The position numbers and the translations under genes were made by a program. From Candidatus Poseidoniaceae archaeon (GTDB taxonomy: Archaea > Thermoplasmatota > Poseidoniia > Poseidoniales > Poseidoniaceae), in contig CAXPMI010000031.1 in the NCBI GenBank assembly GCA_964218365.1, positions 9,940 to 73,939 on the forward strand: a DNA stretch of 64,000 nt, read 5' to 3'. Numbering within the stretch: position 1 is the first letter of the stretch; every line of letters starts with the position of its first letter. This document shows positions 1 through 64,000 of this stretch, in pieces. The notes under the pieces were generated by a model. It ran no database searches. It had not been told where the DNA came from and was given only the letters and a program-made list of their open reading frames with translations.

Positions 1-378
1 TAACTAGCCAGTTCGATGAACCTAGATTGTCGAGTATGAAAAGATTGTACTCTTCAACTATATCATACAGCAAAGTTCCAGTATGGTGCTTGAGTTGGAT
101 AATTGCCATTCCAGTCGACCGGTAATCGTTAGAATCATCTAGACGTGATTTAGGCAAATCATCGGTTAATGGATCGAATGAGCCAGACTCCAAGTGGATT
201 GTATAATCGAGATCTTTTAATGACGAATGGGATGTCTCAATCGGTTGTATTTCGTGCCAATTTGATGCAGCGATTTCACGTCCGCTAACTTCGACATCAA
301 TTGGATTGTCACTAGCGGTTGACAAAGGTGCAAGGAGAAGTATTGCGAGGATAATAACAGTCCTTCGCTGCGCCAACA
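1..378 (-). CDS. Partial CDS (3' end beyond window start) encoding a secreted hypothetical protein. The N-terminus MLAQRRTVIILAILLLAPLSTASDNPIDVEVSG... is a signal peptide.
   Basis: Hand translation of the minus strand from ATG at 378 to position 1 gives an open frame with no stops. It starts with a basic n-region plus hydrophobic core typical of a signal peptide. It is not in the six-frame track because it has no in-window stop. Confidence 0.5.
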
Positions 379-423
379 TAAATATCCGGAATGCGCATGT
401 GTACTTGAATACAAGCCCCTGCT

Positions 424-439
424 GAGCCCTATAGGGCTC
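424..439 (-). terminator. Perfect 16-bp palindrome GAGCCCTATAGGGCTC overlapping the gap stop codon (hairpin/terminator-like).
   Basis: The sequence is self-complementary. It is a member of a recurring GGGCTC-stem hairpin family at gene ends. Confidence 0.4.
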
Positions 440-1472
440 ATTCAAACATTGATGCAATTGCTTCATCTGTTTTCTGAACTGATACACGCCAATCTGATTC
501 TGTACCCATCAGTGCGCGTATGGCATCAATGTTCTCTGGGATGACATCAGACTCTTGATGAATTGCTTGGAAATAATACAGGTTATTCCCAACCAACTTG
601 ACTCCATCTTCCCATACGAATATCTCATGCAGGTCGCCCCATGTTCTACCCATGTCACGAGCAAATTCCATGACTTCTGCAGTTGTTGTAATTCCAGTCT
701 CGGCACCATTCATTATTACAACACGTGGACAATTTGACCACATTTCTAGAACGCTATCTGTGTTCAAACCATGACCTTCTGGCAATGTAGCAACGATTGA
801 ATGCACGTGCATAATCGTGGTGGGAACAGCCACTGCTAGAGAGTTAATCTTAATCTCAGGTTTTACTGTCATTACATCAGGACCGTGATGACTAGGTACC
901 TTTAGAACAGGCTTGATAGCATTGATGGGCCCTTTCTTGGAATCACCAGGGTCTGCTGCTCTGCGTATCATCGTACACTCAACTGAAAGTTCACCACAAT
1001 GCTCGTACAATGGGACAAGTGTTCTAGACAAACCGGTTGTATTACATGAAACAACTCGCGTTCCCTCTACATTCATGTTTGCTGCATGGTTAGCACAAGA
1101 GGTGTAAGACATTCCTGTCATAGCGTGTTTTTCCCCGCCCTGGAAAATCCATTTAATTCCTGCAGATTGGTACTTTGCCTTATTCTCTGCGCCAAGTTTT
1201 CCGGGAGAACAGTCAATCACAATGTCTGCTACTGAAAGCAAATCAGAAAGACCGCCATGACATTCATATCCTGCACTTGCAAAGGCTGCAATTTTTTCCT
1301 CATCGTCAAAAGTACAATACAATGGATATCCCTTTCTTACCGCTAAGTCACAACCAAAAGCAGGACGAGTTTTTGTAACTCCAATGATTTCCATATCATC
1401 TTGGCAAGCGACTGCGTCGGCAACTCGCTTTCCAATTGTACCGTATCCGTTAATTGCAACCTTGATGGTCAT
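438..1472 (-). CDS. gap: Glyceraldehyde-3-phosphate dehydrogenase, archaeal type II (NAD(P)-dependent).
   Basis: MTIKVAINGYGTIGKRVADAV Rossmann N-terminus and overall similarity to archaeal GAPDH. The track ORF extends to 1541, but the conserved start MTIKVAINGYG maps to 1472. Confidence 0.88.
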   Translation of the reverse strand: MTIKVAINGYGTIGKRVADAVACQDDMEIIGVTKTRPAFGCDLAVRKGYPLYCTFDDEEKIAAFASAGYECHGGLSDLLSVADIVIDCSPGKLGAENKAKYQSAGIKWIFQGGEKHAMTGMSYTSCANHAANMNVEGTRVVSCNTTGLSRTLVPLYEHCGELSVECTMIRRAADPGDSKKGPINAIKPVLKVPSHHGPDVMTVKPEIKINSLAVAVPTTIMHVHSIVATLPEGHGLNTDSVLEMWSNCPRVVIMNGAETGITTTAEVMEFARDMGRTWGDLHEIFVWEDGVKLVGNNLYYFQAIHQESDVIPENIDAIRALMGTESDWRVSVQKTDEAIASMFE

Positions 1473-1579
1473 GTCATTCCCTGTTGGGGGTGCCTTCGCG
1501 GAACTCTCATGAACCTTACTTCGCGAAAATACGGTCTTCAATAGGCAAACTGTTCATCAAATAGAACGCCTCCGGGTGG

Positions 1580-3094
1580 TTGATGGCAACTGTTGAAGAG
1601 GTCGTTGCGAGTTCTATGAGTATTAACTCAAGATTACCCGCCCAGCTTGAAAAAGCACTTGAAAGAAACATAGTTCTTAGAATTGGGTGGACAACAAACG
1701 GCGACCCTGTTCCAAAAGATGGAGAAATGGGACTATGTCCAAATTTGCCTGCAGGATCAAAGGTGAGAAGTCTTGGTTATCTCGGACCGTTCACAGCAGC
1801 ATTTGGACAAGGTGGAACATTCACTCATCAAGGGGATGTTGGTTCTTTCCTAGGGGCCGGAAATAATGGAAATAAAATCACTTGTGAGAGAACTGCTGGC
1901 AATTGTGCAGGATTTGGCCAGCAAAGTGGTCGAATAACTATCCTCGATGGAACTGGAGATGATGCTGGTGCAAGAATGAGTGGAGGCTTGTTGGTGATAA
2001 GAGGAGATTCAGGAATCCGAATCGGAGGAGGAATGTCAGGAGGTGACATAGTTGTCCACGGAGATGTTGGCGGCGACCCAGGTGCCGGTATGACAGGAGG
2101 ACGAATTATCATCAATGGACGTTGCCCAACCCCACCTCCAGGAGTCACTCTTAGAACACTGGATAAAGATGAACTCAAGGAAATTAACAAGGAACTTGGT
2201 GATGACGAGTTACAAGTTCCTGCTGATGCTGTGTGCCTTGTGTCTGATGGCACTGTCGGTGAAGGAATTATGGCAGATTGTAGGGACGACCTTTCTGGAA
2301 TCTCAATCATTCCTATGACAACAAATCACAATCCGAGTTATTCTACATGTGACACAGTAGTGTTACTTGGCGAAGAGGATTCGCTCGCCCTTCCAATCCC
2401 CTTGCTTCCCTATGTTCCCAAGGGAGTTCAAGATGACTTGTTTCACCCTTGCCTTGTCAAGGAAAATCCTAGAGATTGCGACATAGTAATCATTGACTCC
2501 GACAACATTGCTAGCGCTGCGGAGTTAGTCAAATCATCAGCAGGATTTGCGATTGATTTGGACTCACTCCCAAGGCTAGATGGAGCGGCTGTAGATGGCC
2601 TACTTGTAGCGCTAAAATGTACTGCACCTGCAAATTCGAAAGTAATTCTAGTAAGAGGAGTAGGGCAAACTGCATCACTACACACAGACTCGCAACACCA
2701 CGGTGCAGATTGCGCAGTAAGCGTCCTCAATGATGGAAGTGGAATAAGTGCAGCAGCGTCCTTACCGATAGTAGGAAGATCTGCAGCAACCAATTTAGAA
2801 GACGGAACCATTGCATCAATTTGGATACCCTGGTCTGCAACAAGTGAGGATTTAGCTATCCTTTGTGCCTCAAACGTCGCTTTCACAATTTGCCCTGCAC
2901 CGGATGAGAACATTGCCGGATGGATCGCACAAGTCACATCCGGCTTGTCCGCTCATCTAAACAGGCTTGGCTTAGCCTCAATCGATTCACTGACAAGAGG
3001 TAATCTAAGAGCATTCGACCAGGATACTGCGGCTGTAAGTGGTCTTAGATTGGCTGGTTATGACAGGCCTTTACCACACTGGTTCGCAAGGTGA
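1580..3094 (+). CDS. GXGXG-domain protein (glutamate synthase alpha-subunit C-terminal domain / FwdC-like repeats) with a roughly 300-aa C-terminal extension of uncertain identity.
   Basis: Repeats GARMSGGLLVIRGDSGIRIGGGMSGGDIVVHGDVGGDPGAGMTGGRIIING match the GXGXG beta-helix motif of GltB domain 3 / FwdC. The C-terminal part has weak FMN-domain-like GADxxxxxxDGSG only. Confidence 0.55.
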   Translation: MMATVEEVVASSMSINSRLPAQLEKALERNIVLRIGWTTNGDPVPKDGEMGLCPNLPAGSKVRSLGYLGPFTAAFGQGGTFTHQGDVGSFLGAGNNGNKITCERTAGNCAGFGQQSGRITILDGTGDDAGARMSGGLLVIRGDSGIRIGGGMSGGDIVVHGDVGGDPGAGMTGGRIIINGRCPTPPPGVTLRTLDKDELKEINKELGDDELQVPADAVCLVSDGTVGEGIMADCRDDLSGISIIPMTTNHNPSYSTCDTVVLLGEEDSLALPIPLLPYVPKGVQDDLFHPCLVKENPRDCDIVIIDSDNIASAAELVKSSAGFAIDLDSLPRLDGAAVDGLLVALKCTAPANSKVILVRGVGQTASLHTDSQHHGADCAVSVLNDGSGISAAASLPIVGRSAATNLEDGTIASIWIPWSATSEDLAILCASNVAFTICPAPDENIAGWIAQVTSGLSAHLNRLGLASIDSLTRGNLRAFDQDTAAVSGLRLAGYDRPLPHWFAR

Positions 3095-3098
3095 TAAT

Positions 3099-4766
3099 AT
3101 GCCAACGATTAGTGTAGAGCAATCCCTTCTCAGACATCTAGTCGAAGCGAAAGGAAGGAAGCACGATATCGATGACCTAGCATTTCGATTACCGCTCATG
3201 GGCACGGACATAGACAATTGCGATGAAAATAAATTGGATATTGAAATCTTCCCTGACAGGCCAGACTTACTTTCTCCTGAAACTCTATTCCATGGCATGA
3301 TGCCGTTTTTACATGACTCGCCATCAAACCCAAGACTAGCAGTTAACCCAGGTACAATTTCAATGACCGTTTCTCCAGAATTGGCAACAATAAGGCCTGT
3401 AATTCTTGGTGCTGTAGTGAGAGGAGTCGATATTAATGATGAAATCATCAAACGATTGATGGACCATCAAGAAAAGCTCCACTTTGCCCTAGGCAGAGGG
3501 AGGAAGAGAGCATCGATTGGTGTACATGACCTCTCAACAATATCTCCACCTTTCCGAGTTGAGGCCTCATCCAGGAACCTTTCATTCATACCATTGGCAA
3601 TGGATGAGGAAATGACAATTGATGAAATCTTAAAATCACATCCAAAAGGAGTTGATTATGCACATCTACTAGAAGGGATGGATAAAGTCCCCATAATTTA
3701 CGATTCAAATAATGCCGTATTGTCATTCCCACCAATTATCAATGGTGACCATACAACAGTGACTACGAATACACGTGATCTGTTCATTGATGTAACTGGG
3801 CTAGATTTTAGAGCCTGTGAATCAGCCCTAATGCTAGTTTGCTTACAACTATCCGTACTGGGGGGAAAAATCGAATCGGTCAGAGTTAAGACATGTGAAG
3901 GAAAAGAATGGAGTTTAGATGGCTCTCCTGTTAACCATGTAGTTGAGAGAAGTTTGGTCGAAGGAATCCTTGGTAACTCATTCACTGACGATGAAATTGA
4001 CAACGCAATCCGAAGGATGGGAGGAATATACAACGGTGATTCCCGAGGAAATCTCTCAATTTCTATGCCTAGGTGGAGATTTGACATACTTCACCCAATC
4101 GATTTGGTAGAAGAGGTCGCTATTGGACACGGTTATGATGATCTCGCATATGATGTTCCTAAAGCACCCCTAACTGCAATACCCCGTCAAGATGGTCATT
4201 TGCGACGTAGGATTAGAGAAGCTCTTCAAGGCCTTGGTCTAATTCAAATCCAATCTTTAACACTCTCGAATGACAAAGACCAGTTTGAAAACGTGAGATG
4301 GGTGGCGGATGGAGAAATTACTCGCATGACAAACCCAATCACCATTGAGCACACAATTCTAAGACAGAACATACTGCCGGGTTTGTTGAGACTTTTAGCG
4401 GCCAATCGCCATCATGAACTACCGCAAGGAGTGTATGAATTAGGAAGCGTTGTAATCAATCATGAAAATCGGGATAAATTCGCTTTCTTAGTCGCAGAAA
4501 ATTCAGGTGGCTTTGCATCCCTACGTGGTCGCATTCAATCTCTTATGCGAGACCTTGGTTGCAATGACTGGTCACTTGAAACCATAACGAACGGGCCATG
4601 GTTGGCTGGGAGAGCTGCCAAAATTATCGTCAATGGAACAGTTGTTGGTGAGTGTGGAGAGATTGATCCAAACGTTTCTGAAATGTTTGAATTGAATGTT
4701 CCAATGAGTGGCGCACAGTTTGATGTATCAATACTAGGTAGTGTATTGAGTGACCCGGTTCTTTAA
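3099..4766 (+). CDS. pheT: Phenylalanine--tRNA ligase beta subunit (archaeal type).
   Basis: 555 aa, with a B3/4-like and catalytic-like core typical of archaeal PheT. The ATG at 3099 is preceded by GGTGA and lies 4 nt after the upstream stop. The track ORF start at 3039 overlaps the upstream gene. Confidence 0.85.
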   Translation: MPTISVEQSLLRHLVEAKGRKHDIDDLAFRLPLMGTDIDNCDENKLDIEIFPDRPDLLSPETLFHGMMPFLHDSPSNPRLAVNPGTISMTVSPELATIRPVILGAVVRGVDINDEIIKRLMDHQEKLHFALGRGRKRASIGVHDLSTISPPFRVEASSRNLSFIPLAMDEEMTIDEILKSHPKGVDYAHLLEGMDKVPIIYDSNNAVLSFPPIINGDHTTVTTNTRDLFIDVTGLDFRACESALMLVCLQLSVLGGKIESVRVKTCEGKEWSLDGSPVNHVVERSLVEGILGNSFTDDEIDNAIRRMGGIYNGDSRGNLSISMPRWRFDILHPIDLVEEVAIGHGYDDLAYDVPKAPLTAIPRQDGHLRRRIREALQGLGLIQIQSLTLSNDKDQFENVRWVADGEITRMTNPITIEHTILRQNILPGLLRLLAANRHHELPQGVYELGSVVINHENRDKFAFLVAENSGGFASLRGRIQSLMRDLGCNDWSLETITNGPWLAGRAAKIIVNGTVVGECGEIDPNVSEMFELNVPMSGAQFDVSILGSVLSDPVL

Positions 4767-5689
4767 CCAATTAGCAGTTCACTTTCGGAAATTGCAACAT
4801 TTACGGTTTCGTAGTAAACCATGATTTTGAAGCTGCATGGACCATCACAGAGATTGATTTGATTTTCAAACAACTGGATGGTTTCATTGGAATTCCAGTA
4901 GTCTTTTTCTTCGCTATCAGAAACTATCTTACAAGGAGAGGGGACCACTAGGTTTGGGTCGTCTAAAGCTGGAAAATTGGATTCCCCAATTGCTGCAATT
5001 TGCATAGTTGGATACCTGCTTTCATCATTATCATTGTAATAGGTCAGAAAGTTTACTTTGAATATCAATTCATCCTTAGTAAAGACATACACCCCTTCGT
5101 TTGGATTAACTCGATGTACCGACATATCGTATGTGTACCATTCTAATCTTTCAGAAGTATCATTGTTTAGATCTTCTGGAACCTCGCTAACATCAGACAA
5201 TTCTGCGCCTTCAATAAATGCCCAAGAAACCCCCTCTGAGAGATAGATGTCAGTAGATGAAAACTTCATCCAATAATCTGTTCCATTTGATTCCATCTGA
5301 CCTGGTAAGTCAAAATGAGTGTATGATTCAGAATCTGTCGCATCAATCTCTGTTGTAAATGTGAAACCGTCTGCACTTAACTTCGGAGTAACCTTACCGT
5401 CCATGCCTGTAGAGTTGGATTGTGCACCGAACGAACATCCATATGATGTTTCATCGATGATGAGATTAATCTCAAGTGATGACCATGAGAGGTCTTCGGC
5501 ATCTTCATCAAAACTCAGTTCGACGAGTATGTTGTCTTCTCGGTTATCACTCACTGAGTTTTCAGAATTTACTAGTATGACGTTTGATGTGCCTAGTTCT
5601 GACTCATATGTAGCGACCAAATAGGTCCAAACTGCCGCTGCAACAACAACCGTGACTGCTGCTGCAGCGGCTAGTTTTTTCCAATTCAT
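4763..5689 (-). CDS. Hypothetical N-terminally membrane-anchored/secreted acidic protein.
   Basis: N-terminal TM/signal KKLAAAAAVTVVVAAAVWTYL. It starts 7 nt after the stop of the upstream fasciclin gene, so is likely co-transcribed. Confidence 0.6.
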   Translation of the reverse strand: MNWKKLAAAAAVTVVVAAAVWTYLVATYESELGTSNVILVNSENSVSDNREDNILVELSFDEDAEDLSWSSLEINLIIDETSYGCSFGAQSNSTGMDGKVTPKLSADGFTFTTEIDATDSESYTHFDLPGQMESNGTDYWMKFSSTDIYLSEGVSWAFIEGAELSDVSEVPEDLNNDTSERLEWYTYDMSVHRVNPNEGVYVFTKDELIFKVNFLTYYNDNDESRYPTMQIAAIGESNFPALDDPNLVVPSPCKIVSDSEEKDYWNSNETIQLFENQINLCDGPCSFKIMVYYETVNVAISESELLIG

Positions 5690-5695
5690 ATGGTA

Positions 5696-7678
5696 TCACA
5701 GCTCGGTGTCTTGACGCTTTCTTGCGAACAGGACTGCACCTAGTGTTGCAAGAATTGCTGTTAATCCTAGGAAGCCAGGTGTATTATTGTCTTCCTTGTC
5801 ATCCTTGTCCTCATCGACTACTGCTGGTTCAGCTCCACCGTCTCCAACGATAATCTTTCCAAACATCTCTACTCCAATGTGTGGTTCACACGCATAGTAG
5901 AATGTGGTATCTTCATTAAAGGTATGATGGAAATCAACAGTCTTTGCAGCTGCACCGGAATATACTCCATTTTCCACGTAGGTCGTAGACTTCAATCCAG
6001 CGACTTCTTTGACATTGTGAGCCATAGATTCGTCAGTCCACTTCCAGCAAACTGTTTCACCAACTGCAATTGTTGCAGATGCTGGAGTGAATCCATATCC
6101 ATCCGATGTGATTCCGATTGTTGCTGCACAAACAACTTCTGGTTCTTCTGGCTCTGTAGGCTCTTCTGTTGGTGGTATTATCACCTTGTCGATCACGTGG
6201 ATGACACCGTTACTTGCTGGAACGTCTGCAAGCACTACTGTTGCTGCTTCTGCTCCAACTGTCACTACTCCCTCAGCAACGGTAACAGTTAGTTCATCTC
6301 CGTTTGCCGCTGTAACAGTATTAGCACCATCAACTAAGTCAGTTGATGCTATTTCTCCTGCCACGACGTGGTATAGAAGAATATCAGCAAGTGTTGCAAT
6401 TTCTTCATCTGTGGTGAAATCGGCTAGGTTGATTCCTGCTGCAGCGAATGCTTCGTCTGTTGGTGCGAATACTGTGTAGTTATCTTCACCGGAGAGGGTA
6501 TCTACCAATCCTGCAACACCAAGAGCAGCAACAAGTGATGTGTGGATAGATGTTGCTGCCGCTGTCATTGCGATGTTGACAGCTGCAGTCCACATGTAAG
6601 AGTCACACACTGCTTCACTTACGTTTGTTATTTGGTGAGTTACTGTGTTGTAGCATCCTGTGTAGGTTTGACCGTTCATTTCTGTGTTGTTTAGATACAT
6701 GTATCCTTCACATTCTGCTTGGTCTGCACCAGCAACGATTGTGTGGGTTTCCATGTTGTAACAGATTTCCCCTTCTGCTACTTCTGGTGGCATTAGCACC
6801 TTGTCGATAACGTGGATCACACCATTACTTGCTACGACGTCTGCTTGTGTTACAGATGCGTCATTAACAATCACGCCGCCTGGAGTAACTCCAACTCTTA
6901 CCTGCTGTTGATTAAGCATGGTTACGAATAGACCATCACTTAGGTCACCGGACAGCACAGCGCCAATGGTGACGTGATAAGCAAGAATGTTACTTAGAGC
7001 AGCAATGCCATCCTCATCTGTAAAGTCAGAGAGGTTTATTCCTGCGTCGATGAATGCTTGGTCAGTTGGTGCAAATATTGTGTATGGCCCGTCATCAGAT
7101 AGAGGATATAGTAGGCCTGCTTGAATGATTGCGTCAACCAAGACATCGTGCACACCAGTGCTAGATGCAATTGTTGGAATGTCACCGGGGCCGTCTTCGG
7201 GAGGCATCAGAACCTTATCGATGACGTGGATTACTCCGTTGCTAGAAACAACGTCTGCTAGTGTAACAGTGGCGTCGTTTACCGTGACATCATCGCCAAC
7301 TCCAATAGAAACATTGTCACCATTTAGAGTTTCAACACTCATTCCGTCTGTTAGCGCTGAGGACAGCACTTCACCAGAGACAACGTGGTATGTCAGGATA
7401 TCGACTAAAGTCTGGTTTGCTTCATCGGTATCGAAGTCTGCCAAATCAATTCCTGCATCACTGAATGCCTGGTCTGTTGGTGCGAAAACTGTGAAAGGTC
7501 CGTCACCGGATAGTATGTCTACTAATTCAGCGTGGGCGAGTGCAGCGACCAAGGAATTGTGGTTGCCGGTTTCCGATGCATTTGTTGGTATGTCTTTGGT
7601 TTCATCTGCTGATACTGAAAGCGGTATAGCCGACAACAGCAGCAGGGCAATTAGTGTGGTTGCGAGTCTTCTCTGCAT
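5696..7678 (-). CDS. Secreted surface protein with three fasciclin (FAS1) domains, a Cys-rich linker, a plastocyanin-like type-1 copper (cupredoxin) domain and a PGF-CTERM archaeosortase sorting signal.
   Basis: Three repeats of TVFAPTDxAF...SNGVIHVIDKVLMPP (FAS1). YYACEPHIGVEM is the C-x-x-H-x4-M blue-copper ligand motif, with an upstream His in ESMAHNV. The C-terminus TPGFLGLTAILATLGAVLFARKRQ is a PGF motif plus TM plus basic tail. A signal peptide starts at MQRRLATTLIALLLLSAIPLSVSA (7678); the track ORF start is 7744. Confidence 0.85.
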   Translation of the reverse strand: MQRRLATTLIALLLLSAIPLSVSADETKDIPTNASETGNHNSLVAALAHAELVDILSGDGPFTVFAPTDQAFSDAGIDLADFDTDEANQTLVDILTYHVVSGEVLSSALTDGMSVETLNGDNVSIGVGDDVTVNDATVTLADVVSSNGVIHVIDKVLMPPEDGPGDIPTIASSTGVHDVLVDAIIQAGLLYPLSDDGPYTIFAPTDQAFIDAGINLSDFTDEDGIAALSNILAYHVTIGAVLSGDLSDGLFVTMLNQQQVRVGVTPGGVIVNDASVTQADVVASNGVIHVIDKVLMPPEVAEGEICYNMETHTIVAGADQAECEGYMYLNNTEMNGQTYTGCYNTVTHQITNVSEAVCDSYMWTAAVNIAMTAAATSIHTSLVAALGVAGLVDTLSGEDNYTVFAPTDEAFAAAGINLADFTTDEEIATLADILLYHVVAGEIASTDLVDGANTVTAANGDELTVTVAEGVVTVGAEAATVVLADVPASNGVIHVIDKVIIPPTEEPTEPEEPEVVCAATIGITSDGYGFTPASATIAVGETVCWKWTDESMAHNVKEVAGLKSTTYVENGVYSGAAAKTVDFHHTFNEDTTFYYACEPHIGVEMFGKIIVGDGGAEPAVVDEDKDDKEDNNTPGFLGLTAILATLGAVLFARKRQDTEL

Positions 7679-7791
7679 TGCGCCGCAACGAATTGCATTA
7701 GTATATACCATTTTGTTTCGATACGCACAGAGAAACCGCAACACGTAGCATAAATGCGCTCCATTATTATGTATGAAGCCCTACAAAGCAT

Positions 7792-10164
7792 ATGCGCCGA
7801 TGGGTGGTGGTAGTTCTTGCGGCACTTATGCTGCCTGTCTTACCAGTCAGCGCAGATCAGGATCCATTCAACTTCTACATCGAAGACGAGATAGTTGCAC
7901 ATCCAGGCGAAACTGTTCAACTACGCATTGCATGGCAGAACATTGTAGGGACAGCGAGACATTTTTCGGTTTCAGTCAATAGTTCTGATAGTAATCTAAC
8001 TGTGAGTGATTTACCCACTGATTGGACGAGGGTAGCTTCAGGTAGACTCGGAGAGATGATGATTAACGTAACAGTAGCTCCAAATTCAAATTTTGAAACC
8101 CAATCGTTCAGTCTAGATTTCCTATGTCAAGAAGTGACAAATTGGAGCTATACACACAATGTAGACGTTTTGATATCCAAATGGTCAGACATAAGATTCG
8201 GTTCTAACGATGGTTCAGAGTTCTACGTTTTGCAGGATGTGAGAACTGGTTTCGCAGTAAATGTCAGCAATAACGCAGATTACGATGATACTGTCAAGTT
8301 AAGATTCAACACTCAAACCAACTGGGAATACGGGTTTGATGATGATTTGAATAACGATGGTGAATTGGTGATTGATTTACAATCAGGTGAGTTTGAATTT
8401 ATCAATTTCTACATAAAAACACCACCAATCGTTGATGGCGCTCCGTTAGCGGGTACCGGACCACAATTTTCTTTAGAAGCTGTATCGGATCTAGACAGGA
8501 GAATAAGTTCGTGGAACTTTAGCCTCAATATGGAGACATATCACAACATGACAATTGATAATGTTGAGGAGAACTTAAGCATCGAGCCAGGGGACAACGA
8601 CCGGCTTGAGGTTGTCATTCGAAACAACGGTAACATAGCCACATATCTTGATGCAGGCTTAATCTACGGCAATTCCAGAGAAGATCGTTTTGAAATTGAA
8701 AACTGGACAGTTGCAATATTCAACGCATTTGAATTCCAACCTCTTGAACCAAATGAATCTAGGGTTATCGAAATAGGATTCGACGCTCCAAATACGAATC
8801 TCGGAACCGTTGGTTTGGAACTGGACATAATGCCACAGTCATTCCCACAAAGGGCTAGTTCTGTGAATATTTCATCGGCAATAGATTGGCAAAAAAATGG
8901 CAGTCTAAGCAAAGTCGGAAACTCTTGTTCTGAGGTCGAATGGAACCAAACCTGTCAACAATTTATTCAAATTGAGAATACTGGTAATTTCTTCCAACAC
9001 TACCTACTAGAAATCCGTGACTCTAGCGGAATGAACTTTGAAATCAGACAAGAACAGGTCGGGCTATCAAGGGGCCAAAGCAGCATAGAGATACCGATGA
9101 ACATTACCCCCTTTGAAAATGCTGAAGCATTCTCTACTGGCACTGCTGAATTAGTTCTAACCTTACCAGATGGTCAGATAATTGATTCAATTGAAATCTC
9201 ATCTCGGACTGCACCAAGAGTGTTTTGGATATGGGAAGATTCCGCCACATCGGTTAGTAACGGAAGGCTAGAGATGGCAATAACAATGAGGAATGATGGC
9301 AACACTGCTGACGGATTAGTGGTAAGAATGACATCGTCATATTTCACAGATATGAGTTTCATCCCTCCCAACAATGCTATTGTTGAGGATGGTTCCAAAA
9401 ATATACGTTCTTTCGAAATTGTCAACATTGACAAAGGGGCTAATTTTACATTCAGGGCCTGGGCAAAAATACCCGATAATCAAAATTCAGCTGATGATTT
9501 CTATGTATACATAACAGCGCACAGCCGCCTTGCAGAGGAGAACCCATTTCGGTTCACAGCAAATACATCATTTGATGCAGCTGCATCCAACAATGATAAT
9601 CAAGAAAGTATTGTAGACTCAATTAGCGATATCGCCTCGACAATTTTTGCTATTGTGTGGGCTTGGAAATGGATTGCAATTGCTACCATAGCAAGTGGGT
9701 TAATGATAAACAAATCAATCAGAGACCGTAGAGCAAGGCTTTCGGATATGGAATTGATGAATTCAACACAAACTGTAGAACAAAAACCGGATGATTGGAT
9801 GGCAGAATTCGCTACCAAAAAACAGCCAACCCCAGAAATTGCTCAATCACCTCAGATTCCTTCTGAAGTGTTTACTGGTATGTTCCAAGCGGTTGGAGGT
9901 GGACAGAAGCCAGTTACAGAACCTGTTGATTCAAGGCTGGTTGGAGCTGCAAGTACGGTATTAGACCATCACGATACAGTTGCTACAAAATCAAAACTCG
10001 ATGATTTGGTAGAGAATCTAGCAGCAGGAAATGTCAGTACCCCCCACACGGCAAATGTTGCATTACCTGATGACATTATTCCTGTAACAGAAAGAACTGT
10101 TCCAAAGACGAAGCCTGAAGTTTCAGTTCCAACAATGCTCGACTTGGATGACCTCGATTTGTGA
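7792..10164 (+). CDS. Large secreted protein (790 aa) with N-terminal signal peptide and a C-proximal TM anchor plus acidic cytoplasmic tail. Function unknown.
   Basis: MRRWVVVVLAALMLPVLPVSADQ signal. The TM segment IFAIVWAWKWIAIATIASGLMI is followed by a roughly 150-aa tail ending LDLDDLDL. Confidence 0.7.
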   Translation: MRRWVVVVLAALMLPVLPVSADQDPFNFYIEDEIVAHPGETVQLRIAWQNIVGTARHFSVSVNSSDSNLTVSDLPTDWTRVASGRLGEMMINVTVAPNSNFETQSFSLDFLCQEVTNWSYTHNVDVLISKWSDIRFGSNDGSEFYVLQDVRTGFAVNVSNNADYDDTVKLRFNTQTNWEYGFDDDLNNDGELVIDLQSGEFEFINFYIKTPPIVDGAPLAGTGPQFSLEAVSDLDRRISSWNFSLNMETYHNMTIDNVEENLSIEPGDNDRLEVVIRNNGNIATYLDAGLIYGNSREDRFEIENWTVAIFNAFEFQPLEPNESRVIEIGFDAPNTNLGTVGLELDIMPQSFPQRASSVNISSAIDWQKNGSLSKVGNSCSEVEWNQTCQQFIQIENTGNFFQHYLLEIRDSSGMNFEIRQEQVGLSRGQSSIEIPMNITPFENAEAFSTGTAELVLTLPDGQIIDSIEISSRTAPRVFWIWEDSATSVSNGRLEMAITMRNDGNTADGLVVRMTSSYFTDMSFIPPNNAIVEDGSKNIRSFEIVNIDKGANFTFRAWAKIPDNQNSADDFYVYITAHSRLAEENPFRFTANTSFDAAASNNDNQESIVDSISDIASTIFAIVWAWKWIAIATIASGLMINKSIRDRRARLSDMELMNSTQTVEQKPDDWMAEFATKKQPTPEIAQSPQIPSEVFTGMFQAVGGGQKPVTEPVDSRLVGAASTVLDHHDTVATKSKLDDLVENLAAGNVSTPHTANVALPDDIIPVTERTVPKTKPEVSVPTMLDLDDLDL

Positions 10165-10808
10165 GTGATAAGATGAAGATTGGAGTTGATGAGGCAGGCA
10201 GAGGTTCTGTAATCGGTCCATTGGTTGTTTGCTCATTTGCTAGCATTTCTCAAACTGAACTACTTGATTTAGGAGTAAAAGATTCGAAAGACCTCAGTAA
10301 AAAGAAGAGGGAAGAGTTGTATCATACACTAGTTGAAATGCCACACAATGTCATAATTTGTGACCCAAAACGAATTGATATTGCACCAAACCTCAATCAA
10401 CTAGAAGTCGAATTATTTGCGGAATCTCTCAAGGTTATGCCAGATGGTGATATTATGCTAGACGCATGTGATGTTGATGCAGGTAGATTTGCAAGAAACG
10501 TTTCAGCCCTTTCAAAGCGAGACTGTAATGCTGAACACAAAGCGGATGAAAACCATCCCGAAGTGAGTGCTGCAAGTATTATTGCAAAAGTCACGCGTGA
10601 CAATTGCGTTAAGAAACTGAGTCAAGAATTGAATATGGATTTAGGTAGTGGTTATCCTTCAGATCCTAAAACAAAAGATGCTGTGAAGATTCTTTCAATA
10701 GGAGACTATCCACATGAATGCCTGCGATGGTCTTGGAAAACAGTAACTGACGCAAGAGGAAACCCTGCGCCACCACGCCCGGGTGGGCCACAACAAACCT
10801 TGTTTTGA
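10161..10808 (+). CDS. rnhB: Ribonuclease HII.
   Basis: MKIGVDEAGRGSVIGPLVV active-site motif. A GTG at 10161 overlaps the upstream stop; the ATG at 10173 is the likely true start. Confidence 0.88.
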   Translation: MSDKMKIGVDEAGRGSVIGPLVVCSFASISQTELLDLGVKDSKDLSKKKREELYHTLVEMPHNVIICDPKRIDIAPNLNQLEVELFAESLKVMPDGDIMLDACDVDAGRFARNVSALSKRDCNAEHKADENHPEVSAASIIAKVTRDNCVKKLSQELNMDLGSGYPSDPKTKDAVKILSIGDYPHECLRWSWKTVTDARGNPAPPRPGGPQQTLF

Positions 10809-10833
10809 ATAACCAAGAGCCCCACGGATTGAC

Positions 10834-12504
10834 ATGGACTGGCAGCCGGACCAACCAACCTTGGATTTGATTCGTCACCTTGCTTTACAAAATAGTTACC
10901 AATATGCAGGCAAAGGACAGGCAGGTTCTGTAATCAGTAGAATAATGGGAAGTAGAACGGATTTGCGACAACATGGCAAGTTCATCGCTCCACTAGTTGG
11001 AAAAGAGGTTGCAAAAGCAAATGCCTTAGCTCAAAATGACGGACTTGATGCTGTCAGAGAAATTTTAGAAAAAGAAGCACCTGAGTTATTGGAAAAGAGA
11101 GTTCAAACTCGAAGAGAAGGATTACCAGAACTGCCTAACCTAAACGATAGAAAGCCAGTTCTCAGATTCGCACCCAACCCAAACGGACCACTTTCATTCG
11201 GCCACTCCAGAGGATTGGTGATTAACGGTCAGTATGCAAAGGAATTAGATGGTGAATTAATTCTAAGATTTGACGATACTGATACTACTGTAAAGCCACC
11301 CATGCTTGAAGCATATAATTCAATCCCAAAACAACAGGAATGGTTGTGTGGATTTCCTGCACATAGAATTGTAATTGCCAGTGAGAGAATGGACAAATAC
11401 CACGAATATGCAGTAAAAATGATAGAAGGAGGATTCGGTTATGTCTGCACTTGCTCCGCTGAATCATTCAGAGAATTCAGAGTTTCAAAGAAAGAATGCC
11501 CCTGTAGAGATAATTCTGATGATGAAAATCTAGAACTTTGGAGAAAGATGAACGACACAGAAGGCTTTCAGCCAGGTGAAGCCGTACTACGGGTAAAAAC
11601 TGACATGTCACTCAAGAATCCAGCACTCAGGGATTGGCCCGCTGCTAGAATTCAAACAAATCCTCATCCAAGAGTCGGAGATAAATGGCGAGTTTGGCCA
11701 TTACTAGATTTTCAATCTGCCATTGAAGATTATCTTCAGGGAGTGACTCACATCATTCGAGGAAAGGATTTGATGGACTCCACTCGAAAGCAGACACTGC
11801 TCTATGCACACTTTGGTTGGGATTACCCCGAGACAATTTACTGGGGCCGTGTAAAAGTACACGAATTCGGAGCATTTTCGACCTCTCAGATGAAGCGAGA
11901 CATCGCAGAAGGAATTTTTGATGGATGGGACGACCCGAGACTACCGACCCTTTCTGCATTGTCAAGAAGAGGAATAAAGCCTGAATCTCTTCGAGCATTT
12001 TGGATTGAATTAGGACTGACCCAAAAAGACATATCCGTACCTCTATCCACTCTATATTCCCACAATACTAAGGCTATCGACCCGCAAGCACCTCGCCTTG
12101 CTTTTGTAAGAAATGCGTATCCGGTTAAGTTAGATGGAGAATTCCCAAAAACAGGAACTATTTCTTCACATTCAGACACAGAAATGCCTCCAAGGCAATA
12201 TTCGATAGATGAAGGCGTTTGGATTGAGGAAGAGGATTCTGGTAAACCCATTAGGTTGAAGGATTTGTGTGACATAGATCAAACAGGAAATGTAGAAAGC
12301 ATCGACAGAAGTGACAAACGGAGTGTTGTCCACTGGGTTGCAGGAGGAACACCATCCAAACTAACGATTGCCGAAGGCCAAAACATCACCACTATTGAAG
12401 GAATTTTAGAAGACCACAATTACCCAGTTGGAACTATCCTGCAACTTGAGCGGATAGGATATGCAATTGTTGAAGACGATGGCTTACTTATGGTACATGA
12501 CTAA
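10834..12504 (+). CDS. gltX: Glutamate--tRNA ligase (archaeal/eukaryotic-type class I GluRS).
   Basis: RFAPNPNGPLSFGHSRG is a HIGH-type motif. The 556-aa length and the KMSKS-region-like C-terminal half fit. Confidence 0.88.
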   Translation: MDWQPDQPTLDLIRHLALQNSYQYAGKGQAGSVISRIMGSRTDLRQHGKFIAPLVGKEVAKANALAQNDGLDAVREILEKEAPELLEKRVQTRREGLPELPNLNDRKPVLRFAPNPNGPLSFGHSRGLVINGQYAKELDGELILRFDDTDTTVKPPMLEAYNSIPKQQEWLCGFPAHRIVIASERMDKYHEYAVKMIEGGFGYVCTCSAESFREFRVSKKECPCRDNSDDENLELWRKMNDTEGFQPGEAVLRVKTDMSLKNPALRDWPAARIQTNPHPRVGDKWRVWPLLDFQSAIEDYLQGVTHIIRGKDLMDSTRKQTLLYAHFGWDYPETIYWGRVKVHEFGAFSTSQMKRDIAEGIFDGWDDPRLPTLSALSRRGIKPESLRAFWIELGLTQKDISVPLSTLYSHNTKAIDPQAPRLAFVRNAYPVKLDGEFPKTGTISSHSDTEMPPRQYSIDEGVWIEEEDSGKPIRLKDLCDIDQTGNVESIDRSDKRSVVHWVAGGTPSKLTIAEGQNITTIEGILEDHNYPVGTILQLERIGYAIVEDDGLLMVHD

Positions 12505-12760
12505 CCATTACTGGTTCACCATCTTCTGTCACAATGACATACTTTGGTTTCCATATTGATGCTTTAATTGGGTCTGGGTCCACTAGGACATCTAATTCAC
12601 AGACTTCTCCGCAGTTGCCTTGTTTTTCCAAGTGACCTTTTGTTAGTACGCCAAGTATATTTTCTCGACCCCAAACCACTAGCACATCGTTACCATTCAA
12701 ACGACTTTTTGCTTCTTCAAGAGAATCCTCTGCACCGATTGTTGAAAATTCCATGTTCAT
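12488..12760 (-). CDS. Small CBS-domain protein. The ORF may extend to 12868.
   Basis: STIGAEDSLEEAKSRLNGNDVLVVWGRENILGVLTKGHL fits the CBS domain pattern. The longer ORF start at 12868 would overlap the divergent gene at 12829, so the internal Met at 12760 is preferred. Confidence 0.4.
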   Translation of the reverse strand: MNMEFSTIGAEDSLEEAKSRLNGNDVLVVWGRENILGVLTKGHLEKQGNCGEVCELDVLVDPDPIKASIWKPKYVIVTEDGEPVMVSHVP

Positions 12761-12828
12761 TGTTTCACAACTCAGTCCTTCAACTATCCCATAGGTGGGT
12801 TCAAAATGGTTGACCTCTAGGACTGTAT

Positions 12829-13179
12829 ATGGCAATCGAGCGTCTGTTAACAGGAAACATCGGTGCACAAGTCAAAGAATTAATGGCGACAGAAGACATT
12901 GTCATTGAAGCTGTTCGTGATTTGGTAAAGGACGAAATCAAGACTTACATCAGACAAAAGGTAGATGCTGATGAGGAACTAAAGGGCGAATTAAAGGAAG
13001 CAATTTCTTACTACTTCAACGCTAAAGCACGCTCAGTTTATGCCGAAATGAAGGCAAGTAGGGCCGCAGCAAGACTAGGATTAAGGATTCTACCGGACGA
13101 CCTTCAAGGAGAGGTTGGAGAGGCTTTAGTTGGGCTATTCGAGAAAGAACTTGGCAACTTGTTAGAAAAAGCACTTTGA
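12829..13179 (+). CDS. Hypothetical small alpha-helical/coiled-coil protein (116 aa).
   Basis: Clean ORF with a Lys/Glu-rich helical composition. It is followed immediately by the hairpin GAGCCCCTTAGGGGCTC. Confidence 0.5.
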   Translation: MAIERLLTGNIGAQVKELMATEDIVIEAVRDLVKDEIKTYIRQKVDADEELKGELKEAISYYFNAKARSVYAEMKASRAAARLGLRILPDDLQGEVGEALVGLFEKELGNLLEKAL

Positions 13180-13194
13180 GCCCCTTAGGGGCTC
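13178..13194 (+). terminator. Hairpin GAGCCCC-TTA-GGGGCTC (7-bp stem) overlapping the stop codon.
   Basis: Seen directly. It belongs to the same GGGCTC-stem family as 424-439. Confidence 0.4.
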
Positions 13195-13246
13195 ATTTGT
13201 CCACAGTCTTGAATAGTGTAATGCTTGCAGACTTGGCCGGTAGGTA

Positions 13247-15271
13247 TTGTTCATGAGGAGTTTCAAACCAATCCTACTCGGAATGTTGCTGCTATGTTCC
13301 TGCATACCAATTCCAACAGCATCTGCAGATAGTGTGGAAGTTTGTTGTGACTCTGGACCGGTTGAACTCTACTTGATTGGACCTGCCGGTTCCGGTGAAA
13401 TGTCACCGTTCGATGTAGCGTTATCAGACGTTTCTGAAGAACTAACGATTTCTGATGCCATTGCTCAGCAACAAGAGATTGCAAGTTGGAAAATTGATCC
13501 CGCTTGGAGTGGAGCTTATCCTTCATCAACATGGGAGTTTGCAATCGACTATTCTGTGGAAAACGCTGGAGGCGTACAAATCAACGCATCGGTAAGCGTC
13601 GTAATCGGCGGAGAAGAATACGTTGGGGGTACGGACCAGTCGAACTCTTTTCTCCCATCGGGCGAGGGAACTCTGAACATTGACGTCGGGGTGGACGCAG
13701 GGTCGATTTCTTCATCAAGTAAAATCGAAGTTATCCTTACAGCACAGACCGTGGTGTTTAGCGTCCCAGGAACGGACGCCGGATTGACCTTCATATGGGG
13801 AGGTAGTGGAGACGATTCCTCTTTGACAGGAGATATTCCACTTGTTGATTTGATTATTGAGGAACCTGTCACTGAAGGAATGGATGTCTACATCTCAATG
13901 ATTGTTGCATCACCATTTGGTCAAATGACCGCTGCACACGCAGAAAGTCTCAGTGTCAGCGTGAATAGTGGTGTGCTATCTGGGAACCCAATTGTAACCA
14001 GTAGTGGTGATTATGTGAGGCTGACTTGGACTTGGACATCCACAACTTCAGGCCTCCAAGACATCTCAGTTGCAGGAAGTATTCAGATTCAGTCTGGGAC
14101 TCCAATTCTAACAGGAACTACAACTTTCAGCATAGAAACCGCCGACACAGGTTCCAATGGCGGTGGAGGTTTCTACCCTTCAGAGGAGCCACTACGTTCC
14201 GATGGAGGAGGTTCTAAACTAATTGCCAGTATTGGCATGGAACTGGATAGAACTGATGGATTTTTGACGCTTGAACGTAAAATCGACCTCACGATTGACG
14301 GAGAGATGTCTTATTGGATGAGATGGGGAATGGACAACATCGGCTCAGATGATTCATCACTATCACAGCCGTTACGAATCTTCAATGCTGGAACTGTCAG
14401 TGACGAGGACAGAAGAAATCGTATGATCGATGATGTTGAAAGAACAGAATTTGAGAGTCAAATGGTGAATTTGGCAGTTACATACATGAACGACGGCATG
14501 GCACTCGAACTTGAAGAATTAATTGGAAATGATGTTCAAGATTTGGAGAGAATTTCATTCTCAGTCGATTTGCAAGGGAAGAAAAACGTCGTACCACACC
14601 CCCTTACTTTGTCAATAACAACTCTAGAGATAGTAGAAGAGAACAAAGAATCTGTGCTCCTGAGAAATTTCATTATCGTTCAACCAACACCTATCTGGTC
14701 AAGCATGGACATGAGCATAAGCATAGACACTGGGATGATGGCAAGCCTAACTGGCGCTAACATAAAGGGAGAAGATTCTATTGACATTTCTCAGAGGAGA
14801 ACACCTCTAGGGGAAAGCATTGAAATTAGTGTTGAAAATCTAAAACCTAGTGCAACTTTCTCATTCAGTGCATACCCCACAAGTAACTTGCTGAATGCAC
14901 CTCTCAGTCTATCACTGATTACTCTAGCAATAGTTGGAGGCGGAATGTGGTTTGCATTGACCCTTACAAAGAACAAGAGGCGTGGAGCACTTTGGATTGA
15001 AATGATTTTGATTCCTGTTGTGCTTCTTGCACTATTCCTAGGGTATAATCCATTCACTGTTGGAGCTATAGCTGGAATTTCGGTAGCTCTTTGGACAATC
15101 ACTGCGATTGCTAGCCCCAAAAAGAAGGGAACCCCCCCTACATCGAATCCTATCGCCTTCCCAGTTATTGAGTGCCCTGCATGCGGAACACCGAATTCAA
15201 TTACGACAGATGAAAGACCATTCAGATTGCCCTGTGAAGGATGTGGCAGAGTTCTGAAGATTGTCGAATAG
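13247..15271 (+). CDS. Secreted/membrane protein (674 aa). It has a signal peptide, a large extracellular region, C-terminal TM helices and a cytoplasmic C-terminal zinc ribbon.
   Basis: MFMRSFKPILLGMLLLCSCIPIPTASA signal. TMs lie near residues 540-620. The C-terminus CPACGTPNSITTDERPFRLPCEGCGRVL is a CxxC...CxxC ribbon. Confidence 0.7.
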   Translation: MFMRSFKPILLGMLLLCSCIPIPTASADSVEVCCDSGPVELYLIGPAGSGEMSPFDVALSDVSEELTISDAIAQQQEIASWKIDPAWSGAYPSSTWEFAIDYSVENAGGVQINASVSVVIGGEEYVGGTDQSNSFLPSGEGTLNIDVGVDAGSISSSSKIEVILTAQTVVFSVPGTDAGLTFIWGGSGDDSSLTGDIPLVDLIIEEPVTEGMDVYISMIVASPFGQMTAAHAESLSVSVNSGVLSGNPIVTSSGDYVRLTWTWTSTTSGLQDISVAGSIQIQSGTPILTGTTTFSIETADTGSNGGGGFYPSEEPLRSDGGGSKLIASIGMELDRTDGFLTLERKIDLTIDGEMSYWMRWGMDNIGSDDSSLSQPLRIFNAGTVSDEDRRNRMIDDVERTEFESQMVNLAVTYMNDGMALELEELIGNDVQDLERISFSVDLQGKKNVVPHPLTLSITTLEIVEENKESVLLRNFIIVQPTPIWSSMDMSISIDTGMMASLTGANIKGEDSIDISQRRTPLGESIEISVENLKPSATFSFSAYPTSNLLNAPLSLSLITLAIVGGGMWFALTLTKNKRRGALWIEMILIPVVLLALFLGYNPFTVGAIAGISVALWTITAIASPKKKGTPPTSNPIAFPVIECPACGTPNSITTDERPFRLPCEGCGRVLKIVE

Positions 15272-16204
15272 TCAAAAGTGACCCTTGGTGATAAGCCCAT
15301 CAAGGATAGTGCTTGCATACACTTTCGCTTCAGTTTCATCCTGTGGCCACTGAACTTGAGCTTGGTGCAATTGACTTGCAATATCGGTATCGTTACCTGG
15401 AATCATTGCTCTATGCCAAACCAGTTCCTCTAGTCGCATCGTTGAAATCCCTTCAACCCTTAATGATGGAAGAACTAATTCACTAATTGCCGAACTTCTC
15501 TGTTCAATATCCATCTTTGGCCAACTCCTTTGCAGACGGTTCAACATCATCTTTGAGAGACCTGGAATCATACTAACATCAGGACTAGGGACCTCTGGAA
15601 GAGGCCTTATCTCGATTGAACCCTCGTTATCTAGATGGTCTCTAAGTATCGAAAGTACGGGATCGTAGTTGGCATCTGCACCGCTACGTAACCAACTGCC
15701 TGCTAGAGACAATGGGCGCTGTTTGCGAACTCTTGCTCCTTCAGGCGAAAGAATACTTGCTAGTGCAGCACTCAATGCAGTGCAATCTACAGCACCATTG
15801 TGTGTTCTTGAAGAATTAGGGAAGGTAAGACTTACAGAAATTGGGAAAATTTGGATGTAGTTCTCTTCAATATTTATTGCACTCTGAGCCTCATGAAAAG
15901 GGCTTAGGTGTACCACTAAACCTTCTACTTCCGGTATAGTTTCTTTATTGTCTCGACTAACATGCTTTCTTGGCGGTAGAATTCTTCGCAAATAATTTTT
16001 AGAATTATCAAGTAGGGCAGATTCTAATTGTGATAGTGCAAGAACGCCTTCAACATCAGCAGGAGCCATTAGATGAACGACACTAGCAGACTGTATGCGT
16101 TTGGCAATATCGAGTAATTGGCTTTCGAGATTGACAAAAACCGCACATTGTAGTAGGTTTTTCATCAACTCACCAAACTGTTTGAAACAGCCGATGGTTA
16201 TCAA
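15272..16204 (-). CDS. Hypothetical protein, possibly a DHH-family (RecJ/Cdc45-like) protein with a degenerate DHH motif.
   Basis: VVHLMAPADVEGVLALSQLESAL resembles DHH motifs I-II (VxHHxDADGxxSAAxL) with the catalytic residues replaced. It lies immediately downstream of rps15; a recJ-like/rps15 adjacency in Euryarchaeota is recalled from memory and needs checking. Confidence 0.35.
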   Translation of the reverse strand: MITIGCFKQFGELMKNLLQCAVFVNLESQLLDIAKRIQSASVVHLMAPADVEGVLALSQLESALLDNSKNYLRRILPPRKHVSRDNKETIPEVEGLVVHLSPFHEAQSAINIEENYIQIFPISVSLTFPNSSRTHNGAVDCTALSAALASILSPEGARVRKQRPLSLAGSWLRSGADANYDPVLSILRDHLDNEGSIEIRPLPEVPSPDVSMIPGLSKMMLNRLQRSWPKMDIEQRSSAISELVLPSLRVEGISTMRLEELVWHRAMIPGNDTDIASQLHQAQVQWPQDETEAKVYASTILDGLITKGHF

Positions 16205-16216
16205 AGTGAGTGTACA

Positions 16217-16693
16217 TCACTCGACCATCAGACGAAGTTCATCTCTCTTGTACTTCCAATCTGCTGAGAGGCGACCTTCGTTGATGTAGTACTTTGCTAG
16301 GCGTCGAATCTTCGCCTCTGTAAGTTCTAGTGATCTCTTGTTATGAATGTCTTTGTGGTTACCGGAACCAAGGTGGTCAATGATTCCGACTGCTTTGCGC
16401 ATGAGGTTCATCATGTCTTCAGGATAAGAACCCCCGATTCCATTCTCTGCCATTACTGCGGAGATTCTCTTGCCGAGGACCTTTCTTGCGTCCGGTACTG
16501 CGTGTTGGTCTCTAAGAATAGTACCGATTGATGCGGAAGAGTGACCAGCCTTGCCTAGTTCTACAACTAGTTCTGTGACTGCCTTAGCATCAGTGTTTGA
16601 CCACTCTGGTAGAGATTCATTGTGTGGCTTTGTGGAACCGGACTTACCTTTCCTCTTAGCGTACATACGTGCCATATTCAAGCCTCCAAGCAT
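16217..16693 (-). CDS. rps15: 30S ribosomal protein S15 (uS15, archaeal S13e type).
   Basis: 158 aa with the basic N-terminus MARMYAKRKGKSGS and a conserved C-terminal S15 fold region. Confidence 0.85.
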   Translation of the reverse strand: MLGGLNMARMYAKRKGKSGSTKPHNESLPEWSNTDAKAVTELVVELGKAGHSSASIGTILRDQHAVPDARKVLGKRISAVMAENGIGGSYPEDMMNLMRKAVGIIDHLGSGNHKDIHNKRSLELTEAKIRRLAKYYINEGRLSADWKYKRDELRLMVE

Positions 16694-16746
16694 TCCGCCG
16701 ACCTATCTCCCATTCTTAACCGCTACGCATGGACAAAATTCTAAAT

Positions 16747-18483
16747 TCAGAGTCTTTGATGCATTTTTGCTAGCCTTCCTGGCGTAGATGACCATTCCCA
16801 TGCAGGAGCTGATGCCCTTGCCAAACCAATGCACTGCGAGCCTTGCATGACCAACAAATCCTCACCTGTCCTGATTGAGTGGTCGTATGATTCTAAGTTT
16901 ACCAGATTAACATCTCCCTTCCATTTGATTTCCGGTTTCAAATGAATCCTTTTCAGCGAATTGGTTGAATCTATTAACGGCACGCAGGCTTTAGCGATTG
17001 AGAAACTGCCTCTCTCTGGAGCCCACATAGCAATTTGTTCACCATCTTTGAGAATCTTCCATCTAGGGAATCTTCCTCGAACCTGGACGCCATCTAGCCA
17101 GTCGTCGTTTAGATGGTGGAATCTTGCGACTGAGCGGAAGTTTGCAATATTGATCTGTTCTCCACTTCGCTTTTTTACCTGAATTTGCTCTGAAACAGCA
17201 GCGCTTAGAATTTCCAAAGCAGCATTATTTGTGGCTGAATTTCCTTTTCTGGTATCAATAACAGGTAGGGATGATTCATAATCAAATCCAGAATGATTGA
17301 TTATCACTCTGTAATTGTTCCTTTCAATAAGTGAATCTAGCATATCTGTGACTCTTTTCATTTCGTCAAGTGTCCAATCTCCAGTAACAGGGATGTCATA
17401 ATGACCAGCAGGCCATACTTCCTCCAAATCCCTTGGAACTAAGCCAAGAGGAGACGTCACGATAACTTCGTGGGCAGAGGAATGCTTTATCGCTCGCCTG
17501 AACGCCTTGTGACTTCTTGATGAAGAATACGGTTTTCTCGCAGAGCATGGAAGTAAAATTAGGACATCATCCAGTCCATCGGGTTTCTCGTACCGATTTG
17601 TGATGAAATCTACCCAATCCAAAATCACAGGTTCATTATGTGATTCAACACTGTGAATTCTTAGGGCTGTACCTTTGCTAACTACTTGTGATAGAATTCC
17701 TTCTGATTCTGCTATAATTTTGTCGTGATTCCTCAAGTGTTCAACCAACCTCGGACTATTCAAGGATTGAGATTGGGCAAGTTCCCTAAGTCGATTATCG
17801 GCAATAGCAGAGCGCACATCTGCAATCGCACTTTTCCAGTGAGAATTTGCGGATTCATTTTCATGTGCCAATCTTGGCCCATTCCATGTAATAACAGCAC
17901 CATGTGATTCTGCTTGCTTTACCCTAGTAGTATCAAACAAATCTACTCCGAACCAAGCGAGGACTGCGCAGTTATCAGGGCCACCGATTCCCGGAGTCCA
18001 CAATAGTGAACCTGGAAATCGATTTTTGATTACATGTATGGCTTTGACAAGTTGTCCCGGTCTATTCGCAAGTTGTAATGCGTCGCTTAGAATTACCACG
18101 TGTGGTTTGAGTTGTGGATCAAGCAACTCTTCATCATGATTCAGAGATTGCCAAGATATCGAGATAATCTCGCCCTTGGATGCCACCTCACCTGCATCAG
18201 CCTCATCCAATGATGGCGGCAATACATGACCAATTGACGCTGTAAGGGTTGGACCGTTATTCTCGGACTCCCAGGGAGCAAATGGAGCCCTTGATTCAAG
18301 TTGTATTGTCCTTGGAATTCCTCCATCACTAGACACACTAAATGGTGCATAATCGACATCAAAATCGTCTTCTGTGACAACAAGACCGGGAGTTTTGGAT
18401 TGAGGACTGGACCTATCGCCCAAAGCCCATATTCTTGCCATTCTTTGGCGGGCTAAGACTGTTCTACCCAAACCCGCCATCAT
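16747..18483 (-). CDS. arcS: Archaeosine synthase-like tRNA-guanine transglycosylase family protein (ArcS-type).
   Basis: An N-terminal TGT-like domain is followed by the ArcS-specific PCxxxKPYxxSxxH motif (PCSARKPYSSSRSHKAF). The 578-aa length fits ArcS. The C-terminal PUA-like region was not verified. Confidence 0.65.
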   Translation of the reverse strand: MMAGLGRTVLARQRMARIWALGDRSSPQSKTPGLVVTEDDFDVDYAPFSVSSDGGIPRTIQLESRAPFAPWESENNGPTLTASIGHVLPPSLDEADAGEVASKGEIISISWQSLNHDEELLDPQLKPHVVILSDALQLANRPGQLVKAIHVIKNRFPGSLLWTPGIGGPDNCAVLAWFGVDLFDTTRVKQAESHGAVITWNGPRLAHENESANSHWKSAIADVRSAIADNRLRELAQSQSLNSPRLVEHLRNHDKIIAESEGILSQVVSKGTALRIHSVESHNEPVILDWVDFITNRYEKPDGLDDVLILLPCSARKPYSSSRSHKAFRRAIKHSSAHEVIVTSPLGLVPRDLEEVWPAGHYDIPVTGDWTLDEMKRVTDMLDSLIERNNYRVIINHSGFDYESSLPVIDTRKGNSATNNAALEILSAAVSEQIQVKKRSGEQINIANFRSVARFHHLNDDWLDGVQVRGRFPRWKILKDGEQIAMWAPERGSFSIAKACVPLIDSTNSLKRIHLKPEIKWKGDVNLVNLESYDHSIRTGEDLLVMQGSQCIGLARASAPAWEWSSTPGRLAKMHQRL

Positions 18484-18497
18484 GACTTTCCACTAGT

Positions 18498-20585
18498 ATG
18501 CTATTCTTGAATGATTTGAAGGATGATGAGGTTACCGACCCAATCATGGGAAGAGTCACATGGTTGCTTGTAAGCATGATTCTAATCATGCCAGTAGTAG
18601 CTGCAGGCCAATCCTATGTGTACAATACTAGCGATGGTGATGTTTGGTTCGATTGTGAAAACTCTTGGGCTAATATCACAACCGAAGACGGCAATTTAGT
18701 CGGAAACGGTAGTGAATTCAAAGCGACAATCGAAGAAGGTAACCACACGGTTTCATTTGAAGATCAAAACAATTGCCAATTCGTAATTCCTGTGAATGGG
18801 GACTTGCCGAATATGAGACCTGCCCCTACGGATTCTTTTGAGGTACTCAATACACAGGTCTGCAGTCAATTAGATTACCAAAGTAATTCATGCTACAAAT
18901 ACCTAGTATCTGGTAATGTAAGCGATGGCGACGATGATATCTTCGCAGTTGATGTATCTAAGGGTCAATTAGTATCTGTGATACTGAATGCAGCATCCTC
19001 TGCAATCGAAATTGAGGTTCATTTCCAAAACGAATTTAGTGAAACTAAATTGAATAGTGAGATATCAATTGCGCTAAACACATCCATCTCAGAAACAAAC
19101 CAAATGTTAATCCCGGCTACTGAGAATGGAAGAATTGTCTTTACCGTTTCTAGTCCGCATCAGGGAACACTATGGATGACAAGCCTAGAGATTTTCACAA
19201 CCGGAGGACATGACCTCTTGACCGGTCTAGGCGACATATCAGGAGTGGGAAATGTATCTTATCAATTTGGACTGGGTGAAGATGAATCGATTCTAGTAAC
19301 TTCATCTGAAGACATTTCCAACGGTGTAAATTTAGGACTAAAATACCGCTACCTATTCACTGAGACAATATTTTCTGAGTGGAATAACATATCTTCAACC
19401 GGTGTGATTGCTGGAGTGGACAGTATCATCGGAATCGAACTGTGGTGGGATTGTGACTGTGAATGGGAATCTACTCTTATCCATAGGACACACTTTGATG
19501 CAGGCTGGCAAGGAGATGCCCCTGGATTTAAGCCACTTTCAGCAATGAGTGACAACTCATCTTATCCATTAATTCCAATGGATGGCACTCCATTTGATGG
19601 AGAAATAACACTCTTTATGGATGATTATCAAGATGTGCTAAGAGTAGAAACAACCGGTTGGAATGAGTCAGTACATTTAGTCGATGTAACTGTTGAAGGA
19701 GATGTTTACGAACTTCAAGTTTTGATATTGAACATGGACCAAAACACTTGGGATGTTTTGGACCAAGTATCAGCAACATATTCTATGGACAAGATTAGGA
19801 TCACCCTGGATGTAGGATTAGGTACTCATTTCGTGAAAATTCAACACCAAAACGGTAGTTCTGCACTCGATGAAAATGCAGAATCATTGGATTGGACAAT
19901 ACGCATTAACACCGCAGTTCTCGAAGAGGGAGAAGAACCATGGTTCCCAGCATCAAATGCTGTGAAAGAAGCAGCAGACGTGTTCTACTGGTTGATTGGT
20001 TTACTTCTGATTTTACCATTCATAATTTTCTACATCAATGTAAACAATAACAAAAAATTCGCTGAAGAATTTGCAAGAAAGAAAAACAGATTGCAGTGGT
20101 TGAGCGATAAATTGGATGAAGGAGAATTCTCTCCTACAGACCTTTCTAGAGCACTGAAGTCTGTATCCTCCCTAGAATGGGAAGAAGCATTAGAAGTCTG
20201 GGGAGAACCTGAGACCAGACATTACACTAATGGCATTGATATGGCGATCTGGACACTTGATGAAAGGATTTCCGATACGGGTTCATGGCCAATTCTAATT
20301 GGACTTACACCTCAAGATTACGAGTGGAGTGTTGCTGCCCTGAAATTTGAGGCGAATGAAGGTCCAGATTGGGTTGTTAGCAGTGTTGAGCCAAAATTAC
20401 TTTCAAGAGCAAATGAGGTTTTCTTGGACACCATATACACCAATTCTCGTGTGTTCATACGCGTCGATTTAACCGGTAATGCAAAGTCGCTAGACATCTA
20501 TCTATCTGGAATGGTCAACGGTGAACCAATCGCAGCCAAACCAGCTAACACGATATATCGTAACTCTGTAGAATCCGAAGAATGA
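18498..20585 (+). CDS. Hypothetical membrane protein with a roughly 480-aa extracellular domain, a single TM and a roughly 190-aa cytoplasmic domain.
   Basis: Signal/TM at MGRVTWLLVSMILIMPVVAAGQ (a possible true start near 18546). The TM is VFYWLIGLLLILPFIIFYI. Confidence 0.6.
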   Translation: MLFLNDLKDDEVTDPIMGRVTWLLVSMILIMPVVAAGQSYVYNTSDGDVWFDCENSWANITTEDGNLVGNGSEFKATIEEGNHTVSFEDQNNCQFVIPVNGDLPNMRPAPTDSFEVLNTQVCSQLDYQSNSCYKYLVSGNVSDGDDDIFAVDVSKGQLVSVILNAASSAIEIEVHFQNEFSETKLNSEISIALNTSISETNQMLIPATENGRIVFTVSSPHQGTLWMTSLEIFTTGGHDLLTGLGDISGVGNVSYQFGLGEDESILVTSSEDISNGVNLGLKYRYLFTETIFSEWNNISSTGVIAGVDSIIGIELWWDCDCEWESTLIHRTHFDAGWQGDAPGFKPLSAMSDNSSYPLIPMDGTPFDGEITLFMDDYQDVLRVETTGWNESVHLVDVTVEGDVYELQVLILNMDQNTWDVLDQVSATYSMDKIRITLDVGLGTHFVKIQHQNGSSALDENAESLDWTIRINTAVLEEGEEPWFPASNAVKEAADVFYWLIGLLLILPFIIFYINVNNNKKFAEEFARKKNRLQWLSDKLDEGEFSPTDLSRALKSVSSLEWEEALEVWGEPETRHYTNGIDMAIWTLDERISDTGSWPILIGLTPQDYEWSVAALKFEANEGPDWVVSSVEPKLLSRANEVFLDTIYTNSRVFIRVDLTGNAKSLDIYLSGMVNGEPIAAKPANTIYRNSVESEE

Positions 20586-21710
20586 CTACCCTCTTCTTTC
20601 TGAGGCATCATCCATTATTCTGTCAACTACATCTTTTGTTCCCGATAAGTTATCCCGTAGTTGTTCAAGAGATTTTTTTGTTGCTTTGTCGAATTTTTTC
20701 GGCATGTGGAGTTTACACAATACAACAACATCCCCTCTTCCAATACCGCGACTAGACGGCACTCCTCTCGAGTTAATTGTGATCGTATCTCCTGAATTTG
20801 TTCCCACTGGGACTTTGATTAGCAAATCCTTGCCATCGATATGTGGAAGTTTTACAGTTGTACCTAAGGCGAGGTCACTAAATCCAAGAGGTAGGGACAT
20901 TATCAAATCCATTCCATTCCTTTCAAACCAAGGATGTTCCTCAACAATCAGTTCTATGAATAAATCACCGGAAATTCCACGACCAAAGGGAGCAGGTTGC
21001 CCTTTTCCTCGCATTCGTAAGCGAGTTCCATCTTGGGCACCAACTGGAATATTGAAACGTAGAACCTGAGATTCACTTTGAGTCCCACCACCTGAACAAG
21101 GCTTACATCTATCTTTGAATGTTCTACCTGAACCATTACAATTTGGACAACTGCGGACTGAATCTTGAACAAACGGCCCGATTTGTTGCCGAATTCTAAC
21201 CTGCCCTGAACCACTACACTCTGAACACTGGGTTGTGACACCATCCTTTGCACCTGTACCCTCACAGTCCGAGCAAAGTATGGGCAAATCGATTTCAATC
21301 TCGTCCTTGCCCCCTTCGAGTACAGATTCCAATGAAATCTCGTGCCGGACCAAAATATCGTTGCCTTGGCTTTGTGCTGACCTCCTGCGGCCACCGCCAA
21401 AAATATTGGAAAAGAAGTCTCCACCCAGTATGTCATCAAGATTGATATTGAATCCTTGGAATCCTCCGGGCCCAAACGGAGAGCCACCGGGTGAATCATG
21501 ACCGAATCGGTCGTAATTCCTACGCTTTTCTGGATCTGAGAGAACAGCGTACGCCTCTTGAATTTCTTTGAACTTTTCATCAGCGTCAGGAGCATCGTTT
21601 TTGTCAGGGTGGTACTTTCTTGCTAGCGACCTGAATGCTTTCTTTAGTTCCTTTTCATCCGAATCTTTGGTGACTCCGAGAACCTCATAGTAGTCTCGTT
21701 TCTCTGACAT
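20586..21710 (-). CDS. dnaJ: Chaperone DnaJ (Hsp40).
   Basis: J-domain [32 protein letters not shown], a G/F-rich region and four CxxCxGxG zinc-finger repeats. The conserved start [13 protein letters not shown] maps to 21710; the track ORF extends to 21779. Confidence 0.9.
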
Positions 21711-21762
21711 AATATCACCTCGTTCAATATATCTGGTAAGGCAGGGGTTCTTCAGTCCAACG

Positions 21763-22680
21763 CTATAATTCACTTCCACAATTCATGCAAAATCGCTCAC
21801 CTACAGAGTTTGGAGCATTGCAAACTCTACATGTTGGCTTTGGAGCGAATCCCGAGTTTGGGACATTTGGTTTTGTTGAAGAAACACCAAAAGCCATCTC
21901 CTCTATTGAGACACCTCTTTGTATAGGCGCACTAACTTGATTGGTTTCATCATCGATAGTTACAGACTCAGCACCATATTCTGTCATAGAAATCATTTCC
22001 ATAGGAATTTGTTTCTTCTCCTCCGATTCTATTGGTTGGATTGGAGCAATAGGACGTTGAGCGATCACAGGTGATAGATCACTTCTTGCCTGTAACTTAG
22101 CTCGTTTTATTGCATCTCTTTCGGCCTTTCTATCTCTACCTCTTAATGATGCAATCCAATCCAAGAATGAATCCATTGGAGAAGGTTTTCTCACCGAACC
22201 TACCGTGGAATTTACTCCACTCTCTCCAAATTGTTCATCGCCTGAAACACGAGCCTGGGCTCGTCTTACGTGTTCAGCGTCGACCAACATTTCAACATTG
22301 ACTTCAGTGTTGATTTCTGTCTCAGAGTTAGTAGAATAGGAACCTACTGCTGAACCAACTTTGCCCTTGAGACTTGCCTCTGCCTCCATTGAAAGGTTGG
22401 TATCCATAGCAACGTCTTTTTCCCAAACGCCACTTTCTTCGGCTTTGAAGTGTTTACCTACTGATTTGACAGCACGACTCCTCTGCCATTCATGGTCTCT
22501 AACAACTCTAGTCCTTCTGTAGAGAAGATATCCTACTCCAAACGCGCCTATGTGTAACCCGACATTTAGGTTGGTAGATACTGCCATCATTTCCCCAAGG
22601 GGTTCGACGATAAACCTCAATGCATTTAGTACGATAACAGGTGTGAATAGCATCACTAGTGAAGTAACCTGTCTCGCCAT
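21763..22680 (-). CDS. Hypothetical membrane protein with two N-terminal TM helices and a C-terminal zinc ribbon.
   Basis: C-terminus [22 protein letters not shown]. It shares a C-x-x-C-x-[TA]-P-N-S ribbon signature with the gene at 13247-15271. Confidence 0.55.
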
Positions 22681-22721
22681 CTAATCTCTCCCTATCCGTT
22701 TCATCAATGAAAGTTTGTGTA

Positions 22722-23690
22722 TCATGTACGGTCTGTTGGTGCTCTACCACTTCGAATCAGGCCATCAAACATACCAACTGTAAATGCTGTGTGGAGCATT
22801 ACCAAGCAAATCGGTACTCCAACAAGGCATGAAAGACGTGATTTTGTGTATACTAATCCGGTGATAAGGAGCGCTAATACGTATGCAACTGGGGCGTACC
22901 ACCATTCTGGTAAAGCAAAAATAAGAACGAGACCAAGCAACGGTAAGAATTCTCTCGGGTCTATTCTTTTAGGATGTTTTAGTACAACTTTCGTTCGCCA
23001 GAAACCATACCTGTGGCACATTTTCCACCAATTTTTGAGAGAAGAACGCTTGTGCATGTAAACACAAGAAACATCCGAGCGCCATAGTTGCCATCCTGCT
23101 GATATCAGCCTCATGGATAAATCACTATCTTGACTTGTAATGAATCTCTCATCCCATCCACTTACCGACTTCAGCGCTTCGACATTGTGCAAACAAAATG
23201 CTGGTATCTTTGTTTTATGACGGCCTGAAAATCTATTGAATTGACCACCACCCGAACCAATTGGAGAACTAAGAGCACCTTCAATCCATGAAGAAACGTG
23301 ATGCTCTGAATCTGCAGATTCAGTTAAACACCCAATTGCTCCGACCTTTATCCCCAAGGTGGACTCCAAGTCAATTAGGTCATTCACCCTTTTCTCGACA
23401 TGATCTCTGTCTATCCATGAATGACCTATTATCTCAAGGCAGTGTGTGATTTCATCATCTAAGTGGTGCAAAGCAAGATTCCTTGCATTAGCAACACGCT
23501 TTCCGGGGTTATCTATTACTCGAATAGAATCACCATAACTCTTGAGAATATCTAGTGTGGAATCAGTAGAACCACCATCGAGAACCAATATCTTGACTGG
23601 TAAGGTTTGTGCCAGCAGACTATCGATACATCGATTGATGAACTTCTCTTCATTCAAGACGGGTACAACTGCACATACCCGAATCTGCAT
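22722..23690 (-). CDS. Family 2 glycosyltransferase with C-terminal TM helices (dolichyl-phosphate hexose synthase-like, AglJ/AglD/Dpm1-like).
   Basis: MQIRVCAVVPVLNEEKFINRCIDSLLAQT...LVLDGGSTDST is a GT-A N-terminus with DxD-like motifs, followed by two or three C-terminal TM segments. Confidence 0.75.
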   Translation of the reverse strand: MQIRVCAVVPVLNEEKFINRCIDSLLAQTLPVKILVLDGGSTDSTLDILKSYGDSIRVIDNPGKRVANARNLALHHLDDEITHCLEIIGHSWIDRDHVEKRVNDLIDLESTLGIKVGAIGCLTESADSEHHVSSWIEGALSSPIGSGGGQFNRFSGRHKTKIPAFCLHNVEALKSVSGWDERFITSQDSDLSMRLISAGWQLWRSDVSCVYMHKRSSLKNWWKMCHRYGFWRTKVVLKHPKRIDPREFLPLLGLVLIFALPEWWYAPVAYVLALLITGLVYTKSRLSCLVGVPICLVMLHTAFTVGMFDGLIRSGRAPTDRT

Positions 23691-23765
23691 GGAGGTTCCT
23701 GTTTGACTTCTAGTTGTCAATGTTAGCATAATAAATTCATTGAGTAAGTAGTTCTGGGAGGTAAT

Positions 23766-24272
23766 ATGCCGAGGCTGAAACTAACCGCTATCGACGAAGG
23801 TTATACTGTCGTGGTATCATCGAGGCTACTTGGTGCAGATGACCCAGAGTTAGTTCAGGATGCAATATTGAAATTGTTTCCAGACTTCACCTGTGGGCTA
23901 CCTGAAAGCCCAAAATTCCCTAGCGAACAAGATGACATACTGGCATCAGATAATGTTAGCATGCAAACATTCCTTGAGGTAATACACAACCAATTTATTC
24001 TCGATACTGCCCTAGATTATATGTCAGCAAACCTAGACGAGAATGGAACCGTGTTTCACATTTCAAGACAGGCTGCGATGGCAGGGAAGGTTGCCTTTCC
24101 GCTTCCTGGAGAAAGCCCACTAGGCGGCCTTATTACCATAGAAATCGAAGGAGACAACCTAGGTGATTGGCTTGAGGCTGCTACTTGGCATAGCGGCCGT
24201 GAAAACATACCTAGAAGAATTGGTGATGAGTTTTCTATGCAGAGTGACGGTGATGCTTCAACTTGGCACTGA
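23766..24272 (+). CDS. Hypothetical protein (168 aa).
   Basis: Clean ORF with no recognisable motif. Its convergent 3' end overlaps the pcp-nudix gene by about 38 nt. Confidence 0.45.
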   Translation: MPRLKLTAIDEGYTVVVSSRLLGADDPELVQDAILKLFPDFTCGLPESPKFPSEQDDILASDNVSMQTFLEVIHNQFILDTALDYMSANLDENGTVFHISRQAAMAGKVAFPLPGESPLGGLITIEIEGDNLGDWLEAATWHSGRENIPRRIGDEFSMQSDGDASTWH

Positions 24273-25182
24273 TGGCATTTGCAATATCCCTGTCAGGCCC
24301 AAGCCATTCTACTTCATCTGGACCATCGCACCACTGTGTTTTGTCGTGCACGTGTAGTTTCATTTCCCCACCAGAAATGAAACACTCCATGACATGAAGC
24401 CGTACAACTACATCACCGTGGTCAAATATCCATTCACCAATCAATTCACCTGTAGTAACATCGAGTTCTAACTCTTCTTTGATTTCTCTAATCAGACACA
24501 TTGAAGCATTTTCACCATCTTCAAATTTACCACCCGGAAATTCCCACCATCCTGCGTGCTTTTCTGATTGGGCCCTTCGTGCTGCCAAAAACTTACCATT
24601 GTGAATAATTGCTCCTGCACCAACATTGAGACAAGGTGGTCTAAGCATACGATCCAAGCATTGCAGAGCAAGCCCTTTTGCATCGCTTTGACTTAATGGC
24701 AGGTGAAGGAAAAAGCAAGGCGTTCCGTCCTTAATATTCATCAACGTCCTGTAGAGGGTCTCGTTACAGATATATTCTCCTGCATCCTCGCTAATCATAG
24801 GTGAATCAACCATCGATGATATGTCCCAATCATTGGGGTTTATTGTTGACGATATGTCACCTTTTCCACTTATTTTCCTATTGCTAACTTCTCTTCCAGA
24901 ATTATCAGGAATTCTAAAATCCAAAATATCTCTGGCCTTTATTTCGATTCGGGGATGTGCAGAATTGGCTGCTAAACCAATGTGAAGAATCGCTGCAAAT
25001 TCCTCTTCATCTAACATACTAGCAACTGTGTTGCTACCCTCAAAGTCTACAGAAAGAATCAGTGAACGTATTTTGTGGCCACGTACTTCCATACCCTCAA
25101 GAGATTTGGCTACACCCTCAGAGACGTTTATTTCATGTTCGCCGAATGCTTCGAAACCGGTAACAAGAATCGGCTTCGCCAT
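24235..25182 (-). CDS. pcp: Fusion of pyrrolidone-carboxylate (pyroglutamyl) peptidase I with a MutT-like Nudix hydrolase domain.
   Basis: Pcp: N-terminal ILVTGFEAFG, catalytic Cys in AGEYICNETLY and His in FFLHLP. Nudix box: GWWEFPGGKFEDGENASMCLIREIKEELEL (GX5EX7REUXEEXGU). Confidence 0.8.
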   Translation of the reverse strand: MAKPILVTGFEAFGEHEINVSEGVAKSLEGMEVRGHKIRSLILSVDFEGSNTVASMLDEEEFAAILHIGLAANSAHPRIEIKARDILDFRIPDNSGREVSNRKISGKGDISSTINPNDWDISSMVDSPMISEDAGEYICNETLYRTLMNIKDGTPCFFLHLPLSQSDAKGLALQCLDRMLRPPCLNVGAGAIIHNGKFLAARRAQSEKHAGWWEFPGGKFEDGENASMCLIREIKEELELDVTTGELIGEWIFDHGDVVVRLHVMECFISGGEMKLHVHDKTQWCDGPDEVEWLGPDRDIANAISAKLKHHRHSA

Positions 25183-25258
25183 GCTTTACCTCAGTAATAG
25201 GACTGCAATGAGTATTTGCGTCGCCACATTGACAAGTAACATCGCTTTGGACAATATT

Positions 25259-25597
25259 ATGCAGGACGATGACATGGATCTAGAAGTAGTCGTCCCAGTA
25301 GAGGAAAAAGACGTTGATTCGATTGCATTAGGAAAGACAATCTGGAATGAGGTTACTGCAGGTGTTGGAATCTGGGGAGCATTTAGACCGATTTTTGCAG
25401 TAGCACTCTCTCTAGTTCCATTTTTATTCTTAGGCCAACATTTCAATCGAAAGCATCGAAGAGGATTTGATTGGTTTTTACTGCAGATTCCTCTTGCATT
25501 CACGCTAGTTCTTTGGGTGCTACTGTACGTCTGGTCGGTATTTGATGCATGGAGAGATGCTAGTGTTGACGTTGCAAAAAGTCATGACCAAAGTTGA
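25259..25597 (+). CDS. Small hypothetical membrane protein (two predicted TM helices).
   Basis: The internal start MQDDDMDLEV avoids overlap with the pcp gene. TM helices are GIWGAFRPIFAVALSLVPFLFL and IPLAFTLVLWVLLYVW. Coding status is uncertain. Confidence 0.35.
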   Translation: MQDDDMDLEVVVPVEEKDVDSIALGKTIWNEVTAGVGIWGAFRPIFAVALSLVPFLFLGQHFNRKHRRGFDWFLLQIPLAFTLVLWVLLYVWSVFDAWRDASVDVAKSHDQS

Positions 25598-26340
25598 TCA
25601 CTGCACTTTAGTTCACCACTAGCCATACCCGCGAGATCAGCTTTGTCATCATCATCAAACTCATCAGGTATACTTCCTGAAAATATATTCCCGATACTAC
25701 TGCTTTCAATGGCCCAGTACATCACAGAGTCATCATTACTTGAGTGACCTGGATGGTCGGGATCTTCGTGATCAATTGGAGAAGTGTATACCAAATTGAC
25801 CAACCCAAGCAAGTGACCTGCCTCGTGAACAGTAACTGCTCTTTCTATTTCATCTGCAGAAGGACGTCCAAGGAAGTTTTCAGAATCCTCGATTGAATCC
25901 CTAAATACCGCCACAGTAGATGCATCTACTGCAACACCCAGTACCGAATCATCATTGTATGTCCCTTTGGGGAATAGGAAATACCAATTGAGAGTATCTG
26001 AGGCCATTGCGTCATCGCCATGTTTCCATCTTGCATCTCTAACATCGTTTGCGCTCCATGAGTTATCTTCACTGAAATCAACTTCTCTAGCTACGATTTG
26101 AATTCCGTTCGGTTTGTCACAGACTTGGTTTAACCTTGTTTTGACTAAATCCATGGCAACTGGGTCATAGCCGTTTTCAAACAAGAAATGGAGTTTCATT
26201 CCTTCAAATCGGTCATCTTGAAGGCAAGCCAATGCTAATCCACCTGGGATTCCTCGCTTTTCCTCAAACAGTTCATCTGTTCCGAAACAACCTACGAGGC
26301 TGCTCGAGATTAGTACAAAGATAACAAAGACTACTCGCAT
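25582..26340 (-). CDS. Secreted zinc metalloprotease (metzincin-like HExxHxxGxxH).
   Basis: VTVHEAGHLLGLVNLVYTSPIDHEDPDH contains HEAGHLLGL...H. The N-terminal signal has a Cys (LVGCFG), so it is possibly a lipoprotein. Confidence 0.7.
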   Translation of the reverse strand: MRVVFVIFVLISSSLVGCFGTDELFEEKRGIPGGLALACLQDDRFEGMKLHFLFENGYDPVAMDLVKTRLNQVCDKPNGIQIVAREVDFSEDNSWSANDVRDARWKHGDDAMASDTLNWYFLFPKGTYNDDSVLGVAVDASTVAVFRDSIEDSENFLGRPSADEIERAVTVHEAGHLLGLVNLVYTSPIDHEDPDHPGHSSNDDSVMYWAIESSSIGNIFSGSIPDEFDDDDKADLAGMASGELKCSDQLWS

Positions 26341-26348
26341 TTCATCAC

Positions 26349-26771
26349 CTAAAAATCATCTGGAATTTCAGTTGGGCTAAACAATTGTCCGGGACCTGCT
26401 GCTTGAGACAACTGGTTCCTTGCAAGGTGTTCCCATGAACGCATCACTCCCAGTGCGTCACTTACCAACATTTGTTCTTCTTCCAAAGTTACCCTAATCA
26501 GAGTATCGAGGATATCCATTCGATCCCTATCGACTAATGAAAGAGCCTTTTCTAAATCAAAGCTAGCATCAGTTTCTACTGGTTCGGAATCGAGTGGCCA
26601 AGGTTGAGCCAGGTTATTTGGCAGTTCATTGGTGTGTTCTCTTAGTTGTGATAACAAGCGATTTGTCCATCTCGAGATTACCAAACTTGTTTCCAAGATT
26701 GGCATGTTTAGTTGATTGATTAGATTCACCAACCTCTCTTGCAATGTGACCATTGAATCTGCGCCACTCAT
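26349..26771 (-). CDS. Hypothetical protein (140 aa).
   Basis: Lies between the giant ORF and the metalloprotease on the same strand with short gaps, so is probably co-transcribed. Confidence 0.45.
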   Translation of the reverse strand: MSGADSMVTLQERLVNLINQLNMPILETSLVISRWTNRLLSQLREHTNELPNNLAQPWPLDSEPVETDASFDLEKALSLVDRDRMDILDTLIRVTLEEEQMLVSDALGVMRSWEHLARNQLSQAAGPGQLFSPTEIPDDF

Positions 26772-26788
26772 CTGAATACCTCAAATGT

Positions 26789-29700
26789 TCACTTACTATT
26801 TTGTAGATATTGGTGACCATAATGGTTCCATTGTTCCATAGTCCATCCTTCCGGCAAGCCAGTTGGTGGTAATGGAGGTGTAGCGGCACCCGCCCCTTGC
26901 GGTGCTAGAGGTTCGTTCTGCACAGGAGCTACAGGGGCAGCTTGCTGGATTTCAGGAACCATCTTAGTATCCATGTTCTCAATAACCTCAGCAGTTTGGT
27001 CAGATTCGTCAACTTCTTCACCACGACGAATTCTTCGCATTTGTACCATTGTCCAAACAGCGAACGACATCGAAACCAATGCAATCAGATACATAATTAC
27101 AGATAATTGAGAATCTGCAACTTGATTTGCGAGTGCTGTACCGTCTCTTTCGACTTCTTCTTTAACCAATAGTGGCGAAATTGAGATTCTTTCTTTTTCT
27201 ACCCCAGAGTCTAGCAGAAGAATCCTGTGTTCTAGTGTATCATCTACTGCTCCGTCGGCGGTAGCTTCTAGCCTAACTTGGGCTGTCTTGCCACTCGAAA
27301 TTTGAATCGACGAAGAGGATATAGTTGCCCAGTCATCACCAGAAACGAGCCTCTGCAGAACGAATGTCACAGTACCTGATGCTCCTGTGTTTCTGGCCTC
27401 GATGGTAAGTGATACTGCTTCATTTGGAGTTGGAGTTGGATTAGACCATTCCCATGTAGTATCTGCCGCTCTCAGACTAACCTCAGGACCTGTCAAGGCC
27501 AGTGGCCAAGATGCCAATGGGTCAGCGACAGTATTTCCTTCACTGTCGTAAGGATTTCCTGACTCATCTGAACCTGTGACCCAAACGTCAATTGTATACG
27601 ATGGAAGGAGCATGGTAGCACCTCCATCAGTCAGGTCAAGATATCCAGTCCAGAAGAATTGGTCTTCGAATGGCGTAGTATCCGGCAGTGGAGATGATCC
27701 TCTACTGATTTCAGCCTCACCTGCTCTGACCAAGTAATGTAATACTGCAGGATCGTCGAGAGAGAATCCTTGGTCATCTCGTGTTTCAAGCATGACTTGC
27801 AAATTGTTTGCAAGGGAAATCGGAATTTCCTGATTTGGTTCTATTCCTCCCAAAGTTACAGCATGAATTGAAGGTCTTTCACTATCGACTGCTAATCTCA
27901 GTCGTGGTTTGAATTCGGATTCATCTTCAGCAAGGCCTGGGAGGTCTTTCAGTTTAGCACGTAGGTCAAGGTGACCACTTCTAACATCTGGTACAAGCAT
28001 GTCAATACTGAAGTATCCTCCTTCTCTGCTTGTAGTTGTCCATTCATTTTCAAAATCTCCTAGAGAGATTGTGAAAGAGCCTGCAGGAGCAGGAGTCTCA
28101 TCCTCTGAGAAGATTACTCTTCCACTGAAACGAAGAGCTTGTCCTGCACCAATCAATGATTCATCAAATTCAGGATTGTAATGGTTTGTTCCATCTCGCA
28201 ATTCAATCGCGAGAATGTGACCCGGTTGAGTGTCAAAGCGCAAGTCATTATCTAGGCTCCACAAATCATTTCCAAGTCCGGCTTTGTGTATGTTACAAGG
28301 AAGGTCTGTGTCAATTCCACAGGACTTATCTTCAATCCAGACTTTCGGAATAAAGTGCTCATTACCGTTTGTGTCCCAGACCTCAGGGAAGTTCCAAGTC
28401 AGTTGGAACTTAATCGATACAATCATTCTAGATTGGAGCTCTGGGTCCAAAATAATCGAAGAATATAGATTGGAAACAGCCAATCCAGTGCCTCCACTCT
28501 CAAGGTACATCTCAGGCATTCCCATTGAGTTTTGTGAAATGTAGGCAAAAATTGAGGTTTCATCATCATCGAAATCACCAGCTAGCGCCAAGTGTACGAA
28601 TTCTACGTCCCACCATCCATTGATATCAGAAATCATGAATGTTGCAGTGTATGGAATCCCGGGATGTAATGGAGCCATATCATCGTGACCCGTTATGGTT
28701 GAATTATCTACATCCATAATCGGTTCAAACTCCTCTCGGATTGTGTACCAGGATAGCGAGTTATCCCAATCAGGTTTGACTTCACCAGGCTTGTCCCCAC
28801 AGAATCCACCAGATTCTACGTCACAAACAGGTGAACCACCCATGGCAATGGTATTATTTTGACCATCTTTCCCTGTTACATAGAAGGCTACTTTATCTCC
28901 ATGAACAAGCATTGAATCATCGATTAATCCGTTGAAAACGTTCAAACCACCTGGTAATATTTCAGGAGTGGTTAGAGTCTTTGAGCGATATTCGATCGGC
29001 TCTGCTAGTCCATTGAAATTAGAATCATCACATCTTTCATTGACTCCTGCCTCACAACCAATCCAGTAGTGAAGGTCTACGGTTTGTGGAGGAGCAACAG
29101 AATCCTGAATGATTATTTCAATTGCTTGTCCGCCGGGAGAAGGGGGACCTTTATGCATCTCTGATGAAGATTCAGGACTTGCGAAGAGTACCAACGGTGC
29201 ATTGCCGTCAAAAATTAACTTGATTGTATTGTAACCCGGGTTGACATATGTTGAACCATTTTCGAGTTCGGTTGCTTCTACGTAGAGAACCATGCCACCT
29301 GGTTCAGATTCTATTGGGGATGCAAAAGTCATGTTATACTGTCCAAATCCAGGATTTCCTTCAGTATGAAGTACAGTAGGTTCTCCAATAGGGTCACCGT
29401 CGTAAGTTACATTTTGACCGATAACTCTGAGTGTAAATTCACCTGCTCTTGGTGAGAATGCTGAATTTTCAAAGTTGATTCCTCCAGTAATCGAGATATT
29501 CAATCCTCCTCGAACCCAATCGCCGGAAAACAACCCCCTTCCTGTTTCTTCCCATACCCTCATTCCATCTAACTGGATATCGTTCTCGATGTTCAGAGCG
29601 AGCGTGTCTGTTGTCCAACCACTAACTTGTGGACCTAGGTCATCACTCAAGGAAACTATTGCTTCCATCTTCCTCTCATCATCCCATGTCCAATTGACTC

Positions 29701-32146
29701 TGAGTGGCATTTTAACCGATACAATTCCCTCGCTGTCCGTTGTTGAAGTACAATTTCCGATATCGAACTCGACGATACCTCCGCCATCACTCTCAACCGA
29801 ACACGAATCGCCACGTAGCCATCTAAATGCTGGGTTTTCCCCATATGAATTATTCAAACCAATCGTAGCCTCAGTGACACGGTCAACCAAATCCCCGTGT
29901 GCTAATCTGACTACTAAATTTCTGTATACACCATCAGGAGCAATCAAGCCTCCTTCTAGGCTTGCATCCAATACTCTAGTGTTGAGTCTGTATTTGATGT
30001 CAAGCTCAGTAAGTTTGACTCTTCCTGGGGTATTTGCTTTGACTGCTATGGGTATTTCGACTGTGCCAATCCCATTCTCCGGGATGTGGTCGTTAAATGC
30101 ATCTACAAGGCTCGGAGTTTCAGATACTACCGTTCCAACCGGAGAATCATCAGATGCAACAACCGAACTCTCATTCAAGAATAGAATTGACTTCCAATCC
30201 CAGTCACCATCATCTCCTACATCCAACTGAGGAGCGTCGGGATACCCTTCTTCATACCACAAGATGAAGGAGTCTACGGCAGGAGTGACTGTATTGTCAG
30301 TAGTTCCCAAAATTATGGAATACAGGAGTTCATTTCCAGCGCCGGAGGTTGAAAATGAAACTTCTTGATTGTTTGTTGCAGACTCCCACGTTGAGCCGTT
30401 ATCGTTAGAGACCATTACGCTAATGCTCGAACTTGAGGGCTCATCTGCTGTCCAAACGGCTCTAACTTTACCGACATTAGTGCCTGTTGAGACCTTTTGG
30501 CTTGTCCAGTCTCCAGAGCTTTGGTATGAAGTAGCGTATTCAAGAGAGACCCACCAAGATACAGCTGATGAACCAATGAGTTGCATTTTCCAAACTAATT
30601 TATTTCCTGGGTGTGTGAAGTGAATGGTTTGGTTTTTCTCAACTGCTTCCCAGTGAGTACCGTTATCTGCACTTACCCAGTAGTCAACTCTGTCACCTTG
30701 TGATGGAGCAGACCAGTGGTTCATGAAATTAACAGCAAGAACGTCATCTTCGGTTACTATAGTCTCACCGATCCATGTTGTGGTACCAGGTGCAGGTGTT
30801 GTAGGGTAGGAAATTCCGATTCCAAATTCACGGTAGTAAAGAGTCTTTGAATTCCATGTTGAATATCCAGTATCAACTGTAATGATTCTCTCACCGTTGT
30901 AGAAGAGTCCAAGTCCTTTCGCAGATATATCCTTAGTTCCGGTTTGTGGCACTAGTGAGGAAGAACTGCCTGAAATGGCCCAAGCGCTTAGTTGGTCTGT
31001 ATCTTGGTAGTAACTACCTTTCATGCATCTCATGTAGAAGAAGCCGGCATGAACTACAAGTCCGTGCACGTTGCTGGAGGTTTTGCCACACTCGGTGCTA
31101 GAGGATGAGCTTGAAGTGAATGAATACTGTTCTTCTCCTCGAGTAAATTGTCCATTATCTCCAAAATCGTAAGACACGATTCTCCTCTGTTGTCCATGAG
31201 CAACCCAAATTTTGTCACTATCCCTGTCATATGAAATCGCACTGTACTCGCCATATTGCGGTGAAATGTCGTAGGAGTCAACACAACGCCAAACCCAATC
31301 ATCAGAGACATCTATTGCCAGAACTCTGCTGTGCTGAGTTGGGTTTGAATTACCGTACATGTACTTGTATGTTGTAAAAATCCCATACAGCATTTCTTCG
31401 TCATTAATGGTCCAATCTTTGAAGCCGTAAGACTTGTAATAAGTCGAACTTGGATCCTGTGGCAGAGTACAAGCCGCTTCCTGTTGCAAGTCAACAACGA
31501 TATCCCTCGTAACGTTGTTTGGGTGCATTCTTGTTACTACCTTGTCAAACTGGGTGCCAGTAAATGTTGACATGAAAAGCCAATCATGGTTCTCAAGAAT
31601 TGCCCCTTGGCCTTGAGCCATCAAGTTTGAACTTGTCATTTTGACTTGATTGCTGAACCTTGATTCAGTGGAGTTTGCGGTGTGAGGTTGGCGTATCGCA
31701 AAACTACCATTGTCCAACCAAGCATCAGAACCAGGTAGAGTTTCTTCATTCATCCCATGAGATAAAAACTCTACATCACTATCATCGAATCCAAGGGTTA
31801 GATCTCCACTTCGTGCGTCACTTTGACTAGACACACCATCCATCCATTCATCATATGTATCAGTTGATACTTGGGACCAACCTGTTGATGAAGCACCAGA
31901 GAGTGTTACTTGCACATCGAGCACTTCAGCCCCCTTTGGGATTGCCACTAAAGTCGTCTTGTCTGCTCCTCCTTGATACAGTGCGATATTTTCAATACTC
32001 CCGTCAGAAAAAGTGTAAATGTGGCGAGATGAACCGTTTGCTTCCGCCTCGGTGATGAACATCTCTGAAAACGGACTCATCGGCGTAAGAACGAGAATGA
32101 ATACCATAATCGACAGCGCGGCACGAGATGAAAATTTCTGCTTCAT
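26789..32146 (-). CDS. Giant secreted surface protein (1785 aa) with a signal peptide, a W/N/T-rich extracellular region, a C-proximal TM anchor and a Pro-rich cytoplasmic tail.
   Basis: N-terminus MKQKFSSRAALSIMVFILVLTPMSPFSEMFITEAEA. The C-terminal TM is VIMYLIALVSMSFAVWTMV, followed by ...PPLPPTGLPEGWTMEQWNHYGHQYLQNSK. There are many N-x-S/T sequons. Confidence 0.85.
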   Translation of the reverse strand: MKQKFSSRAALSIMVFILVLTPMSPFSEMFITEAEANGSSRHIYTFSDGSIENIALYQGGADKTTLVAIPKGAEVLDVQVTLSGASSTGWSQVSTDTYDEWMDGVSSQSDARSGDLTLGFDDSDVEFLSHGMNEETLPGSDAWLDNGSFAIRQPHTANSTESRFSNQVKMTSSNLMAQGQGAILENHDWLFMSTFTGTQFDKVVTRMHPNNVTRDIVVDLQQEAACTLPQDPSSTYYKSYGFKDWTINDEEMLYGIFTTYKYMYGNSNPTQHSRVLAIDVSDDWVWRCVDSYDISPQYGEYSAISYDRDSDKIWVAHGQQRRIVSYDFGDNGQFTRGEEQYSFTSSSSSSTECGKTSSNVHGLVVHAGFFYMRCMKGSYYQDTDQLSAWAISGSSSSLVPQTGTKDISAKGLGLFYNGERIITVDTGYSTWNSKTLYYREFGIGISYPTTPAPGTTTWIGETIVTEDDVLAVNFMNHWSAPSQGDRVDYWVSADNGTHWEAVEKNQTIHFTHPGNKLVWKMQLIGSSAVSWWVSLEYATSYQSSGDWTSQKVSTGTNVGKVRAVWTADEPSSSSISVMVSNDNGSTWESATNNQEVSFSTSGAGNELLYSIILGTTDNTVTPAVDSFILWYEEGYPDAPQLDVGDDGDWDWKSILFLNESSVVASDDSPVGTVVSETPSLVDAFNDHIPENGIGTVEIPIAVKANTPGRVKLTELDIKYRLNTRVLDASLEGGLIAPDGVYRNLVVRLAHGDLVDRVTEATIGLNNSYGENPAFRWLRGDSCSVESDGGGIVEFDIGNCTSTTDSEGIVSVKMPLRVNWTWDDERKMEAIVSLSDDLGPQVSGWTTDTLALNIENDIQLDGMRVWEETGRGLFSGDWVRGGLNISITGGINFENSAFSPRAGEFTLRVIGQNVTYDGDPIGEPTVLHTEGNPGFGQYNMTFASPIESEPGGMVLYVEATELENGSTYVNPGYNTIKLIFDGNAPLVLFASPESSSEMHKGPPSPGGQAIEIIIQDSVAPPQTVDLHYWIGCEAGVNERCDDSNFNGLAEPIEYRSKTLTTPEILPGGLNVFNGLIDDSMLVHGDKVAFYVTGKDGQNNTIAMGGSPVCDVESGGFCGDKPGEVKPDWDNSLSWYTIREEFEPIMDVDNSTITGHDDMAPLHPGIPYTATFMISDINGWWDVEFVHLALAGDFDDDETSIFAYISQNSMGMPEMYLESGGTGLAVSNLYSSIILDPELQSRMIVSIKFQLTWNFPEVWDTNGNEHFIPKVWIEDKSCGIDTDLPCNIHKAGLGNDLWSLDNDLRFDTQPGHILAIELRDGTNHYNPEFDESLIGAGQALRFSGRVIFSEDETPAPAGSFTISLGDFENEWTTTSREGGYFSIDMLVPDVRSGHLDLRAKLKDLPGLAEDESEFKPRLRLAVDSERPSIHAVTLGGIEPNQEIPISLANNLQVMLETRDDQGFSLDDPAVLHYLVRAGEAEISRGSSPLPDTTPFEDQFFWTGYLDLTDGGATMLLPSYTIDVWVTGSDESGNPYDSEGNTVADPLASWPLALTGPEVSLRAADTTWEWSNPTPTPNEAVSLTIEARNTGASGTVTFVLQRLVSGDDWATISSSSIQISSGKTAQVRLEATADGAVDDTLEHRILLLDSGVEKERISISPLLVKEEVERDGTALANQVADSQLSVIMYLIALVSMSFAVWTMVQMRRIRRGEEVDESDQTAEVIENMDTKMVPEIQQAAPVAPVQNEPLAPQGAGAATPPLPPTGLPEGWTMEQWNHYGHQYLQNSK

Positions 32147-32166
32147 AGACCATCAACCAATATTCC

Positions 32167-32176
32167 GGTATAATTC
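32167..32176 (-). promoter_or_regulatory. Candidate TATA-like element (minus-strand gaattatacc) about 24 nt upstream of the ATG of the 1785-aa gene, implying a leaderless or short-leader mRNA.
   Basis: AT-rich hexamer at the archaeal TATA-box distance, judged by eye only. Confidence 0.25.
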
Positions 32177-32214
32177 ATAGGTCTTGAATTAACCGGCGAA
32201 AGGTCACAATCAGA

Positions 32215-32236
32215 AATCCCCCCTTTAGGGGGGAAT
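32215..32236 (-). terminator. Hairpin CCCCCC-TTTA-GGGGGG immediately after the stop of the 1895-aa gene.
   Basis: A 6-bp G/C stem plus A/T flanks that extend the pairing. Confidence 0.45.
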
Positions 32237-32243
32237 TCTGGTC

Positions 32244-35200
32244 TCATGACGTATTACGACTGTCGTACCTTATTGGTGAGGAATCGCCACGACTTCCATC
32301 TTCTTCGTCGTCCTTTACTTCGAACCAATCTACTAGCCAATCGCCATCGGTGTCCCAATTAAGTGGGTCACTACCCTCTGCGATGTGGTCATCGTCGAGA
32401 TCTAACAGGTACCAACCGAACTCGTGCTCTCCAAGGTCCACAGCAGGAGCACGGTTTGTGCTTCCAGTGTAATACAAATCCCAGTTATCTGTGACGTCTC
32501 CTGAACACAATAATACATCATTTCCTGAGTCCAAAACTAGGAAATCAGTATCCATGTCATCGATGATTAATGCATAACTTAAGTCATCGATGTTTTTCTT
32601 GTTCATGCTGAGATAATTTGTCTGGTCTTCGGTGTTTTCGCCCAATCCTAGAGTGAAAGCTCTAAATTGCCACCATTCTGTAATCGGCGACCCATCCCAT
32701 GTCTCTCCAGAGAGTCTTACAGAGTCTGGGGAGTCTAGATTTGGATTTGCAATCGCAAAGAATTCCATGAAATTAGTGTAAGCGGTATATTCACAAGTTG
32801 CACCACTACAGTCCCAATTTCCATCTTGGTCTGGGTCTTCATTAGCATCTAGAGGATCTCGTGGGTCAAAAGTAGCCCAAGTCCAACCCAATTCAGGACG
32901 AGATAGTGTCCCTGAATCCTGCGATAAAGGTCTACAGGAAACCGTTGAGGAGGTACAGGCTCCACCTGTACCAGGATCTATCCACTGAACTTCAATTTTC
33001 AATCTTGATGAGAAGTTATCATTCGACTCATTCCATCCTTTTTCGTATTCGTACCAATCCGGCAACATATCGCCATCAGTGTCGTTATCCATTGGATTCG
33101 TTCCATACTTGAAGACCTCTCTACCATCAGATAGATTCCAGTCACGGTCGTGAGAGATTACCTGTCCTGAACTGAGTACAGTGTTGAAGGTTACTGCATC
33201 ATAGTCCGAATCGTTTGTATCAGGCCTAGTGCCGTTTAGATACTCCATTAAGTTGGTAAATGGAAGGTCGCCAATTCCGCTTTGGATTATATCGCCTGAT
33301 GCTGTAAATTCTCTGTTTTCCCATACACCCTGAGGAGCAGGAATATCGAAAGAAGTTCGTCCGTACCAACCATCACTATCAGGGTCATAGTTTACGTCAA
33401 ATGGGTTGACTGGATTTGTTGACCAATGATTTTGAGTTGTTGGGTCCGGTAAACCGTAAACAGCATAACAGAATTCCCAACCATCATCGATACCATCTTG
33501 GTCTGAGTCTGAATTAGTTGGGTCTGTAATACCGAACAAGGTTCTGTTAAAGGTGTTTGAATCTGCCGAGTTAATCATTGCCATTCTAGCAGCAGAAATT
33601 GAGTCTTTACCACTAAAGGTATTGAATATTGCACGTCTTGCTTCAGCCTCTGTGTAACCCTCCTCGATATAGGCATCGATAGTATCGTCACCAAATCCAA
33701 TCAATCCTGACCCAGTCGTAAGTCGCTGCGAGAACTTACCGTAAACTCGAGATTCATATTCACGTTTGTTAGTGAACTGTTCCTCAAGAGAAATATTACC
33801 ATCTCTATCACAATCTACCGAGTCCATATCGCTGTCTAACCATTGGTCGGAATCGATCAATGGGTTCATTGACCACCGATTGTTTTCCAAGTCCCACTTT
33901 GTAAACCAATACTCGTAACCATCAATCATTCCATCGTCGTCCGTGTCAGCGATTGTAGGGTCTGTTATTCCCATCAAAGTTGAGATGAAATTATTGGCGA
34001 CACCTGTCGATTGCCACTCTTGGAACTCATCTAGGTGCCTATTTCCTCTTTGCCCCTTGTCGAGAATAATTGTATACACTCTCTGTGCCTTTTGAGTCGG
34101 GTCATTCAAGTCACCATCAATGTGCATTAATGGTGCATCAATCGGGTGGTTTTCTCCATTCTCAGGATTGGTTGTAACGAGCGAAAACTCTTGCGCATCT
34201 GTAAGAGCGTCATCATCTGCGTCGAATGAACCATCACCGGGCACTAGTGGATTTAGAGTCCAAGTCTGTGCTGTGTCATTCCACGCTGTGAACATCAGTT
34301 CCAAACCATCAAGGAATCCATCACCATCGGTATCAGGGTTTGTTGGATCTGTAGTCCATCCTGAGACATTGATTATGTCCTGTCCAACAAATGAGCCAAA
34401 TGATTCAGGATTCGTAATTCCTGCCCACTGTTGAAGGGTATATCCACTTCCAATTGTAGTTACATACCACTGGGGACTAGTTCGATTAGCATTGGTCTCA
34501 GAAAGTTCTGGAGAGATGCTATTGTACTCTTCCCAATTACTCATTCCGTCATCATCGGAGTCATCCCAGCGGTCGTTTGAGTTGAGTGGATCTAAGCTCC
34601 ATTTAGAATCCAGTAATTCCCATCTAGCGTACCAAATCTCCCAACCATCAGGCATTCCATCAGAATCACTGTCTGCATCTGTTGGATCACCTGTCAATAT
34701 ACCATCTCCAAAGTTATCCTCTGGTGCACCCCAATCGGAGATATTCCTGAACAAGTCTGTGGAGAAATTGTTAGGAAGAACTTCGCCATCCAGAGTCATG
34801 TTTCCATCAAACAAATCATCTCGAATATTGTATTCTAACCAATTCACGAATGCCTCGTTTTCTTCTATGATTCCATTGTGATTGATATCATAACCATCAC
34901 CGTCAGGATTTTCAAATGCATCACTTCCATTGAGCGGATTTATTCCAACTCTAGAAACATCCCAGGTACAAGCACCCCGGGCCTCCCAACCATCAGGCAG
35001 ACCATCTCCATCTGAATCTCTATTGTTGGGGTCTGGCTCTGCCCAGAGTTCGACAGCTGCTTCTGTTTCAAAGTGACTTTCAAGTAAATCTCCAATCAGT
35101 CCTGAATCTTTTACCAACGACCACTGATATTCACAAAGATTCGTCAATCCGTCGCCGTCTGCGTCCCATTCCGCATCGTTGGGGTCGCTTGGATCCATTG

Positions 35201-37931
35201 TCCAATTATTTGAACCAGTGAATGACGAACCAATCCATCTCCTGTTCTCTAATTCCCAGCCATCTGGCATTCCATCCCCATCAGAATCAGGGTTGGTTGC
35301 GTCGGTACCAGAATCGATACCCAGAGATTGAAGATATGTGTTGTTTGCAGCAAGACCTGCAGCATCATCACACACGTGTACGAAATCGTATTGGTTAGTG
35401 TAGTGGCAATTCAACGGAGTTACTTCATGAAATAGCCCGAAATATTCCGCTCCATCACCAACTCCGTCACCATCTGTATCAACAACTCTAGGGTCAGTTG
35501 CATTGTAACCATTTGCGGTTGTAGCAGTATATCTGAACTCATCCAAATTCCTCCACAGTCTTTCGTTGATAGGGTCACTATCTAGATTGACACCATCTGC
35601 ATCAGCGTCTAGAAGCGCATCCCATGGATCAGTTGGGTCTAGACCGTACCTAACTTCCCAACCATCCAACATCCCATCTGCATCTGAATCATTTGCCATT
35701 GGATCCATCAGTTCTAGATTCGAGAATTTTCCAGGTCCAATTCCAACAAATATCTTGTCAACTCCTTCTACCTGATAGACTATTGCTGCTGAAATGTAAC
35801 CCGGGATCCACTCCTGGTTTGTCATTCCATAAACTGCAGCATATCCGCCATTTATCGACCACAGACCCCATGCAGAACCGACTATGAGTTCGTTCCCGGT
35901 AGAATAAATCGAGGAAATATCGTTAGCAAAGTCGACTGTTTCACCGTCTATACCTTGATGTTCTAAGTCACCGCCAAAAGTGATTAGTCCAGAAAGAAGG
36001 TCATATCGGTGCAAACCTGAAGGGGTTCCTATCCAAACAACTTGCTCTTGACCGCCTTCTGGCCCGTCACCGAGTAGAGCGTTGACGTGTGCTGGATTTT
36101 TATCAACTTCAGCGCCTATAGTTCTGAGTTCATCAATATCCGTCGCAATTAGAGTTGGTTCTGGAGAGAAGTAGAATCTCCAGTTAGGTGTTGCTGCATC
36201 TCTAGCAGTATTTGTCTCGACAGTCAGTAGTCCTACATCTGTTCCAATGAATAAGGTCAGAGAACCACCGGTTGCATCTACATGTGCGATAGAGGTGACT
36301 GTAGCGTTCCCAGTGTTGAGTGCGTTTGTTATACCAGTTCCAACACTTAGTTGGGAAACAGAAATCTCATTGATTTGGAAAACAGAACCAAATCCAGAGT
36401 ATCCTAGGGCCAGGACGTAATCATCCCCTCCATCTGCAATCAACTGCGCACCAGCTGAATACCTTCCGGGATAGAATTCCCATTGGGTGATTGGCTCGAT
36501 TACTGCCTCGCTATATTCTGCTATCCAAACTCCAGCTTCAGTAACCATAACTACATGATTCTCTAAGATAATCATGTCATGTAAATCGTGCCCTTGGGGT
36601 AATTCGTAATCGGTAGAAACATCGTTATCGAAGTCGATTATTGAAATTCCTAACTTAGTACCCACCCACAATCTTTCACCGTCATCATGGAATCCTCTTA
36701 TGTCATGGTGTATTACTGAGACATCTTCTTCATCAGCTTCTTGTGATAGAAGATACTCTGTGTAAGTACCCTCAGTCGCACTAAGATCTGCAGACCTCAT
36801 TCCTGATTTCACCATGTTTCCATCGTCTAAATGCACAAAGTATTCTTCAAGAGTGGACAATTGTTCACCTAGGGCTAATGCTTCTTCGGAACGTTGTAAA
36901 TCAAGACTTATGATCCCATCTCTGTTGGTATCCCAACCATCGTTATCTAAGTCAATCAACGCGTTGGACCGATTTAGAGGGTCTAGTCCAAAGTGAATTT
37001 CCCAACCATCTGGGATTCCATCCCCGCTAGATGGGAATAAACGACGATGCTTTACACCGTCGTAATTGAATCTGTCACTATCTTCTTCAATTGGGTTGGT
37101 ACCAAGCCAAACATATTCATCGATAACCCCATCCGTGCCATTTCTAGCACAAGCATCAAGGATATTAGTTAGTTTGGTTGAATTAATGTTTTCTGAAATA
37201 AAAGGCCATTCATTCAATGGCGATGCACCTGGATTTGGTGCATGACATCTAAGCCCATCCAGTTCATTTGTCCAATTTGTAGGTGCACCAAAGAGGTATT
37301 CCTCAGGAGAGGTTAGTAACTCACTCACACTCATGAATCCATCTCGGTTTACATCGAATCCGTCGTCATCAGGATCTAAATCAGCATCACTGGCGTTCAA
37401 TGGGTCAAACATTTCACAGACGTATCGCTTTTCTTCGGTATCAAATCCACCGAGTTTTTCGCACATGTGTGCTTCATAGCCATCCGGCATTCCGTCTCCA
37501 TCGGTATCTGCAACTCTTGGGTCGAGGTACCAACGTTCACCAGACTCGTTGATTACTCCTGTAAGGCCTCTAGTAAATCCGGGGTCAACACATTCTGCTG
37601 GATAAGGCCAACAATATTCTTCCGTAGCATTCAGCCCATCGAGGTCTATATCGATGTAAGCGTCAGAAGCATCATCTCTGTCCATCCCTTTCATGACTAC
37701 AGCCCTATTATCTGGAGAAGAGAAGTTTATCCAGTCGCTGAACAAGTTCTCGTGCACATCGGGAATATTGTCTCCGTCTGAATCTGTAGCAGGAGGCCTC
37801 TCACCTTCCGTAAAATTAGGATTAGTAGTACCTACATTGGAGATAGCAGGTAATTGTGAAACAAAGAACAAACCTAGGACAACAAGAATAGTCATGAGAA
37901 GCGTTGATTGAGAGCGTCGCATTGTCATCAC
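32244..37931 (-). CDS. Giant secreted protein (1895 aa) carrying more than 12 thrombospondin-type-3-like calcium-binding repeats (D-x-D-x-D-G-x-P-D-G-[WY]-E) and beta-propeller-like regions.
   Basis: Signal MMTMRRSQSTLLMTILVVLGLFFVSQLPA. Repeated DTDGDGMPDGYE, DSDGDGMPDGWE, DSDGDGLPDGWE, DSDSDGMPDGWE, DTDGDGFLDGLE, DTDDDGMIDGYE, DSDQDGIDDGWE and others. There is no C-terminal TM. Confidence 0.85.
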   Translation of the reverse strand: MMTMRRSQSTLLMTILVVLGLFFVSQLPAISNVGTTNPNFTEGERPPATDSDGDNIPDVHENLFSDWINFSSPDNRAVVMKGMDRDDASDAYIDIDLDGLNATEEYCWPYPAECVDPGFTRGLTGVINESGERWYLDPRVADTDGDGMPDGYEAHMCEKLGGFDTEEKRYVCEMFDPLNASDADLDPDDDGFDVNRDGFMSVSELLTSPEEYLFGAPTNWTNELDGLRCHAPNPGASPLNEWPFISENINSTKLTNILDACARNGTDGVIDEYVWLGTNPIEEDSDRFNYDGVKHRRLFPSSGDGIPDGWEIHFGLDPLNRSNALIDLDNDGWDTNRDGIISLDLQRSEEALALGEQLSTLEEYFVHLDDGNMVKSGMRSADLSATEGTYTEYLLSQEADEEDVSVIHHDIRGFHDDGERLWVGTKLGISIIDFDNDVSTDYELPQGHDLHDMIILENHVVMVTEAGVWIAEYSEAVIEPITQWEFYPGRYSAGAQLIADGGDDYVLALGYSGFGSVFQINEISVSQLSVGTGITNALNTGNATVTSIAHVDATGGSLTLFIGTDVGLLTVETNTARDAATPNWRFYFSPEPTLIATDIDELRTIGAEVDKNPAHVNALLGDGPEGGQEQVVWIGTPSGLHRYDLLSGLITFGGDLEHQGIDGETVDFANDISSIYSTGNELIVGSAWGLWSINGGYAAVYGMTNQEWIPGYISAAIVYQVEGVDKIFVGIGPGKFSNLELMDPMANDSDADGMLDGWEVRYGLDPTDPWDALLDADADGVNLDSDPINERLWRNLDEFRYTATTANGYNATDPRVVDTDGDGVGDGAEYFGLFHEVTPLNCHYTNQYDFVHVCDDAAGLAANNTYLQSLGIDSGTDATNPDSDGDGMPDGWELENRRWIGSSFTGSNNWTMDPSDPNDAEWDADGDGLTNLCEYQWSLVKDSGLIGDLLESHFETEAAVELWAEPDPNNRDSDGDGLPDGWEARGACTWDVSRVGINPLNGSDAFENPDGDGYDINHNGIIEENEAFVNWLEYNIRDDLFDGNMTLDGEVLPNNFSTDLFRNISDWGAPEDNFGDGILTGDPTDADSDSDGMPDGWEIWYARWELLDSKWSLDPLNSNDRWDDSDDDGMSNWEEYNSISPELSETNANRTSPQWYVTTIGSGYTLQQWAGITNPESFGSFVGQDIINVSGWTTDPTNPDTDGDGFLDGLELMFTAWNDTAQTWTLNPLVPGDGSFDADDDALTDAQEFSLVTTNPENGENHPIDAPLMHIDGDLNDPTQKAQRVYTIILDKGQRGNRHLDEFQEWQSTGVANNFISTLMGITDPTIADTDDDGMIDGYEYWFTKWDLENNRWSMNPLIDSDQWLDSDMDSVDCDRDGNISLEEQFTNKREYESRVYGKFSQRLTTGSGLIGFGDDTIDAYIEEGYTEAEARRAIFNTFSGKDSISAARMAMINSADSNTFNRTLFGITDPTNSDSDQDGIDDGWEFCYAVYGLPDPTTQNHWSTNPVNPFDVNYDPDSDGWYGRTSFDIPAPQGVWENREFTASGDIIQSGIGDLPFTNLMEYLNGTRPDTNDSDYDAVTFNTVLSSGQVISHDRDWNLSDGREVFKYGTNPMDNDTDGDMLPDWYEYEKGWNESNDNFSSRLKIEVQWIDPGTGGACTSSTVSCRPLSQDSGTLSRPELGWTWATFDPRDPLDANEDPDQDGNWDCSGATCEYTAYTNFMEFFAIANPNLDSPDSVRLSGETWDGSPITEWWQFRAFTLGLGENTEDQTNYLSMNKKNIDDLSYALIIDDMDTDFLVLDSGNDVLLCSGDVTDNWDLYYTGSTNRAPAVDLGEHEFGWYLLDLDDDHIAEGSDPLNWDTDGDWLVDWFEVKDDEEDGSRGDSSPIRYDSRNTS

Positions 37932-38112
37932 CTAAGGGCGCGGTAGCACCCATGCAGTTTGTTACTATGGAATCAGCCTTAATAGAGTGATGGAGCAATG
38001 TTCAGACTCAGATTACCTTTGGTAATCTAAAACGATTAAGCAAATCAATAGAAAATGAGAATTTCAAGGGGTGAGTTCAAGGGCCCAACGCGTTGCCGTC
38101 CCTTAGTTCGAG

Positions 38113-38931
38113 ATGTCACTAACATTCACCCACCTTGGGACTGGTAGTCGCGGTAATGCGACTCTAGTAGAGAGTGGTGAGGCAAAAGTACTGATTGACC
38201 AAGGTTTTTCCGGCAAACAACTCGAAACTAGACTTGCGAGGATGGAGATTAAACCGACAGAAATTGATGCGATTGTTCTCACTCACCACCATGGTGACCA
38301 CGGAGGGGGCGCATCAATCGCTCAACGGAGATGGAACATACCGATCTTTTGTAATGACAGGACTGCAACTGCACTAAATCTAGACCTGAAAGGTGTACAA
38401 CTTTTTGAGAGTCTAGAAGCACTCAATTTTGCAGATGACCTAGCACTTTTACCAGTACCAGTACCACATAGCGGTGCAGACAATGTGGCATTCATTGCAA
38501 GTCACAGAGGAGAAAGAGGTGCCGTAATCACAGATTTGGGTTCATGGACTGATGAGTTGGTTAATCATGTTGCAGGATGCCAACACATCTCAATAGAAGC
38601 TAATTATGACCATAACAGGTTGTGGAACGGCCCTTATCCAAGACGACTGAAAGACCGCATCGCAGGAAGAGGGGGCCACCTCTCTAATGACCAAACAGGA
38701 CAATTTCTTTCACACGTGGTAGACAAGAACACAAGATCTCTTGTTCTAACACACTTGTCTGAAAAGAACAACGCCCCCCACATTGCTGAATCTACAGTTC
38801 TATACCACATAGACGAGATTTTTGAGGGAGACATTCAGATTTCTCTACAAGATGGTCCTGAATTCTCTCACCACATCGGTCAAACCGAAAGTGAACGTGT
38901 TGCTCGGCGAGGATTAACACTTCGAGGATAA
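38113..38931 (+). CDS. MBL-fold metallo-hydrolase.
   Basis: LTHHHGDHGGG (HxHxDH motif), 272 aa. Confidence 0.85.
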   Translation: MSLTFTHLGTGSRGNATLVESGEAKVLIDQGFSGKQLETRLARMEIKPTEIDAIVLTHHHGDHGGGASIAQRRWNIPIFCNDRTATALNLDLKGVQLFESLEALNFADDLALLPVPVPHSGADNVAFIASHRGERGAVITDLGSWTDELVNHVAGCQHISIEANYDHNRLWNGPYPRRLKDRIAGRGGHLSNDQTGQFLSHVVDKNTRSLVLTHLSEKNNAPHIAESTVLYHIDEIFEGDIQISLQDGPEFSHHIGQTESERVARRGLTLRG

Positions 38932-38946
38932 GCCCTGTAAGGGCTT
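38929..38946 (+). terminator. Hairpin AAGCCC-TGTA-GGGCTT overlapping the MBL stop codon.
   Basis: GGGCTC-family hairpin seen directly. Confidence 0.4.
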
Positions 38947-38991
38947 GGTTTTGGTGAAACCCTAAGAGGGTGGTTCACTCTCTCCTGCACA

Positions 38992-40029
38992 ATGAGGTCA
39001 CAACGCAAGTCCGGAAGTGACCTCGCCGTCAGTGAAGTCATTGGTGTCGTGATGCTGCTTGCGATGGTAATCACAATGATGGGAGGAGTGTTTGTATTTC
39101 TTACCCCATATGTGAATGATTTTCAAGATAATACCGCATGGTCAAACGCAAATGGGATTGCGGAAAGGCTAGACGGAAGAATCGATGTCGTTGCAGGAGC
39201 AAGTGCAGACACCGGACTTAGAACTACAATTCCCTTGACTATGAGCTCGATTTCTCCTATAATAAGTGCAGAAGTATGGACTGTTTCTGCTGATTTGACT
39301 GCGGGAGAGACTGTCACGGTCAATTACATCAATCAAACAACATTCAGTATACTATCGGAAAATGAAACAGCAGACCGTGCGGTAATATGGACAGAAGGTG
39401 GGGAAGTCGAAATATCATTCAATGAAACATACGAAGAAATTTTGATTAAACACAATTTGAGTGTTGCAGACATTTACATTGTAACAGTGTTCGATGGAGA
39501 GAATGAGATACACAAGCATGCAAAGATACCAATTTCAGGATTAATGGTAAAGACCAAAGTTCAGACTGGTGAGCATTCGATTGGACTCCTGAATGATGCT
39601 CGTTACGACAAATTCACTGATGAAACCTGGAGTATAACTTCGTCTCCTGACATGAATATTGAAGAGTTATTTGATGGCACAATGAGAGCTAGTTTGTCTC
39701 TGAGAGACGTAGACACAGTTGGTGCAATTCCAGACGGTAGAAACGCAATCTTCGATATCCGTTCAGAAGGTCCGATTACCCTGTTTAGTGGTGATGCATG
39801 GAATTTCAGATTTACATTTGACTCATCACTAGGACCAACTGTCGCCCCACAGATGACAGAGGGATGGTTAACCGACTACAACCTTCACAGAGCGTCGAAT
39901 ACTCTAGACCAACATAGAGGAATCAGTCCTTGGTTGAGGGCAAGTGGAATCGATGGTATGACAATCGACCACGGCAATTCTGTAATCGATCTTGAAATCG
40001 AATTGCAATTGGTGGAGGTTAGCAGATGA
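38992..40029 (+). CDS. Archaeal type IV pilin-like protein (class III signal peptide), 345 aa.
   Basis: N-terminus MRSQRKSGSDLAVSEVIGVVMLLAMVITMMGGVFVFL. It has a charged n-region, a small residue, then VSE (Glu at +3) and a long hydrophobic helix, as in archaeal prepilins/DUF1628-type pilins. Confidence 0.65.
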   Translation: MRSQRKSGSDLAVSEVIGVVMLLAMVITMMGGVFVFLTPYVNDFQDNTAWSNANGIAERLDGRIDVVAGASADTGLRTTIPLTMSSISPIISAEVWTVSADLTAGETVTVNYINQTTFSILSENETADRAVIWTEGGEVEISFNETYEEILIKHNLSVADIYIVTVFDGENEIHKHAKIPISGLMVKTKVQTGEHSIGLLNDARYDKFTDETWSITSSPDMNIEELFDGTMRASLSLRDVDTVGAIPDGRNAIFDIRSEGPITLFSGDAWNFRFTFDSSLGPTVAPQMTEGWLTDYNLHRASNTLDQHRGISPWLRASGIDGMTIDHGNSVIDLEIELQLVEVSR

Positions 40030-42074
40030 TGCAAAATAACCTCCGCAGGGACGAGGAAGCAGTTAGCGCTGCTGTAGCCACCGTTCTACTCTTTGGAGGA
40101 GTAATTTCAATTATTGGAATTATGCTACTTTCCTTGATGCCAGTTATACAAGAATTAGAAGGTTCTCTCAAGAGAAATGATATGCAAGCCCAAATGGAGA
40201 TAATGGCTCACGAAGTAACATTATTGTCTGAATCCGGATTACCTGGCGACTCTAGTCAAGTCCAACTTATTCCGGTTGATGGTGAATTACGATGGGATAG
40301 ACTCAGAGGAGGAATGTGGTATTCTGCATCTTGGTATGAAGGTGATACTTTCAGAATCCAAGGGGCTCTAGACTTGGACCGAAATATCGACGTAAGGCAT
40401 GCCGAAAGCAATGTACAGGCGATTTGCTATGAAGATATGAGACTAGGTCCAGACAGACCATTCATATTCTCCCCAAATAATCAAACCGATACAATACTAG
40501 TAACACCTAAACATGGTTTGACAATACCCCTCGGTCCTGTTGAAATTGAACACGCAGGAATAGAGCACTCTCTTTCGATAGGAGAGGTTATGAGTTTAGA
40601 TTCAAACCACCAAATCAAATCAAGTCATGATTTGGTTGGCTTACAGATAAGAGGGGATTCGGGAGTTGCACTTATGCCACCTTCCAAGGCAAATCCCTCA
40701 ACTGGTAAGGGGCAACATTGGGCAATTCCTCTACCAGTGGGAGAAACTACAATCGAAGTCTTCGCAGACGATGACATCCTCGTTCAATGGCAGACTCTAA
40801 CTGAATCTGGGCAAGAAGCAATACCCCAAACCACAGCTGTTAGAATAGCAAACTCATGGACAAAAACATTCAATCTATCAGAGATTAGTTTAGTGGAGAT
40901 AGTTACTGACGTCGATGCTCATCTGATTATTTCTCATGGCAATTCTGGTAAAACCTCACTGTTGGGAGAAGAGGGGAATTATCTCTCTAAGCACTTCATA
41001 GCGCCTTCGCAATCTGGGAATTTATCGTTCTCTAATCCGAGTCAAAATGCTGCAACAATTACATGGAAAAATGGCGGCATATCTGTACCTGCCAACCAAA
41101 CCATAGAAGTTGAGTGGCCTCCATCTAATATCGATAGTGCTGCGATCTTAGAAAGTAGCGAGAATGTTCTCGTTCAGTGGAAACTAAATGACAAAGGAAT
41201 GACATTCTTACCTGCAACCGACACAGGTCAAATCACTGGACTAGATTTCATTGAAGATAATTCACAGACGATTATCAACCATTCTTCTGAATATGGTGAC
41301 TATCAATCAAAATTGGCAAAAGATGGGAATTCGGGAATTCTTGCGCTAGAGGATGATGGAGCTATGCGCTGTGTCGCAATAGACCAGACTGCATCCGGAT
41401 GGATTTCAACTACCCTGCCGTGGAAATCAATGAATGGTATACCCGAAGGGCAGATCATCACTGCTTGGAGAAATGGAGATCACCCCGCAAGTATTGAGAT
41501 AACTTTGATTGGGACAGAAGGAGATGCAACTCACGCTAACTTAGCAACAGCATGGGCATTCCATATATCGAGATTAACATACGAATTTGATACCTCGATT
41601 ACAGGCCTTGAAGTTGCATGGTCTGCCGGTGCAATTGTTACAAATCATCCCGAGTTAGATCCTACAATATTAGTTGGACCAACAGACAGACAGGGCCCAG
41701 GGCCAAGGTTCAGTGCAACAATACCTTCGATGCACCCTACTCAAACATCAGTTACTGGTAGCGGGATAATGAACCTTGATATCGAACTATCAATGAGAGA
41801 AAGTCTTGCCTCTACAACAGCCTATGATGTGAGGAGAGGGTGGGTAGGTCCGTATGGAGATGCGGTTGCTTCTTGGGCAAGTACAAGCCTAGAGACTTCC
41901 GAAGACTGGATAGTTAATCCCGGAAGAATTGACTTGCTTACAGACTATGTTGGTTGGGTCCCTGTTCCTACAGTTGGACCTAGTGAAGCCGTATGGCATA
42001 CAGCAGGTCAGCCAATACAGTTCAATCTGCAAATTAGCAGCCTAGATGTTGAAATTTCGGAGGCGGGGTCATGA
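40026..42074 (+). CDS. Archaeal type IV pilin-like protein, large (682 aa).
   Basis: N-terminus MMQNNLRRDEEAVSAAVATVLLFGGVISIIGIMLL. Its start overlaps the upstream stop (ATGA), which suggests an operon. Confidence 0.65.
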   Translation: MMQNNLRRDEEAVSAAVATVLLFGGVISIIGIMLLSLMPVIQELEGSLKRNDMQAQMEIMAHEVTLLSESGLPGDSSQVQLIPVDGELRWDRLRGGMWYSASWYEGDTFRIQGALDLDRNIDVRHAESNVQAICYEDMRLGPDRPFIFSPNNQTDTILVTPKHGLTIPLGPVEIEHAGIEHSLSIGEVMSLDSNHQIKSSHDLVGLQIRGDSGVALMPPSKANPSTGKGQHWAIPLPVGETTIEVFADDDILVQWQTLTESGQEAIPQTTAVRIANSWTKTFNLSEISLVEIVTDVDAHLIISHGNSGKTSLLGEEGNYLSKHFIAPSQSGNLSFSNPSQNAATITWKNGGISVPANQTIEVEWPPSNIDSAAILESSENVLVQWKLNDKGMTFLPATDTGQITGLDFIEDNSQTIINHSSEYGDYQSKLAKDGNSGILALEDDGAMRCVAIDQTASGWISTTLPWKSMNGIPEGQIITAWRNGDHPASIEITLIGTEGDATHANLATAWAFHISRLTYEFDTSITGLEVAWSAGAIVTNHPELDPTILVGPTDRQGPGPRFSATIPSMHPTQTSVTGSGIMNLDIELSMRESLASTTAYDVRRGWVGPYGDAVASWASTSLETSEDWIVNPGRIDLLTDYVGWVPVPTVGPSEAVWHTAGQPIQFNLQISSLDVEISEAGS

Positions 42075-42541
42075 CAAATAGATTGGTCGATGACGAATCT
42101 GGAGCTAGCACTGAACTTGGCTACATTTTCACATTCATGCTCGGAGTATTGTTCCTCTCAATGTTTAGTGTCTGGGCGTTTGGCTTAGAAACGTCAACTA
42201 GGGAGAACTGGAATAGAACTGCTGTAGATGTTAACATGGCAGATATTGCTGCTGCGGTTGAAAGGGCCGATATGGCAAGCAGAGAAGACTCTAGTGTGAG
42301 TTACGCAGAAGTAGTGACATGGAGATTAACCGAAGCAGACGAGACCGACTTTGTTCTCACCTTGGATGACACTGGACTATCACTCGATCATAGCGAGAAT
42401 GAACTGGACAGAGAAGTTTCGATATCTGGAACGGGATATGGTACATATGATGGAAGAATCAATCTTTCAGGGACTGCAGAGATTTGGGTCGTTTACCACG
42501 AAGGTGTGACCTATCTCTCAACAACTAGACCAGATTTCTGA
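42071..42541 (+). CDS. Archaeal type IV pilin-like protein, small (156 aa).
   Basis: N-terminus MTNRLVDDESGASTELGYIFTFMLGVLFLSMF (DDxxGxSTE plus hydrophobic). Its start overlaps the upstream stop. Confidence 0.6.
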   Translation: MTNRLVDDESGASTELGYIFTFMLGVLFLSMFSVWAFGLETSTRENWNRTAVDVNMADIAAAVERADMASREDSSVSYAEVVTWRLTEADETDFVLTLDDTGLSLDHSENELDREVSISGTGYGTYDGRINLSGTAEIWVVYHEGVTYLSTTRPDF

Positions 42542-45073
42542 TTATCTGCCCATTACAGCGGTGTGTACCATCATCTGTACTTCCCGCATTCTTGTCTGAG
42601 CGCCTAATTCTCGGAAGACCGATAATGCCCTCTGAAGATATTCCATCCTCCGTTGTCTATCGGGGGCAACTCCGCCTAATCTTGCTAATAATTCGCCGAT
42701 TTGCATGCGCAAATCGTTTGCTTCAGAGATGACCAGTGCTTCTCGATATCTTTCCAAAGCTTCCTCGATTCTACCACTGTCCTGGAGAACCTCTCCTAAC
42801 AAAATCGAAACTTCCACCAATGCTAGCGGATCTCCTGCTTCTCCCATTGTGGATAGTGCATCTGTGTAATGATGTAAAGCCAGGTCTGAATCCCCAGTCT
42901 TTGCATAATATCTTCCAAGTACAGCTCTTGCTCTTGCGTGCAATATCGCATCATCACTCGATTCAGACCTCTCATAGGAAGACAATGCATGGTCTCTTGC
43001 TCTATCACTCTCACCTAAGTCGAGTAACGCTCTTGCTAAAACGATCTGGGCAGGAATTAGTTCTGTGGAATCATTCCCCGACAAAATACTCTCTACTTCA
43101 CCATAAGCCTCCAGTGCCTTAGCTTTGTCACCGTTTCTACGCAGGATATATCCCATGTTGTTATAGGAGCGAGCAGCACCTACTGCATCGCCCATAGAGA
43201 TGAATAATTCCAGAGCCTTTCTGTGCATTCCAAGGCTTCCATCTGAATCTCCTCGCTTCAAAGCAATGTCTGCTAAATTCGAAACAATGTCTGCAATAAC
43301 GTCGTCTAAACCGGCAGCTTCAGCTGGTGGTTTTGCTTGGTTGAATGCTTCTTCTGCCTCATCGAAACGACCGAGTAGAGCTAATACCTCTCCCCTGAGT
43401 CTATCTACCCTACATGCACTATCTGCACCTACTGATTTTGTATCGATAGACTCTAGTAAACCCAATAATTCAATGTGACCTTCCTTGATTAAGTCTCTAC
43501 CTTGTTCCACTACTAATTTTGTGGCATCTTCGTGCCTTGAAGAAGAAATTAGGTGGTATATTAACTCAAGAGCAATCTGACTTGATGTGGCTTGTTTAGT
43601 GTACCAGGCAACCGCTTTGTTGTGAAGATCTTCTTTGGATTGTTTGTCCAGACTTTGTAGAAGGAATTCCCGAATTAGGTCGTGAACATCATAAGTTCCA
43701 GAATCGGCATTGCGAGCCAGGCCAGATTCTACTAGGGAATCTAATTCATCAGTATGTAGACCTTGTTCCGTTAGAGCTTCTAACTCGATAGGTTCACGGA
43801 ATACAGATAGAGCACCAAGCAAGCGTTTTTGCTCTCCTGAGAGCTTAGAGAAAATCTCGATATTGACGTAATTCTCTAGAGATTCGTGGAATGCACCTGC
43901 TGATGCCCCGCGGTTAATCAACTCCAAGACTAGAGGGTGACCACGGCTCAAGGAGTGTATGTAGAGTAATTTTTCTTGGTCCAAGTCATCAAAGGCAGAG
44001 AGAAGAGACCTAGTTGATTCTTGGTCCAAGCCTTCTAATGGGAGAACCAGTGAAACTATCCTTCCATCAGCGTCTTTGAGGGGAACAACCTCTTTGAAAG
44101 AGCGAGAGAATATTACTAGTCCAACATCACCTTCACACTCGACAAGACCTCTAGATAATGCTTGAATTGTTTGATGTAGAGTCTTATCACTTACTTTGTG
44201 GTAATCATCAATCACGATTAGAGCAGGTGTGTTAGCAAGAGAATCAACAATAATTCTTGCTGCATCAGCAGACTTCGGAACTGGAGTAGCAGATATGTAA
44301 TCGGCCAACATTGAATCCCCGATATTTGATAGCCAGTCAGCGATGCCCTCCAAGAAAGCTCGACTTCCTTCCCAGTCTTGACATCGATGATACATCAAGT
44401 TCCTTCGATGCATGAATGATTCAATCACTTTTGCTGCCATGGAGGTTTTTCCGATACCTGCAATCCCTGGTACCATCAAAGTTGTAGACCTAGCCTCAAG
44501 AAGATTAACCATATTTTCTAATTCGGTAGACCGGCCATAAAAGTGCCTTAACCTCGGTAGGTCACCAAGGCTAGTAACAAGTTGTTTCTCAACATGCTTT
44601 GAGAGATCTCTTTCAACTAGGTCTGCAGACAGTGAGCGGACATCCAAGACTCCGTTGTCATCTAGGTATCGTATTACATCAACTGGCCTCATAGTAAATG
44701 GCAACTTATCTTGGATTTCTCCAAGCGTAGATGCGATGGTGTTTCCACCAGGTAGAATTGCTCTGAGTTGGAATTCCCTAAGGTTCTTCCATGTCTCATC
44801 AGCCAATTTCATTCCAGATTCTGTTAAGAAGTAGGCCTTCCTCTTTCTGCTAACCCCTTGAACGTGAGCTTGCCTCTCGATTAGAAGTCCTTGATCCTTC
44901 AAACCAGCAATTGCTCTAGGGACGTTGGAGCGAGCGATTGCAACTGCATTTGCGATACCCATTTGTGATAGAGCAAATGGTACCTCGACTGAACTCATGA
45001 AGTCCGAGAAGTCGGAAAGATGTAGAAGAATCCTCTCTTGAACACCCGGCTTTGGTCTAGTCGCCATACTCAA
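42542..45073 (-). CDS. STAND-class signal-transduction NTPase with an N-terminal winged-helix DNA-binding domain, an NB-ARC-type P-loop ATPase and C-terminal TPR repeats (AfsR/MalT-like architecture).
   Basis: The N-terminus has a wH-like segment (GIANAVAIARSNVPRAIAGLKDQGLL). FYGRSTELENMVNLL is the (F/V)GRExEL hallmark. Walker A is VPGIAGIGKTSMA and Walker B is ALIVIDDYH. There are several TPR-like repeats in the C-terminal 350 aa. Confidence 0.8.
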   Translation of the reverse strand: MSMATRPKPGVQERILLHLSDFSDFMSSVEVPFALSQMGIANAVAIARSNVPRAIAGLKDQGLLIERQAHVQGVSRKRKAYFLTESGMKLADETWKNLREFQLRAILPGGNTIASTLGEIQDKLPFTMRPVDVIRYLDDNGVLDVRSLSADLVERDLSKHVEKQLVTSLGDLPRLRHFYGRSTELENMVNLLEARSTTLMVPGIAGIGKTSMAAKVIESFMHRRNLMYHRCQDWEGSRAFLEGIADWLSNIGDSMLADYISATPVPKSADAARIIVDSLANTPALIVIDDYHKVSDKTLHQTIQALSRGLVECEGDVGLVIFSRSFKEVVPLKDADGRIVSLVLPLEGLDQESTRSLLSAFDDLDQEKLLYIHSLSRGHPLVLELINRGASAGAFHESLENYVNIEIFSKLSGEQKRLLGALSVFREPIELEALTEQGLHTDELDSLVESGLARNADSGTYDVHDLIREFLLQSLDKQSKEDLHNKAVAWYTKQATSSQIALELIYHLISSSRHEDATKLVVEQGRDLIKEGHIELLGLLESIDTKSVGADSACRVDRLRGEVLALLGRFDEAEEAFNQAKPPAEAAGLDDVIADIVSNLADIALKRGDSDGSLGMHRKALELFISMGDAVGAARSYNNMGYILRRNGDKAKALEAYGEVESILSGNDSTELIPAQIVLARALLDLGESDRARDHALSSYERSESSDDAILHARARAVLGRYYAKTGDSDLALHHYTDALSTMGEAGDPLALVEVSILLGEVLQDSGRIEEALERYREALVISEANDLRMQIGELLARLGGVAPDRQRRMEYLQRALSVFRELGAQTRMREVQMMVHTAVMGR

Positions 45074-45120
45074 TCATTCCCCTATTCCTCTTAGAGTGTT
45101 GTGTATTTCCGTGTTAGAAA

Positions 45121-48100
45121 TTACTGCTGAGGAGGCCTGTAGTTTGGATCTGCAACCCACTGGTTGGTTTGGGCATCCCAAATCCAACCTGGATGCTGAG
45201 GCTGAGCAGCAGGTACAGGAGCAGGAGCAGGTGTTAATTCACCTGCAGAAGCTGCTGCTTGTTCTGCGGCCCTTGCTTTTGCCCATGCATACGGGTCTTC
45301 CTCTTTTTGCATCTCAGCCAATGCGGCTTCATCATCTTCAAACTCTTCCTCAAACTCAAGGAAGAAGAAAGCGCCAACAGCAAGGAGAATCGCAATGACT
45401 ACCACCGCAATAACAATCCAAACCCAAGAGGAAACACCATCAGTTCCTGTTTCTCCTTTCTTTAGAGTGATAGAGTTACCGTCGTCTTTTCCAATGAATT
45501 GACCATCTTGTTCAAAGTATATCTCAAAACTACCATCTCTATCAAGAGCAGAGGAGCTAATATCCATATTCCAAAGGCCGTCTTCGCCAACAACGGTGTC
45601 ATTCAGTTTTATGTCACCCTTCACAAGTCTTGCTGTGACAACAGAATTTGGTAATCCTGTACCCTTGAACTCAGCTGAGTCCCCAAACTTAACTGCACCT
45701 TCATCCGTTCTCTCAGCCGTGAACTCGACACCGCGTACAACGAAGTTAACTTGGTAAGAATACGCTACAGAATCGAAGGCATCTCTTGCTTCGAACATTA
45801 CTCCTTGCATAGACCACTCAGAGATTTCGCTTGAGGTTTGATACATTGAATCCATTGGATTGTAAATCGCTTTACCATCAGGCGTGATTCTGATATGATA
45901 TGCATAATCATCATCGATTGCAGTTGAAGGGTCATCACGGACATCGAAAACCATGTGACTGGATTGTGGTCCTACTCCATCTGAATCATTGAAATAATCC
46001 AACAAATTGATTTCCACACCTTCGCCACACTTATCGAATGCACTGGACTTTTCATCACAGAAGATTGTGATAGTATCAACCCAGCCGGTTGGATTGAATG
46101 TAGGTGCCATGTTGTCTGCATCCGCAGGGTTATCAATTACGATACGTACTGTTTCCATCAATGAGTAGTCCACACCATCATAAGCCCTAACTTGAACTTC
46201 ATATTGCTGGTCGTGAATCAGATTGCTAGTATCCCAATATGTGAACCATGCACCATTAGGCTGGAACGAGGTAATTGGGTTTGGACCATTGTTTAACTCG
46301 ATTCCACTAGCAAGGTCAATAATTGTGATTTCAACACGTGTTACTTGACCATCGTTATCTCGTGCCACACCACTGATAATTGTCTCATCTGATGCTCTTA
46401 CACTCTCCATTGGAAGTGGTTCACTGACTTGGACAATTGGAATACGGTTATCATTATCGATTGTAATAGTGATTACTTCTGGATCACATACATCTACAAC
46501 TTCATGACAATAATTTGAGTCGCTTGCCCAAACTGTGAATGTGTAGTCACCACTTGGCAGTGACGAGAAGTTCCATGTATCGGCCCAAGCTGCTGCACCA
46601 CCTGCATTTGCAGGGTAGTTTGCAGAATAGTTGTTAGGTCCTTGAACACTAAACCAGATGTCTCTGATATCGCTACCCTGTACACCTTGGTAGTCATCAG
46701 AAGCTGTTCCTGTGAAGAGAACTTCCTGTCCGTCGTGAGTAGATCCATCCAATGGAGTATCAAGATTGATTGTTGGAGGATTGATATTAAGCTTGAATAC
46801 TCGAGTGCTTACAATTGATTCTTCCAGCCCATCGTAGGACCTGACTCTGAATGTAACATCCTCTTCGAAGTGGTTTGCCATATCCCAATTGAAACTCCAA
46901 GTTTTGAATGGCCAGTTTGCCATGGTAACTTCACCGTTAGCGCCTGATGTGTCTGTTGCTAGATACCAATCTTGGCTTCCATGAGGTTGGATCTCCACCC
47001 TCTTGATGTCACCAAATTGCTTCAGCCATGAATCATAGTCATTGAAGTACGGACCAGATTGTCCATCATGTGAAGATCCAGTTAGGGAAATAGTTCTTGC
47101 AAATGAGGTGCCGTCGTTTTGGTCTACACTCACAGATGGTGCAATGTTAACAAGATTGATGACTTCATCAACCATGCCGGTTAGAGTGAAATCATGTGTA
47201 GATGTTCCCTTGCTAAACTTCTTTGCTTCAACTGAATATGTTGGCAATTCACGGTTTCCGGATTGACAGTCTGGATCTTGGCCATCAGCTAGTGTGTCAC
47301 CGTCATTGTCGATACCGTCGCTACAGGAATCTTCACCTTGGTCTGTTGCTTGATGATTCCAGTTTCTATCGATGTGGAAGTTTGATGGAAGTGTAACCCA
47401 CGGCGTGTAACCGTAAGGGTCGGTAGTCATGTTGTACAACGGCTTTCCATTTGCATCTTTGATTGTTACAAGAGCGTCGGAAACTTGTGAGTTGTCTGCT
47501 TTGACTTGATACCTTACGAGTTCTCCTTGCTCAACTTGGACACCCCATGCAGTGTTTTGATTTTGGATGTGGATCTTCGACCTATCGAAGTTCTGAACAT
47601 CTGAGTAAGTGAATGTCGTAGCATTCTCATTTAGTTCCATAGCAAGAGGCATGAACTTTGGAGGCCATACACCAGTAAGCGGAACTTGTAGGCACACTGA
47701 AGAGTCCCAAGGACACTCTCTGTCATCCCAAGTTAGCATGACTGGATACATCTGATTGCCACCTGGGTCTGGCATGAACTCGCTCTGTACAGCAACACGT
47801 GATTCTGTAACGTTGTAAATCTGCGATGCATTGGAGTATGAGTTACCAGAGAAGTAAGCAATAGAACCGTATTTGTTTCCATAATTATCATCATACAGCG
47901 AAATATTTGCTGCGAAACCACCAACTTCTATGTTGTTATTTTGAGCGTTGACAATGCCGCCCTTTATCCTGAATCCATCCCCTACGTTATTTGATACCGT
48001 ATTGTCCATGAATGTAGCAGAGGCCATGTAGACGTGGAATGCGGGACAAGGGAAATCTCCTCCATACATTTCAACGGAGTTACATGTTCCTGTATTGTTA

Positions 48101-49416
48101 GAGATTATGTTATTTGCAAAATACAGGCGGGCTTTGCTTGGAGATGGGACGTTCCATCCCTGATCCTTGTGGTGGTATTCACCTATCAGTACTGGTTCTT
48201 TTGCTGTGTTGAGAATTGTATTGTTTTCTGCACTCACATCAGATTCACCATAAATCCACAGACCGTTCCATCCACCGATTGGGCCGATTGTGTTGCCATT
48301 GGCTGTTACGAAAGAAGAGCGGATACCAAATCCTGAACCTTCTGCAGAACCTGAAATAGTATTTCTTTCAGCAAGAACAATTGCACCATCGTACGCAGTA
48401 ATTCCTGCTCCGTCAGTAGGAGTGATTACGTTGTCTGAAATTACGAATGTGTAATTTTGGCCATTAGCAGACAAATGGGAGTTTGTATCGATAGCGTTAC
48501 ACTTTGTGGTAACTGTAGAGTTTGTTAGATAACCACTGCTCGAGCGCAAAAACGCTCCGTAAGAATTCTGTGTGACTGAAATAGTATCCATTCTAACGAA
48601 AGAGTTCTCAAGGTAAATTGCTGAACGACCTCCACCTTGGGCTCCACAATCAGTCTCTTCCCCTGTGAACGCAGAATTCAGTACTTGCATGACCACAAGA
48701 CCTGCACCTGCACCGTATGCCTGTATTGCAGCGCCGTGGTAACCTTCCTCATCAATTCCAACCTCGAAGGTTCCTCCATCTAAGGTAGGCGATGCACCGT
48801 TGATTGCCAACACGTTTGTTGTATTGATATTCCTGAAAGTTGGATTGTTTACACTCAAACTTGCACCGTCGAAGACCATTGCTCCGTACTTGATGGATCC
48901 TTGACCATCAATATCGATAGGGATACCGTATGCACCGTCTAGTGTTACGTGGTTCAGACGGGTCAGTGACTGGTCGATTGTAGAATCAAGGTATATTCCA
49001 GAACCACAAGCCATGTCTGGATTGAAAATACCTGTTACATAACATCTGCCTGTTTGGTTAGGAGCTGGTGCTGCCGGTGCGCCCCAAATGAAACGGATAG
49101 GAGAACCTGTACTTGCTTGTGATGCACCACAAGAACTGTCACCTGCACAAATCGAACCTTGGATGTTAATGTTCTTGTCTGCAGGTATGTTGATTGTAGT
49201 TCCAGCATTGATGATTAATTTCGCACCACCAGCGACCAATAGGTCACCGTCCATGTTCATGACTCCGGTCCAGGTTTCTGTACCGGTAATTGTTCCTGAT
49301 GATGTTTCATTCACCGCCATTGCTGACGGAGCGGTTGATACCATAGTTACAAACAGGGAAACTAGGAATAAACTCACTAAACCTACACTCTTACTTTTTT
49401 GGACGTTTACTGACAT
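45121..49416 (-). CDS. Giant secreted parallel beta-helix protein (about 1430 aa) with a Ca-binding-like DNDGD/DPDC motif, Ig-like domains, a C-proximal TM anchor and a Pro-rich cytoplasmic tail.
   Basis: Signal MSVNVQKSKSVGLVSLFLVSLFVTMVSTAPSAMA. PbH1-like repeats (NNIISNNTG..., DNTVSNNVGDGF..., NNNIEVGG). CSDGIDNDGDTLADGQDPDC. TM WVWIVIAVVVIAILLAVGAFFFL, then a tail ...PAPAPVPAAQPQHPGWIWDAQTNQWVADPNY. The track ORF starts at 49461; the signal-peptide Met maps to 49416. Confidence 0.85.
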   Translation of the reverse strand: MSVNVQKSKSVGLVSLFLVSLFVTMVSTAPSAMAVNETSSGTITGTETWTGVMNMDGDLLVAGGAKLIINAGTTINIPADKNINIQGSICAGDSSCGASQASTGSPIRFIWGAPAAPAPNQTGRCYVTGIFNPDMACGSGIYLDSTIDQSLTRLNHVTLDGAYGIPIDIDGQGSIKYGAMVFDGASLSVNNPTFRNINTTNVLAINGASPTLDGGTFEVGIDEEGYHGAAIQAYGAGAGLVVMQVLNSAFTGEETDCGAQGGGRSAIYLENSFVRMDTISVTQNSYGAFLRSSSGYLTNSTVTTKCNAIDTNSHLSANGQNYTFVISDNVITPTDGAGITAYDGAIVLAERNTISGSAEGSGFGIRSSFVTANGNTIGPIGGWNGLWIYGESDVSAENNTILNTAKEPVLIGEYHHKDQGWNVPSPSKARLYFANNIISNNTGTCNSVEMYGGDFPCPAFHVYMASATFMDNTVSNNVGDGFRIKGGIVNAQNNNIEVGGFAANISLYDDNYGNKYGSIAYFSGNSYSNASQIYNVTESRVAVQSEFMPDPGGNQMYPVMLTWDDRECPWDSSVCLQVPLTGVWPPKFMPLAMELNENATTFTYSDVQNFDRSKIHIQNQNTAWGVQVEQGELVRYQVKADNSQVSDALVTIKDANGKPLYNMTTDPYGYTPWVTLPSNFHIDRNWNHQATDQGEDSCSDGIDNDGDTLADGQDPDCQSGNRELPTYSVEAKKFSKGTSTHDFTLTGMVDEVINLVNIAPSVSVDQNDGTSFARTISLTGSSHDGQSGPYFNDYDSWLKQFGDIKRVEIQPHGSQDWYLATDTSGANGEVTMANWPFKTWSFNWDMANHFEEDVTFRVRSYDGLEESIVSTRVFKLNINPPTINLDTPLDGSTHDGQEVLFTGTASDDYQGVQGSDIRDIWFSVQGPNNYSANYPANAGGAAAWADTWNFSSLPSGDYTFTVWASDSNYCHEVVDVCDPEVITITIDNDNRIPIVQVSEPLPMESVRASDETIISGVARDNDGQVTRVEITIIDLASGIELNNGPNPITSFQPNGAWFTYWDTSNLIHDQQYEVQVRAYDGVDYSLMETVRIVIDNPADADNMAPTFNPTGWVDTITIFCDEKSSAFDKCGEGVEINLLDYFNDSDGVGPQSSHMVFDVRDDPSTAIDDDYAYHIRITPDGKAIYNPMDSMYQTSSEISEWSMQGVMFEARDAFDSVAYSYQVNFVVRGVEFTAERTDEGAVKFGDSAEFKGTGLPNSVVTARLVKGDIKLNDTVVGEDGLWNMDISSSALDRDGSFEIYFEQDGQFIGKDDGNSITLKKGETGTDGVSSWVWIVIAVVVIAILLAVGAFFFLEFEEEFEDDEAALAEMQKEEDPYAWAKARAAEQAAASAGELTPAPAPVPAAQPQHPGWIWDAQTNQWVADPNYRPPQQ

Positions 49417-49523
49417 AATACACCCTCGGCATGTTGTCCAAATACTGGACCGCCTTAACACATTGGGATAGATTTCAATTGAAAAGTATCAATTATCAAG
49501 GAAAATATCATCTTTTTTGCCCC

Positions 49524-49532
49524 TATAAATTA
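49524..49532 (-). promoter_or_regulatory. Candidate TATA box (minus-strand TTTATAGGG) in a 195-bp AT-rich region upstream of the beta-helix giant gene.
   Basis: Seen by eye. About 106 nt upstream of the proposed ATG. Confidence 0.25.
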
Positions 49533-49611
49533 ACAAAATATCAATTACTGGAAAGAATATCATATGTTTATAGATGACTCATTACCGTCTCTGTGCACCG
49601 TTTAGAAGATA

Positions 49612-50829
49612 TTAGCAGGCAACTGAGGATTGTATTTGATTCAACCATGCTTTACCATCAATAGCTCCATAGCCCCACCGTGAATCATGTTCTATTCCTT
49701 CCTCAAGTGGAATCGCCGAGTTCATCAACGCTGTTTTTACCTGAGCAAGACATTCTTCATTTGAATTCATTAAGTCCGGTTCTGCTTCCAAAATCAGGGC
49801 TAAAATTCCTGAAACGAAAACCGTTGCGTCGCTAGTACCTGTGGAGGAATAGTATTCATCATCGAAAGCAGTGGATATGATCGATACTCCGGGTGCGGAT
49901 ATCTCTGGTTTCTTGTTTGGATTTTGGTAAACTTCTGCACTCTCATCGCTAGTGTAGCCAAGGGAAGACCCCTCCCAAATATCTCCATTAACATCCAAAG
50001 CACCAACTGAAATTACTCCAGGCACATCTGATGGAGTAGCAACTCTACCATCGTCATCTGGCCCACCGTCATTTCCGGCTGCTGCAACAACATAAACGCC
50101 ATTTGCAATCGCTTGTTTGACTGCATTTGAGGTTGGGCCATCGGTGGTTGCATTAGGATCACTCTCTCCACCTAAAGATAGAGAAATAATGTGGGCTTGG
50201 AATGTTTTCCAACACCATTCAATGGCACTAGCAACAACATTCTGGTCACCGCTATTTCCACCCTCCCCATCATCTCCAAGGGCTGCCGCCATTCCAAGAG
50301 TAACTCCTGGAGCTACCCCCTTGAGGTATCCATCAGAAACCAAAATACCTGCCATCATGGTTCCGTGAGCAAGAGAACCTTGGTCTGCAATTTGATTAGA
50401 ACCCGTGATGAAATCCTTGAATATCAAATCAATCGATTTCAAATCTGAATGGCTAGGATCAATACCTGTGTCAACCATACAGACTCGTATTCCATCCCCG
50501 GTATAGCCTAGTGACTGTAATTCTCTTGCACCAGAGTCCTCAAAGGCCCACTCTGATTTTGAAGGTGGTATTTCTATGAAAAGAAGTTGACTTCTCCAAA
50601 CAGCCCACATAATCAAAATCAAAACTAAGAAAAATCCAGTGCTAATAAGTCGCTGTCGTAGTCGCTTTGGTCTAGAGACAACAGGAACAGGAGTTGGTGC
50701 CCAACCCAAAACCTCACTTCGCCAACCTTCTTGGTGTCCAATAGTTGCTGAGTCAGCTGCAGATAATATCCGATAGTCAGACGGTTCGGGAATGAACTCA
50801 ACATTTCCGAGTTCTTTCTCTTCCCACAT
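49612..50829 (-). CDS. Membrane-anchored subtilisin-like serine protease (peptidase S8).
   Basis: Catalytic triad contexts VCMVDTGID (Asp), HGTMMAGIL (His) and GTSDATVFVSG (Ser). An N-terminal cytoplasmic segment is followed by the TM LISTGFFLVLILIMWAVW (type II anchor). Confidence 0.85.
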   Translation of the reverse strand: MWEEKELGNVEFIPEPSDYRILSAADSATIGHQEGWRSEVLGWAPTPVPVVSRPKRLRQRLISTGFFLVLILIMWAVWRSQLLFIEIPPSKSEWAFEDSGARELQSLGYTGDGIRVCMVDTGIDPSHSDLKSIDLIFKDFITGSNQIADQGSLAHGTMMAGILVSDGYLKGVAPGVTLGMAAALGDDGEGGNSGDQNVVASAIEWCWKTFQAHIISLSLGGESDPNATTDGPTSNAVKQAIANGVYVVAAAGNDGGPDDDGRVATPSDVPGVISVGALDVNGDIWEGSSLGYTSDESAEVYQNPNKKPEISAPGVSIISTAFDDEYYSSTGTSDATVFVSGILALILEAEPDLMNSNEECLAQVKTALMNSAIPLEEGIEHDSRWGYGAIDGKAWLNQIQSSVAC

Positions 50830-50869
50830 AGTTCAACACTACCACGTCAATGGCTTCAATATATGTCTG

Positions 50870-50902
50870 AAACCAACAGGATTCTGCCTCTATAATGGAG
50901 GC
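50870..50902 (-). terminator. 12-bp perfect-stem hairpin AGGATTCTGCCT-ctataatgg-AGGCAGAATCCT just downstream of the 3179-aa gene stop.
   Basis: Inverted repeat seen directly. It lies between the giant gene and the subtilase start. Confidence 0.5.
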
Positions 50903-50920
50903 AGAATCCTTGTTGGAATA

Positions 50921-53900
50921 TCAGAATCGTCCAGAAGACCCTCTGCGTGCAGTCTTGTATCCACCGTACATTACCAATCCAGTTAGAAGGATAATTACTA
51001 CAACCAACCAATCAGACTCACCATCTTCATCTGCTATGTTCGAGAACTTGATGGTGATGATTGCCGATTCATCACTGTCATCGTGTGTTGGTGTTCCAAT
51101 TACATCCAAAGTAACCTTCAATCTAGCGTCACCTGGTGGCAGGTCAGAGTAATCGAATGATGCATATGCAACACCATTTGCTGGAACTGTGATAGTTACT
51201 TGCTGTTGTGGATACACAGTGTTACCAAGTTCGTCTGCCGCTAAGTAAACGATTACATCACCCGCTGTAAGGAATCCATCGTTCCTGATTGGAATGATGA
51301 ACTGTCCATCAGCGTTTGCCTTAGCATCAGCATTTCTTGGTTCTACTCCACCTTCATCAATCACTAATTTAGCCACAGAGATAATTGCGGTTGTCGACTG
51401 AGATTGCTCAGCGAAGTCGCCTTCGCTATTTGCAGTGAATGAAACCGGGCATTCATCTTCAGCTGCTGCATCTGCAGGTGCATAAATTGTGAATGATTGG
51501 CTTCTCTCACTGCTTGCTGCCACAGTTACATTAGAAATTGGTGGTGCGACAGTCCATCCTTCACAAGAGAGTCCAGATTCAACTGTAACGGTATCATCAC
51601 CGTTACCGTTGTTAACGATTCTTAGGGTTACGATTGTTTCATCCCCGACTCCAACACCGATTGATTCAGGTGCATCGACCAATGAGATGTTGTACTGCTG
51701 TGGAATGAATACTCTTGCACTTGCTTCGCTCGCTCCAGCGTCTGCAGTAAATCTCATGTTAACAGCATGTCCGTCATCATAGGTCTGTGATTGATTCTTG
51801 AGTGGTAGAGTTACTCTAACGTCTACTTCAGTGTACAAGAGTTGGTCTGAATCTGAATTGTTCATTCCAATGCCCATTGCTACGTCCATTGCTTCGGTCC
51901 AATCGCCTGTTGAGTTCTTGTACTCAATAGTCCAGAACTCCGCATCCTGTGTTACGCCAGTTGAACCAGATGCAGTGAAAGTATCGGAGATCTCCGTACC
52001 TTCGTATGTAAGGCTCAACTTCATTGTGATTACCTTGTATCCATTACCGTCTTCCTTAGCAGTTAGGTCTGTTAGGTCAGATGGGTCAAAGTCTGCTGTT
52101 TCTGCATCAACCGAGATGATCTCAACAACAAGGTCTGAGTTAACACGGCGAGTGAACTCTAACAAGCGGTCCTCAGCAGTGTCTTGTATTACTTCCACAG
52201 TTAATCCTGCGTTGTACTCCATTGCTAGGTTTAGGTCGTGCTGAATTGATTCGAATTCACTGTCAAATGAAACACTACCTGCAGGTAGAATCATCTCGAT
52301 TTCACCATTTGAATCGAATGGAACTTCCCATGCAACTCCATCTCCAAGGTCTATTTCGACGTCAACTCCCTCTGAAACATCTCCTGCGTGGAATTCAACG
52401 CTATCGATTGTTAGCCATGTTGTAGAGATGGATATCAATCCACCTTTCTCCATTACTAGGTCAAGAGTTGCTCCTTCTTGAACTGAGGCCTCTAGCAATC
52501 CAATTGCTATTCCGCCACCGTTTTCATCAACATCGGTTCCTTCAACCACAACAATCCAGTTGCCCGGTTCGATGCTTGCATTCCATGATAATACGTCATT
52601 ATCAAACACTACATCCTGAATAACGATAGCATCACGGACAATTCCGCTAGCAGGGTAAAGGGTAATTGTGGCTCCATCTAATCTGGTAGTCGCACCCAAA
52701 ATGTCAGTTACATTTCCTGATACTTCTACAAGTCCTGCGCTCATTTCGAAATCACGACTTTCGTGTGTGTCGTTGACAACGTAGAAGCTTGTGTTTCCAT
52801 CTTCGTAGGTCACAGAATCAAATCCAGCCTTCTCGGCAACTACTGTGTAGTTTTCACGGATTGGAACGAATAGTTTCCATGTACCATCTTCATCGGTTGT
52901 TAAATTTTCAGAGAATCCACTCTCGGAACTGATTGAAACATTGACAGAATCTATTCCTTCACCAGAGTTAGGGATATCATCCTCATTTAGATCCCAGAAG
53001 ATTTTTCCACCAACAAGAACATGCTTGTCAACATATACAGCACCTACATCCCATGTGTTACCGACTACTGTATCGGCTGAGTTGTAGATTCCAACATCTA
53101 GAGACCACATCTCAAGGGTATCTGTTCTGTTAAGCATCAAAGTCCAGTTGCCTGGCATCAGAACTTCGTTGATGATTCCTTCATTGTCAGAAGGACCTAG
53201 GCTTACATTACCTAGTCCATCAAGGCTTACAGCGGTGATCCTTGTAGCGGTGATGTTTGAATCTGTTAGTGATTCTTTCAATTGCATTGTAACGTTCAAT
53301 GCTGTCTTGGTCTTCCAATTCAAATCGGTAACTGCTCCATCGAGAATAAGGACATCTCTGAAGATTTCAGTCTCATTGCTGTCGGCTATGTAGTCTGAAA
53401 CTTCTACAAACCATTCGCCTGCGGCAATGTATTCTGCAAACGTACCATTCTCATCGGTTGCAAGTGGATAGAAGTCATCACCTGCTTCGTTTCTCAACCA
53501 AACTGTTGAATTCTCAAGTGGGAATCCACTTTCCATTAGTACGGTACCTGCAACAAGATATTCAGGTGTTATCGCTATGTCAACAGGGTCTTCTATTGTA
53601 TCTAGTCCAATGTCAATTGAAGGAAGACCTGGTGCAAACTTCCTGAAGTCGCTTGCGTTTTCGTCTCTTGGGTCATCATCCATCATGGTGATGATGTAAT
53701 TACCAACAGACAACTCGACTGTAAGTTCACCAGTGTTTGCATCGTACATGTCTTCAGTAACTGTGACATCAATACCGAACTCATTGATCGATGTGATATT
53801 GAATGTAGGTGAAACTGCGGTACCGTTTTCCCATGCAAGGTCGTCATTTGTATCCAAGAATATCCTCAAAGTAAGAGAAACATTAGCCGGTGCTGCTACA

Positions 53901-56900
53901 ACTTCTACTCTGTTAGTATCGTTCTCAGTTGAAACAGATACTGGTTGAACGTTCATGTCAGAGTTGGATGCGGAAATTGTGTATGTTCCGTTTGCAAGGT
54001 ACATCAAGAAATTTCCAGCATCGTCAATCTCATCTCTCCACTCAAGTCCATTTTCGTCAGTTGCAATGATTTCTGCACCACTTGCTCCTGTGATTCCATC
54101 GCCCCAAGTAATTCCGCTTCCATTTACCGGAGAATCTCTCAGCCAAACAGTTCCTTGTAGGGCATTAGACTCTTCTAGGATTAGGTCTCTATCAACATCA
54201 TCCGATGCATCTGTAACCAGCATACCTGCTGTCAAGACATTGCTTGTTAATCCAGCAAAGCTTTGCACATTGATGTGGAACTCAACACCTGCTGGCATTC
54301 TTATGGAATATGTTCCGTTTTGTGAGTCAGTGGTAGTCGCAAGTATGATATTACCAGAGCGTGCTTCAACATTCACGTTGGTCGCAGGTTGTCTCATCTC
54401 CATCGGGATATCTGAGGCGTTGTTATACTGAGGATCTTGCAATAGATCGTTTAGACCTGGTATAGCCCAAACCGTTCCATTAACCCATGCGCTTACCGCA
54501 TAAGTCAAATCCAATTCAACATCGTCTTCACCAACTTCAACTTCATGCCATAAAACGAAGTTCTCATCGGTTTCATCTGAAATGACCCAGTCGCCCATGA
54601 ATATCTCTGCATGAACGAAACCGGTTTCATCCGATTGTGCGGTCAAAGTGATATCGTTGAGGTCTGTTCCTAGGGAACTAGAGAAAGTCAATGTTCTGTT
54701 AGCCAAGTCTATACCAGACCCACCGTCATTTAGTTGAATTGTTACATCACGCATTGTAGGAACAGATACTGCTAGAGTGACATTCTGTGAATCAAGACCT
54801 ACGCTGAAATTGTATTCGACTTCATACCAGTCATCATCGTCAATATCCACTCTCCACTGATAGTCACCAGTAGCAAGAGGCCCATAACTGAAGTTACCGT
54901 TTTCATCTGTTTCAATCAGTACCGGTTCTGAACCTTCTTCCAATCCAAAGTCAACTAGTTCGATAGTCTCATTCGGAAGTGGTGTTGGGTCGCCATTTGT
55001 GAAGTAATCAGCAAACAGTGTATCTTCGAAAATTGAACCTGGCATCTTCATCTCCAAGTCAGTAGTAGGTTCAACTCCTACCTCGACTGGGTCAGGGAGA
55101 AGTATTTCTCTACCGTTTTCCATTACTGCAATCATGTTGTAAGTTCCCGGCATTAATCCAGTCTTGTAGAATGAACCTGGCGCCACCATTGGCCCAGAGA
55201 AGGTTCCCTCACCAATGAATAGACCTGTACCATTAACGCTTCCAATTCCTTCGTAAACGCCAGTACCTTCGAATGTCTCACCATCAAGGAACTTGACAAC
55301 GATTACTTCTCCATCAGCGGTCATTCTACCGTTTGCATCAACTGTGCCCTCGAATAGGTAAGTGTCTGCTTCGGAGGTTAAACAAGCGATGTGGGTTGAG
55401 TTAATTGTTTCACCATCTACTGTTTCTTCGAATGTAGGTAGTGATTCGATTGTTTCGTCACCCACAGTCTCTTCTACACATGCAGGAGCGTCATAATCAA
55501 TCCATTCTGCGACAATTGAACCTGCCCCAGTAAATGTTGCGTTAGCTGTGTATGAGCGGCCATCTAAGACATTGCGAGTGTAATTTCCAGTAAATCCGTA
55601 AACAATTCCAGTGTTTCCTTGAGTATCGAAAGTTCCGTTTTCAGTGAACATGACTTCACCAGTTCCTTGAATAATTCTTGTATCACCTTCGTCGGTTGTG
55701 AAAGAACCACTTGTTGTTGAGACAGAGTAATTGCTGGCCATACCCCAAACGTTGCGTAGGATAAAGTCCATTCCGTCTAGAGCATCACCTTCGAAAGACT
55801 CGTGTCCTGTCCATGTAACTGTACCAGAGACTCCACTTGAATCGACTGCAATGTCAAAGTCTGTGTCGATAGAAGTACCAAACTCTTGGTCAGCTTGTGC
55901 TCCTGTGATGTTTTGTGTCACCTCACCCATCCAGGACATGTTTGCGACCTTACCTAGAAGAGCAGTGATCAAGTTGGTTTCACGGTTATCGTTCGTGTTA
56001 ACAGTCAAGTCGCCCAAACCAGCAGCGTATTCGCCAGTCTGGATTGTATCCTTAGCCTCTGCATCGTCAAATACACCTGCATATGCTGAAACTCTAATCT
56101 TTCCAGCAGGTACGGTGTAAGACCATTCGCCGTTTTCATCAGCATCTGTGTAACCGATTGGAACCCAGTATGTATCTTCGTCAAGGTCAGTTTCATCTTC
56201 ACCGGAGAATGCATCTCTCTCGATTAGAATTCTGACATTTGGAAGAGGTGTGCCATCATCTGACATACTTACTGTACCTCCGACTTCAACACCAGGGTAG
56301 TACTTCAGAATCTTGACTAGTGTGTTTGCAGCACCCAACATGTCGTCTGGGTTTTCTGCATTGTACCAGTTTGCAATCACAAAGTGGTTCATCATTGCAC
56401 CCGGTAGTGGAACTGCGTTAGTCATTATCGAATTAGGAGTACCAGACTGACCGAAGTGTTGCCCTGGTTGCTCTGTTGTAGCGAATCCAAGAGTGGATGC
56501 TCCATATCCTACGTATGCACGCGCGAGCATTGTTTCGAAGAACGCAGGGGTGTGGTCGATCCTAATGTCAACTAGGCTTAACGGGTCGAATGTTGCCCCA
56601 GACTGTTGGTTGAGAACGTCCTTTCTCATTTCTTCATCGAATTCTTCTCTTGTCATTTCATCATTGAACTGTCCACGAGTAGTCATGTAAACTTCATCCA
56701 TGAAGGTGTCGAAATCTTGGCCTGAAAGAATTGTTGGTGCTCCGAAAATTCCAGTTGGGCTACCACCGCTGTATTCAGAACTGTACAATCCTGCCCTCGG
56801 ATACAGTCTGTTATCAATAGCAAAGTACCTGATTTCGTGGTTTCTAGTGATTGTTTCACCTGGTGCACCTTCGTAATCTTGGACAGTATATACTGCGTTG

Positions 56901-59900
56901 TTCGATAAGTCGGTGTATAGTGCATGGATTTCTTCGCTGTCCAATGCAGAAGTTAGCATCTGCGTGACTAGAGCAATTCCAGCGTTCTTGCGGTGAATAT
57001 TTGTGCTAACAGAGTCATATTCCTCTACCAAATCAGAGGTATACCAATAGTCCCCGAAGATGTAGTGAGTTGTATTTGACTCTGTATCTGAAGCCGCACG
57101 AATATTGTTGTTGAATACTGGTTGTGCTTCACCCTCGTTTGCGAAAGCGAAGTCACCTACACAATCTGCAGAGGTAGGACAAGGTATAGCTTCTCCATCT
57201 TCGAATACCATGTAGTATGTGTTGACATCCTTTCCAAATACACCATCTTCAATCAGTCTACCTTCAGCCATTACGACATCGCCGTTAACCTGTGTGACCT
57301 TGAACGAACGGTCTACGACACCATCTGCATCCATGTTTGTCTGGATTGTGACAAATTCAGATTTCTGCTCGTCGGTCAAATGGTTGGAAAGTGTGTTCAG
57401 GAATGAAGATGTGTGAGCACTTTCTCCTGTTCTTGCATCATTGTAAGCAAGGTCAGCACTTGACAATCTCCAGATGAACATAGCAACTAGGTCATCTTGG
57501 CTTCTTGCAAGTAGCATGTTACCTGACGCAGGTATACCTGACTGGAAGTTATCAGAAACGGATGGGTGGTCACCGGTTTCTAGAGCTTGGAAACCATAAT
57601 CCCACCAAGATACAAACGCTGGTCGGTCAGAATATGATTGGTCTGTGTCTTGCTTTGCAAGCCAGTCGTATGCCAAGTTCCATCCACGATCGTTGTAACC
57701 TGAACCAAATGATCCAAGGTACCAGCGAGAATTCTCGTCATATACACTATCATCCAAGATTGAGAAACCAAAGTCATTCCATCTCAGGATATCAGGAGCG
57801 ATATTGAAAATTGTCTCATCCATTTCTGCCTCATGCCTGGAAGAACCTGGCATAGCAGCGTCGATACCGTATGTTGCATGCTGTCCAATCAGCATGATTA
57901 GAACCAGACCGATTGCACTGAATTGTGGTGTTCTCCAAACTGCCTTTCTAGCATTGGAAATTCTTTCACCAGGTGTCCTGATTCCCATGCGCCTCCAAGA
58001 GCGTGCCATGTTACTAGCGCCGCTTGCTCCCCAGAGTGTCACAATTCCCCAAGCACCCATAATAGCCATTGCAGGTGCAGCGTTGAACAGGAATCTTCCT
58101 GCGGACCATGCCATGTATGCTGCGACGATGACCCACATTCCTAGAACGAGTTTTGTCTGGCTCTTCTTTACTATTCCATCCCACAGAGCAATAATTCCCA
58201 TAACGATAGCTAGTACGAAGACAATCGGTCCAAAGGAGGCGAAGAGTTGACCTCTACTAGGGGCGCTCGCTTCAGCAATTGTTCCGAAAATCTTGTTCTT
58301 AGTGAAGTATCCAGAACCAGTTGTCAATATATTCCAAGCATTGGATTGGTCGGTGATTTGTAGTAGATATAGAACCACTCCAAACACGATACCTCCTGTT
58401 AGGAGAGAACCTAATACTAGCAGCCAAGGCTTGTCTCTAAATCCTGTTGTGATCCATGCGATGGCAACTGTAAACAATGTGATGAACAATAATGGTGTCA
58501 AACCAGTGCTGTTCAAGACAAGGTTGATTTGTGGGTGTGCATAGAATGGCATTACCATCACGTAAATTGTTCCGAGCATCATTATGTTAAGGGCAGACAG
58601 GATTGTGCTGTCCTTTCTTCTGAACATGTTCATTGCAACTTGAATAAAGTAAGCAAGGAATATGATTGCTGGACCGTATACGAATCCTTTCCAACCAAGT
58701 GCTACGATGCTGAAGCATACACCAGCAGCAATTGCATTTGCAGAAGCTTTTCTGCGCTGCTTTAGAACCTCTGCCATAGCCTTGATTATTCCAGACGGAG
58801 ATGCATTTGTGTGCCTTGAAAGTCTTTCATCTCCACCCGCTTTGACTGCACGCAGATAGAACATAAACGCAGCAGTTAGGAAGAGAAGGACGTACGAATC
58901 GTGGTCAGCCATAGCCCATGTTGATTTTTGGACGTGTGTTGGCATGAATGCGATTAACCACGCTGCGATTACTCCTGCACCCTTTCCGAAATGGTCCTTT
59001 GCAATTGCCGCCATTGGGAATACGATTAGTGCACCAAAGATTGCAGGTAGTGCAAGCATTGCATACCATACGGACTCGTCCGAGGACAATCCAAGGTTTG
59101 TAAGCAGCATAGCGCCCATTGCCATTGACCAAGAGAACAATGGCGGTCGAGGATTGATTCCTCCAACCGGGTAGTTTCTGTCTGCATCGAAAATCAAGTG
59201 AGCATTTTCTGCGATAACGTAGTCCACTACTCTCTTCATGTACCATGGGTCAGAACCTCCTGTAAGGTCCCAAGATTCTAGGCCTGCAGAATTCATTGAA
59301 GGTACAAAGTACCATTGAACTCTGATTGCAAGTGCAACAAGGAAAGCCATGAAGGTCATGATTCCTGCCCAGTGGTTAGACCAGAATACCCTGGCTTGGC
59401 TAGGCTCGTGTAGTTCTCTGTTCATCCAACCGCCATAATCTTCGTGTGTTGCGAACCAGTAGATTAGAACACCAATGAAGAAGGTGATACCGAACCAAAT
59501 CCAAACTGCCCAAGTTCCAGACAAATTGTCATTAGACCAGTGTCCGGATTCAAACAGCGAAGAAACGATGTAAAGAGTCCACATTGAACCGATAAAGATC
59601 GCACGGGTGTACCATCGCTCTGCACACATCCATGCACAGGTTAGTGCTACAAGTCCGGTGAAAGCAGCAGGCCAGAAACCAATGTATCCGTGATAGTTTT
59701 CTTCAGACCATATTGCTAGGATGTCAAGGTCACTTAGAGTGTTGAAGTAGTACATGATAGCAATGTGGGTTGCTGCCCATACTGCAAGAGCGACCTGAAG
59801 CGGAAGCGTTGCGTTATTCCATCCACCATCGTGTGGCTTGATGTATCCAAACCATCCCTTGTCAGTGGCTGGTGTTAGAACACCGCGTAGCAGTACCGCT

Positions 59901-60460
59901 GCCAGTAATCCAAGGATGACGAAGATTGCCAGAGTGTTGAAGAACACGAATCCAATTGCTTCTTGCCAAGCGGCAGTTCTGATGTACTCCTGTCCATCAA
60001 GGGTGAACAACTTGGTTTGGTTGTCAGCGAAGTTTCCGGCTGCAATCATTGCAGCCCAAAGTCCTGTGAAAGAGAATACAAGGACAGTGTTCCACTCATG
60101 ACGTCCGTTGGAATCAAGTAAATATCCGCCAAACATCACAATGAAGAAAATCAAACCTAGGAAGTTTGAATCAGTGAACATAGCCACTCCTTCTGCCAGA
60201 ATCAGTGATACAACAAGGGTGACGAGGGAAAGTGCTGCGCCTTGTTGAATGATGTTGCTTTCTTTTATGACACGAGGTGCCATTCCGAGAACCGCTGCAA
60301 TTGCAACTGCAGCAAATGGTTCCATTCCTTCTACATCAAGGACTAGACCAAAGTCTAGACCAAAGTCAGCCAATATTGCAACCAAAATTGCTAGGGGCGC
60401 AATAAGCATCCCGAGCATTGGATTGGTTGCTCCAATTTTTTCGTCGTTTTGTGTCGACAT
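50921..60460 (-). CDS. aglB: Giant oligosaccharyltransferase (STT3/AglB family, 3179 aa). It has a roughly 360-aa N-terminal extra polytopic membrane domain (about 10 TM), the STT3 core, and a roughly 2200-aa extracellular array of beta-sandwich (Ig/CarboxypepD_reg-like) domains ending in a C-terminal TM anchor.
   Basis: WWDYG motif (SWWDYGFQALE). TIXE-type EL5 motif (GTIAEASAPS). EL1 acidic motifs SDPWYMKR and FDADRNYPVG. About 23 TM helices before WWDYG. Long acidic/Thr-rich repeats follow. C-terminus WLVVVIILLTGLVMYGGYKTARR. Confidence 0.8.
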   Translation of the reverse strand: MSTQNDEKIGATNPMLGMLIAPLAILVAILADFGLDFGLVLDVEGMEPFAAVAIAAVLGMAPRVIKESNIIQQGAALSLVTLVVSLILAEGVAMFTDSNFLGLIFFIVMFGGYLLDSNGRHEWNTVLVFSFTGLWAAMIAAGNFADNQTKLFTLDGQEYIRTAAWQEAIGFVFFNTLAIFVILGLLAAVLLRGVLTPATDKGWFGYIKPHDGGWNNATLPLQVALAVWAATHIAIMYYFNTLSDLDILAIWSEENYHGYIGFWPAAFTGLVALTCAWMCAERWYTRAIFIGSMWTLYIVSSLFESGHWSNDNLSGTWAVWIWFGITFFIGVLIYWFATHEDYGGWMNRELHEPSQARVFWSNHWAGIMTFMAFLVALAIRVQWYFVPSMNSAGLESWDLTGGSDPWYMKRVVDYVIAENAHLIFDADRNYPVGGINPRPPLFSWSMAMGAMLLTNLGLSSDESVWYAMLALPAIFGALIVFPMAAIAKDHFGKGAGVIAAWLIAFMPTHVQKSTWAMADHDSYVLLFLTAAFMFYLRAVKAGGDERLSRHTNASPSGIIKAMAEVLKQRRKASANAIAAGVCFSIVALGWKGFVYGPAIIFLAYFIQVAMNMFRRKDSTILSALNIMMLGTIYVMVMPFYAHPQINLVLNSTGLTPLLFITLFTVAIAWITTGFRDKPWLLVLGSLLTGGIVFGVVLYLLQITDQSNAWNILTTGSGYFTKNKIFGTIAEASAPSRGQLFASFGPIVFVLAIVMGIIALWDGIVKKSQTKLVLGMWVIVAAYMAWSAGRFLFNAAPAMAIMGAWGIVTLWGASGASNMARSWRRMGIRTPGERISNARKAVWRTPQFSAIGLVLIMLIGQHATYGIDAAMPGSSRHEAEMDETIFNIAPDILRWNDFGFSILDDSVYDENSRWYLGSFGSGYNDRGWNLAYDWLAKQDTDQSYSDRPAFVSWWDYGFQALETGDHPSVSDNFQSGIPASGNMLLARSQDDLVAMFIWRLSSADLAYNDARTGESAHTSSFLNTLSNHLTDEQKSEFVTIQTNMDADGVVDRSFKVTQVNGDVVMAEGRLIEDGVFGKDVNTYYMVFEDGEAIPCPTSADCVGDFAFANEGEAQPVFNNNIRAASDTESNTTHYIFGDYWYTSDLVEEYDSVSTNIHRKNAGIALVTQMLTSALDSEEIHALYTDLSNNAVYTVQDYEGAPGETITRNHEIRYFAIDNRLYPRAGLYSSEYSGGSPTGIFGAPTILSGQDFDTFMDEVYMTTRGQFNDEMTREEFDEEMRKDVLNQQSGATFDPLSLVDIRIDHTPAFFETMLARAYVGYGASTLGFATTEQPGQHFGQSGTPNSIMTNAVPLPGAMMNHFVIANWYNAENPDDMLGAANTLVKILKYYPGVEVGGTVSMSDDGTPLPNVRILIERDAFSGEDETDLDEDTYWVPIGYTDADENGEWSYTVPAGKIRVSAYAGVFDDAEAKDTIQTGEYAAGLGDLTVNTNDNRETNLITALLGKVANMSWMGEVTQNITGAQADQEFGTSIDTDFDIAVDSSGVSGTVTWTGHESFEGDALDGMDFILRNVWGMASNYSVSTTSGSFTTDEGDTRIIQGTGEVMFTENGTFDTQGNTGIVYGFTGNYTRNVLDGRSYTANATFTGAGSIVAEWIDYDAPACVEETVGDETIESLPTFEETVDGETINSTHIACLTSEADTYLFEGTVDANGRMTADGEVIVVKFLDGETFEGTGVYEGIGSVNGTGLFIGEGTFSGPMVAPGSFYKTGLMPGTYNMIAVMENGREILLPDPVEVGVEPTTDLEMKMPGSIFEDTLFADYFTNGDPTPLPNETIELVDFGLEEGSEPVLIETDENGNFSYGPLATGDYQWRVDIDDDDWYEVEYNFSVGLDSQNVTLAVSVPTMRDVTIQLNDGGSGIDLANRTLTFSSSLGTDLNDITLTAQSDETGFVHAEIFMGDWVISDETDENFVLWHEVEVGEDDVELDLTYAVSAWVNGTVWAIPGLNDLLQDPQYNNASDIPMEMRQPATNVNVEARSGNIILATTTDSQNGTYSIRMPAGVEFHINVQSFAGLTSNVLTAGMLVTDASDDVDRDLILEESNALQGTVWLRDSPVNGSGITWGDGITGASGAEIIATDENGLEWRDEIDDAGNFLMYLANGTYTISASNSDMNVQPVSVSTENDTNRVEVVAAPANVSLTLRIFLDTNDDLAWENGTAVSPTFNITSINEFGIDVTVTEDMYDANTGELTVELSVGNYIITMMDDDPRDENASDFRKFAPGLPSIDIGLDTIEDPVDIAITPEYLVAGTVLMESGFPLENSTVWLRNEAGDDFYPLATDENGTFAEYIAAGEWFVEVSDYIADSNETEIFRDVLILDGAVTDLNWKTKTALNVTMQLKESLTDSNITATRITAVSLDGLGNVSLGPSDNEGIINEVLMPGNWTLMLNRTDTLEMWSLDVGIYNSADTVVGNTWDVGAVYVDKHVLVGGKIFWDLNEDDIPNSGEGIDSVNVSISSESGFSENLTTDEDGTWKLFVPIRENYTVVAEKAGFDSVTYEDGNTSFYVVNDTHESRDFEMSAGLVEVSGNVTDILGATTRLDGATITLYPASGIVRDAIVIQDVVFDNDVLSWNASIEPGNWIVVVEGTDVDENGGGIAIGLLEASVQEGATLDLVMEKGGLISISTTWLTIDSVEFHAGDVSEGVDVEIDLGDGVAWEVPFDSNGEIEMILPAGSVSFDSEFESIQHDLNLAMEYNAGLTVEVIQDTAEDRLLEFTRRVNSDLVVEIISVDAETADFDPSDLTDLTAKEDGNGYKVITMKLSLTYEGTEISDTFTASGSTGVTQDAEFWTIEYKNSTGDWTEAMDVAMGIGMNNSDSDQLLYTEVDVRVTLPLKNQSQTYDDGHAVNMRFTADAGASEASARVFIPQQYNISLVDAPESIGVGVGDETIVTLRIVNNGNGDDTVTVESGLSCEGWTVAPPISNVTVAASSERSQSFTIYAPADAAAEDECPVSFTANSEGDFAEQSQSTTAIISVAKLVIDEGGVEPRNADAKANADGQFIIPIRNDGFLTAGDVIVYLAADELGNTVYPQQQVTITVPANGVAYASFDYSDLPPGDARLKVTLDVIGTPTHDDSDESAIITIKFSNIADEDGESDWLVVVIILLTGLVMYGGYKTARRGSSGRF

Positions 60461-60610
60461 TGTGTTTCCCTCTAGTTTTCTAGGTGCAGCCTAAAGGCTG
60501 TAGCATTGCGGCCACAAATGACCCCTTTTTATGCGTTACCTATTACCAATAAATTTGGATATATTCACACATATTGTAAAACGGACTGCTGCAAGGCATT
60601 TTCTGTTCAA

Positions 60611-60626
60611 ATGCCTATAGGGCTCT
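60611..60626 (-). terminator. Degenerate copy (ATGCCTATAGGGCTCT) of the GAGCCCTATAGGGCTC palindrome at the purD stop.
   Basis: One-base deletion relative to the 424-439 palindrome, at the same position relative to a stop codon. Confidence 0.3.
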
Positions 60627-61865
60627 GTGACCAATATCACGGCGATAGTGAGAGCCGGCCAACTCGATTTGCTCAATTAGGGAGTAAGCCTTCGCAGAGG
60701 CTTCTTGCAAATCATTACCAATACCTGTACAAGATAATACTCTTCCACCGTTTGAAAGAAGAACTCCATCTTCCATCTTTGTGCCAGCATGATTTACCCA
60801 AGAATCATCTCCTGAATCTGGTAGATTTCTAATTTTCCTACCCTTCTCAACTGATCCTGGGTAGTTTTCTGCTGCAAGAACAACCGTCATTGCATGTTTG
60901 TTGTGGAATTCAACATTTAAATTCGATAATTTGTCTACCGAGGCAGCGTGTAGTACATCTCCCAAATCTGTTGCGATTAGAGGGATTGTGATTTGGCATT
61001 CTGGGTCTCCAAATCTGACATTGAATTCTACAACATATGGGTCCCCGTGCTCATCGATCATCAGCCCTACGTAGAGCACTCCACGGTATGGAATTCTGCG
61101 AGAAGAAAGGGCTTTGTGCATTGGCTCAACGATTCTCTTCACGGTTTTTTCCTTGACTGAATCTGTGTAAACTGGAGCAGGAGCATAAGCACCCATTCCA
61201 CCAGTATTTCGGCCTTTATCACCTTCAAACTCACGCTTGTGGTCTTGGCTAGCCGGCAAACAAACGTACCCACTTCCGTCCATAACAACAAGCATACTTG
61301 CTTCTTCGCCAGGAAGGAAGGCCTCTAACAGTACCTTGCCGTCTGTTCTGATTGAATCTGTAATGAATTCCTTAGCTTCGTCTCGATCTGTTGTGACCAC
61401 AACTCCCTTTCCACCAGCAAGAACGTCTCTCTTGATTACCCATGGATTGTCGGAAAAGTCGTCCAATGCTGAATCAACATCGCTATTCTTGTCCAAAACG
61501 TGGAAGTCAGCAGTTGGAACTCCATTTTCTTTCATCACTTGCTTTGCATGCAGTTTACTCCCCTCAAGTCTAGCAAGGGCAGCGACTGGACCGAAGCAAG
61601 GAATATCCATCTTTGCCAATTTGTCAGAAAGACCTTCACACAGTGGAGCCTCAGGACCGGCAACGACAAAATCAACCTGTAACTGGAAAGCAAGATGAAC
61701 TAAATCTGAAACTTGGTTAAACGAGTGGTTAGTTGCGATTTCTGCGGTTCCAGCATTTCCAGGAGCACAGTGAATTTCACTGATGGATTGACTCTTTGCA
61801 AGACCTAGACAAAGGGCGTGTTCCCTGCCCCCTCCACCGACAACAAGGACCGTCATACCTGCCAT
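60615..61865 (-). CDS. purD: Phosphoribosylamine--glycine ligase (GAR synthetase).
   Basis: MTVLVVGGGGREHALCLGLAKS N-terminus and an ATP-grasp core. The track ORF start at 61967 would overlap carS; the conserved start maps near 61865. Confidence 0.88.
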   Translation of the reverse strand: MAGMTVLVVGGGGREHALCLGLAKSQSISEIHCAPGNAGTAEIATNHSFNQVSDLVHLAFQLQVDFVVAGPEAPLCEGLSDKLAKMDIPCFGPVAALARLEGSKLHAKQVMKENGVPTADFHVLDKNSDVDSALDDFSDNPWVIKRDVLAGGKGVVVTTDRDEAKEFITDSIRTDGKVLLEAFLPGEEASMLVVMDGSGYVCLPASQDHKREFEGDKGRNTGGMGAYAPAPVYTDSVKEKTVKRIVEPMHKALSSRRIPYRGVLYVGLMIDEHGDPYVVEFNVRFGDPECQITIPLIATDLGDVLHAASVDKLSNLNVEFHNKHAMTVVLAAENYPGSVEKGRKIRNLPDSGDDSWVNHAGTKMEDGVLLSNGGRVLSCTGIGNDLQEASAKAYSLIEQIELAGSHYRRDIGHRAL

Positions 61866-61953
61866 GTTGCTTCCATAATAGTGAGGCTCATAAGCCCATC
61901 GCGAGGGGATTTTATCCACTGAGTTCAAAGGCCTAATCGTACAGCATGATATC

Positions 61954-62562
61954 ATGGAAGATTTCAACGTCTTCGAAATGATGTTGTTTACGCTTTGGAT
62001 TTACTTGCCCGGGTTTTTGGTCAATACCTTTGCAATGATGTGGGGTAAGTGGCTACCAAAAACTGGTTATGGCCCTTGGCCTATCGACGGAGGAAGGTTA
62101 CACAAAGATGGCAATCGACTACTTGGAGACGGTAAGACCTGGAATGGATTGATTGGAGGCTCCCTAACCAGTGGACTGCTTTGCTACCTCATGACAATGG
62201 TTCCGGAGAATTGGGTTTTCATTTCACCAACCGAAGCAGCGACAGGATGGGCAGCAGGTGCATTCGTAATGGGCACCTTCCTCGGATTTACGAGCCTGGT
62301 TGGAGATTCAACTGGTTCTTATTTCAAGAGACGCAAGGGCATGAAGAGAGAAGGTGATGTATCCAGTAAAGCACCTCTTCTTGACACACTACCATTTGCA
62401 ATCTCAGTCTTCGTCTTTGGTCAAATCTTCCTGACTGGTTCTGCACACGGTGATAGAGATTTGATTCTTCCAATGGTCTTGTTGGTAGTAATCACACCGG
62501 TTTTACACAGGTCATTCAATCTAATCGGATACAAGATTGGGTGGAAAGATGTGCCATATTGA
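61954..62562 (+). CDS. carS: CDP-archaeol synthase (CDP-2,3-bis-O-geranylgeranyl-sn-glycerol synthase).
   Basis: About 200-aa polytopic membrane protein with LGDGKTWNGLIGG (CarS GKTW motif) and a conserved DxxD-like region. Confidence 0.65.
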   Translation: MEDFNVFEMMLFTLWIYLPGFLVNTFAMMWGKWLPKTGYGPWPIDGGRLHKDGNRLLGDGKTWNGLIGGSLTSGLLCYLMTMVPENWVFISPTEAATGWAAGAFVMGTFLGFTSLVGDSTGSYFKRRKGMKREGDVSSKAPLLDTLPFAISVFVFGQIFLTGSAHGDRDLILPMVLLVVITPVLHRSFNLIGYKIGWKDVPY

Positions 62563-62612
62563 TGAATAATGAAGGGGTATGATTCATTTGCTCTTTAGAT
62601 AGAGCAGTCATT

Positions 62613-64000
62613 ATGCGAAGAGCCCTATTCTTGACTCTGATAATTTTGATTGGTCTTCCAATTGCTAATGCCACCCAGATTACTGCCGACACTGAAGATA
62701 GCGCATCCGGCACACTCTCAGGAGAATATACCGTCGAGAGTGGCGCAACATGGACAGTATCCGGCGACTATGATATCGAGGAAGGAACAACTGTCACAGT
62801 TGAAGATGGAGCAACTATGGTTATTTCAGGTTCAATGAGTGCTGTCGCTGAACCAATGCTAAATCTAGCTGGGACCGCAAATGTGTTGGTCGATGTTGAT
62901 TTCTTGGGCGAGGAGGGAGTTCTTCGAATTAACTTTGCAGAAGAAATTCTCTACGGCATTGATATCGAGATAAATAACGAAACTACAGAAAATTGGACTG
63001 GAACTCAGTTCGACTGGAATGGTAGCCTAGATGTTGAAGCAATAACAGTAAACATAACGACAAATCCTTTCCAGATTTCTTCTATCGAATCTGTAACCTT
63101 ATCCCCACAGATGAACACACCAGTACTGCTAGCTGCAGACCAACTATCTGGCAACGGGACATCACTAGTTATCCCTGACAGGCTAAATGCTTGGAGCATC
63201 GACGTCCAGGGAACATTGATCGTTTCTGGATCCGTATTTGGAGCAGGAATCACTTGTCATGGTATATGTTCATTGGATGGTGCAAACATGACTAGCACAG
63301 GACCTATCGAAGTATTTGGTGAAATTTCTGTAATTGATTCTAGTCTAAATGGAGGAATTAGTGATGAAGATATCATCATTTGGGATGATGCACAAGTCAC
63401 ATGGTCAAACTCAACAGGAACTGGAGACATGACCGACAATTGGGTTAACATTCTAACAACCCGCACTGTAGGAGTCCAAAACGGCTATGTCGTATTCTAT
63501 GGATATGAAATGGGGTATGATTCAGTAAGTACATCTCCATTAGGGGATAACAGCACATTCGATGCTGCTAACATGGGTGATAATGTAATCGAAATAGCCA
63601 TTGATGAGCGAGATCGAATGGTTCGCTGGCAAGACGGGGCAGGAGTAATTCACGAGGAGAGTGCGAGTGCTCTGGTCGTTCTATCAACTCCATGGGGAGA
63701 CTATGAGCAACAAATCAACGACCTTCCAAAGGTCAACCATTTCGATGTAGTACTAGATTTACCAATGCTTACTTTTGATTCATTGGTTGAAAGCGATGAT
63801 GAGAGTAGCGTAAACACAAGACTGGGTATTATGGCTACAGTAACTAATAGCGGAGATGCTCCTGCAACTTTCCTCATACCATGCACATCAAATGGTACTG
63901 ATGCAAACGTCGGACTATCCCTACCTTACACTGCTGACGCCGGTGAAACTGTTGAGATCCCGATGAACTGGGACTCAGCAAATGAAGGAGAATTAACTCT
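62613..64000 (+). CDS. Partial CDS (continues beyond window end) encoding a secreted protein of at least 462 aa with a signal peptide. It is likely another large surface protein.
   Basis: Hand translation from ATG 62613 (MRRALFLTLIILIGLPIANATQITADTEDS...) is open to position 64000. Thr/Asp/Gly-rich with many N-x-S/T sequons. It is absent from the track because it has no in-window stop. Confidence 0.6.
   Translation, partial: MRRALFLTLIILIGLPIANATQITADTEDSASGTLSGEYTVESGATWTVSGDYDIEEGTTVTVEDGATMVISGSMSAVAEPMLNLAGTANVLVDVDFLGEEGVLRINFAEEILYGIDIEINNETTENWTGTQFDWNGSLDVEAITVNITTNPFQISSIESVTLSPQMNTPVLLAADQLSGNGTSLVIPDRLNAWSIDVQGTLIVSGSVFGAGITCHGICSLDGANMTSTGPIEVFGEISVIDSSLNGGISDEDIIIWDDAQVTWSNSTGTGDMTDNWVNILTTRTVGVQNGYVVFYGYEMGYDSVSTSPLGDNSTFDAANMGDNVIEIAIDERDRMVRWQDGAGVIHEESASALVVLSTPWGDYEQQINDLPKVNHFDVVLDLPMLTFDSLVESDDESSVNTRLGIMATVTNSGDAPATFLIPCTSNGTDANVGLSLPYTADAGETVEIPMNWDSANEGELT

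Follow-up and report, generated by a model that had tools for sequence, protein, structure and literature searches.

What does an ocean archaeon do with a surface protein in which adhesion-type fasciclin (FAS1) domains are fused to a blue-copper domain, and how is that protein held at the membrane? The question is raised by a 660-aa protein encoded on the minus strand at positions 5696-7678 (ORF translation) of the window, the whole stretch of 64,000 nucleotides that was analyzed. The fasciclin–blue-copper ORF is a genuine gene, and it comes from an uncultured marine archaeon of Marine Group II (MGII). This group is among the most abundant archaea of the surface ocean, and to our knowledge none of its members has been cultured. 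An identical protein is present in NCBI MAGs of Candidatus Poseidoniaceae, where it is named only "fasciclin domain-containing protein"; all of its domains are of known families, and the sequence had already been deposited and automatically annotated. The ORF translation, Pfam and motifs confirmed the fusion of FAS1 domains, cupredoxin and PGF tail that an earlier note on this DNA had described. From N- to C-terminus the order is signal peptide, two FAS1 domains, a Cys-rich tandem repeat of 36 aa, the third FAS1 domain, cupredoxin, acidic linker and PGF tail. The features, from the promoter side to the downstream gene, are as follows.

7701..7709, minus strand: TATA-like box GGTATATAC, ~25 nt upstream of the start codon (direct reading)
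7607..7678, minus strand: putative signal peptide, residues 1-24, MQRRLATTLIALLLLSAIPLSVSA followed by DETKD (sequence features)
7199..7597, minus strand: FAS1 domain 1, ~residues 28-160 (PF02469, best stretch 39-159; AlphaFold pLDDT ~80-90)
6785..7186, minus strand: FAS1 domain 2, ~residues 165-298 (PF02469; SNGVIHVIDKVLMPP at residue 284)
6584..6781, minus strand: Cys-rich insert, residues 300-365, two copies of a 36-aa repeat (direct reading)
6170..6571, minus strand: FAS1 domain 3, ~residues 370-503 (PF02469; SNGVIHVIDKVIIPP at residue 489)
5843..6133, minus strand: cupredoxin domain of type-1 copper kind, residues 516-612 (PF00127, plastocyanin alignment, AlphaFold, Foldseek)
6017-6019, 5888-5890, 5879-5881 and 5864-5866, minus strand: codons of the predicted ligands H554, C597, H600 and M605 (codons verified)
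5789..5842, minus strand: acidic low-complexity linker DGGAEPAVVDEDKDDKED (direct reading; AlphaFold pLDDT <50)
5699..5788, minus strand: PGF-type tripartite tail, NNT-PGF, then LGLTAILATLGAVLFA, then RKRQDTEL (conservation, motif, model)
4763..5689, minus strand: 308-aa gene in the same orientation, separated from the stop codon of the fusion gene by 6 nt (direct reading)

The start codon at ATG 7678 is supported because MQR[RK] opens most of the orthologues and because the TATA-like box, a putative archaeal promoter element, lies ~25 nt upstream. The putative signal peptide was judged by eye and has a basic n-region, a hydrophobic core and an SVSA cleavage-type motif; the AlphaFold model has an N-terminal helix. 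The protein would be exported by the Sec route to the cell surface of a Marine Group IIa archaeon (Candidatus Poseidoniaceae).

The three FAS1 domains reported earlier were recovered by the Pfam profile search as three stretches of PF02469 (307.9 bits against a cutoff of 22, E 6e-93), and their terminal motifs were located at residues 146 (SNGVIHVIDKVLMPP), 284 (the same motif) and 489 (SNGVIHVIDKVIIPP). The Cys-rich linker had been placed between the third FAS1 domain and the cupredoxin; it actually lies between the second and third FAS1 domains, and the spacer before the cupredoxin is a Pro/Glu-rich linker. The repeat has the pattern C-Y-N-x2-T-H-x-[IV]-x7-8-C-x2-[YF]-M-[YW], with cysteines C306, C323, C342 and C358, and is conserved among the orthologues, with five copies in P0129. 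It matched no Pfam family in the profile search and was modeled at pLDDT <50 in the full-length AlphaFold prediction. Across 25 orthologous genes the number of FAS1 domains varied from 1 to 5 (an approximate motif count on first-Met ORFs) and the cupredoxin and PGF tail were constant. Tandem FAS1 domains in a secreted or surface protein are likewise found in bacterial and eukaryotic proteins such as MPB70, Fdp and periostin/βig-h3; one relative carries the JGI name 'transforming growth factor-beta-induced protein'. FAS1-only paralogues of ~1100 aa are present in the same organisms. The FAS1 domains and the Cys-rich repeat would form an outward adhesion or envelope module of varying copy number.

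The copper domain matched Pfam PF00127 (Copper-bind) over residues 521-611 with 41 bits against a cutoff of 21.2, and a search of PDB sequences gave plastocyanin matches (E 6.5e-9) in which the ligands coincide. In the HMMER alignment, H554, in ESMAHNV, and the ligands in C597-E-P-H600-I-G-V-E-M605 (C-x2-H-x4-M) fall in exact register with the corresponding residues in the HN and C-E-P-H-x4-M motifs of Synechocystis plastocyanin 1j5c, which are the copper-ligand positions of plastocyanin. These ligands are kept in nearly all of 292 related domains (H554 in 291, C597 and H600 in 290 each, M605 in 283), and C-x-P-H-x4-M was found in 24 of the 25 orthologous genes, L034 being the non-match. AlphaFold predicted the domain at pLDDT 95.2. 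Foldseek comparison of it with the PDB placed plastocyanin, pseudoazurin and amicyanin on top (TM 0.6-0.78, E ~3e-8), and the best 50 PDB matches were all cupredoxins. The complete type-1 ligand set in plastocyanin spacing claimed at the outset is borne out by the 1j5c register and by this retention, and the structure prediction proposed as a check gave a confident cupredoxin fold. As judged by sequence register and fold match, the His/Cys/His/Met site is complete, and the domain probably binds copper.

Among NCBIfam families the halocyanin domain TIGR03102 scored best, at 51.7 bits, far below its cutoff of 93.8. Plastocyanin (TIGR02656, 30.0 bits against 87.9), amicyanin (TIGR02657, 28.6 against 110.2) and pseudoazurin (TIGR02375, 24.6 against 109.9) also fell short, and the domain is a member of none of these families as they are defined. 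Plastocyanin, pseudoazurin and amicyanin (PF00127) share the cupredoxin fold with the MGII domain, and the C-x2-H-x4-M ligand loop is common to it and plastocyanin in the HMMER alignment; the pseudoazurin loop has the same spacing. However, those three are soluble bacterial and plastid carriers made of a single domain, whereas the MGII copper domain forms the part of a 660-aa archaeal surface protein nearest to the membrane, has an extra cysteine pair (C517/C544) and scores under their equivalog cutoffs. The closer likeness in setting is to halocyanin of Natronomonas pharaonis, also an archaeal, membrane-tethered small blue-copper domain with a His/Cys/His/Met site. Halocyanin differs in that its anchor is a lipid at an N-terminal lipobox (PMC12462473) instead of a C-terminal PGF-type tail, and in having no FAS1 array. 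Halocyanins are predicted to be one-electron donors to terminal oxidases in haloarchaea (PMC3403918), a role proposed for aerobes without soluble cytochrome c. In some haloarchaeal species (Halobacterium, Haloarcula), halocyanin and the oxidase subunit CbaD form one fusion protein, which gives a precedent for the joining of an archaeal cupredoxin to another extracytoplasmic or membrane module (PMC3403918). There the partner makes the function explicit, whereas the partner in MGII is an adhesion-type array.

Orthologues were found in 27 GTDB species. The sequence searches run returned no FAS1-cupredoxin fusion beyond marine Poseidoniales-type relatives, and within those searches this unstudied layout is confined to the MGII lineage. 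We know of no description of such a fusion elsewhere. Poseidoniales and Thalassarchaeaceae MAGs also have stand-alone cupredoxins, 150-200 aa long, that end in the same tail of xTPGF, TM and basic residues and are 47-53% identical to the fused form in the copper domain. Fused and stand-alone genes also share genomic slots: one runs from enolase to the copper gene and then a GSDH-like gene (L041 compared with L029-L035), and in the other the copper gene adjoins an SDR and a small Rieske gene (L039 compared with L004). The fusion probably arose when a stand-alone cupredoxin with a PGF tail, a kind common in the order, gained FAS1 domains at its N-terminus. The small Rieske genes, which adjoin cupredoxin genes at three loci, were considered as redox partners and set aside, since their products have no signal peptide or TM and so would be cytoplasmic.

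We lean slightly toward a protein that is anchored by its C-terminus and, like halocyanin, carries single electrons on the outer side of the membrane, an outward FAS1 array having been added to it. With only ~20 acidic residues between it and the anchor, the cupredoxin would sit next to the membrane, and by analogy it is most likely a single-electron carrier there. Halocyanin is proposed to have this job in haloarchaea, handing electrons to the haem-copper terminal oxidase of an organism that has no canonical cytochrome bc1 complex. Genes for cytochrome b, for a Rieske protein and for cytochrome c oxidases of low affinity are present in MGII genomes, which have no canonical bc1 complex (PMC6336850). 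The MGII genome surveys that were text-searched contained no mention of plastocyanin, halocyanin, cupredoxin or copper protein, and no paper on fasciclin, cupredoxin or archaeosortase in Marine Group II was found in the literature searched. A surface electron-transfer role is plausible on this analogy. Counted against a carrier role are the scores far under the halocyanin and plastocyanin cutoffs and the lack of respiratory genes beside the fusion gene at the loci examined. The stand-alone cupredoxins are also better placed as the general carrier, and the fused form may therefore be more specialized.

The mode of anchoring is a separate matter. The C-terminus has a tripartite layout: PGF (634-636), hydrophobic LGLTAILATLGAVLFA and RKRQ, followed by four more residues. 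Alignment A2 shows no variation at N632, P634, G635 or F636, a helix at 635-659 is present in the AlphaFold model, and the acidic linker DGGAEPAVVDEDKDDKED that precedes the tail is variable among orthologues. The earlier note had named loss of PGF in related strains as grounds for dropping its reading; PGF, TM and basic residues are kept in 27 of 27 GTDB species. The N-N-T sequon before PGF was rejected as a conserved glycosylation site, as the first Asn is E, D or S elsewhere and N632 is kept. The tail would keep the protein at the membrane either as a TM helix or after replacement by a lipid through an archaeosortase. It resembles the known PGF-CTERM signal in having PGF against a hydrophobic helix with a basic end, and the proteins are alike in being secreted surface proteins with a low-complexity linker before the signal. 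In contrast, the tail alone scored 13.7-14.7 bits on TIGR04126 (PGF_CTERM), below the cutoff of 24.5, and has four to five extra residues beyond the basic cluster. The PGF-CTERM signal first proposed is upheld in its layout and not in its score, and the ArtA system that such a signal may imply is putative in this phylum.

It is a serious possibility, although somewhat short of an even chance, that MGII lacks archaeosortase A and that the tail is a conserved TM anchor only, making the protein a type-I membrane protein with RKRQDTEL in the cytoplasm and with neither cleavage nor lipid. Such a reading is consistent with the TIGR04126 score and the residues after the basic cluster. Heimdall-CTERM and LPXTG-anchor models score equal or better on the tail, which suggests that these models mainly see a generic TM-plus-basic pattern. 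Neither the 64-kb window nor the ~620 kb of related loci examined showed an archaeosortase gene; this partial genome coverage is largely redundant and comes to ~175 kb of distinct sequence by rough estimate, equivalent to ~9% of a genome, and the contig stops 2 kb past the window. The window has no polytopic ORFs of 200-420 aa, and three polytopic ORFs in the related loci were discarded as archaeosortase candidates, having no Pfam match or matching CDP-alcohol phosphatidyltransferase. Throughout this MGII sequence, the tail occurs on cupredoxin-containing proteins alone (FAS1-fused, stand-alone or with other N-termini), and a protein search with the 42-aa PGF tail of P0139 yielded no candidates for unrelated carriers. 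The literature search found no paper linking archaeosortase to Marine Group II. On the other side, N-[TA]-P-G-F stands flush against the helix in 27 of 27 species although the adjoining linker is free to vary. Related MGII cupredoxin tails range from 12.9 to 28.2 bits on TIGR04126 and two reach the cutoff (P0158 at 28.2, P0139 at 24.5), and the JGI name for that related cluster is 'PGF-CTERM protein'. Lineage-specific PGF tails can be missed by the generic model because the domain is short (PMC9723798), and permutation of PGF is reported to block processing in Haloferax.

An unlikely alternative to the carrier role is that the protein is mainly an adhesin or envelope glycoprotein whose copper domain has no part in respiration and works instead in copper capture or homeostasis, or stabilizes the structure. 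Most of the protein consists of FAS1 domains, the same organisms have the ~1100-aa paralogues made of FAS1 alone, and adhesion is stressed as a lineage trait in MGII papers (PMC6461757). Respiratory genes (cox, cytochrome b, membrane Rieske) adjoined the fusion gene in none of the loci examined. However, a near-invariant type-1 site with plastocyanin loop spacing is a signature of electron transfer and not of copper storage or trafficking, and FAS1 number falls to one or none among genes in which the copper domain and tail are constant.

Still less likely is that an adjoining gene encodes an extracytoplasmic oxidoreductase for which the cupredoxin is the dedicated acceptor, passing the electrons on to respiration in the way that amicyanin serves methylamine dehydrogenase. 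The candidates would be the HmuY-like 308-aa protein and, in sister lineages, a secreted glucose/sorbosone-dehydrogenase-like beta-propeller. The 308-aa protein has a membrane anchor at its N-terminus and four cysteines that do not vary. Its family is restricted to the lineage, with 426 relatives found; among the matches listed, 'hypothetical protein' is the only name that occurs, and the organisms given are MAGs of marine archaea (Candidatus Poseidoniaceae, Thermoplasmatota, Euryarchaeota). Its homologue lies directly downstream on the same strand in 19 of 27 GTDB loci and is kept at L029 and L033, where all other synteny is gone. In a second synteny class of eight loci, a gene for a secreted GSDH-like protein of 345-366 aa comes after the cupredoxin gene, whether this is fused or stand-alone, and a 598-aa PQQ_2 beta-propeller follows another stand-alone cupredoxin. 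Yet the family matches of these neighbors are all below threshold, which leaves their oxidoreductase identity putative: Pfam HmuY was below threshold in 7 of 14 members of the 308-aa family (best E 1.3e-4), and the GSDH-like protein scored 24.3 bits against a cutoff of 25 on PF07995, with E 6e-10 on TIGR03606. A profile search of PDB sequences with the 308-aa family returned nothing, and the GSDH-like gene is absent from the window. The 308-aa gene is also not obligatory, because it has been deleted from the otherwise syntenic loci L008, L020, L026 and L028. The suggestion that it is probably the partner of the fusion protein is partly right, the gene being a conserved neighbor that can be lost.

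We consider it very improbable that the FAS1-cupredoxin is a major lipid-anchored, archaeosortase-processed surface glycoprotein of MGII whose envelope copper center takes electrons from secreted dehydrogenases (GSDH-like, HmuY-like) or particle-bound substrates into respiration. If true, attachment and extracytoplasmic electron harvesting would be coupled in one molecule, and the archaeosortase system processing it would be one not yet described in Thermoplasmatota.

The halocyanin-like carrier that we favor does not overturn known biology. The protein raises the question of whether archaeosortase-type C-terminal anchoring extends beyond halophiles and methanogens. The family of PGF-tailed cupredoxins, stand-alone and FAS1-fused, is an obvious candidate for the missing electron carrier of MGII, and the fused form suggests a physical link between surface architecture and redox function in MGII cells.

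The open reading frame at 5696-7678 (-) encodes 660 aa. Possible alternative starts at GTG 7744 or ATG 7711 would give a longer protein; ATG 7678 is likely the start codon because most orthologues open with MQR[RK] and a TATA-like GGTATATAC lies approximately 25 nt upstream of it. A Pfam search of the protein, termed FAS1-Cu here, agreed with the earlier note: three stretches matched Fasciclin (E 6e-93), and the Copper-bind profile (PF00127) scored 41 bits, above its cutoff of 21.2. All of the motifs quoted in that note were present. The note's sole error was to place the Cys-rich piece directly before the cupredoxin; this piece lies after the second FAS1 domain and ahead of the third. The observation was real, and its interpretation is partly supported by the results below. 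The layout, from N- to C-terminus, is as follows.

Residues 1-24, signal peptide
Residues ~28-160, FAS1-1 (Pfam Fasciclin)
Residues ~165-298, FAS1-2 (Pfam Fasciclin)
Residues 300-365, Cys-rich insert between FAS1-2 and FAS1-3
Residues ~370-503, FAS1-3 (Pfam Fasciclin)
Between FAS1-3 and the cupredoxin, Pro/Glu linker
Residues 516-612, cupredoxin (Pfam PF00127)
Residues 613-630, acidic linker
C-terminal tail, NNT-PGF-LGLTAILATLGAVLFA-RKRQDTEL

The Cys-rich insert (window 6584-6781, -) consists of two copies of a previously unannotated 36-aa repeat with the pattern C-Y-N-x2-T-H-x-[IV]-x7-8-C-x2-[YF]-M-[YW]. The repeat matched no Pfam family and is kept across the protein family; the related database proteins P0129 (with five copies), P0135, and P0152 also carry it. 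AlphaFold modelled the repeat with low confidence (pLDDT below 50).

Identical proteins have already been deposited from three NCBI MAGs as "fasciclin domain-containing protein". JGI annotates one relative as "transforming growth factor-beta-induced protein". We scanned GTDB, one genome per species, with residues 500-660 and found 27 loci (52-97% identity), all in Poseidoniales-type MAGs, one of which was labelled Salipiger and was evidently mis-binned. Approximate counts, made from motifs in ORFs read from the first Met, put 1-5 FAS1 domains in each orthologue, most commonly 3 or 4. The cupredoxin ligand pattern was present in 24 of 25 orthologous genes (the exception being locus L034), and the PGF tail was constant. 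A literature search did not find fasciclin reported together with Poseidoniales, nor do the two main genome surveys of Marine Group II (MGII) archaea refer to cupredoxin, plastocyanin, or any copper protein. FAS1-Cu joins known modules in a fusion specific to its lineage; it has been deposited and auto-annotated, yet never studied.

Searched against PDB sequences with phmmer, the copper domain matched plastocyanins from cyanobacteria (E 6.5e-9) as well as pseudoazurins and amicyanins. In these alignments H554, C597, H600, and M605 were matched to the plastocyanin H, C, H, and M, within the counterpart motifs HN and C-E-P-H-x4-M. Among the related domains gathered here, these ligands were conserved in 291/292, 290/292, 290/292, and 283/292 sequences, respectively. 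Residues 512-620, modelled with AlphaFold from a 35-sequence alignment, reached a pLDDT of 95.2 and a pTM of 0.86; the model's best 50 Foldseek PDB matches were all cupredoxins, with plastocyanin, pseudoazurin, and amicyanin at the top (E ~3e-8, TM 0.6-0.78). Taken together, the ligand alignment, conservation, and modeling indicate a cupredoxin with a full predicted type-1 site. The top NCBIfam model was the halocyanin domain at 51.7 bits, far under its cutoff, and the plastocyanin, amicyanin, and pseudoazurin models also scored far under theirs, which by sequence places the domain outside every curated equivalog.

When the copper domain was searched exhaustively with HMMER against 1.84 billion representative proteins, 1212 matched at E ≤ 0.001. 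The nearest unfused relatives were stand-alone cupredoxins of 150-200 aa, 47-53% identical, from marine Euryarchaeota, Poseidoniales, and Thalassarchaeaceae MAGs, which end in xTPGF, a helix, and basic residues. Fused and stand-alone forms occupy two common genomic slots. Between enolase and a gene resembling glucose/sorbosone dehydrogenase (GSDH), FAS1-Cu immediately follows enolase in L029-L035, and L041 has a 2192-aa protein and then a stand-alone cupredoxin gene. Beside a gene of the SDR family and a small Rieske gene, the fused form lies in L004 and the stand-alone form in L039. We infer that FAS1 domains were added N-terminally to a PGF-tailed cupredoxin.

Read from the sequence, the tail has the three-part form of the PGF-CTERM signal claimed in the earlier note, with PGF abutting the helix as in descriptions of that signal. 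N632, P634, G635, and F636 were invariant in an alignment of relatives, and PGF was kept in 27/27 GTDB species (NTPGF in 25, DAPGF in 2), while the adjoining linker varied. The tail alone scored 13.7-14.7 bits against TIGR04126, under the cutoff of 24.5; Heimdall-CTERM (19-20 bits) and the TM segment of LPXTG_anchor did at least as well. Related MGII cupredoxin tails scored 12.9-28.2 bits on TIGR04126; that of P0158, whose cluster is named "PGF-CTERM protein" by JGI, passed the cutoff, and that of P0139 was exactly at it. Lineage-specific PGF tails have been reported as missed by the generic model (PMC9723798). No archaeosortase was found in the 64-kb window or in approximately 620 kb of related loci, nor did a literature search link archaeosortase to MGII. 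Within the sequence examined the PGF tail occurred on cupredoxin proteins only, and the tail could therefore be an inherited membrane anchor rather than one sortase signal among many.

A second, very strongly conserved tail, LPS[VI]GF-x-G-x-LVL[VI]GAAGLRRRIH, was seen in P0140-P0189 (e.g., P0150, P0152, and P0171) from "Candidatus Thermoplasmatota archaeon" MAGs. These proteins, 900-1340 aa when full-length, bear the same kind of cupredoxin domain, and their tail may be a distinct sorting signal. ArtA (archaeosortase A)-dependent lipidation in Haloferax needs enzymes of the CDP-alcohol phosphatidyltransferase class. In L035, a gene of this class (1074-1823, -) and the FAS1-Cu gene are ~5 kb apart, and the window has a CDP-archaeol synthase gene at 61954-62562; the proximity of lipid-enzyme genes to FAS1-Cu is probably coincidence.

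Other genes were also noted. A 3179-aa protein (50921-60460, -) begins with a multi-TM STT3/AglB oligosaccharyltransferase (PF02516), to which ~2400 aa of CarboxypepD_reg-like extracellular repeats are fused; a TM helix lies at the C-terminus. For an N-glycosylation enzyme it is unusually large. Large secreted type-I membrane proteins (26789-32146, -; 45121-49416, -) and the FAS1-only paralogues P0073-P0120 share a short cytoplasmic Trp-rich end (e.g., ..GWIWDAQTNQW.. and ..YTWRAMDDGNTYWWTGTEWQKY). Three genes at 38992-42541 (+) have pilin-type hydrophobic N-termini; the first matched both DUF7289 and Pilin_N, and the second matched DUF7289. Also present were a STAND-type NTPase with TPR repeats (42542-45067, -) and a fused pyroglutamyl-peptidase/NUDIX protein (24235-25182, -).

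The ORF at 4763-5689, proposed earlier as the probable partner, begins 6 nt past the FAS1-Cu stop codon on the same strand, and a homologue holds this position in 19/27 GTDB loci. Its retention in L029 and L033, where synteny of pheT, rnhB, and orf790 is lost, argues for a real gene pair. It was missing at the otherwise syntenic L008, L020, L026, and L028, and also at L030-L032, L034, and L035. It is better called a frequent, dispensable companion than a partner. The family is small (426 database matches); among those listed, the named ones were all "hypothetical protein" and the organisms given were marine archaeal MAGs. Its proteins carry a membrane anchor at the N-terminus and share four invariant Cys. 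Seven of 14 members matched Pfam HmuY below threshold (best E 1.3e-4), and the family had no PDB sequence match.

A second synteny class, seen in eight sister loci, has a gene for a secreted GSDH-like protein of 345-366 aa after the cupredoxin gene, whether the latter is fused to FAS1 or stand-alone.

L029 11398-12435, GSDH-like gene
L031 10519-11598, GSDH-like gene
L041 8524-9624, GSDH-like gene
L030 and L032-L035, equivalent genes

It is possible, as a more specific form of an electron-carrier role, that the cupredoxin takes electrons from such an extracytoplasmic dehydrogenase, a predicted beta-propeller. The gene is not in the window, and the resemblance to PQQ-dependent glucose/sorbosone dehydrogenases is weak and below threshold (PF07995, 24.3 bits; cutoff 25). 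Homologous small Rieske genes (L004 10341-10727, L006 97-453, and L039 5756-6115; 118-128 aa) lie less than 4 kb from cupredoxin genes in three different contexts, two with an SDR gene alongside. The Rieske proteins have no signal peptide and are apparently cytoplasmic, which makes a direct redox link to the cupredoxin unlikely.

MGII archaea have cytochrome b, a Rieske protein, and low-affinity cytochrome c oxidases, with no canonical bc1 complex (PMC6336850). In haloarchaea, halocyanin is a lipid-anchored cupredoxin (PMC12462473) and the predicted electron donor of a terminal oxidase, and is sometimes fused to the oxidase subunit CbaD (PMC3403918). The copper domain of FAS1-Cu, approximately 20 residues from the anchor, would lie at the outer membrane face with the FAS1 array directed away from the cell. 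By analogy, the best-supported reading is that FAS1-Cu would be a membrane-tethered, halocyanin-type one-electron carrier that would also serve as an adhesion or envelope protein.

Follow-up and report, generated by a model that had tools for sequence, protein, structure and literature searches.

The giant-gene block between 25.5 and 60.5 kb of the 64-kb window (the window being the whole stretch of 64,000 nucleotides that was analysed) probably constitutes a lineage-specific, modular and vertically inherited core envelope-gene neighbourhood of the Poseidoniales (Marine Group II, MGII), which falls into some six mutually independent transcription units and is neither one operon nor a mobile island. 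The initial annotation had proposed a single co-regulated surface system; the surface and envelope theme of this proposal proved to be real, while one system with a master regulator and processing proteases could not be substantiated. According to our reading, the units would comprise aglB (unit 1), the S8 protease gene (unit 2), the beta-helix giant together with the STAND regulator (unit 3), the metallo-beta-lactamase-fold (MBL) hydrolase and the pilin-like trio (unit 4), the TSP3 giant of 1895 aa (unit 5), and the propeller giant of 1785 aa with the 140-aa protein and the zincin (unit 6). The giants would be exported via Sec; C-terminal TM anchors would hold the 1785-aa protein, the beta-helix giant and AglB in the membrane, an N-terminal anchor the S8 protease and a lipid anchor the zincin. 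Poseidoniales are uncultured and belong to the archaea that are most abundant in the surface ocean, and to our knowledge nothing is known of their envelope: the block supplies concrete, universally conserved envelope candidates in the form of four giant membrane-anchored proteins, including an unusual oligosaccharyltransferase of 3,179 aa. Literature searches on AglB adjoining pilin-like genes and on MGII surface proteins yielded nothing describing this block.

All open reading frames listed in the initial annotation were present at the same coordinates (Table 1), and secreted or membrane proteins accounted for 10,145 of the 11,400 aa (89%) encoded between 25.5 and 60.5 kb. The designation of the block as an island had to be abandoned: a check for compositional deviation gave a flat GC content (0.41-0.47 throughout), neither tRNA genes nor Rfam families were detected in the window, no integrase occurred among the Pfam matches, and the gene order was identical in all loci examined.

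Table 1. Features of the giant-gene block and their positions in the 64-kb window.
Feature	Coordinates	Strand	Characteristics
Lipobox (LVGC) zincin, 252 aa	25582..26340	-	HEAGHLLGLVN, HEDPDHPGH, SVMY; 8 bp downstream of 140-aa gene
Cytoplasmic Leu-rich protein, 140 aa	26349..26771	-	17 bp downstream of 1785-aa gene; no family match
Surface protein, 1785 aa	26789..32146	-	Signal peptide, TM 1679-1703
Terminator-like hairpin	32211..32240	-	CAGAATTCCCCCC...GGGGGGATTTCTG, after stop codon of 1895-aa gene
Acidic (13% Asp) secreted/N-terminally anchored protein, 1895 aa	32244..37931	-	TSP3 motifs, sequon excess
Promoter-region element GTCYGAACAWYGYTCCATCAYYCTMWTAAG	37975..38003	-	Fixed 72-74 nt upstream of 1895-aa gene
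Cytoplasmic metallo-beta-lactamase-fold hydrolase, 272 aa	38113..38931	+	Pfam Lactamase_B, Lactamase_B_2
Pilin-like operon, 345 + 682 + 156 aa	38992..42541	+	Overlapping start/stop codons; convergent with STAND gene
PH0952/MalT-type STAND transcription factor, 843 aa	42542..45073	-	Starts 47 bp downstream of beta-helix gene
Beta-helix giant, 1431 aa	45121..49416	-	Counted from probable ATG 49416; ORF extends to 49461
Operator-like array, four direct TGATAY boxes	49486..49562	-	49562-49557, 49543-49538, 49510-49505, 49491-49486
Membrane-anchored S8 subtilase, 405 aa	49612..50829	-	Pfam S8 PF00082, 142.2 bits
Terminator-like hairpin	50878..50910	-	13-bp stem then T-rich tail, directly after aglB stop codon; also in L001
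Giant AglB, 3179 aa	50921..60460	-	Pfam STT3, CarboxypepD_reg, FixG_C; AF2 model + Foldseek

The succession AglB-S8-beta-helix-STAND-(pilin x3)-MBL-1895 was identical in 80 of 80 GTDB species genomes of Poseidoniales as far as the contigs reached, and within the same reach in the loci L001-L007, in six MGIIb-like metagenome loci and in a Thalassarchaeaceae locus. The synteny comparison proposed in the initial annotation, according to which scattered genes in related genomes would speak against a system, thus came out in favour of co-localisation. Its extension by the 1785-aa gene, the adjoining 140-aa gene and usually the zincin gene was kept in all four loci reaching that far (L004-L007), the zincin being missing from the MGIIb locus L006. 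All block genes were core genes encoding proteins of near single length across the order (near constant down to 43-47% identity), and the STAND gene was carried by 505 species genomes; this is the pattern of genes simply present everywhere that the initial annotation had named as contrary to its system hypothesis. The unrelated housekeeping neighbours (purD, CarS, Pcp-NUDIX and GT2) were as syntenic as the block itself, so that synteny alone is no proof of coupling. For annotation practice this carries a warning: where a lineage is collinear, even perfect synteny cannot count as evidence for a functional system. Selection for co-localisation, invisible to these tests, could still be what has maintained the arrangement in two families.

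The partition into units was drawn from hairpins, gene spacing and conserved promoter elements only. Tight spacing was confined to the 1785-140-252-aa genes, the pilin-like trio, and the beta-helix giant and STAND genes; terminator-like hairpins followed aglB, the 1895-aa gene (with an analogous G+C-rich hairpin in L004 and L006) and the MBL gene (a short hairpin at 38932-38944 with a downstream T-run). The GTCYGAACAWYGYTCCATCAYYCTMWTAAG element in front of the 1895-aa gene was unique in the window; it fitted the regular expression in 48 of 60 loci, with most of the others one base off, and was kept also in the high-GC locus L007 and in the MGIIb locus L006. A search for a motif common to this promoter and others ended in its rejection: GCTCCATCA-like 9-mers exceeded their frequency in shuffled sequences, yet nearly all of them lay inside coding sequence, and the full element was unique. 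A cis-element common to the units was not found; the block presented hairpins between units and a TGATAY array at the promoter of the beta-helix giant only; the terminator-like hairpins and the distinct conserved promoter elements without a common motif indicate approximately six transcription units. Since a G+C-rich hairpin separates the beta-helix giant and STAND genes in the MGIIb loci and in L007, their co-transcription may not be universal.

The 3179-aa protein was confirmed as a giant AglB, STT3 (PF02516) matching its residues 403-800 with 59.7 bits (GA 24.5), and its catalytic motifs and fold are intact. An N-terminal extension of ~355 aa with ~9 predicted TM helices precedes the STT3/AglB core (residues ~360-1100), which is followed by a ~2,000-aa extracellular extension of prealbumin-like (CarboxypepD_reg/NOMO-like) beta-sandwiches and a TM anchor at residues 3147-3171. 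The motifs D425-A-D427 (DXD-type, first external loop) and WWDYG (952-956) were invariant in 59 orthologues; the sequence D970-N-F-Q973 that follows WWDYG is likewise invariant and fits neither DxxK nor MxxI cleanly. The score against NCBIfam archaeo_STT3 (184.8 bits) stayed under the cut-off of 450, and the AF2 model matched A. fulgidus AglB (7E9S/3WAK; Foldseek E 7e-12, probability 1.0) as well as eukaryotic STT3 (probability 1.0). Full-length orthologues of 3138-3245 aa were retrieved down to 45% identity. The protein contains 49 sequons (z=4.95 versus shuffles), and it would N-glycosylate the sequon-rich giants, i.e. the 1895-aa protein and its own extension. Published data describe both OST and S08A as highly transcribed in MGII.

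Compared with A. fulgidus AglB-L (3WAK/7E9S), the GT-C domain, the DXD-type motif, WWDYG and the fold are alike, whereas the Poseidoniales protein is 3-4 times longer, carries the ~355-aa, ~9-TM extension before TM1, for which no homologue was detected (a profile search of PDB sequences gave nothing useful), and has an extracellular extension ending in a second membrane anchor. The possibility that Poseidoniales alone have a giant AglB was rejected: other Thermoplasmata possess AglBs of 2,000-2,800 aa; these share the C-terminal extension, lack the N-terminal one and occur without the block neighbours described here. In Caldiplasma the gene sits among housekeeping genes, and in two of three outgroup loci it adjoins giant surface proteins. 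Giant size hence characterises the AglBs of Thermoplasmata in general, which seems to have gone undiscussed, and the Poseidoniales form has an extra membrane domain. In the agl cluster of Haloferax volcanii, aglB has glycosyltransferase, flippase-like and sugar-modifying genes as its neighbours (see PMC2952790). The aglB gene of the block is likewise situated in a surface-glycoprotein neighbourhood, but beside candidate substrates and not beside glycan-assembly enzymes: according to the Pfam matches, glycosyltransferase, flippase and sugar-biosynthesis genes are absent between 25.5 and 60.5 kb. The GT2 gene at 22.7 kb, which had been taken as Dol-P-sugar synthase-like, is located 27 kb from aglB and separated from it by unrelated genes; its AglJ score of 32.7 bits (cut-off 325) does not sustain that assignment.

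The three further giants conform to their previous descriptions. The 1785-aa protein has a signal peptide, a C-terminal TM segment and an all-beta predicted fold; its ectodomain is predicted to consist of a five- or six-bladed beta-propeller and a chain of beta-sandwich domains, and its cytoplasmic tail ends in a conserved LPxGWTxEQWxHYG. In the 1895-aa protein, which was scanned in pieces, TSP3_bac matched with 37.8 bits (GA 25); nine dispersed D[ST]DxDGxxDGxE Ca-binding motifs were found, sequons were in excess (z=3.3), and full-length orthologues, including those of Thalassarchaeaceae, reached down to 43% identity. The reading frame reported with 1446 aa, whose translation probably starts at the ATG at 49416, contains a right-handed beta-helix (PF13229, 44.3 bits, GA 25.9; Beta_helix matches also in its orthologues), preceded by a signal peptide and followed by an acidic Cys-rich Ca-type repeat, Big_7 Ig-like domains, a TM segment and a cytoplasmic tail of 75 aa with invariant DPYAWAK and HPGWxWDxxxxxWxxDPxY (orthologue alignment). 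For the 1785-aa protein and the beta-helix giant, PDB-sequence profile searches were uninformative, and neither protein showed sequon enrichment. A conserved N-E-T sequon is located at the mature N-terminus of the beta-helix giant. Conserved cytoplasmic segments containing Trp occur in the S8 protease, the beta-helix giant and the 1785-aa protein; for these tails and the 140-aa protein, Pfam gave no match with the threshold relaxed to E<=10.

With their signal peptides, all-beta ectodomains, C-terminal anchors, TSP3 motifs and sequons, the giants resemble large surface adhesins, S-layer glycoproteins and integrin-alpha-like ectodomains. They differ from these in that all four are devoid of tandem sequence repeats and of a PGF-CTERM or archaeosortase signal (BLASTP revealed neither internal repeats nor similarity between giants), in their conserved cytoplasmic tails, and in being products of core genes of nearly fixed length rather than of variable accessory ones.

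The STAND protein, the most conserved gene product of the block, had been described with an NB-ARC domain; no NB-ARC match was obtained at E<=0.01, the matches being AAA_16, AAA_22 and nSTAND1/6. Its wHTH and TPR parts are present as proposed (TPR_12 90.8 bits, TPR_MalT 33.9 bits): the wHTH (residues ~15-85; HTH_Crp_2 19.3 bits, GA 27) is almost invariant in the alignment at residues 29-84, the NOD contains GIAGIGKT (Walker A, 203-210), LIVIDD (Walker B, 285-290) and RGHPL (377-381), and the TPR sensor spans residues ~550-830. Two deviating gene calls were discarded as artefacts, an apparent 330-bp insertion in L034 consisting of a stretch of N and the short call in L001 resulting from a frameshift. 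Residues 172-497 matched PH0952 (PDB 6MFV, E 2e-25), a predicted transcription factor of the same architecture (PMC6468293). Both proteins share the order of N-terminal wHTH, NOD, arm and TPR as well as Walker A, Walker B and GxP; differently from PH0952 and MalT, the STAND gene of the block follows a giant surface-protein gene and its product has no NB-ARC family match.

Upstream of the beta-helix giant, the four TGATAY boxes are arranged in two pairs of 19-bp spacing, with TTTATA (49529-49524) between the pairs. These were the only two matches of the pair pattern in the 64-kb window (0.43 expected); at least one 19-bp-spaced pair was present in 62 of 62 species loci having this spacer, and of the 111 pairs in ~1.5 Mb of loci 110 were located at this promoter. 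The array occurs also in MGIIb-like loci and is conserved across both families; its extended consensus reads WWW-TGATAY-TWT, and the pair-to-pair distances of 31-32, 42-43 or 52-53 bp differ in ~10-bp steps, i.e. are helically phased. The presumed STAND target resembles MalT boxes in that its direct repeats are asymmetric and lie on one helix face. Activated via its TPR sensor, STAND would oligomerise with ATP, bind the phased TGATAY repeats cooperatively via its invariant wHTH and thereby control its own operon, in a manner similar to the action of MalT on its repeated boxes. Adjacency and conservation suggest STAND as the factor binding these boxes, although another factor could bind them. 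Unit 3 would accordingly be the only real regulatory module of the block, and the combination of STAND with a well-defined, helically phased operator renders it testable.

As an extension of this model, outside-in signalling without a two-component system can be envisaged, in which the Trp-rich tail of the 1,431-aa protein would be read or sequestered by the TPR domain of STAND, and, upon surface contact or ligand binding, the regulator would be set free or activated and subsequently oligomerise on TGATAY; the GW...W segments of the 1785-aa protein and the S8 protease would use the same reader. This might parallel the holding of MalT at the membrane by MalK. We regard this proposal as highly tentative and improbable; if true, the block of these archaea, the most abundant ones in the surface ocean, would be an envelope system with true coupling to signalling.

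For the S8 subtilase, the N-terminal TM segment (residues 59-87) and the external domain with the triad D120/H155/S333 were confirmed; its 58-aa cytoplasmic N-tail PEPxDxRILSA...WRxEVxGWAP is conserved across the species loci, and its best NCBIfam match was mycosin (125.8 bits, under the cut-off). The 252-aa protein was an HExxH zincin, but its classification as a metzincin had to be withdrawn: the position of the third ligand is occupied by an invariant Asn (HEAGHLLGLVN), and M10 scored 17.8 bits (GA 24). Its SVMY is a possible Met-turn; a profile search of PDB sequences produced no match.

Several competing interpretations of the block were weighed against the modular core neighbourhood. One integrated, co-regulated surface system, in which STAND would be the master regulator, AglB the dedicated glycosylase and the S8 protease and zincin the processing proteases, appears quite improbable. 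The perfect co-localisation across the order and the surface theme of 89% of the coding capacity speak for it, as do the sub-threshold resemblance of S8 to the processing protease mycosin, the Trp-containing cytoplasmic segments, which hint at a common partner, and the giant AglB next to giant surface proteins in the two outgroup loci; these are opposed by promoters without a common motif (with the TGATAY array at one only), by terminator-like hairpins between units and equally syntenic housekeeping flanks, by the lack of glycan-assembly genes in the block and of the zincin in L006, and by an AglB that is the order's conserved giant oligosaccharyltransferase and lies among housekeeping genes in Caldiplasma.

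An unlikely alternative of another kind is a structural coat, whereby the MGII envelope, as an S-layer-like canopy or glycocalyx, would mainly consist of the four giants, including the ~2,000-aa extracellular beta-sandwich rod of AglB that returns to the membrane via its C-terminal TM segment, and the block would essentially be a housekeeping wall-gene set. Consistent with this, the giants are encoded by core genes, keep a single length, contain no repeats, evolve at rates like those of AglB and, in this, are unlike hypervariable adhesins; membrane anchors are located at their ends, the 1895-aa protein and AglB show the sequon excess, and AglBs of giant size with this extension are widely distributed among Thermoplasmata, most of which have no wall (PMC5155288). 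However, no similarity to known S-layer protein families was found by Pfam and PDB-sequence profile searches, proteins with beta-helix and propeller folds are more typically enzymes or binders, and the coat could equally be formed by other gene products: the window flanks encode further secreted proteins of unassigned function. A further interpretation, also rather unlikely, is a foraging toolkit, in which the S8 protease, the zincin and the beta-helix and propeller giants would be cell-bound hydrolases or binders of high-molecular-weight protein and polysaccharide, STAND would sense a breakdown product, and the link to AglB would be only positional. In its favour, the extracellular peptidases that dominate expression in MGII are S08A subtilases (PMC5069720), polysaccharide lyases and GH43/GH32 hydrolases commonly adopt right-handed beta-helix and five-bladed propeller folds, and the architecture of the regulator is similar to that of MalT, which senses maltotriose.

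In unit 4, the three pilin-like genes were verified: DUF7289 matched the 345-aa protein with 30.4 bits (GA 27), and Pilin_N (23.7 bits, GA 25.2) and DUF7266 (27.5 bits, GA 27.6) remained just under GA. Each product has a hydrophobic N-terminal helix, and the trio was conserved in all loci. As in archaeal type IV pilins (Pilin_N/DUF1628), a short charged N-terminus is combined with a hydrophobic helix of the class III signal-peptide type; in contrast to them, one member comprises 682 aa, far above the size of a structural pilin. Genes for an assembly ATPase, a TadC/platform protein or a prepilin peptidase were absent from the 64-kb window, and no paper on DUF7289/DUF7266 was found. The MBL hydrolase was confirmed by both of its Pfam matches; its PDB and NCBIfam matches were generic only, and its sequence is conserved at 56-74% identity across the order.

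The window is part of an archaeal chromosome with genes for CDP-archaeol synthase, purD, DnaJ, ribosomal S15, GluRS, RNase HII, PheRS-beta and GAPDH on its flanks, and the source names of close homologues assign it to Candidatus Poseidoniaceae, i.e. Marine Group IIa. All open reading frames named in the initial annotation for the block at 25.5-60.5 kb were recovered with unchanged coordinates, and its theme of secreted or membrane proteins accounts for 10,145 of the 11,400 residues of the block. A family search gave no match for the 1785-aa protein. Several labels required revision: the NTPase showed no match to NB-ARC, its NOD instead matching PDB 6MFV (Pyrococcus PH0952, E 2e-25); the supposed metzincin, a 252-aa zincin, carries HEAGHLLGLVN with an invariant Asn at the metzincin His/Asp position and an M10 score under the cut-off; and the GT2 protein at 22.7 kb, proposed to be Dol-P-sugar synthase-like, did not reach AglJ scoring.

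Proteins, conserved tails and candidate cis-elements of the block
Feature	Position	Strand	Characteristics
AglB			3179 aa; STT3 59.7 bits; WWDYG 952-956; DAD 425-427; CarboxypepD_reg repeats; C-terminal TM
S8 subtilase			membrane-anchored; triad D120/H155/S333
S8 cytoplasmic N-tail	50656-50829		conserved Trp-containing WRxEVxGWAP
Beta-helix giant			1446 aa; right-handed beta-helix PF13229 44.3 bits (scanned in pieces); Big_7 domains
1446 cytoplasmic tail	45121-45345		conserved Trp-containing DPYAWAK, HPGWxWDxxxxxWxxDPxY
STAND			843 aa; wHTH-NTPase-TPR
Pilin-like genes (three)			matches to DUF7289, Pilin_N, DUF7266
MBL hydrolase			domain match
1895-aa protein			acidic; nine TSP3-type motifs; TSP3_bac 37.8 bits
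1785 cytoplasmic tail	26789-27034		conserved Trp-containing LPxGWTxEQWxHYG
140-aa protein			cytoplasmic
252-aa protein			lipobox and HExxH
TGATAY array	49562-49486	-	four direct boxes in two pairs, upstream of beta-helix gene
30-nt element GTCYGAACAWYGYTCCATCAYYCTMWTAAG	37975-38003	-	fixed 72-74 nt upstream of 1895-aa start codon
Hairpin 3' of aglB	50910-50878		13-bp stem and T-rich tail
Hairpin 3' of 1895-aa gene	32240-32211		G+C-rich
Hairpin 3' of MBL gene			short

The lineage-wide envelope-gene neighbourhood is real. The order purD-AglB-S8-beta-helix-STAND-(three pilin genes and MBL on the other strand)-1895-1785-140-(zincin)-Pcp/NUDIX-168 aa-GT2 was found in seven contigs recovered via AglB or 1895-aa orthologues, including the high-GC lineage L007 and L006 (the latter without the zincin gene). 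Gene order and orientation were identical in all 80 retained GTDB species loci as far as the contigs reach, six long MGIIb-like metagenome loci displayed the same order, and a STAND relative is present in 505 GTDB species genomes. The co-localisation in relatives on which the initial annotation had made its island depend was thus confirmed; since the housekeeping flanks are conserved to the same degree as the block, synteny is non-discriminating inside this collinear order. A genomic island was ruled out by the flat GC content (0.41-0.47 across the window, without a step at the block), by the lack of tRNA genes and Rfam families in the window, and by orthologues of near-constant length: 3138-3245 aa for AglB (reaching down to 45% identity), 1875-2039 aa for nearly all of the 1895-aa protein (down to 43% identity; that of L006 has a Thalassarchaeaceae source name) and 1754-1835 aa for the 1785-aa protein. 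Compared with themselves and one another, the giants revealed neither internal repeats nor mutual similarity and are, in consequence, unlike variable repeat adhesins. STAND is more strongly conserved than any other protein of the block, with 86% identity at a depth where purD has 77% and AglB 60%, and with 57-69% in a deeper comparison where AglB has 47%; its wHTH is nearly invariant.

Of the co-regulated surface system proposed initially, the neighbourhood stands, but unit-specific cis-elements and hairpins speak against its operation as a single regulated system. Close gene spacing is confined to 1785-140-252 (17 and 8 bp gaps), the pilin trio (overlapping codons) and 1446-STAND (47 bp), and together with the hairpins it divides the genes of the block into units. 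No motif common to these units was found, which argues for independent promoters and one local module of beta-helix and STAND genes. The GTCYGAACAWYGYTCCATCAYYCTMWTAAG element, which occurs once in the window, is kept in both Poseidoniales families, high-GC lineage included; in some genomes it includes a GAAC-N3-GTTC palindrome. On balance, core genes that are transcribed independently and form a modular set fit the evidence better than a single co-regulated system.

Among the concrete results, the beta-helix-giant/STAND module and its phased putative operator are of greatest interest. The two pairs of the array are the only matches to TGATAY-N-TGATAY in the window, and the array was also noted in L001-L003, L008-L087 and L091-L098 among the related loci. 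Boxes of the same orientation and 19-bp within-pair spacing were present in 62 of 62 species loci containing the spacer as well as in MGIIb-like loci; in approximately 1.5 Mb of loci, 110 of 111 pairs were located at the beta-helix promoter. The extended consensus is WWW-TGATAY-TWT, and the between-pair distance differs by clade (31-32, 42-43 or 52-53 bp), i.e. in steps of one helical turn. MalT acts on repeated asymmetric boxes, and the presumed target of STAND resembles this arrangement in being repeated boxes, here direct TGATAY repeats. From gene adjacency, the invariant wHTH and this analogy we infer that STAND would bind the TGATAY boxes; MalT multimerises with ATP and inducer (PMC6468293). 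That the invariant cytoplasmic tail of the beta-helix giant signals to the TPR sensor of STAND appears rather unlikely.

According to the AF2 model of AglB residues 1-1150 (pLDDT 68), about nine additional TM helices precede the STT3 core; this core has matches in A. fulgidus AglB and in eukaryotic STT3. Residues 1-355 (59396-60460) constitute a conserved N-extension (invariant R192-G193, G202-W-F204 and E281-R-W283 among others) with no Pfam or PDB sequence relative. Uniqueness of a giant AglB to Poseidoniales was ruled out, as more than 100 outgroup clusters (50% identity) of 2,000-2,800 aa emerged when 1.84 billion cluster representatives were searched. These proteins (P0377, P0504/P0510, P0455 and over 100 other clusters) combine the STT3 core with a CarboxypepD_reg-rich extension and are widespread in other Thermoplasmata, carriers being a Thermoplasmata MAG and Caldiplasma sukawensis (sole annotation: 'carboxypeptidase regulatory-like domain-containing protein'). 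They align only from query residue ~360 on and hence miss the N-terminal extension, which is specific to Poseidoniales AglB. S8, beta-helix, STAND and pilin genes occurred in none of three outgroup aglB neighbourhoods, so that the block composition is Poseidoniales-specific. In the Thermoplasmata MAG (L088), aglB is preceded by genes for an 8,356-aa and an Ig/PKD protein, a 4,565-aa transglutaminase/PKD giant lies near it in L090, and in Caldiplasma (L089) it is placed between housekeeping genes; judged from two of these three loci, a looser tendency of aglB to adjoin giant surface proteins may be older. In L088:1-6512, the 8,356-aa, 1,077-aa Ig/PKD and 76-aa ORFs stand directly upstream of aglB on the same strand with hardly any gaps, an arrangement that looks like an operon.

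Sequons exceeded compositional expectation in AglB (49; z 4.95) and in the 1895-aa protein (z 3.3), with no such excess in the 1785- and 1446-aa proteins. The mature N-terminus of the beta-helix giant (49290-49320) is a conserved A-V-N-E-T-x-S-G-T-I-T-G-T-E-T-W right after the predicted signal-peptide cleavage site, which places an N-glycosylation sequon at mature positions 2-4. A Pfam search of the Trp-containing segments of 1446, 1785 and S8 gave no family match; through these tails the three proteins could dock onto one shared partner in the cytoplasm. 'Thrombospondin' genes were described by Rinke et al. as widespread in Poseidoniales and interpreted as adhesion factors (PMC6461757), and high transcription of oligosaccharyltransferase and S08A subtilases was reported in MGII (PMC9723583; PMC5069720); in a literature search of incomplete coverage, no account of the block, the giant AglB or the TGATAY array was found.

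The fasciclin (x3)-cupredoxin protein at 5696-7744 (-) terminates in NTPGFLGLTAILATLGAVLFARKR, a PGF-CTERM-type signal implying an archaeosortase encoded at another genomic locus; this type of anchor is absent from all four giants. A 315-aa pyroglutamyl peptidase (C15)-NUDIX fusion (24235-25182, -) keeps its position order-wide. In the interval between it and the zincin gene, opposite-strand ORFs overlap (25028-25597, +, versus 25186-25503, -); public gene calls choose the strand opposite to the block, and tblastn aligns the same-strand frame too. In L005:5614-7835, the place of the 682-aa pilin-like gene is taken by a 408-aa and a 346-aa ORF, the cause being a split of the gene or else a frameshift in the assembly. 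Flanking secreted or membrane proteins of 308, 790, 674 and 695 aa are without assigned function. A secreted ORF at ~62630-64000 (+) continues past the window end and, with an N-terminus (…ATQITADTEDSASGTLSGEYTVESGATWTVSG…) similar to the start of the beta-helix giant, may be a paralogue of the latter.

Follow-up and report, generated by a model that had tools for sequence, protein, structure and literature searches.

The analyzed window is a 64-kb stretch of DNA; scans for tRNAs and Rfam families gave no matches in it. Its minus strand, to which all coordinates given below refer, carries a giant ORF (32244..37931) of 1895 codons plus stop with a GTG start, as initially read from the sequence. 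The real start is probably the ATG at 37928 or 37922, giving a protein 1-3 codons shorter, because the orthologues begin with MRRxQ. The encoded protein is very acidic (computed pI 4.05; D 13.1%, N 6.8%, W 3.4%) and contains 17 Cys residues, conserved Cys among them. The sole hydrophobic segment found in a hydropathy scan is N-terminal (aa 6-30, 37842..37916). This putative signal peptide or signal-anchor is modeled by AF2 as a helix at aa 6-26. Sequons of the N-x-S/T type are more numerous than expected (30 vs. 17.5 ± 3.9), and the majority of them are conserved. The C-terminal tail, ending in DDEEDGSRGDSSPIRYDSRNTS (aa 1876-1895, 32247..32306), is highly conserved among the orthologues and has a conserved RGD and no TM segment. 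A terminator-like hairpin, TCCCCCCTAAAGGGGGGA (32217..32234), starts 10 nt past the stop codon and is followed by a T-rich tail, in agreement with the proposal that the giant gene has its own terminator.

The sequence-only reading described the protein as built around at least 12 thrombospondin-type-3-like repeats. In total, 13 loops of the D-x-D-x-D-G-x-x-D-x-x-E type, herein referred to as A loops, were counted, including one degenerate loop and 12 matches to a relaxed pattern, in which position 6 may be G/N/M/W, position 10 G/W/V, and position 11 W/Y/L/F/A/H. These 12 matches compare with 0.00025 expected per composition-preserving shuffle, the maximum being 1 in 20,000 shuffles. A stricter pattern was confined to the 1895-aa ORF in a six-frame scan of the window. 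Three A loops precede the central part of the protein: DSDGDNIPDVHE (aa 50-61, 37749..37784), which was missing from the initial list, DTDGDGMPDGYE (aa 142-153, 37473..37508), and the degenerate SSGDGIPDGWE (aa 301-311, 36999..37031), which lies outside the relaxed pattern. The other ten, all found by the pattern scan, are DSDADGMLDGWE (aa 748-759, 35655..35690), DTDGDGVGDGAE (aa 818-829, 35445..35480), DSDGDGMPDGWE (aa 882-893, 35253..35288), DSDGDGLPDGWE (aa 972-983, 34983..35018), DSDSDGMPDGWE (aa 1087-1098, 34638..34673), DTDGDGFLDGLE (aa 1200-1211, 34299..34334), DTDDDGMIDGYE (aa 1329-1340, 33912..33947), DSDQDGIDDGWE (aa 1475-1486, 33474..33509), DTDGDMLPDWYE (aa 1617-1628, 33048..33083), and DTDGDWLVDWFE (aa 1860-1871, 32319..32354).

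The DG[WY]E ending, first taken to be invariant, is present in only 8 of the 13 A loops; the other five end in DGLE, DGAE, DWYE, DWFE, and DVHE. The invariant positions are D1, D3, D5, D9, and E12; in a set of 57 non-redundant orthologues, all five are 100% conserved in each of the complete A loops, 12 in number. Neighboring loops, for which a spacing of about 90-160 aa had been suggested, are 64-159 aa apart, apart from two gaps of 447 aa, which holds the central domain described below, and 243 aa, near the C-terminus. Therefore, the A-loop motif is not spread over the whole protein, as had been supposed. The repeats are conserved at the protein level and diverged at the DNA level, being 60-76% identical over only 55 nt and forming no tandem arrays. 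Each loop also keeps its position between the MGIIa and MGIIb orthologues, which bears out the view of ancient repeats maintained by purifying selection.

Two further types of loops, 12 B loops and four EF-type loops, raise the number of predicted Ca loops to about 29. Eight of the B loops stand alone: DIDLDGLNATEE (aa 94-105, 37617..37652), DADADGVNLDSD (aa 775-786, 35574..35609), DADGDGLTNLCE (aa 923-934, 35130..35165), DSDDDGMSNWEE (aa 1124-1135, 34527..34562), DADDDALTDAQE (aa 1237-1248, 34188..34223), DPDSDGWYGRTS (aa 1516-1527, 33351..33386), DPDQDGNWDCSG (aa 1699-1710, 32802..32837), and the B-like DLDDDHIAEGSD (aa 1844-1855, 32367..32402). The remaining four are joined to EF-type loops. 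Thus, DPDDDGFDVNRD (aa 186-197, 37341..37376) overlaps DVNRDGFMSVSE (aa 193-204, 37320-37355; EF-hand score 15.5-19.4 bits), and DLDNDGWDTNRD (aa 327-338, 36918..36953) overlaps DTNRDGIISLDL (aa 334-345, 36897-36932). Additionally, NPDGDGYD (from aa 1008) is fused with DINHNGIIEENE (aa 1015-1026; together 34854..34910), and DSDMDSVD (from aa 1366) with DCDRDGNISLEE (aa 1373-1384; together 33780..33836; EF-hand score 16.7-17.6 bits). In the same 57 orthologues, most B loops show conservation at or close to 100% for D1, D3, D5, and G6. The EF-hand loop D-x-[DN]-x-[DN]-G-x-[ILV]-x-x-x-E is complete at aa 193, 1015, and 1373 and has Leu instead of the final Glu at aa 334. All four EF-type loops show 100% conservation of D1 and G6, and the three complete ones also of E12.

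The true repeat is a two-part module of 55-80 aa, composed of an A loop (..PDGWE), a Trp-rich linker, NPL, and a B loop (DxDxDG..N..EY). Its consensus is xDPTxxDSDGDGMPDGWE..W..W..DPLNxSDAxxDxDxDG..NxxEY, with a canonical EF-hand loop added in 4 modules. The distance from the A to the B loop is 27-44 aa and equals 37 aa in four modules. The module HMMs cross-detect one another with E-values of 1e-8 to 1e-17 over ~55-80 residues. Three modules form the N-terminal Ca-module region (aa 45-375, 36807..37799; AF2 pLDDT ~85-93). The C-terminal Ca-module region (aa 738-1895, 32247..35720) contains 7 complete modules, 1 split module, and 2 A-only loops, with unique inserts between them. The AF2 model of the C-terminal region is of moderate confidence overall (pLDDT 75, pTM 0.50). 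In it, a short helix begins inside the C-terminal end of each loop, and an entering helix before the A loop was not predicted. A Foldseek search with this model gave no PDB match with E < 1 and, in PDB and BFVD together, none below E 0.4.

The assignment of the loops to thrombospondin type 3 repeats holds for the bacterial branch and fails for the eukaryotic one. The loops are of the DxDxDG type with affinity to Pfam TSP3_bac (PF18884), which ranks first among the family matches to the whole protein and to 7 of 10 units, in each case below the gathering score of 25 bits (full protein, 20.0 bits, E 6e-4; single units, 10.6-21.5 bits). A precomputed PF18884 match is carried by nine orthologues, and the TSP3_bac pattern, in which a D-x-D-x-D-G-x-x-D-x-x-E loop leads into a G-x-(D/N)-P-L connector, recurs along the modules. 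A phmmer search against 1.84 billion cluster representatives found 1637 clusters, in which the best non-orthologues are giant multi-repeat proteins scoring 79-393 bits on TSP3_bac. The relatives P0133, P0134, P0148, and P0152, all clear TSP3_bac members, were detected with E-values of 9e-68 to 5e-51. Because of this strong homology to bona fide TSP3_bac proteins, the loops were placed in the bacterial TSP3 / DxDxDG family. The eukaryotic TSP_3 family (PF02412), proposed for comparison, was matched with 13.3 bits at best against a cut-off of 25, by one unit only, and none of the 17 Cys residues falls within an A loop. No thrombospondin or COMP chains were found among the best 60 of 120 PDB sequence matches to the module profile or among the matches listed for the A-loop profile. 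The C-terminal model, having no PDB match with E < 1, also gave no indication of the thrombospondin signature domain, a contiguous wire on a lectin-like domain. In a separate observation, the gene for the distant relative P0133 is located among archaeal RNA-polymerase and ribosomal genes.

All Pfam and NCBIfam matches on the 1895-aa protein are below the curated cut-offs. For Pfam EF-hand_1/5/6/7, scores were 10-19 bits against cut-offs of 25-30, and in place of a helix-loop-helix context only the exiting helix is predicted by AF2. The equivalog families CglD (NCBIfam NF033765; 27.8 bits vs. 400) and MtsD (NF047639; 25.3 bits vs. 800) were likewise matched far below their cut-offs. The match to the Binary_toxB / anthrax PA domain (PF03495) is restricted to profile positions 1-17 of 78 (11.6-13.7 bits vs. 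25). Searched with the A-loop profile, PDB sequences gave a match to the TSP3 repeats of OmpA, which bind Ca (5WTL; E 1.5e-6), and weaker ones (E 0.05-0.6) to anthrax PA, C2-II, and Vip4 in their motif region; in the structures of anthrax PA, this region binds Ca2+. Marginal matches of the module profile (E 0.002-0.14) include lanmodulin, the calmodulin C-lobe pair, and Bap. The profile of full-length orthologues yielded only SMC4 (E 0.33), which was rejected as a chance match.

Conserved ligand positions and matches to Ca-binding structures suggest that the loops bind Ca2+. It is highly improbable that the D-rich motifs bind no metal, are conserved for turns, packing, glycosylation, or processing instead, and resemble TSP3 and EF-hand loops only superficially. 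The sub-cut-off scores of all direct family models and the marginal PDB matches (E 0.002-1, apart from 5WTL) would fit such motifs. However, the conserved positions are precisely the canonical ligand positions 1, 3, 5, 9, and 12 together with Gly 6, while positions 2, 4, 7, and 8 vary, and both the homology to TSP3_bac proteins and the weak matches of the 12-residue motif region to OmpA 5WTL and anthrax PA also argue for metal binding.

Structure prediction revealed a domain absent from the first reading, a predicted seven-bladed beta-propeller at residues 377-735 (35727..36803). In the AF2 model of the N-terminal part (pLDDT 88, pTM 0.80), aa 377-731 are all-beta, with pLDDT >90 over most of their length, and the predicted strands form 7 blades. 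Foldseek returned 885 PDB matches with E <= 1e-3 for this model, and the top ones (E ~1e-9) are propellers, including WD40 proteins and Bacteroides HTCS sensors; no Pfam Reg_prop match was found on the central propeller. Among the orthologues, the propeller is the most variable region (conservation 0.25-0.45), and it probably serves as the head that binds a ligand, be it a glycan, a particle, or a molecule of another cell surface.

A further possibility, to which we give little credence, is that the protein functions chiefly through its propeller, as an extracellular sensor or enzyme (for instance, a propeller of the glycan-binding or lyase type), and that the Ca modules serve only as spacers or stabilizers. 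The highest-identity fold matches listed (13-17%) are the periplasmic sensor propellers of BT4663 and BT4673, glycan-sensing proteins of Bacteroides hybrid two-component systems, matched by the central domain with Foldseek E ~4e-9 to 6e-8. A distant relative with TSP3_bac and propeller repeats bears the source name "streptogramin lyase", and a gene for a STAND-NTPase/TPR regulator is conserved near the giant gene. The archaeal protein has a single propeller rather than the tandem pair of BT4663/BT4673 and no kinase or response output. The propeller-centered reading is countered by the absence of a transmembrane signaling domain and cytoplasmic output, the sole hydrophobic segment being N-terminal. 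No enzyme family was matched in Pfam or NCBIfam, the least conserved region of the protein is a poor place for a conserved active site, and ~80% of the protein is the strongly constrained Ca-module region.

Homologues, which the sequence-only reading suggested looking for in Poseidoniales, were found as full-length collinear orthologues, with identities from 95% down to 43% across Poseidoniaceae and Thalassarchaeaceae, and the gene occurs in all Poseidoniales (Marine Group II archaea) genomes examined. The source organism is itself a Poseidoniales archaeon. They are full-length, collinear, and near-constant in length (1875-1946 aa) in all of the best 80 loci from both families, and thus the orthology is order-wide. 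Between the families, the giant protein is 43% identical, compared with 32-55% for the cytoplasmic neighbors. "Thrombospondin" genes in Poseidoniales have been known since Rinke et al. (2019; PMC6461757). In the IMG/VR viral contigs, only one weak generic TSP3 match (33% identity) was found, with no sign of viral capture of the giant gene.

The gene belongs to a conserved cell-surface locus together with genes for an STT3/AglB giant (an AglB fusion), an S8 protease, and a beta-helix/Big_7 giant. Two neighboring giants carry C-terminal TM anchors; a cytoplasmic tail motif shared by the two was considered and rejected, as BLASTP showed no similarity. The adjoining 1785-aa gene, initially described as adhesin-like, turned out to be accessory, present in some lineages and absent from others. 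The dedicated-partner reading was rejected because this gene is missing from many loci that retain the TSP3 gene. No Pfam family was found for the 1785-aa neighbor, a 140-aa ORF, or a 252-aa ORF.

The near-constant length and the neighbor-like divergence, both atypical for adhesins, suggest a structural role in the envelope. Accordingly, the protein might be an S-layer-associated or canopy component rather than an adhesin, with Ca2+ loops cross-linking the wall and the propeller making lattice or partner contacts; we consider this rather unlikely. Collinearity and constant length across both families, divergence resembling that of housekeeping neighbors, synteny with the AglB/STT3 giant, the S8 protease, and another giant surface protein, sequon enrichment, and the strong conservation of the C-terminal tail, a possible docking site for a partner, are all consistent with it. 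On the other hand, Pfam, NCBIfam, and PDB-sequence searches gave no match to known S-layer protein families. Euryarchaeal S-layer glycoproteins typically have a C-terminal TM or PGF-CTERM anchor; neither is present here, although both neighboring giants have C-terminal TM anchors. A literature search gave no expression or abundance data, and nothing specific was found in the literature on MGII surface proteins (S-layer, large surface protein, adhesion).

The closest known proteins are the bacterial TSP3 proteins (PF18884), which share the pattern and order of the A loop, GxDPL connector, and B loop, with relatives at E 1e-50 to 1e-68. Such extracellular giants carry DxDxDGxPDxWE / DxDxDGLSNxxEY repeats in tandem, which typically adjoin one another and recur every 23 or 49 aa. 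In the archaeal protein, in contrast, a Trp-rich insert separates the two loops of each A+B pair, and a unique sequence of 40-80 aa comes after the pair. The EF-hand loops in four modules, the central propeller, and the order-wide fixed length are also specific to the Poseidoniales protein in this comparison.

According to the available preprint text, CglD of Myxococcus xanthus is a Ca2+-dependent integrin-like adhesin with 12 DxDxDG repeats and a lipoprotein of adventurous gliding. CglD and MtsD resemble the archaeal protein as surface proteins with ~12 DxDxDG repeats, and the weak NCBIfam CglD match spans aa 743-986. Unlike CglD, the archaeal protein has no VWA domain in Pfam searches and no lipobox, there being no Cys in the signal region; conversely, the preprint text describes CglD without a beta-propeller, which is predicted in the archaeal protein. 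By analogy with CglD, the archaeal protein may be a Ca2+-dependent adhesin.

In OmpA 5WTL, the DTDGDG(I/M)PD core matches all five repeats, and the loops, which bind Ca2+ in OmpA and putatively so in the archaeal protein, are acidic with little regular secondary structure in both. OmpA and eukaryotic TSP3 repeats contain an intra-repeat disulfide on which their Ca2+ binding depends (Dai et al., 2017, cited in PMC6593220). The archaeal A loops differ from those of OmpA, thrombospondin, and COMP in lacking Cys and in having no fold match. With EF-hand pairs, the modules share the 12-residue loop, ligands at positions 1, 3, 5, 9, and 12, Gly 6, and the A-to-B spacing of ~37 aa. The module profile aligns, marginally, with calmodulin residues 91-144, lanmodulin, Bap, and PA residues 173-206. 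However, position 8 is Pro in the archaeal A loop and Ile/Leu/Val in EF-hands, and the entering helix is not predicted.

The Ca-dependent extracellular scaffold originally proposed is plausible. Our preferred interpretation, which we regard as somewhat probable, is a core Poseidoniales surface protein, exported and glycosylated, in which a Ca2+-stiffened acidic scaffold presents a binding propeller. The protein would be exported via its single N-terminal hydrophobic helix, either cleaved or retained as an anchor, and N-glycosylated. Outside the cell, it would fold around seawater Ca2+ held by ~29 DxDxDG-type loops, grouped in about ten two-part modules of 55-80 aa, in which A and B loops may be paired like an EF-hand pair with the Trp-rich linker between them. 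The Ca-loaded modules would form a stiff, strongly acidic scaffold flanking the seven-bladed propeller on both sides, and the variable propeller would be the probable binding head. The 1895-aa protein has no C-terminal anchor, which makes its retention on the cell harder to explain if the signal is cleaved.

The giant protein extends a known repeat family and class of surface proteins and is no new kind of system. In the surface ocean, Poseidoniales belong to the archaea of highest abundance; to our knowledge, no member has been brought into culture. The cell surface of these archaea is relevant to how they attach to particles, are entered by viruses, and are grazed. For this surface, the giant gene is a conserved, near-universal protein candidate with a clear biochemical prediction of ~29 Ca2+ sites and a binding propeller, which would make the Ca-loop protein worth targeting with antibodies, following in metaproteomes, and studying structurally. 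More speculatively, and at long odds, the giant protein could be the main organizer of the Poseidoniales envelope, forming a glycosylated Ca-dependent layer or matrix, with TSP3/EF-hand-like modules arranged about a propeller, unlike the described archaeal S-layers. If so, the C-terminal module region would represent a fold without a solved relative, and the archaea most abundant in the surface ocean would depend structurally on seawater Ca2+.

The TSP3 gene, which encodes a predicted exported protein of about 1,900 aa, is an ORF of 1895 codons with a GTG start (32244..37931, minus strand). Since the orthologues start with MRRxQ and in-frame ATGs follow the GTG at 37928 and 37922, the true TSP3 protein probably lacks the first 1-3 residues. 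Its composition is very acidic (D 13.1%, E 6.4%, K 1.3%; computed pI 4.05), and Asn and Trp are also abundant. A terminator-like GC hairpin is located 10 nt 3' of the stop codon.

Loops of the D-x-D-x-D-G-x-x-D-x-x-E type, herein referred to as A loops, were searched with the relaxed pattern D-x-D-x-D-[GNMW]-x-x-D-[GWV]-[WYLFAH]-E. This pattern was found 12 times in the TSP3 protein, versus 0.00025 expected per composition-preserving shuffle and a maximum of 1 in 20,000 shuffles. A stricter pattern was confined to the TSP3 ORF when all frames and genes across the 64-kb window were scanned. The TSP3-like motif described in the sequence-only reading does lie in a real ORF. One A loop, DSDGDNIPDVHE at aa 50, was missing from that reading's list, and a degenerate one, SSGDGIPDGWE at aa 301, brings the total to 13. 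The DG[WY]E ending, previously called invariant, is present in 8 of the 13 A loops and absent from the remaining five. Likewise, the motif was said to recur along the whole protein every 90-160 aa; spacings of 64-159 aa were found, but there are also gaps of 447 and 243 aa, and no copy lies in aa 377-735. The proposed antiquity of the repeats is supported: the DNA copies are only 60-76% identical over only 55 nt and form no tandem arrays, and therefore the repeats are old.

Conservation was analyzed in 57 non-redundant orthologues (pairwise identity <80%). In all 12 complete A loops, positions 1, 3, 5, 9, and 12 are 98-100% conserved, while positions 2, 4, 7, and 8 are variable. Positions 1, 3, 5, 9, and 12 are the classical ligand positions in DxDxDG and EF-hand loops, which have Gly at 6. 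A second DxDxDG loop (B loop), often running on as ..N..E[YF], sits 27-44 aa after each A loop (37 aa in four modules), with D1, D3, D5, and G6 at or near 100% in most B loops of the same orthologues. In four modules, the B loop is directly followed by a canonical EF-hand loop (DVNRDGFMSVSE, DTNRDGIISLDL, DINHNGIIEENE, and DCDRDGNISLEE). In total, about 29 candidate Ca2+ loops were found: 13 A, 12 B, and 4 EF. That these loops bind no metal is contradicted by the conservation pattern at the ligand positions, and we regard it as highly improbable.

HMMs built from the orthologue alignment, one per inter-motif segment, recognize the other segments with E-values of 1e-8 to 1e-17, but only across their leading 55-80 positions. 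Therefore, the homologous unit is the two-part module, with the consensus xDPTxxDSDGDGMPDGWE - x5 - W - x6 - W - xxDPLNxSDAxx - DxDxDG - (optional EF loop) - xNxxEY. The 40-80 residues downstream of each module are unique.

In a Pfam search with the whole TSP3 protein, the bacterial TSP3 repeat TSP3_bac (PF18884) was the sole family (20 bits, cut-off 25). Unit by unit, all Pfam matches were below cut-off: TSP3_bac was the best match in 7 of 10 units (10.6-21.5 bits), followed by EF-hand models on the EF-type loops (10-19 bits), Binary_toxB, the anthrax PA Ca-binding domain (11.6-13.7 bits), and, in a single unit, eukaryotic TSP_3 (13 bits). NCBIfam gave weak matches, far under cut-off, to the Myxococcus TSP3 proteins CglD and MtsD. 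With the A-loop profile, an OmpA-family protein (PDB 5WTL) was matched in all five of its Ca-binding TSP3 repeats (E 1.5e-6), and C2-II, Vip4, and anthrax PA were matched more weakly (E 0.05-0.6) in their DxDxDGIPDxWE region, which in PA is a Ca2+ site. The two-part module profile aligned marginally with lanmodulin, the EF-hand pair of the calmodulin C-lobe, Bap, and PA (E 0.002-0.14); no thrombospondin/COMP chain was among the 60 of its 120 PDB matches listed.

An exhaustive phmmer search of 1.84 billion cluster representatives with aa 300-1499 gave 1637 clusters at E <= 1e-3. The best matches beyond the orthologues are giant proteins aligned in 10-27 stretches, and four of the five non-orthologous giants scanned are unambiguous TSP3_bac proteins (79-393 bits). 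These share the A+B tandem with the TSP3 protein, but at the usual 23- or 49-aa period. This transitive evidence, strong homology to bona fide TSP3_bac giants, is decisive: by sequence comparison, the TSP3 protein belongs to the bacterial-type TSP3 / DxDxDG repeat class as a diverged member. Trp-rich and unique inserts have spread its modules apart, which accounts for the sub-threshold Pfam score. The suggested relation to a Ca-binding TSP3 family thus holds for the bacterial class, through homologues, but not for eukaryotic TSP_3 (PF02412), for which the score is too low and both intra-repeat Cys and a fold match are lacking.

The homologous-protein search gave 492 matches. The top 120 are almost without exception collinear and full-length (1875-1946 aa, 95% down to 43% identity), with named sources being Poseidoniaceae (MGIIa), Thalassarchaeaceae (MGIIb), or "Euryarchaeota archaeon" MAGs; almost all are annotated as hypothetical proteins and one as a thrombospondin type 3 repeat-containing protein. 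Among GTDB species genomes, 445 contigs contain a relative. The best 80 of these have full-length matches and represent both Poseidoniales families (MAGs and SAGs), confirming homologues in this order. Two carry bacterial labels, "Salinimicrobium sp." (MAG) and "Deltaproteobacteria bacterium" (SAG); they have full-length orthologues in a typical Poseidoniales gene context and are probably mis-binned or contaminated. The window belongs to an MGIIa genome, with the closest named relatives at 84-96% identity.

Gene order around the TSP3 gene is stable across 84 loci: STT3/AglB-fusion giant, S8 protease, beta-helix/Big_7 giant, STAND-NTPase/TPR protein, divergent metallo-beta-lactamase-fold gene, TSP3 gene, and a conserved 140-156-aa ORF. 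The first is a 3179-aa ORF (50921-60460, minus strand), an AglB fusion of unusual size. Its STT3/AglB domain (aa ~370-988; Pfam STT3 above cut-off, TIGR04154 184 bits, under the cut-off of 450) is fused to >2000 aa of extracellular-type domains (CarboxypepD_reg, choice-of-anchor T-like) and a C-terminal TM; the MGIIb counterpart has 3171 aa and the same position. The STAND-type NTPase (42542-45073, minus strand; 843 aa, AAA_16), which has TPR repeats and what looks like a DNA-binding region at its N-terminus, adjoins surface-protein genes in all loci examined (54-98% identity) and could regulate this locus. Between the metallo-beta-lactamase-fold and TSP3 genes, the divergent spacer contains a perfect inverted repeat, GATTACC-aaa-GGTAATC (38011-38027). 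The 8 loci closest to this one carry it unchanged at the equivalent site, and it may serve the divergent promoters as an operator.

Three consecutive archaeal type-IV-pilin-like genes (345, 682, and 156 aa; Pilin_N, DUF7289, and DUF7266 N-termini; 38992-42541, plus strand) are inserted between the metallo-beta-lactamase-fold and STAND/TPR genes. The adhesin-like 1785-aa neighbour of the TSP3 gene (26789-32146, minus strand) combines an N-terminal signal with a C-terminal TM and a Pro-rich cytoplasmic tail; neither Pfam nor NCBIfam assigned it to a family, the only hint being 12 bits for BNR. This neighbour and the pilin-like trio occur in most lineages of MGIIa and some of MGIIb. Other lineages lack them, and for the trio these include other MGIIb loci. 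They are accessory insertions rather than obligate partners, and the hinted role of the neighbour as a dedicated companion is not borne out. The conserved 140-aa ORF (26349-26771, minus strand; 39% identity between families, no Pfam family found) is the next gene downstream of TSP3 in MGIIb and follows the inserted 1785-aa gene in MGIIa.

The sole hydrophobic segment of the TSP3 protein is aa 6-30, and no C-terminal anchor was found. An AlphaFold2 run with a 56-sequence orthologue alignment gave a confident model for aa 1-760 (pLDDT 88, pTM 0.80), with aa 377-731 predicted as all-beta with seven four-stranded blades. Foldseek with this model gave 885 PDB matches at E <= 1e-3, propellers at the top; among them, sequence identity is highest (13-17%) to Bacteroides BT4663 and BT4673, whose periplasmic propellers sense glycans. 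Conservation within the TSP3 protein is lowest in the propeller (0.25-0.45 versus 0.55-0.8 elsewhere), which is therefore the likely ligand-binding head. A propeller-centred sensor or enzyme appears improbable, given this variability and the lack of any output domain. The model of aa 700-1895 (pLDDT 75, pTM 0.50; block means mostly ~80-93 over aa ~930-1500 and ~1620-1890) is mainly coil, with short helices starting inside the C-terminal end of each loop, and had no fold match in PDB or BFVD. N-x-S/T sequons number 30 versus 17.5 +/- 3.9 expected, most being kept in orthologues, and several Cys are also conserved. Among the best conserved stretches are the last 20 residues (aa 1876-1895; 32247-32306, minus strand; ..RGDSSPIRYDSR.. 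/ ..DGSRGDSSPIRYDSR..), which look like a docking peptide and include a conserved RGD tripeptide. RGD is also present within the type 3 repeats of thrombospondin-1, probably by coincidence.

The best-supported reading, which we consider reasonably probable, is an exported, glycosylated, Ca2+-folded scaffold flanking a ligand-binding propeller. The protein would be exported through its N-terminal helix, may be N-glycosylated, an AglB gene being within the locus, and would then fold round Ca2+, which is at ~10 mM in seawater. Loaded with Ca2+, the modules would make up a stiff acidic scaffold flanking the predicted propeller on either side, and a role in adhesion is inferred. An envelope or S-layer-type structural component is a less likely alternative: it is favoured by a length that stays fixed, by divergence like that of housekeeping genes, and by the conserved locus, but the protein has neither an S-layer family signal nor a C-terminal anchor. 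Among characterised proteins, Myxococcus CglD is the nearest analogue for the scaffold reading: it lies at the cell surface, carries twelve DxDxDG repeats, and has a Ca2+-dependent adhesive role in gliding (bioRxiv 10.1101/2023.10.19.562135). TT3R-containing proteins of marine ammonia-oxidising archaea were proposed to add to the cell-surface matrix (PMC6593220). In Ca. Poseidoniales, the "widespread presence of thrombospondin ... genes" was reported earlier and linked to adhesion (Rinke et al., 2019; PMC6461757), a KO-based statement that may not concern the TSP3 orthologue group and was later repeated (PMC8821943). No description was found in the literature searched of the 1,900-aa orthologue that spans the order, the two-part module and its EF-hand additions, the propeller at its centre, or the conserved locus with AglB. 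The TSP3 protein is new and uncharacterised within the known class of Ca-loop surface proteins; its kind is in itself unsurprising, and it is of use to specialists in marine archaea.
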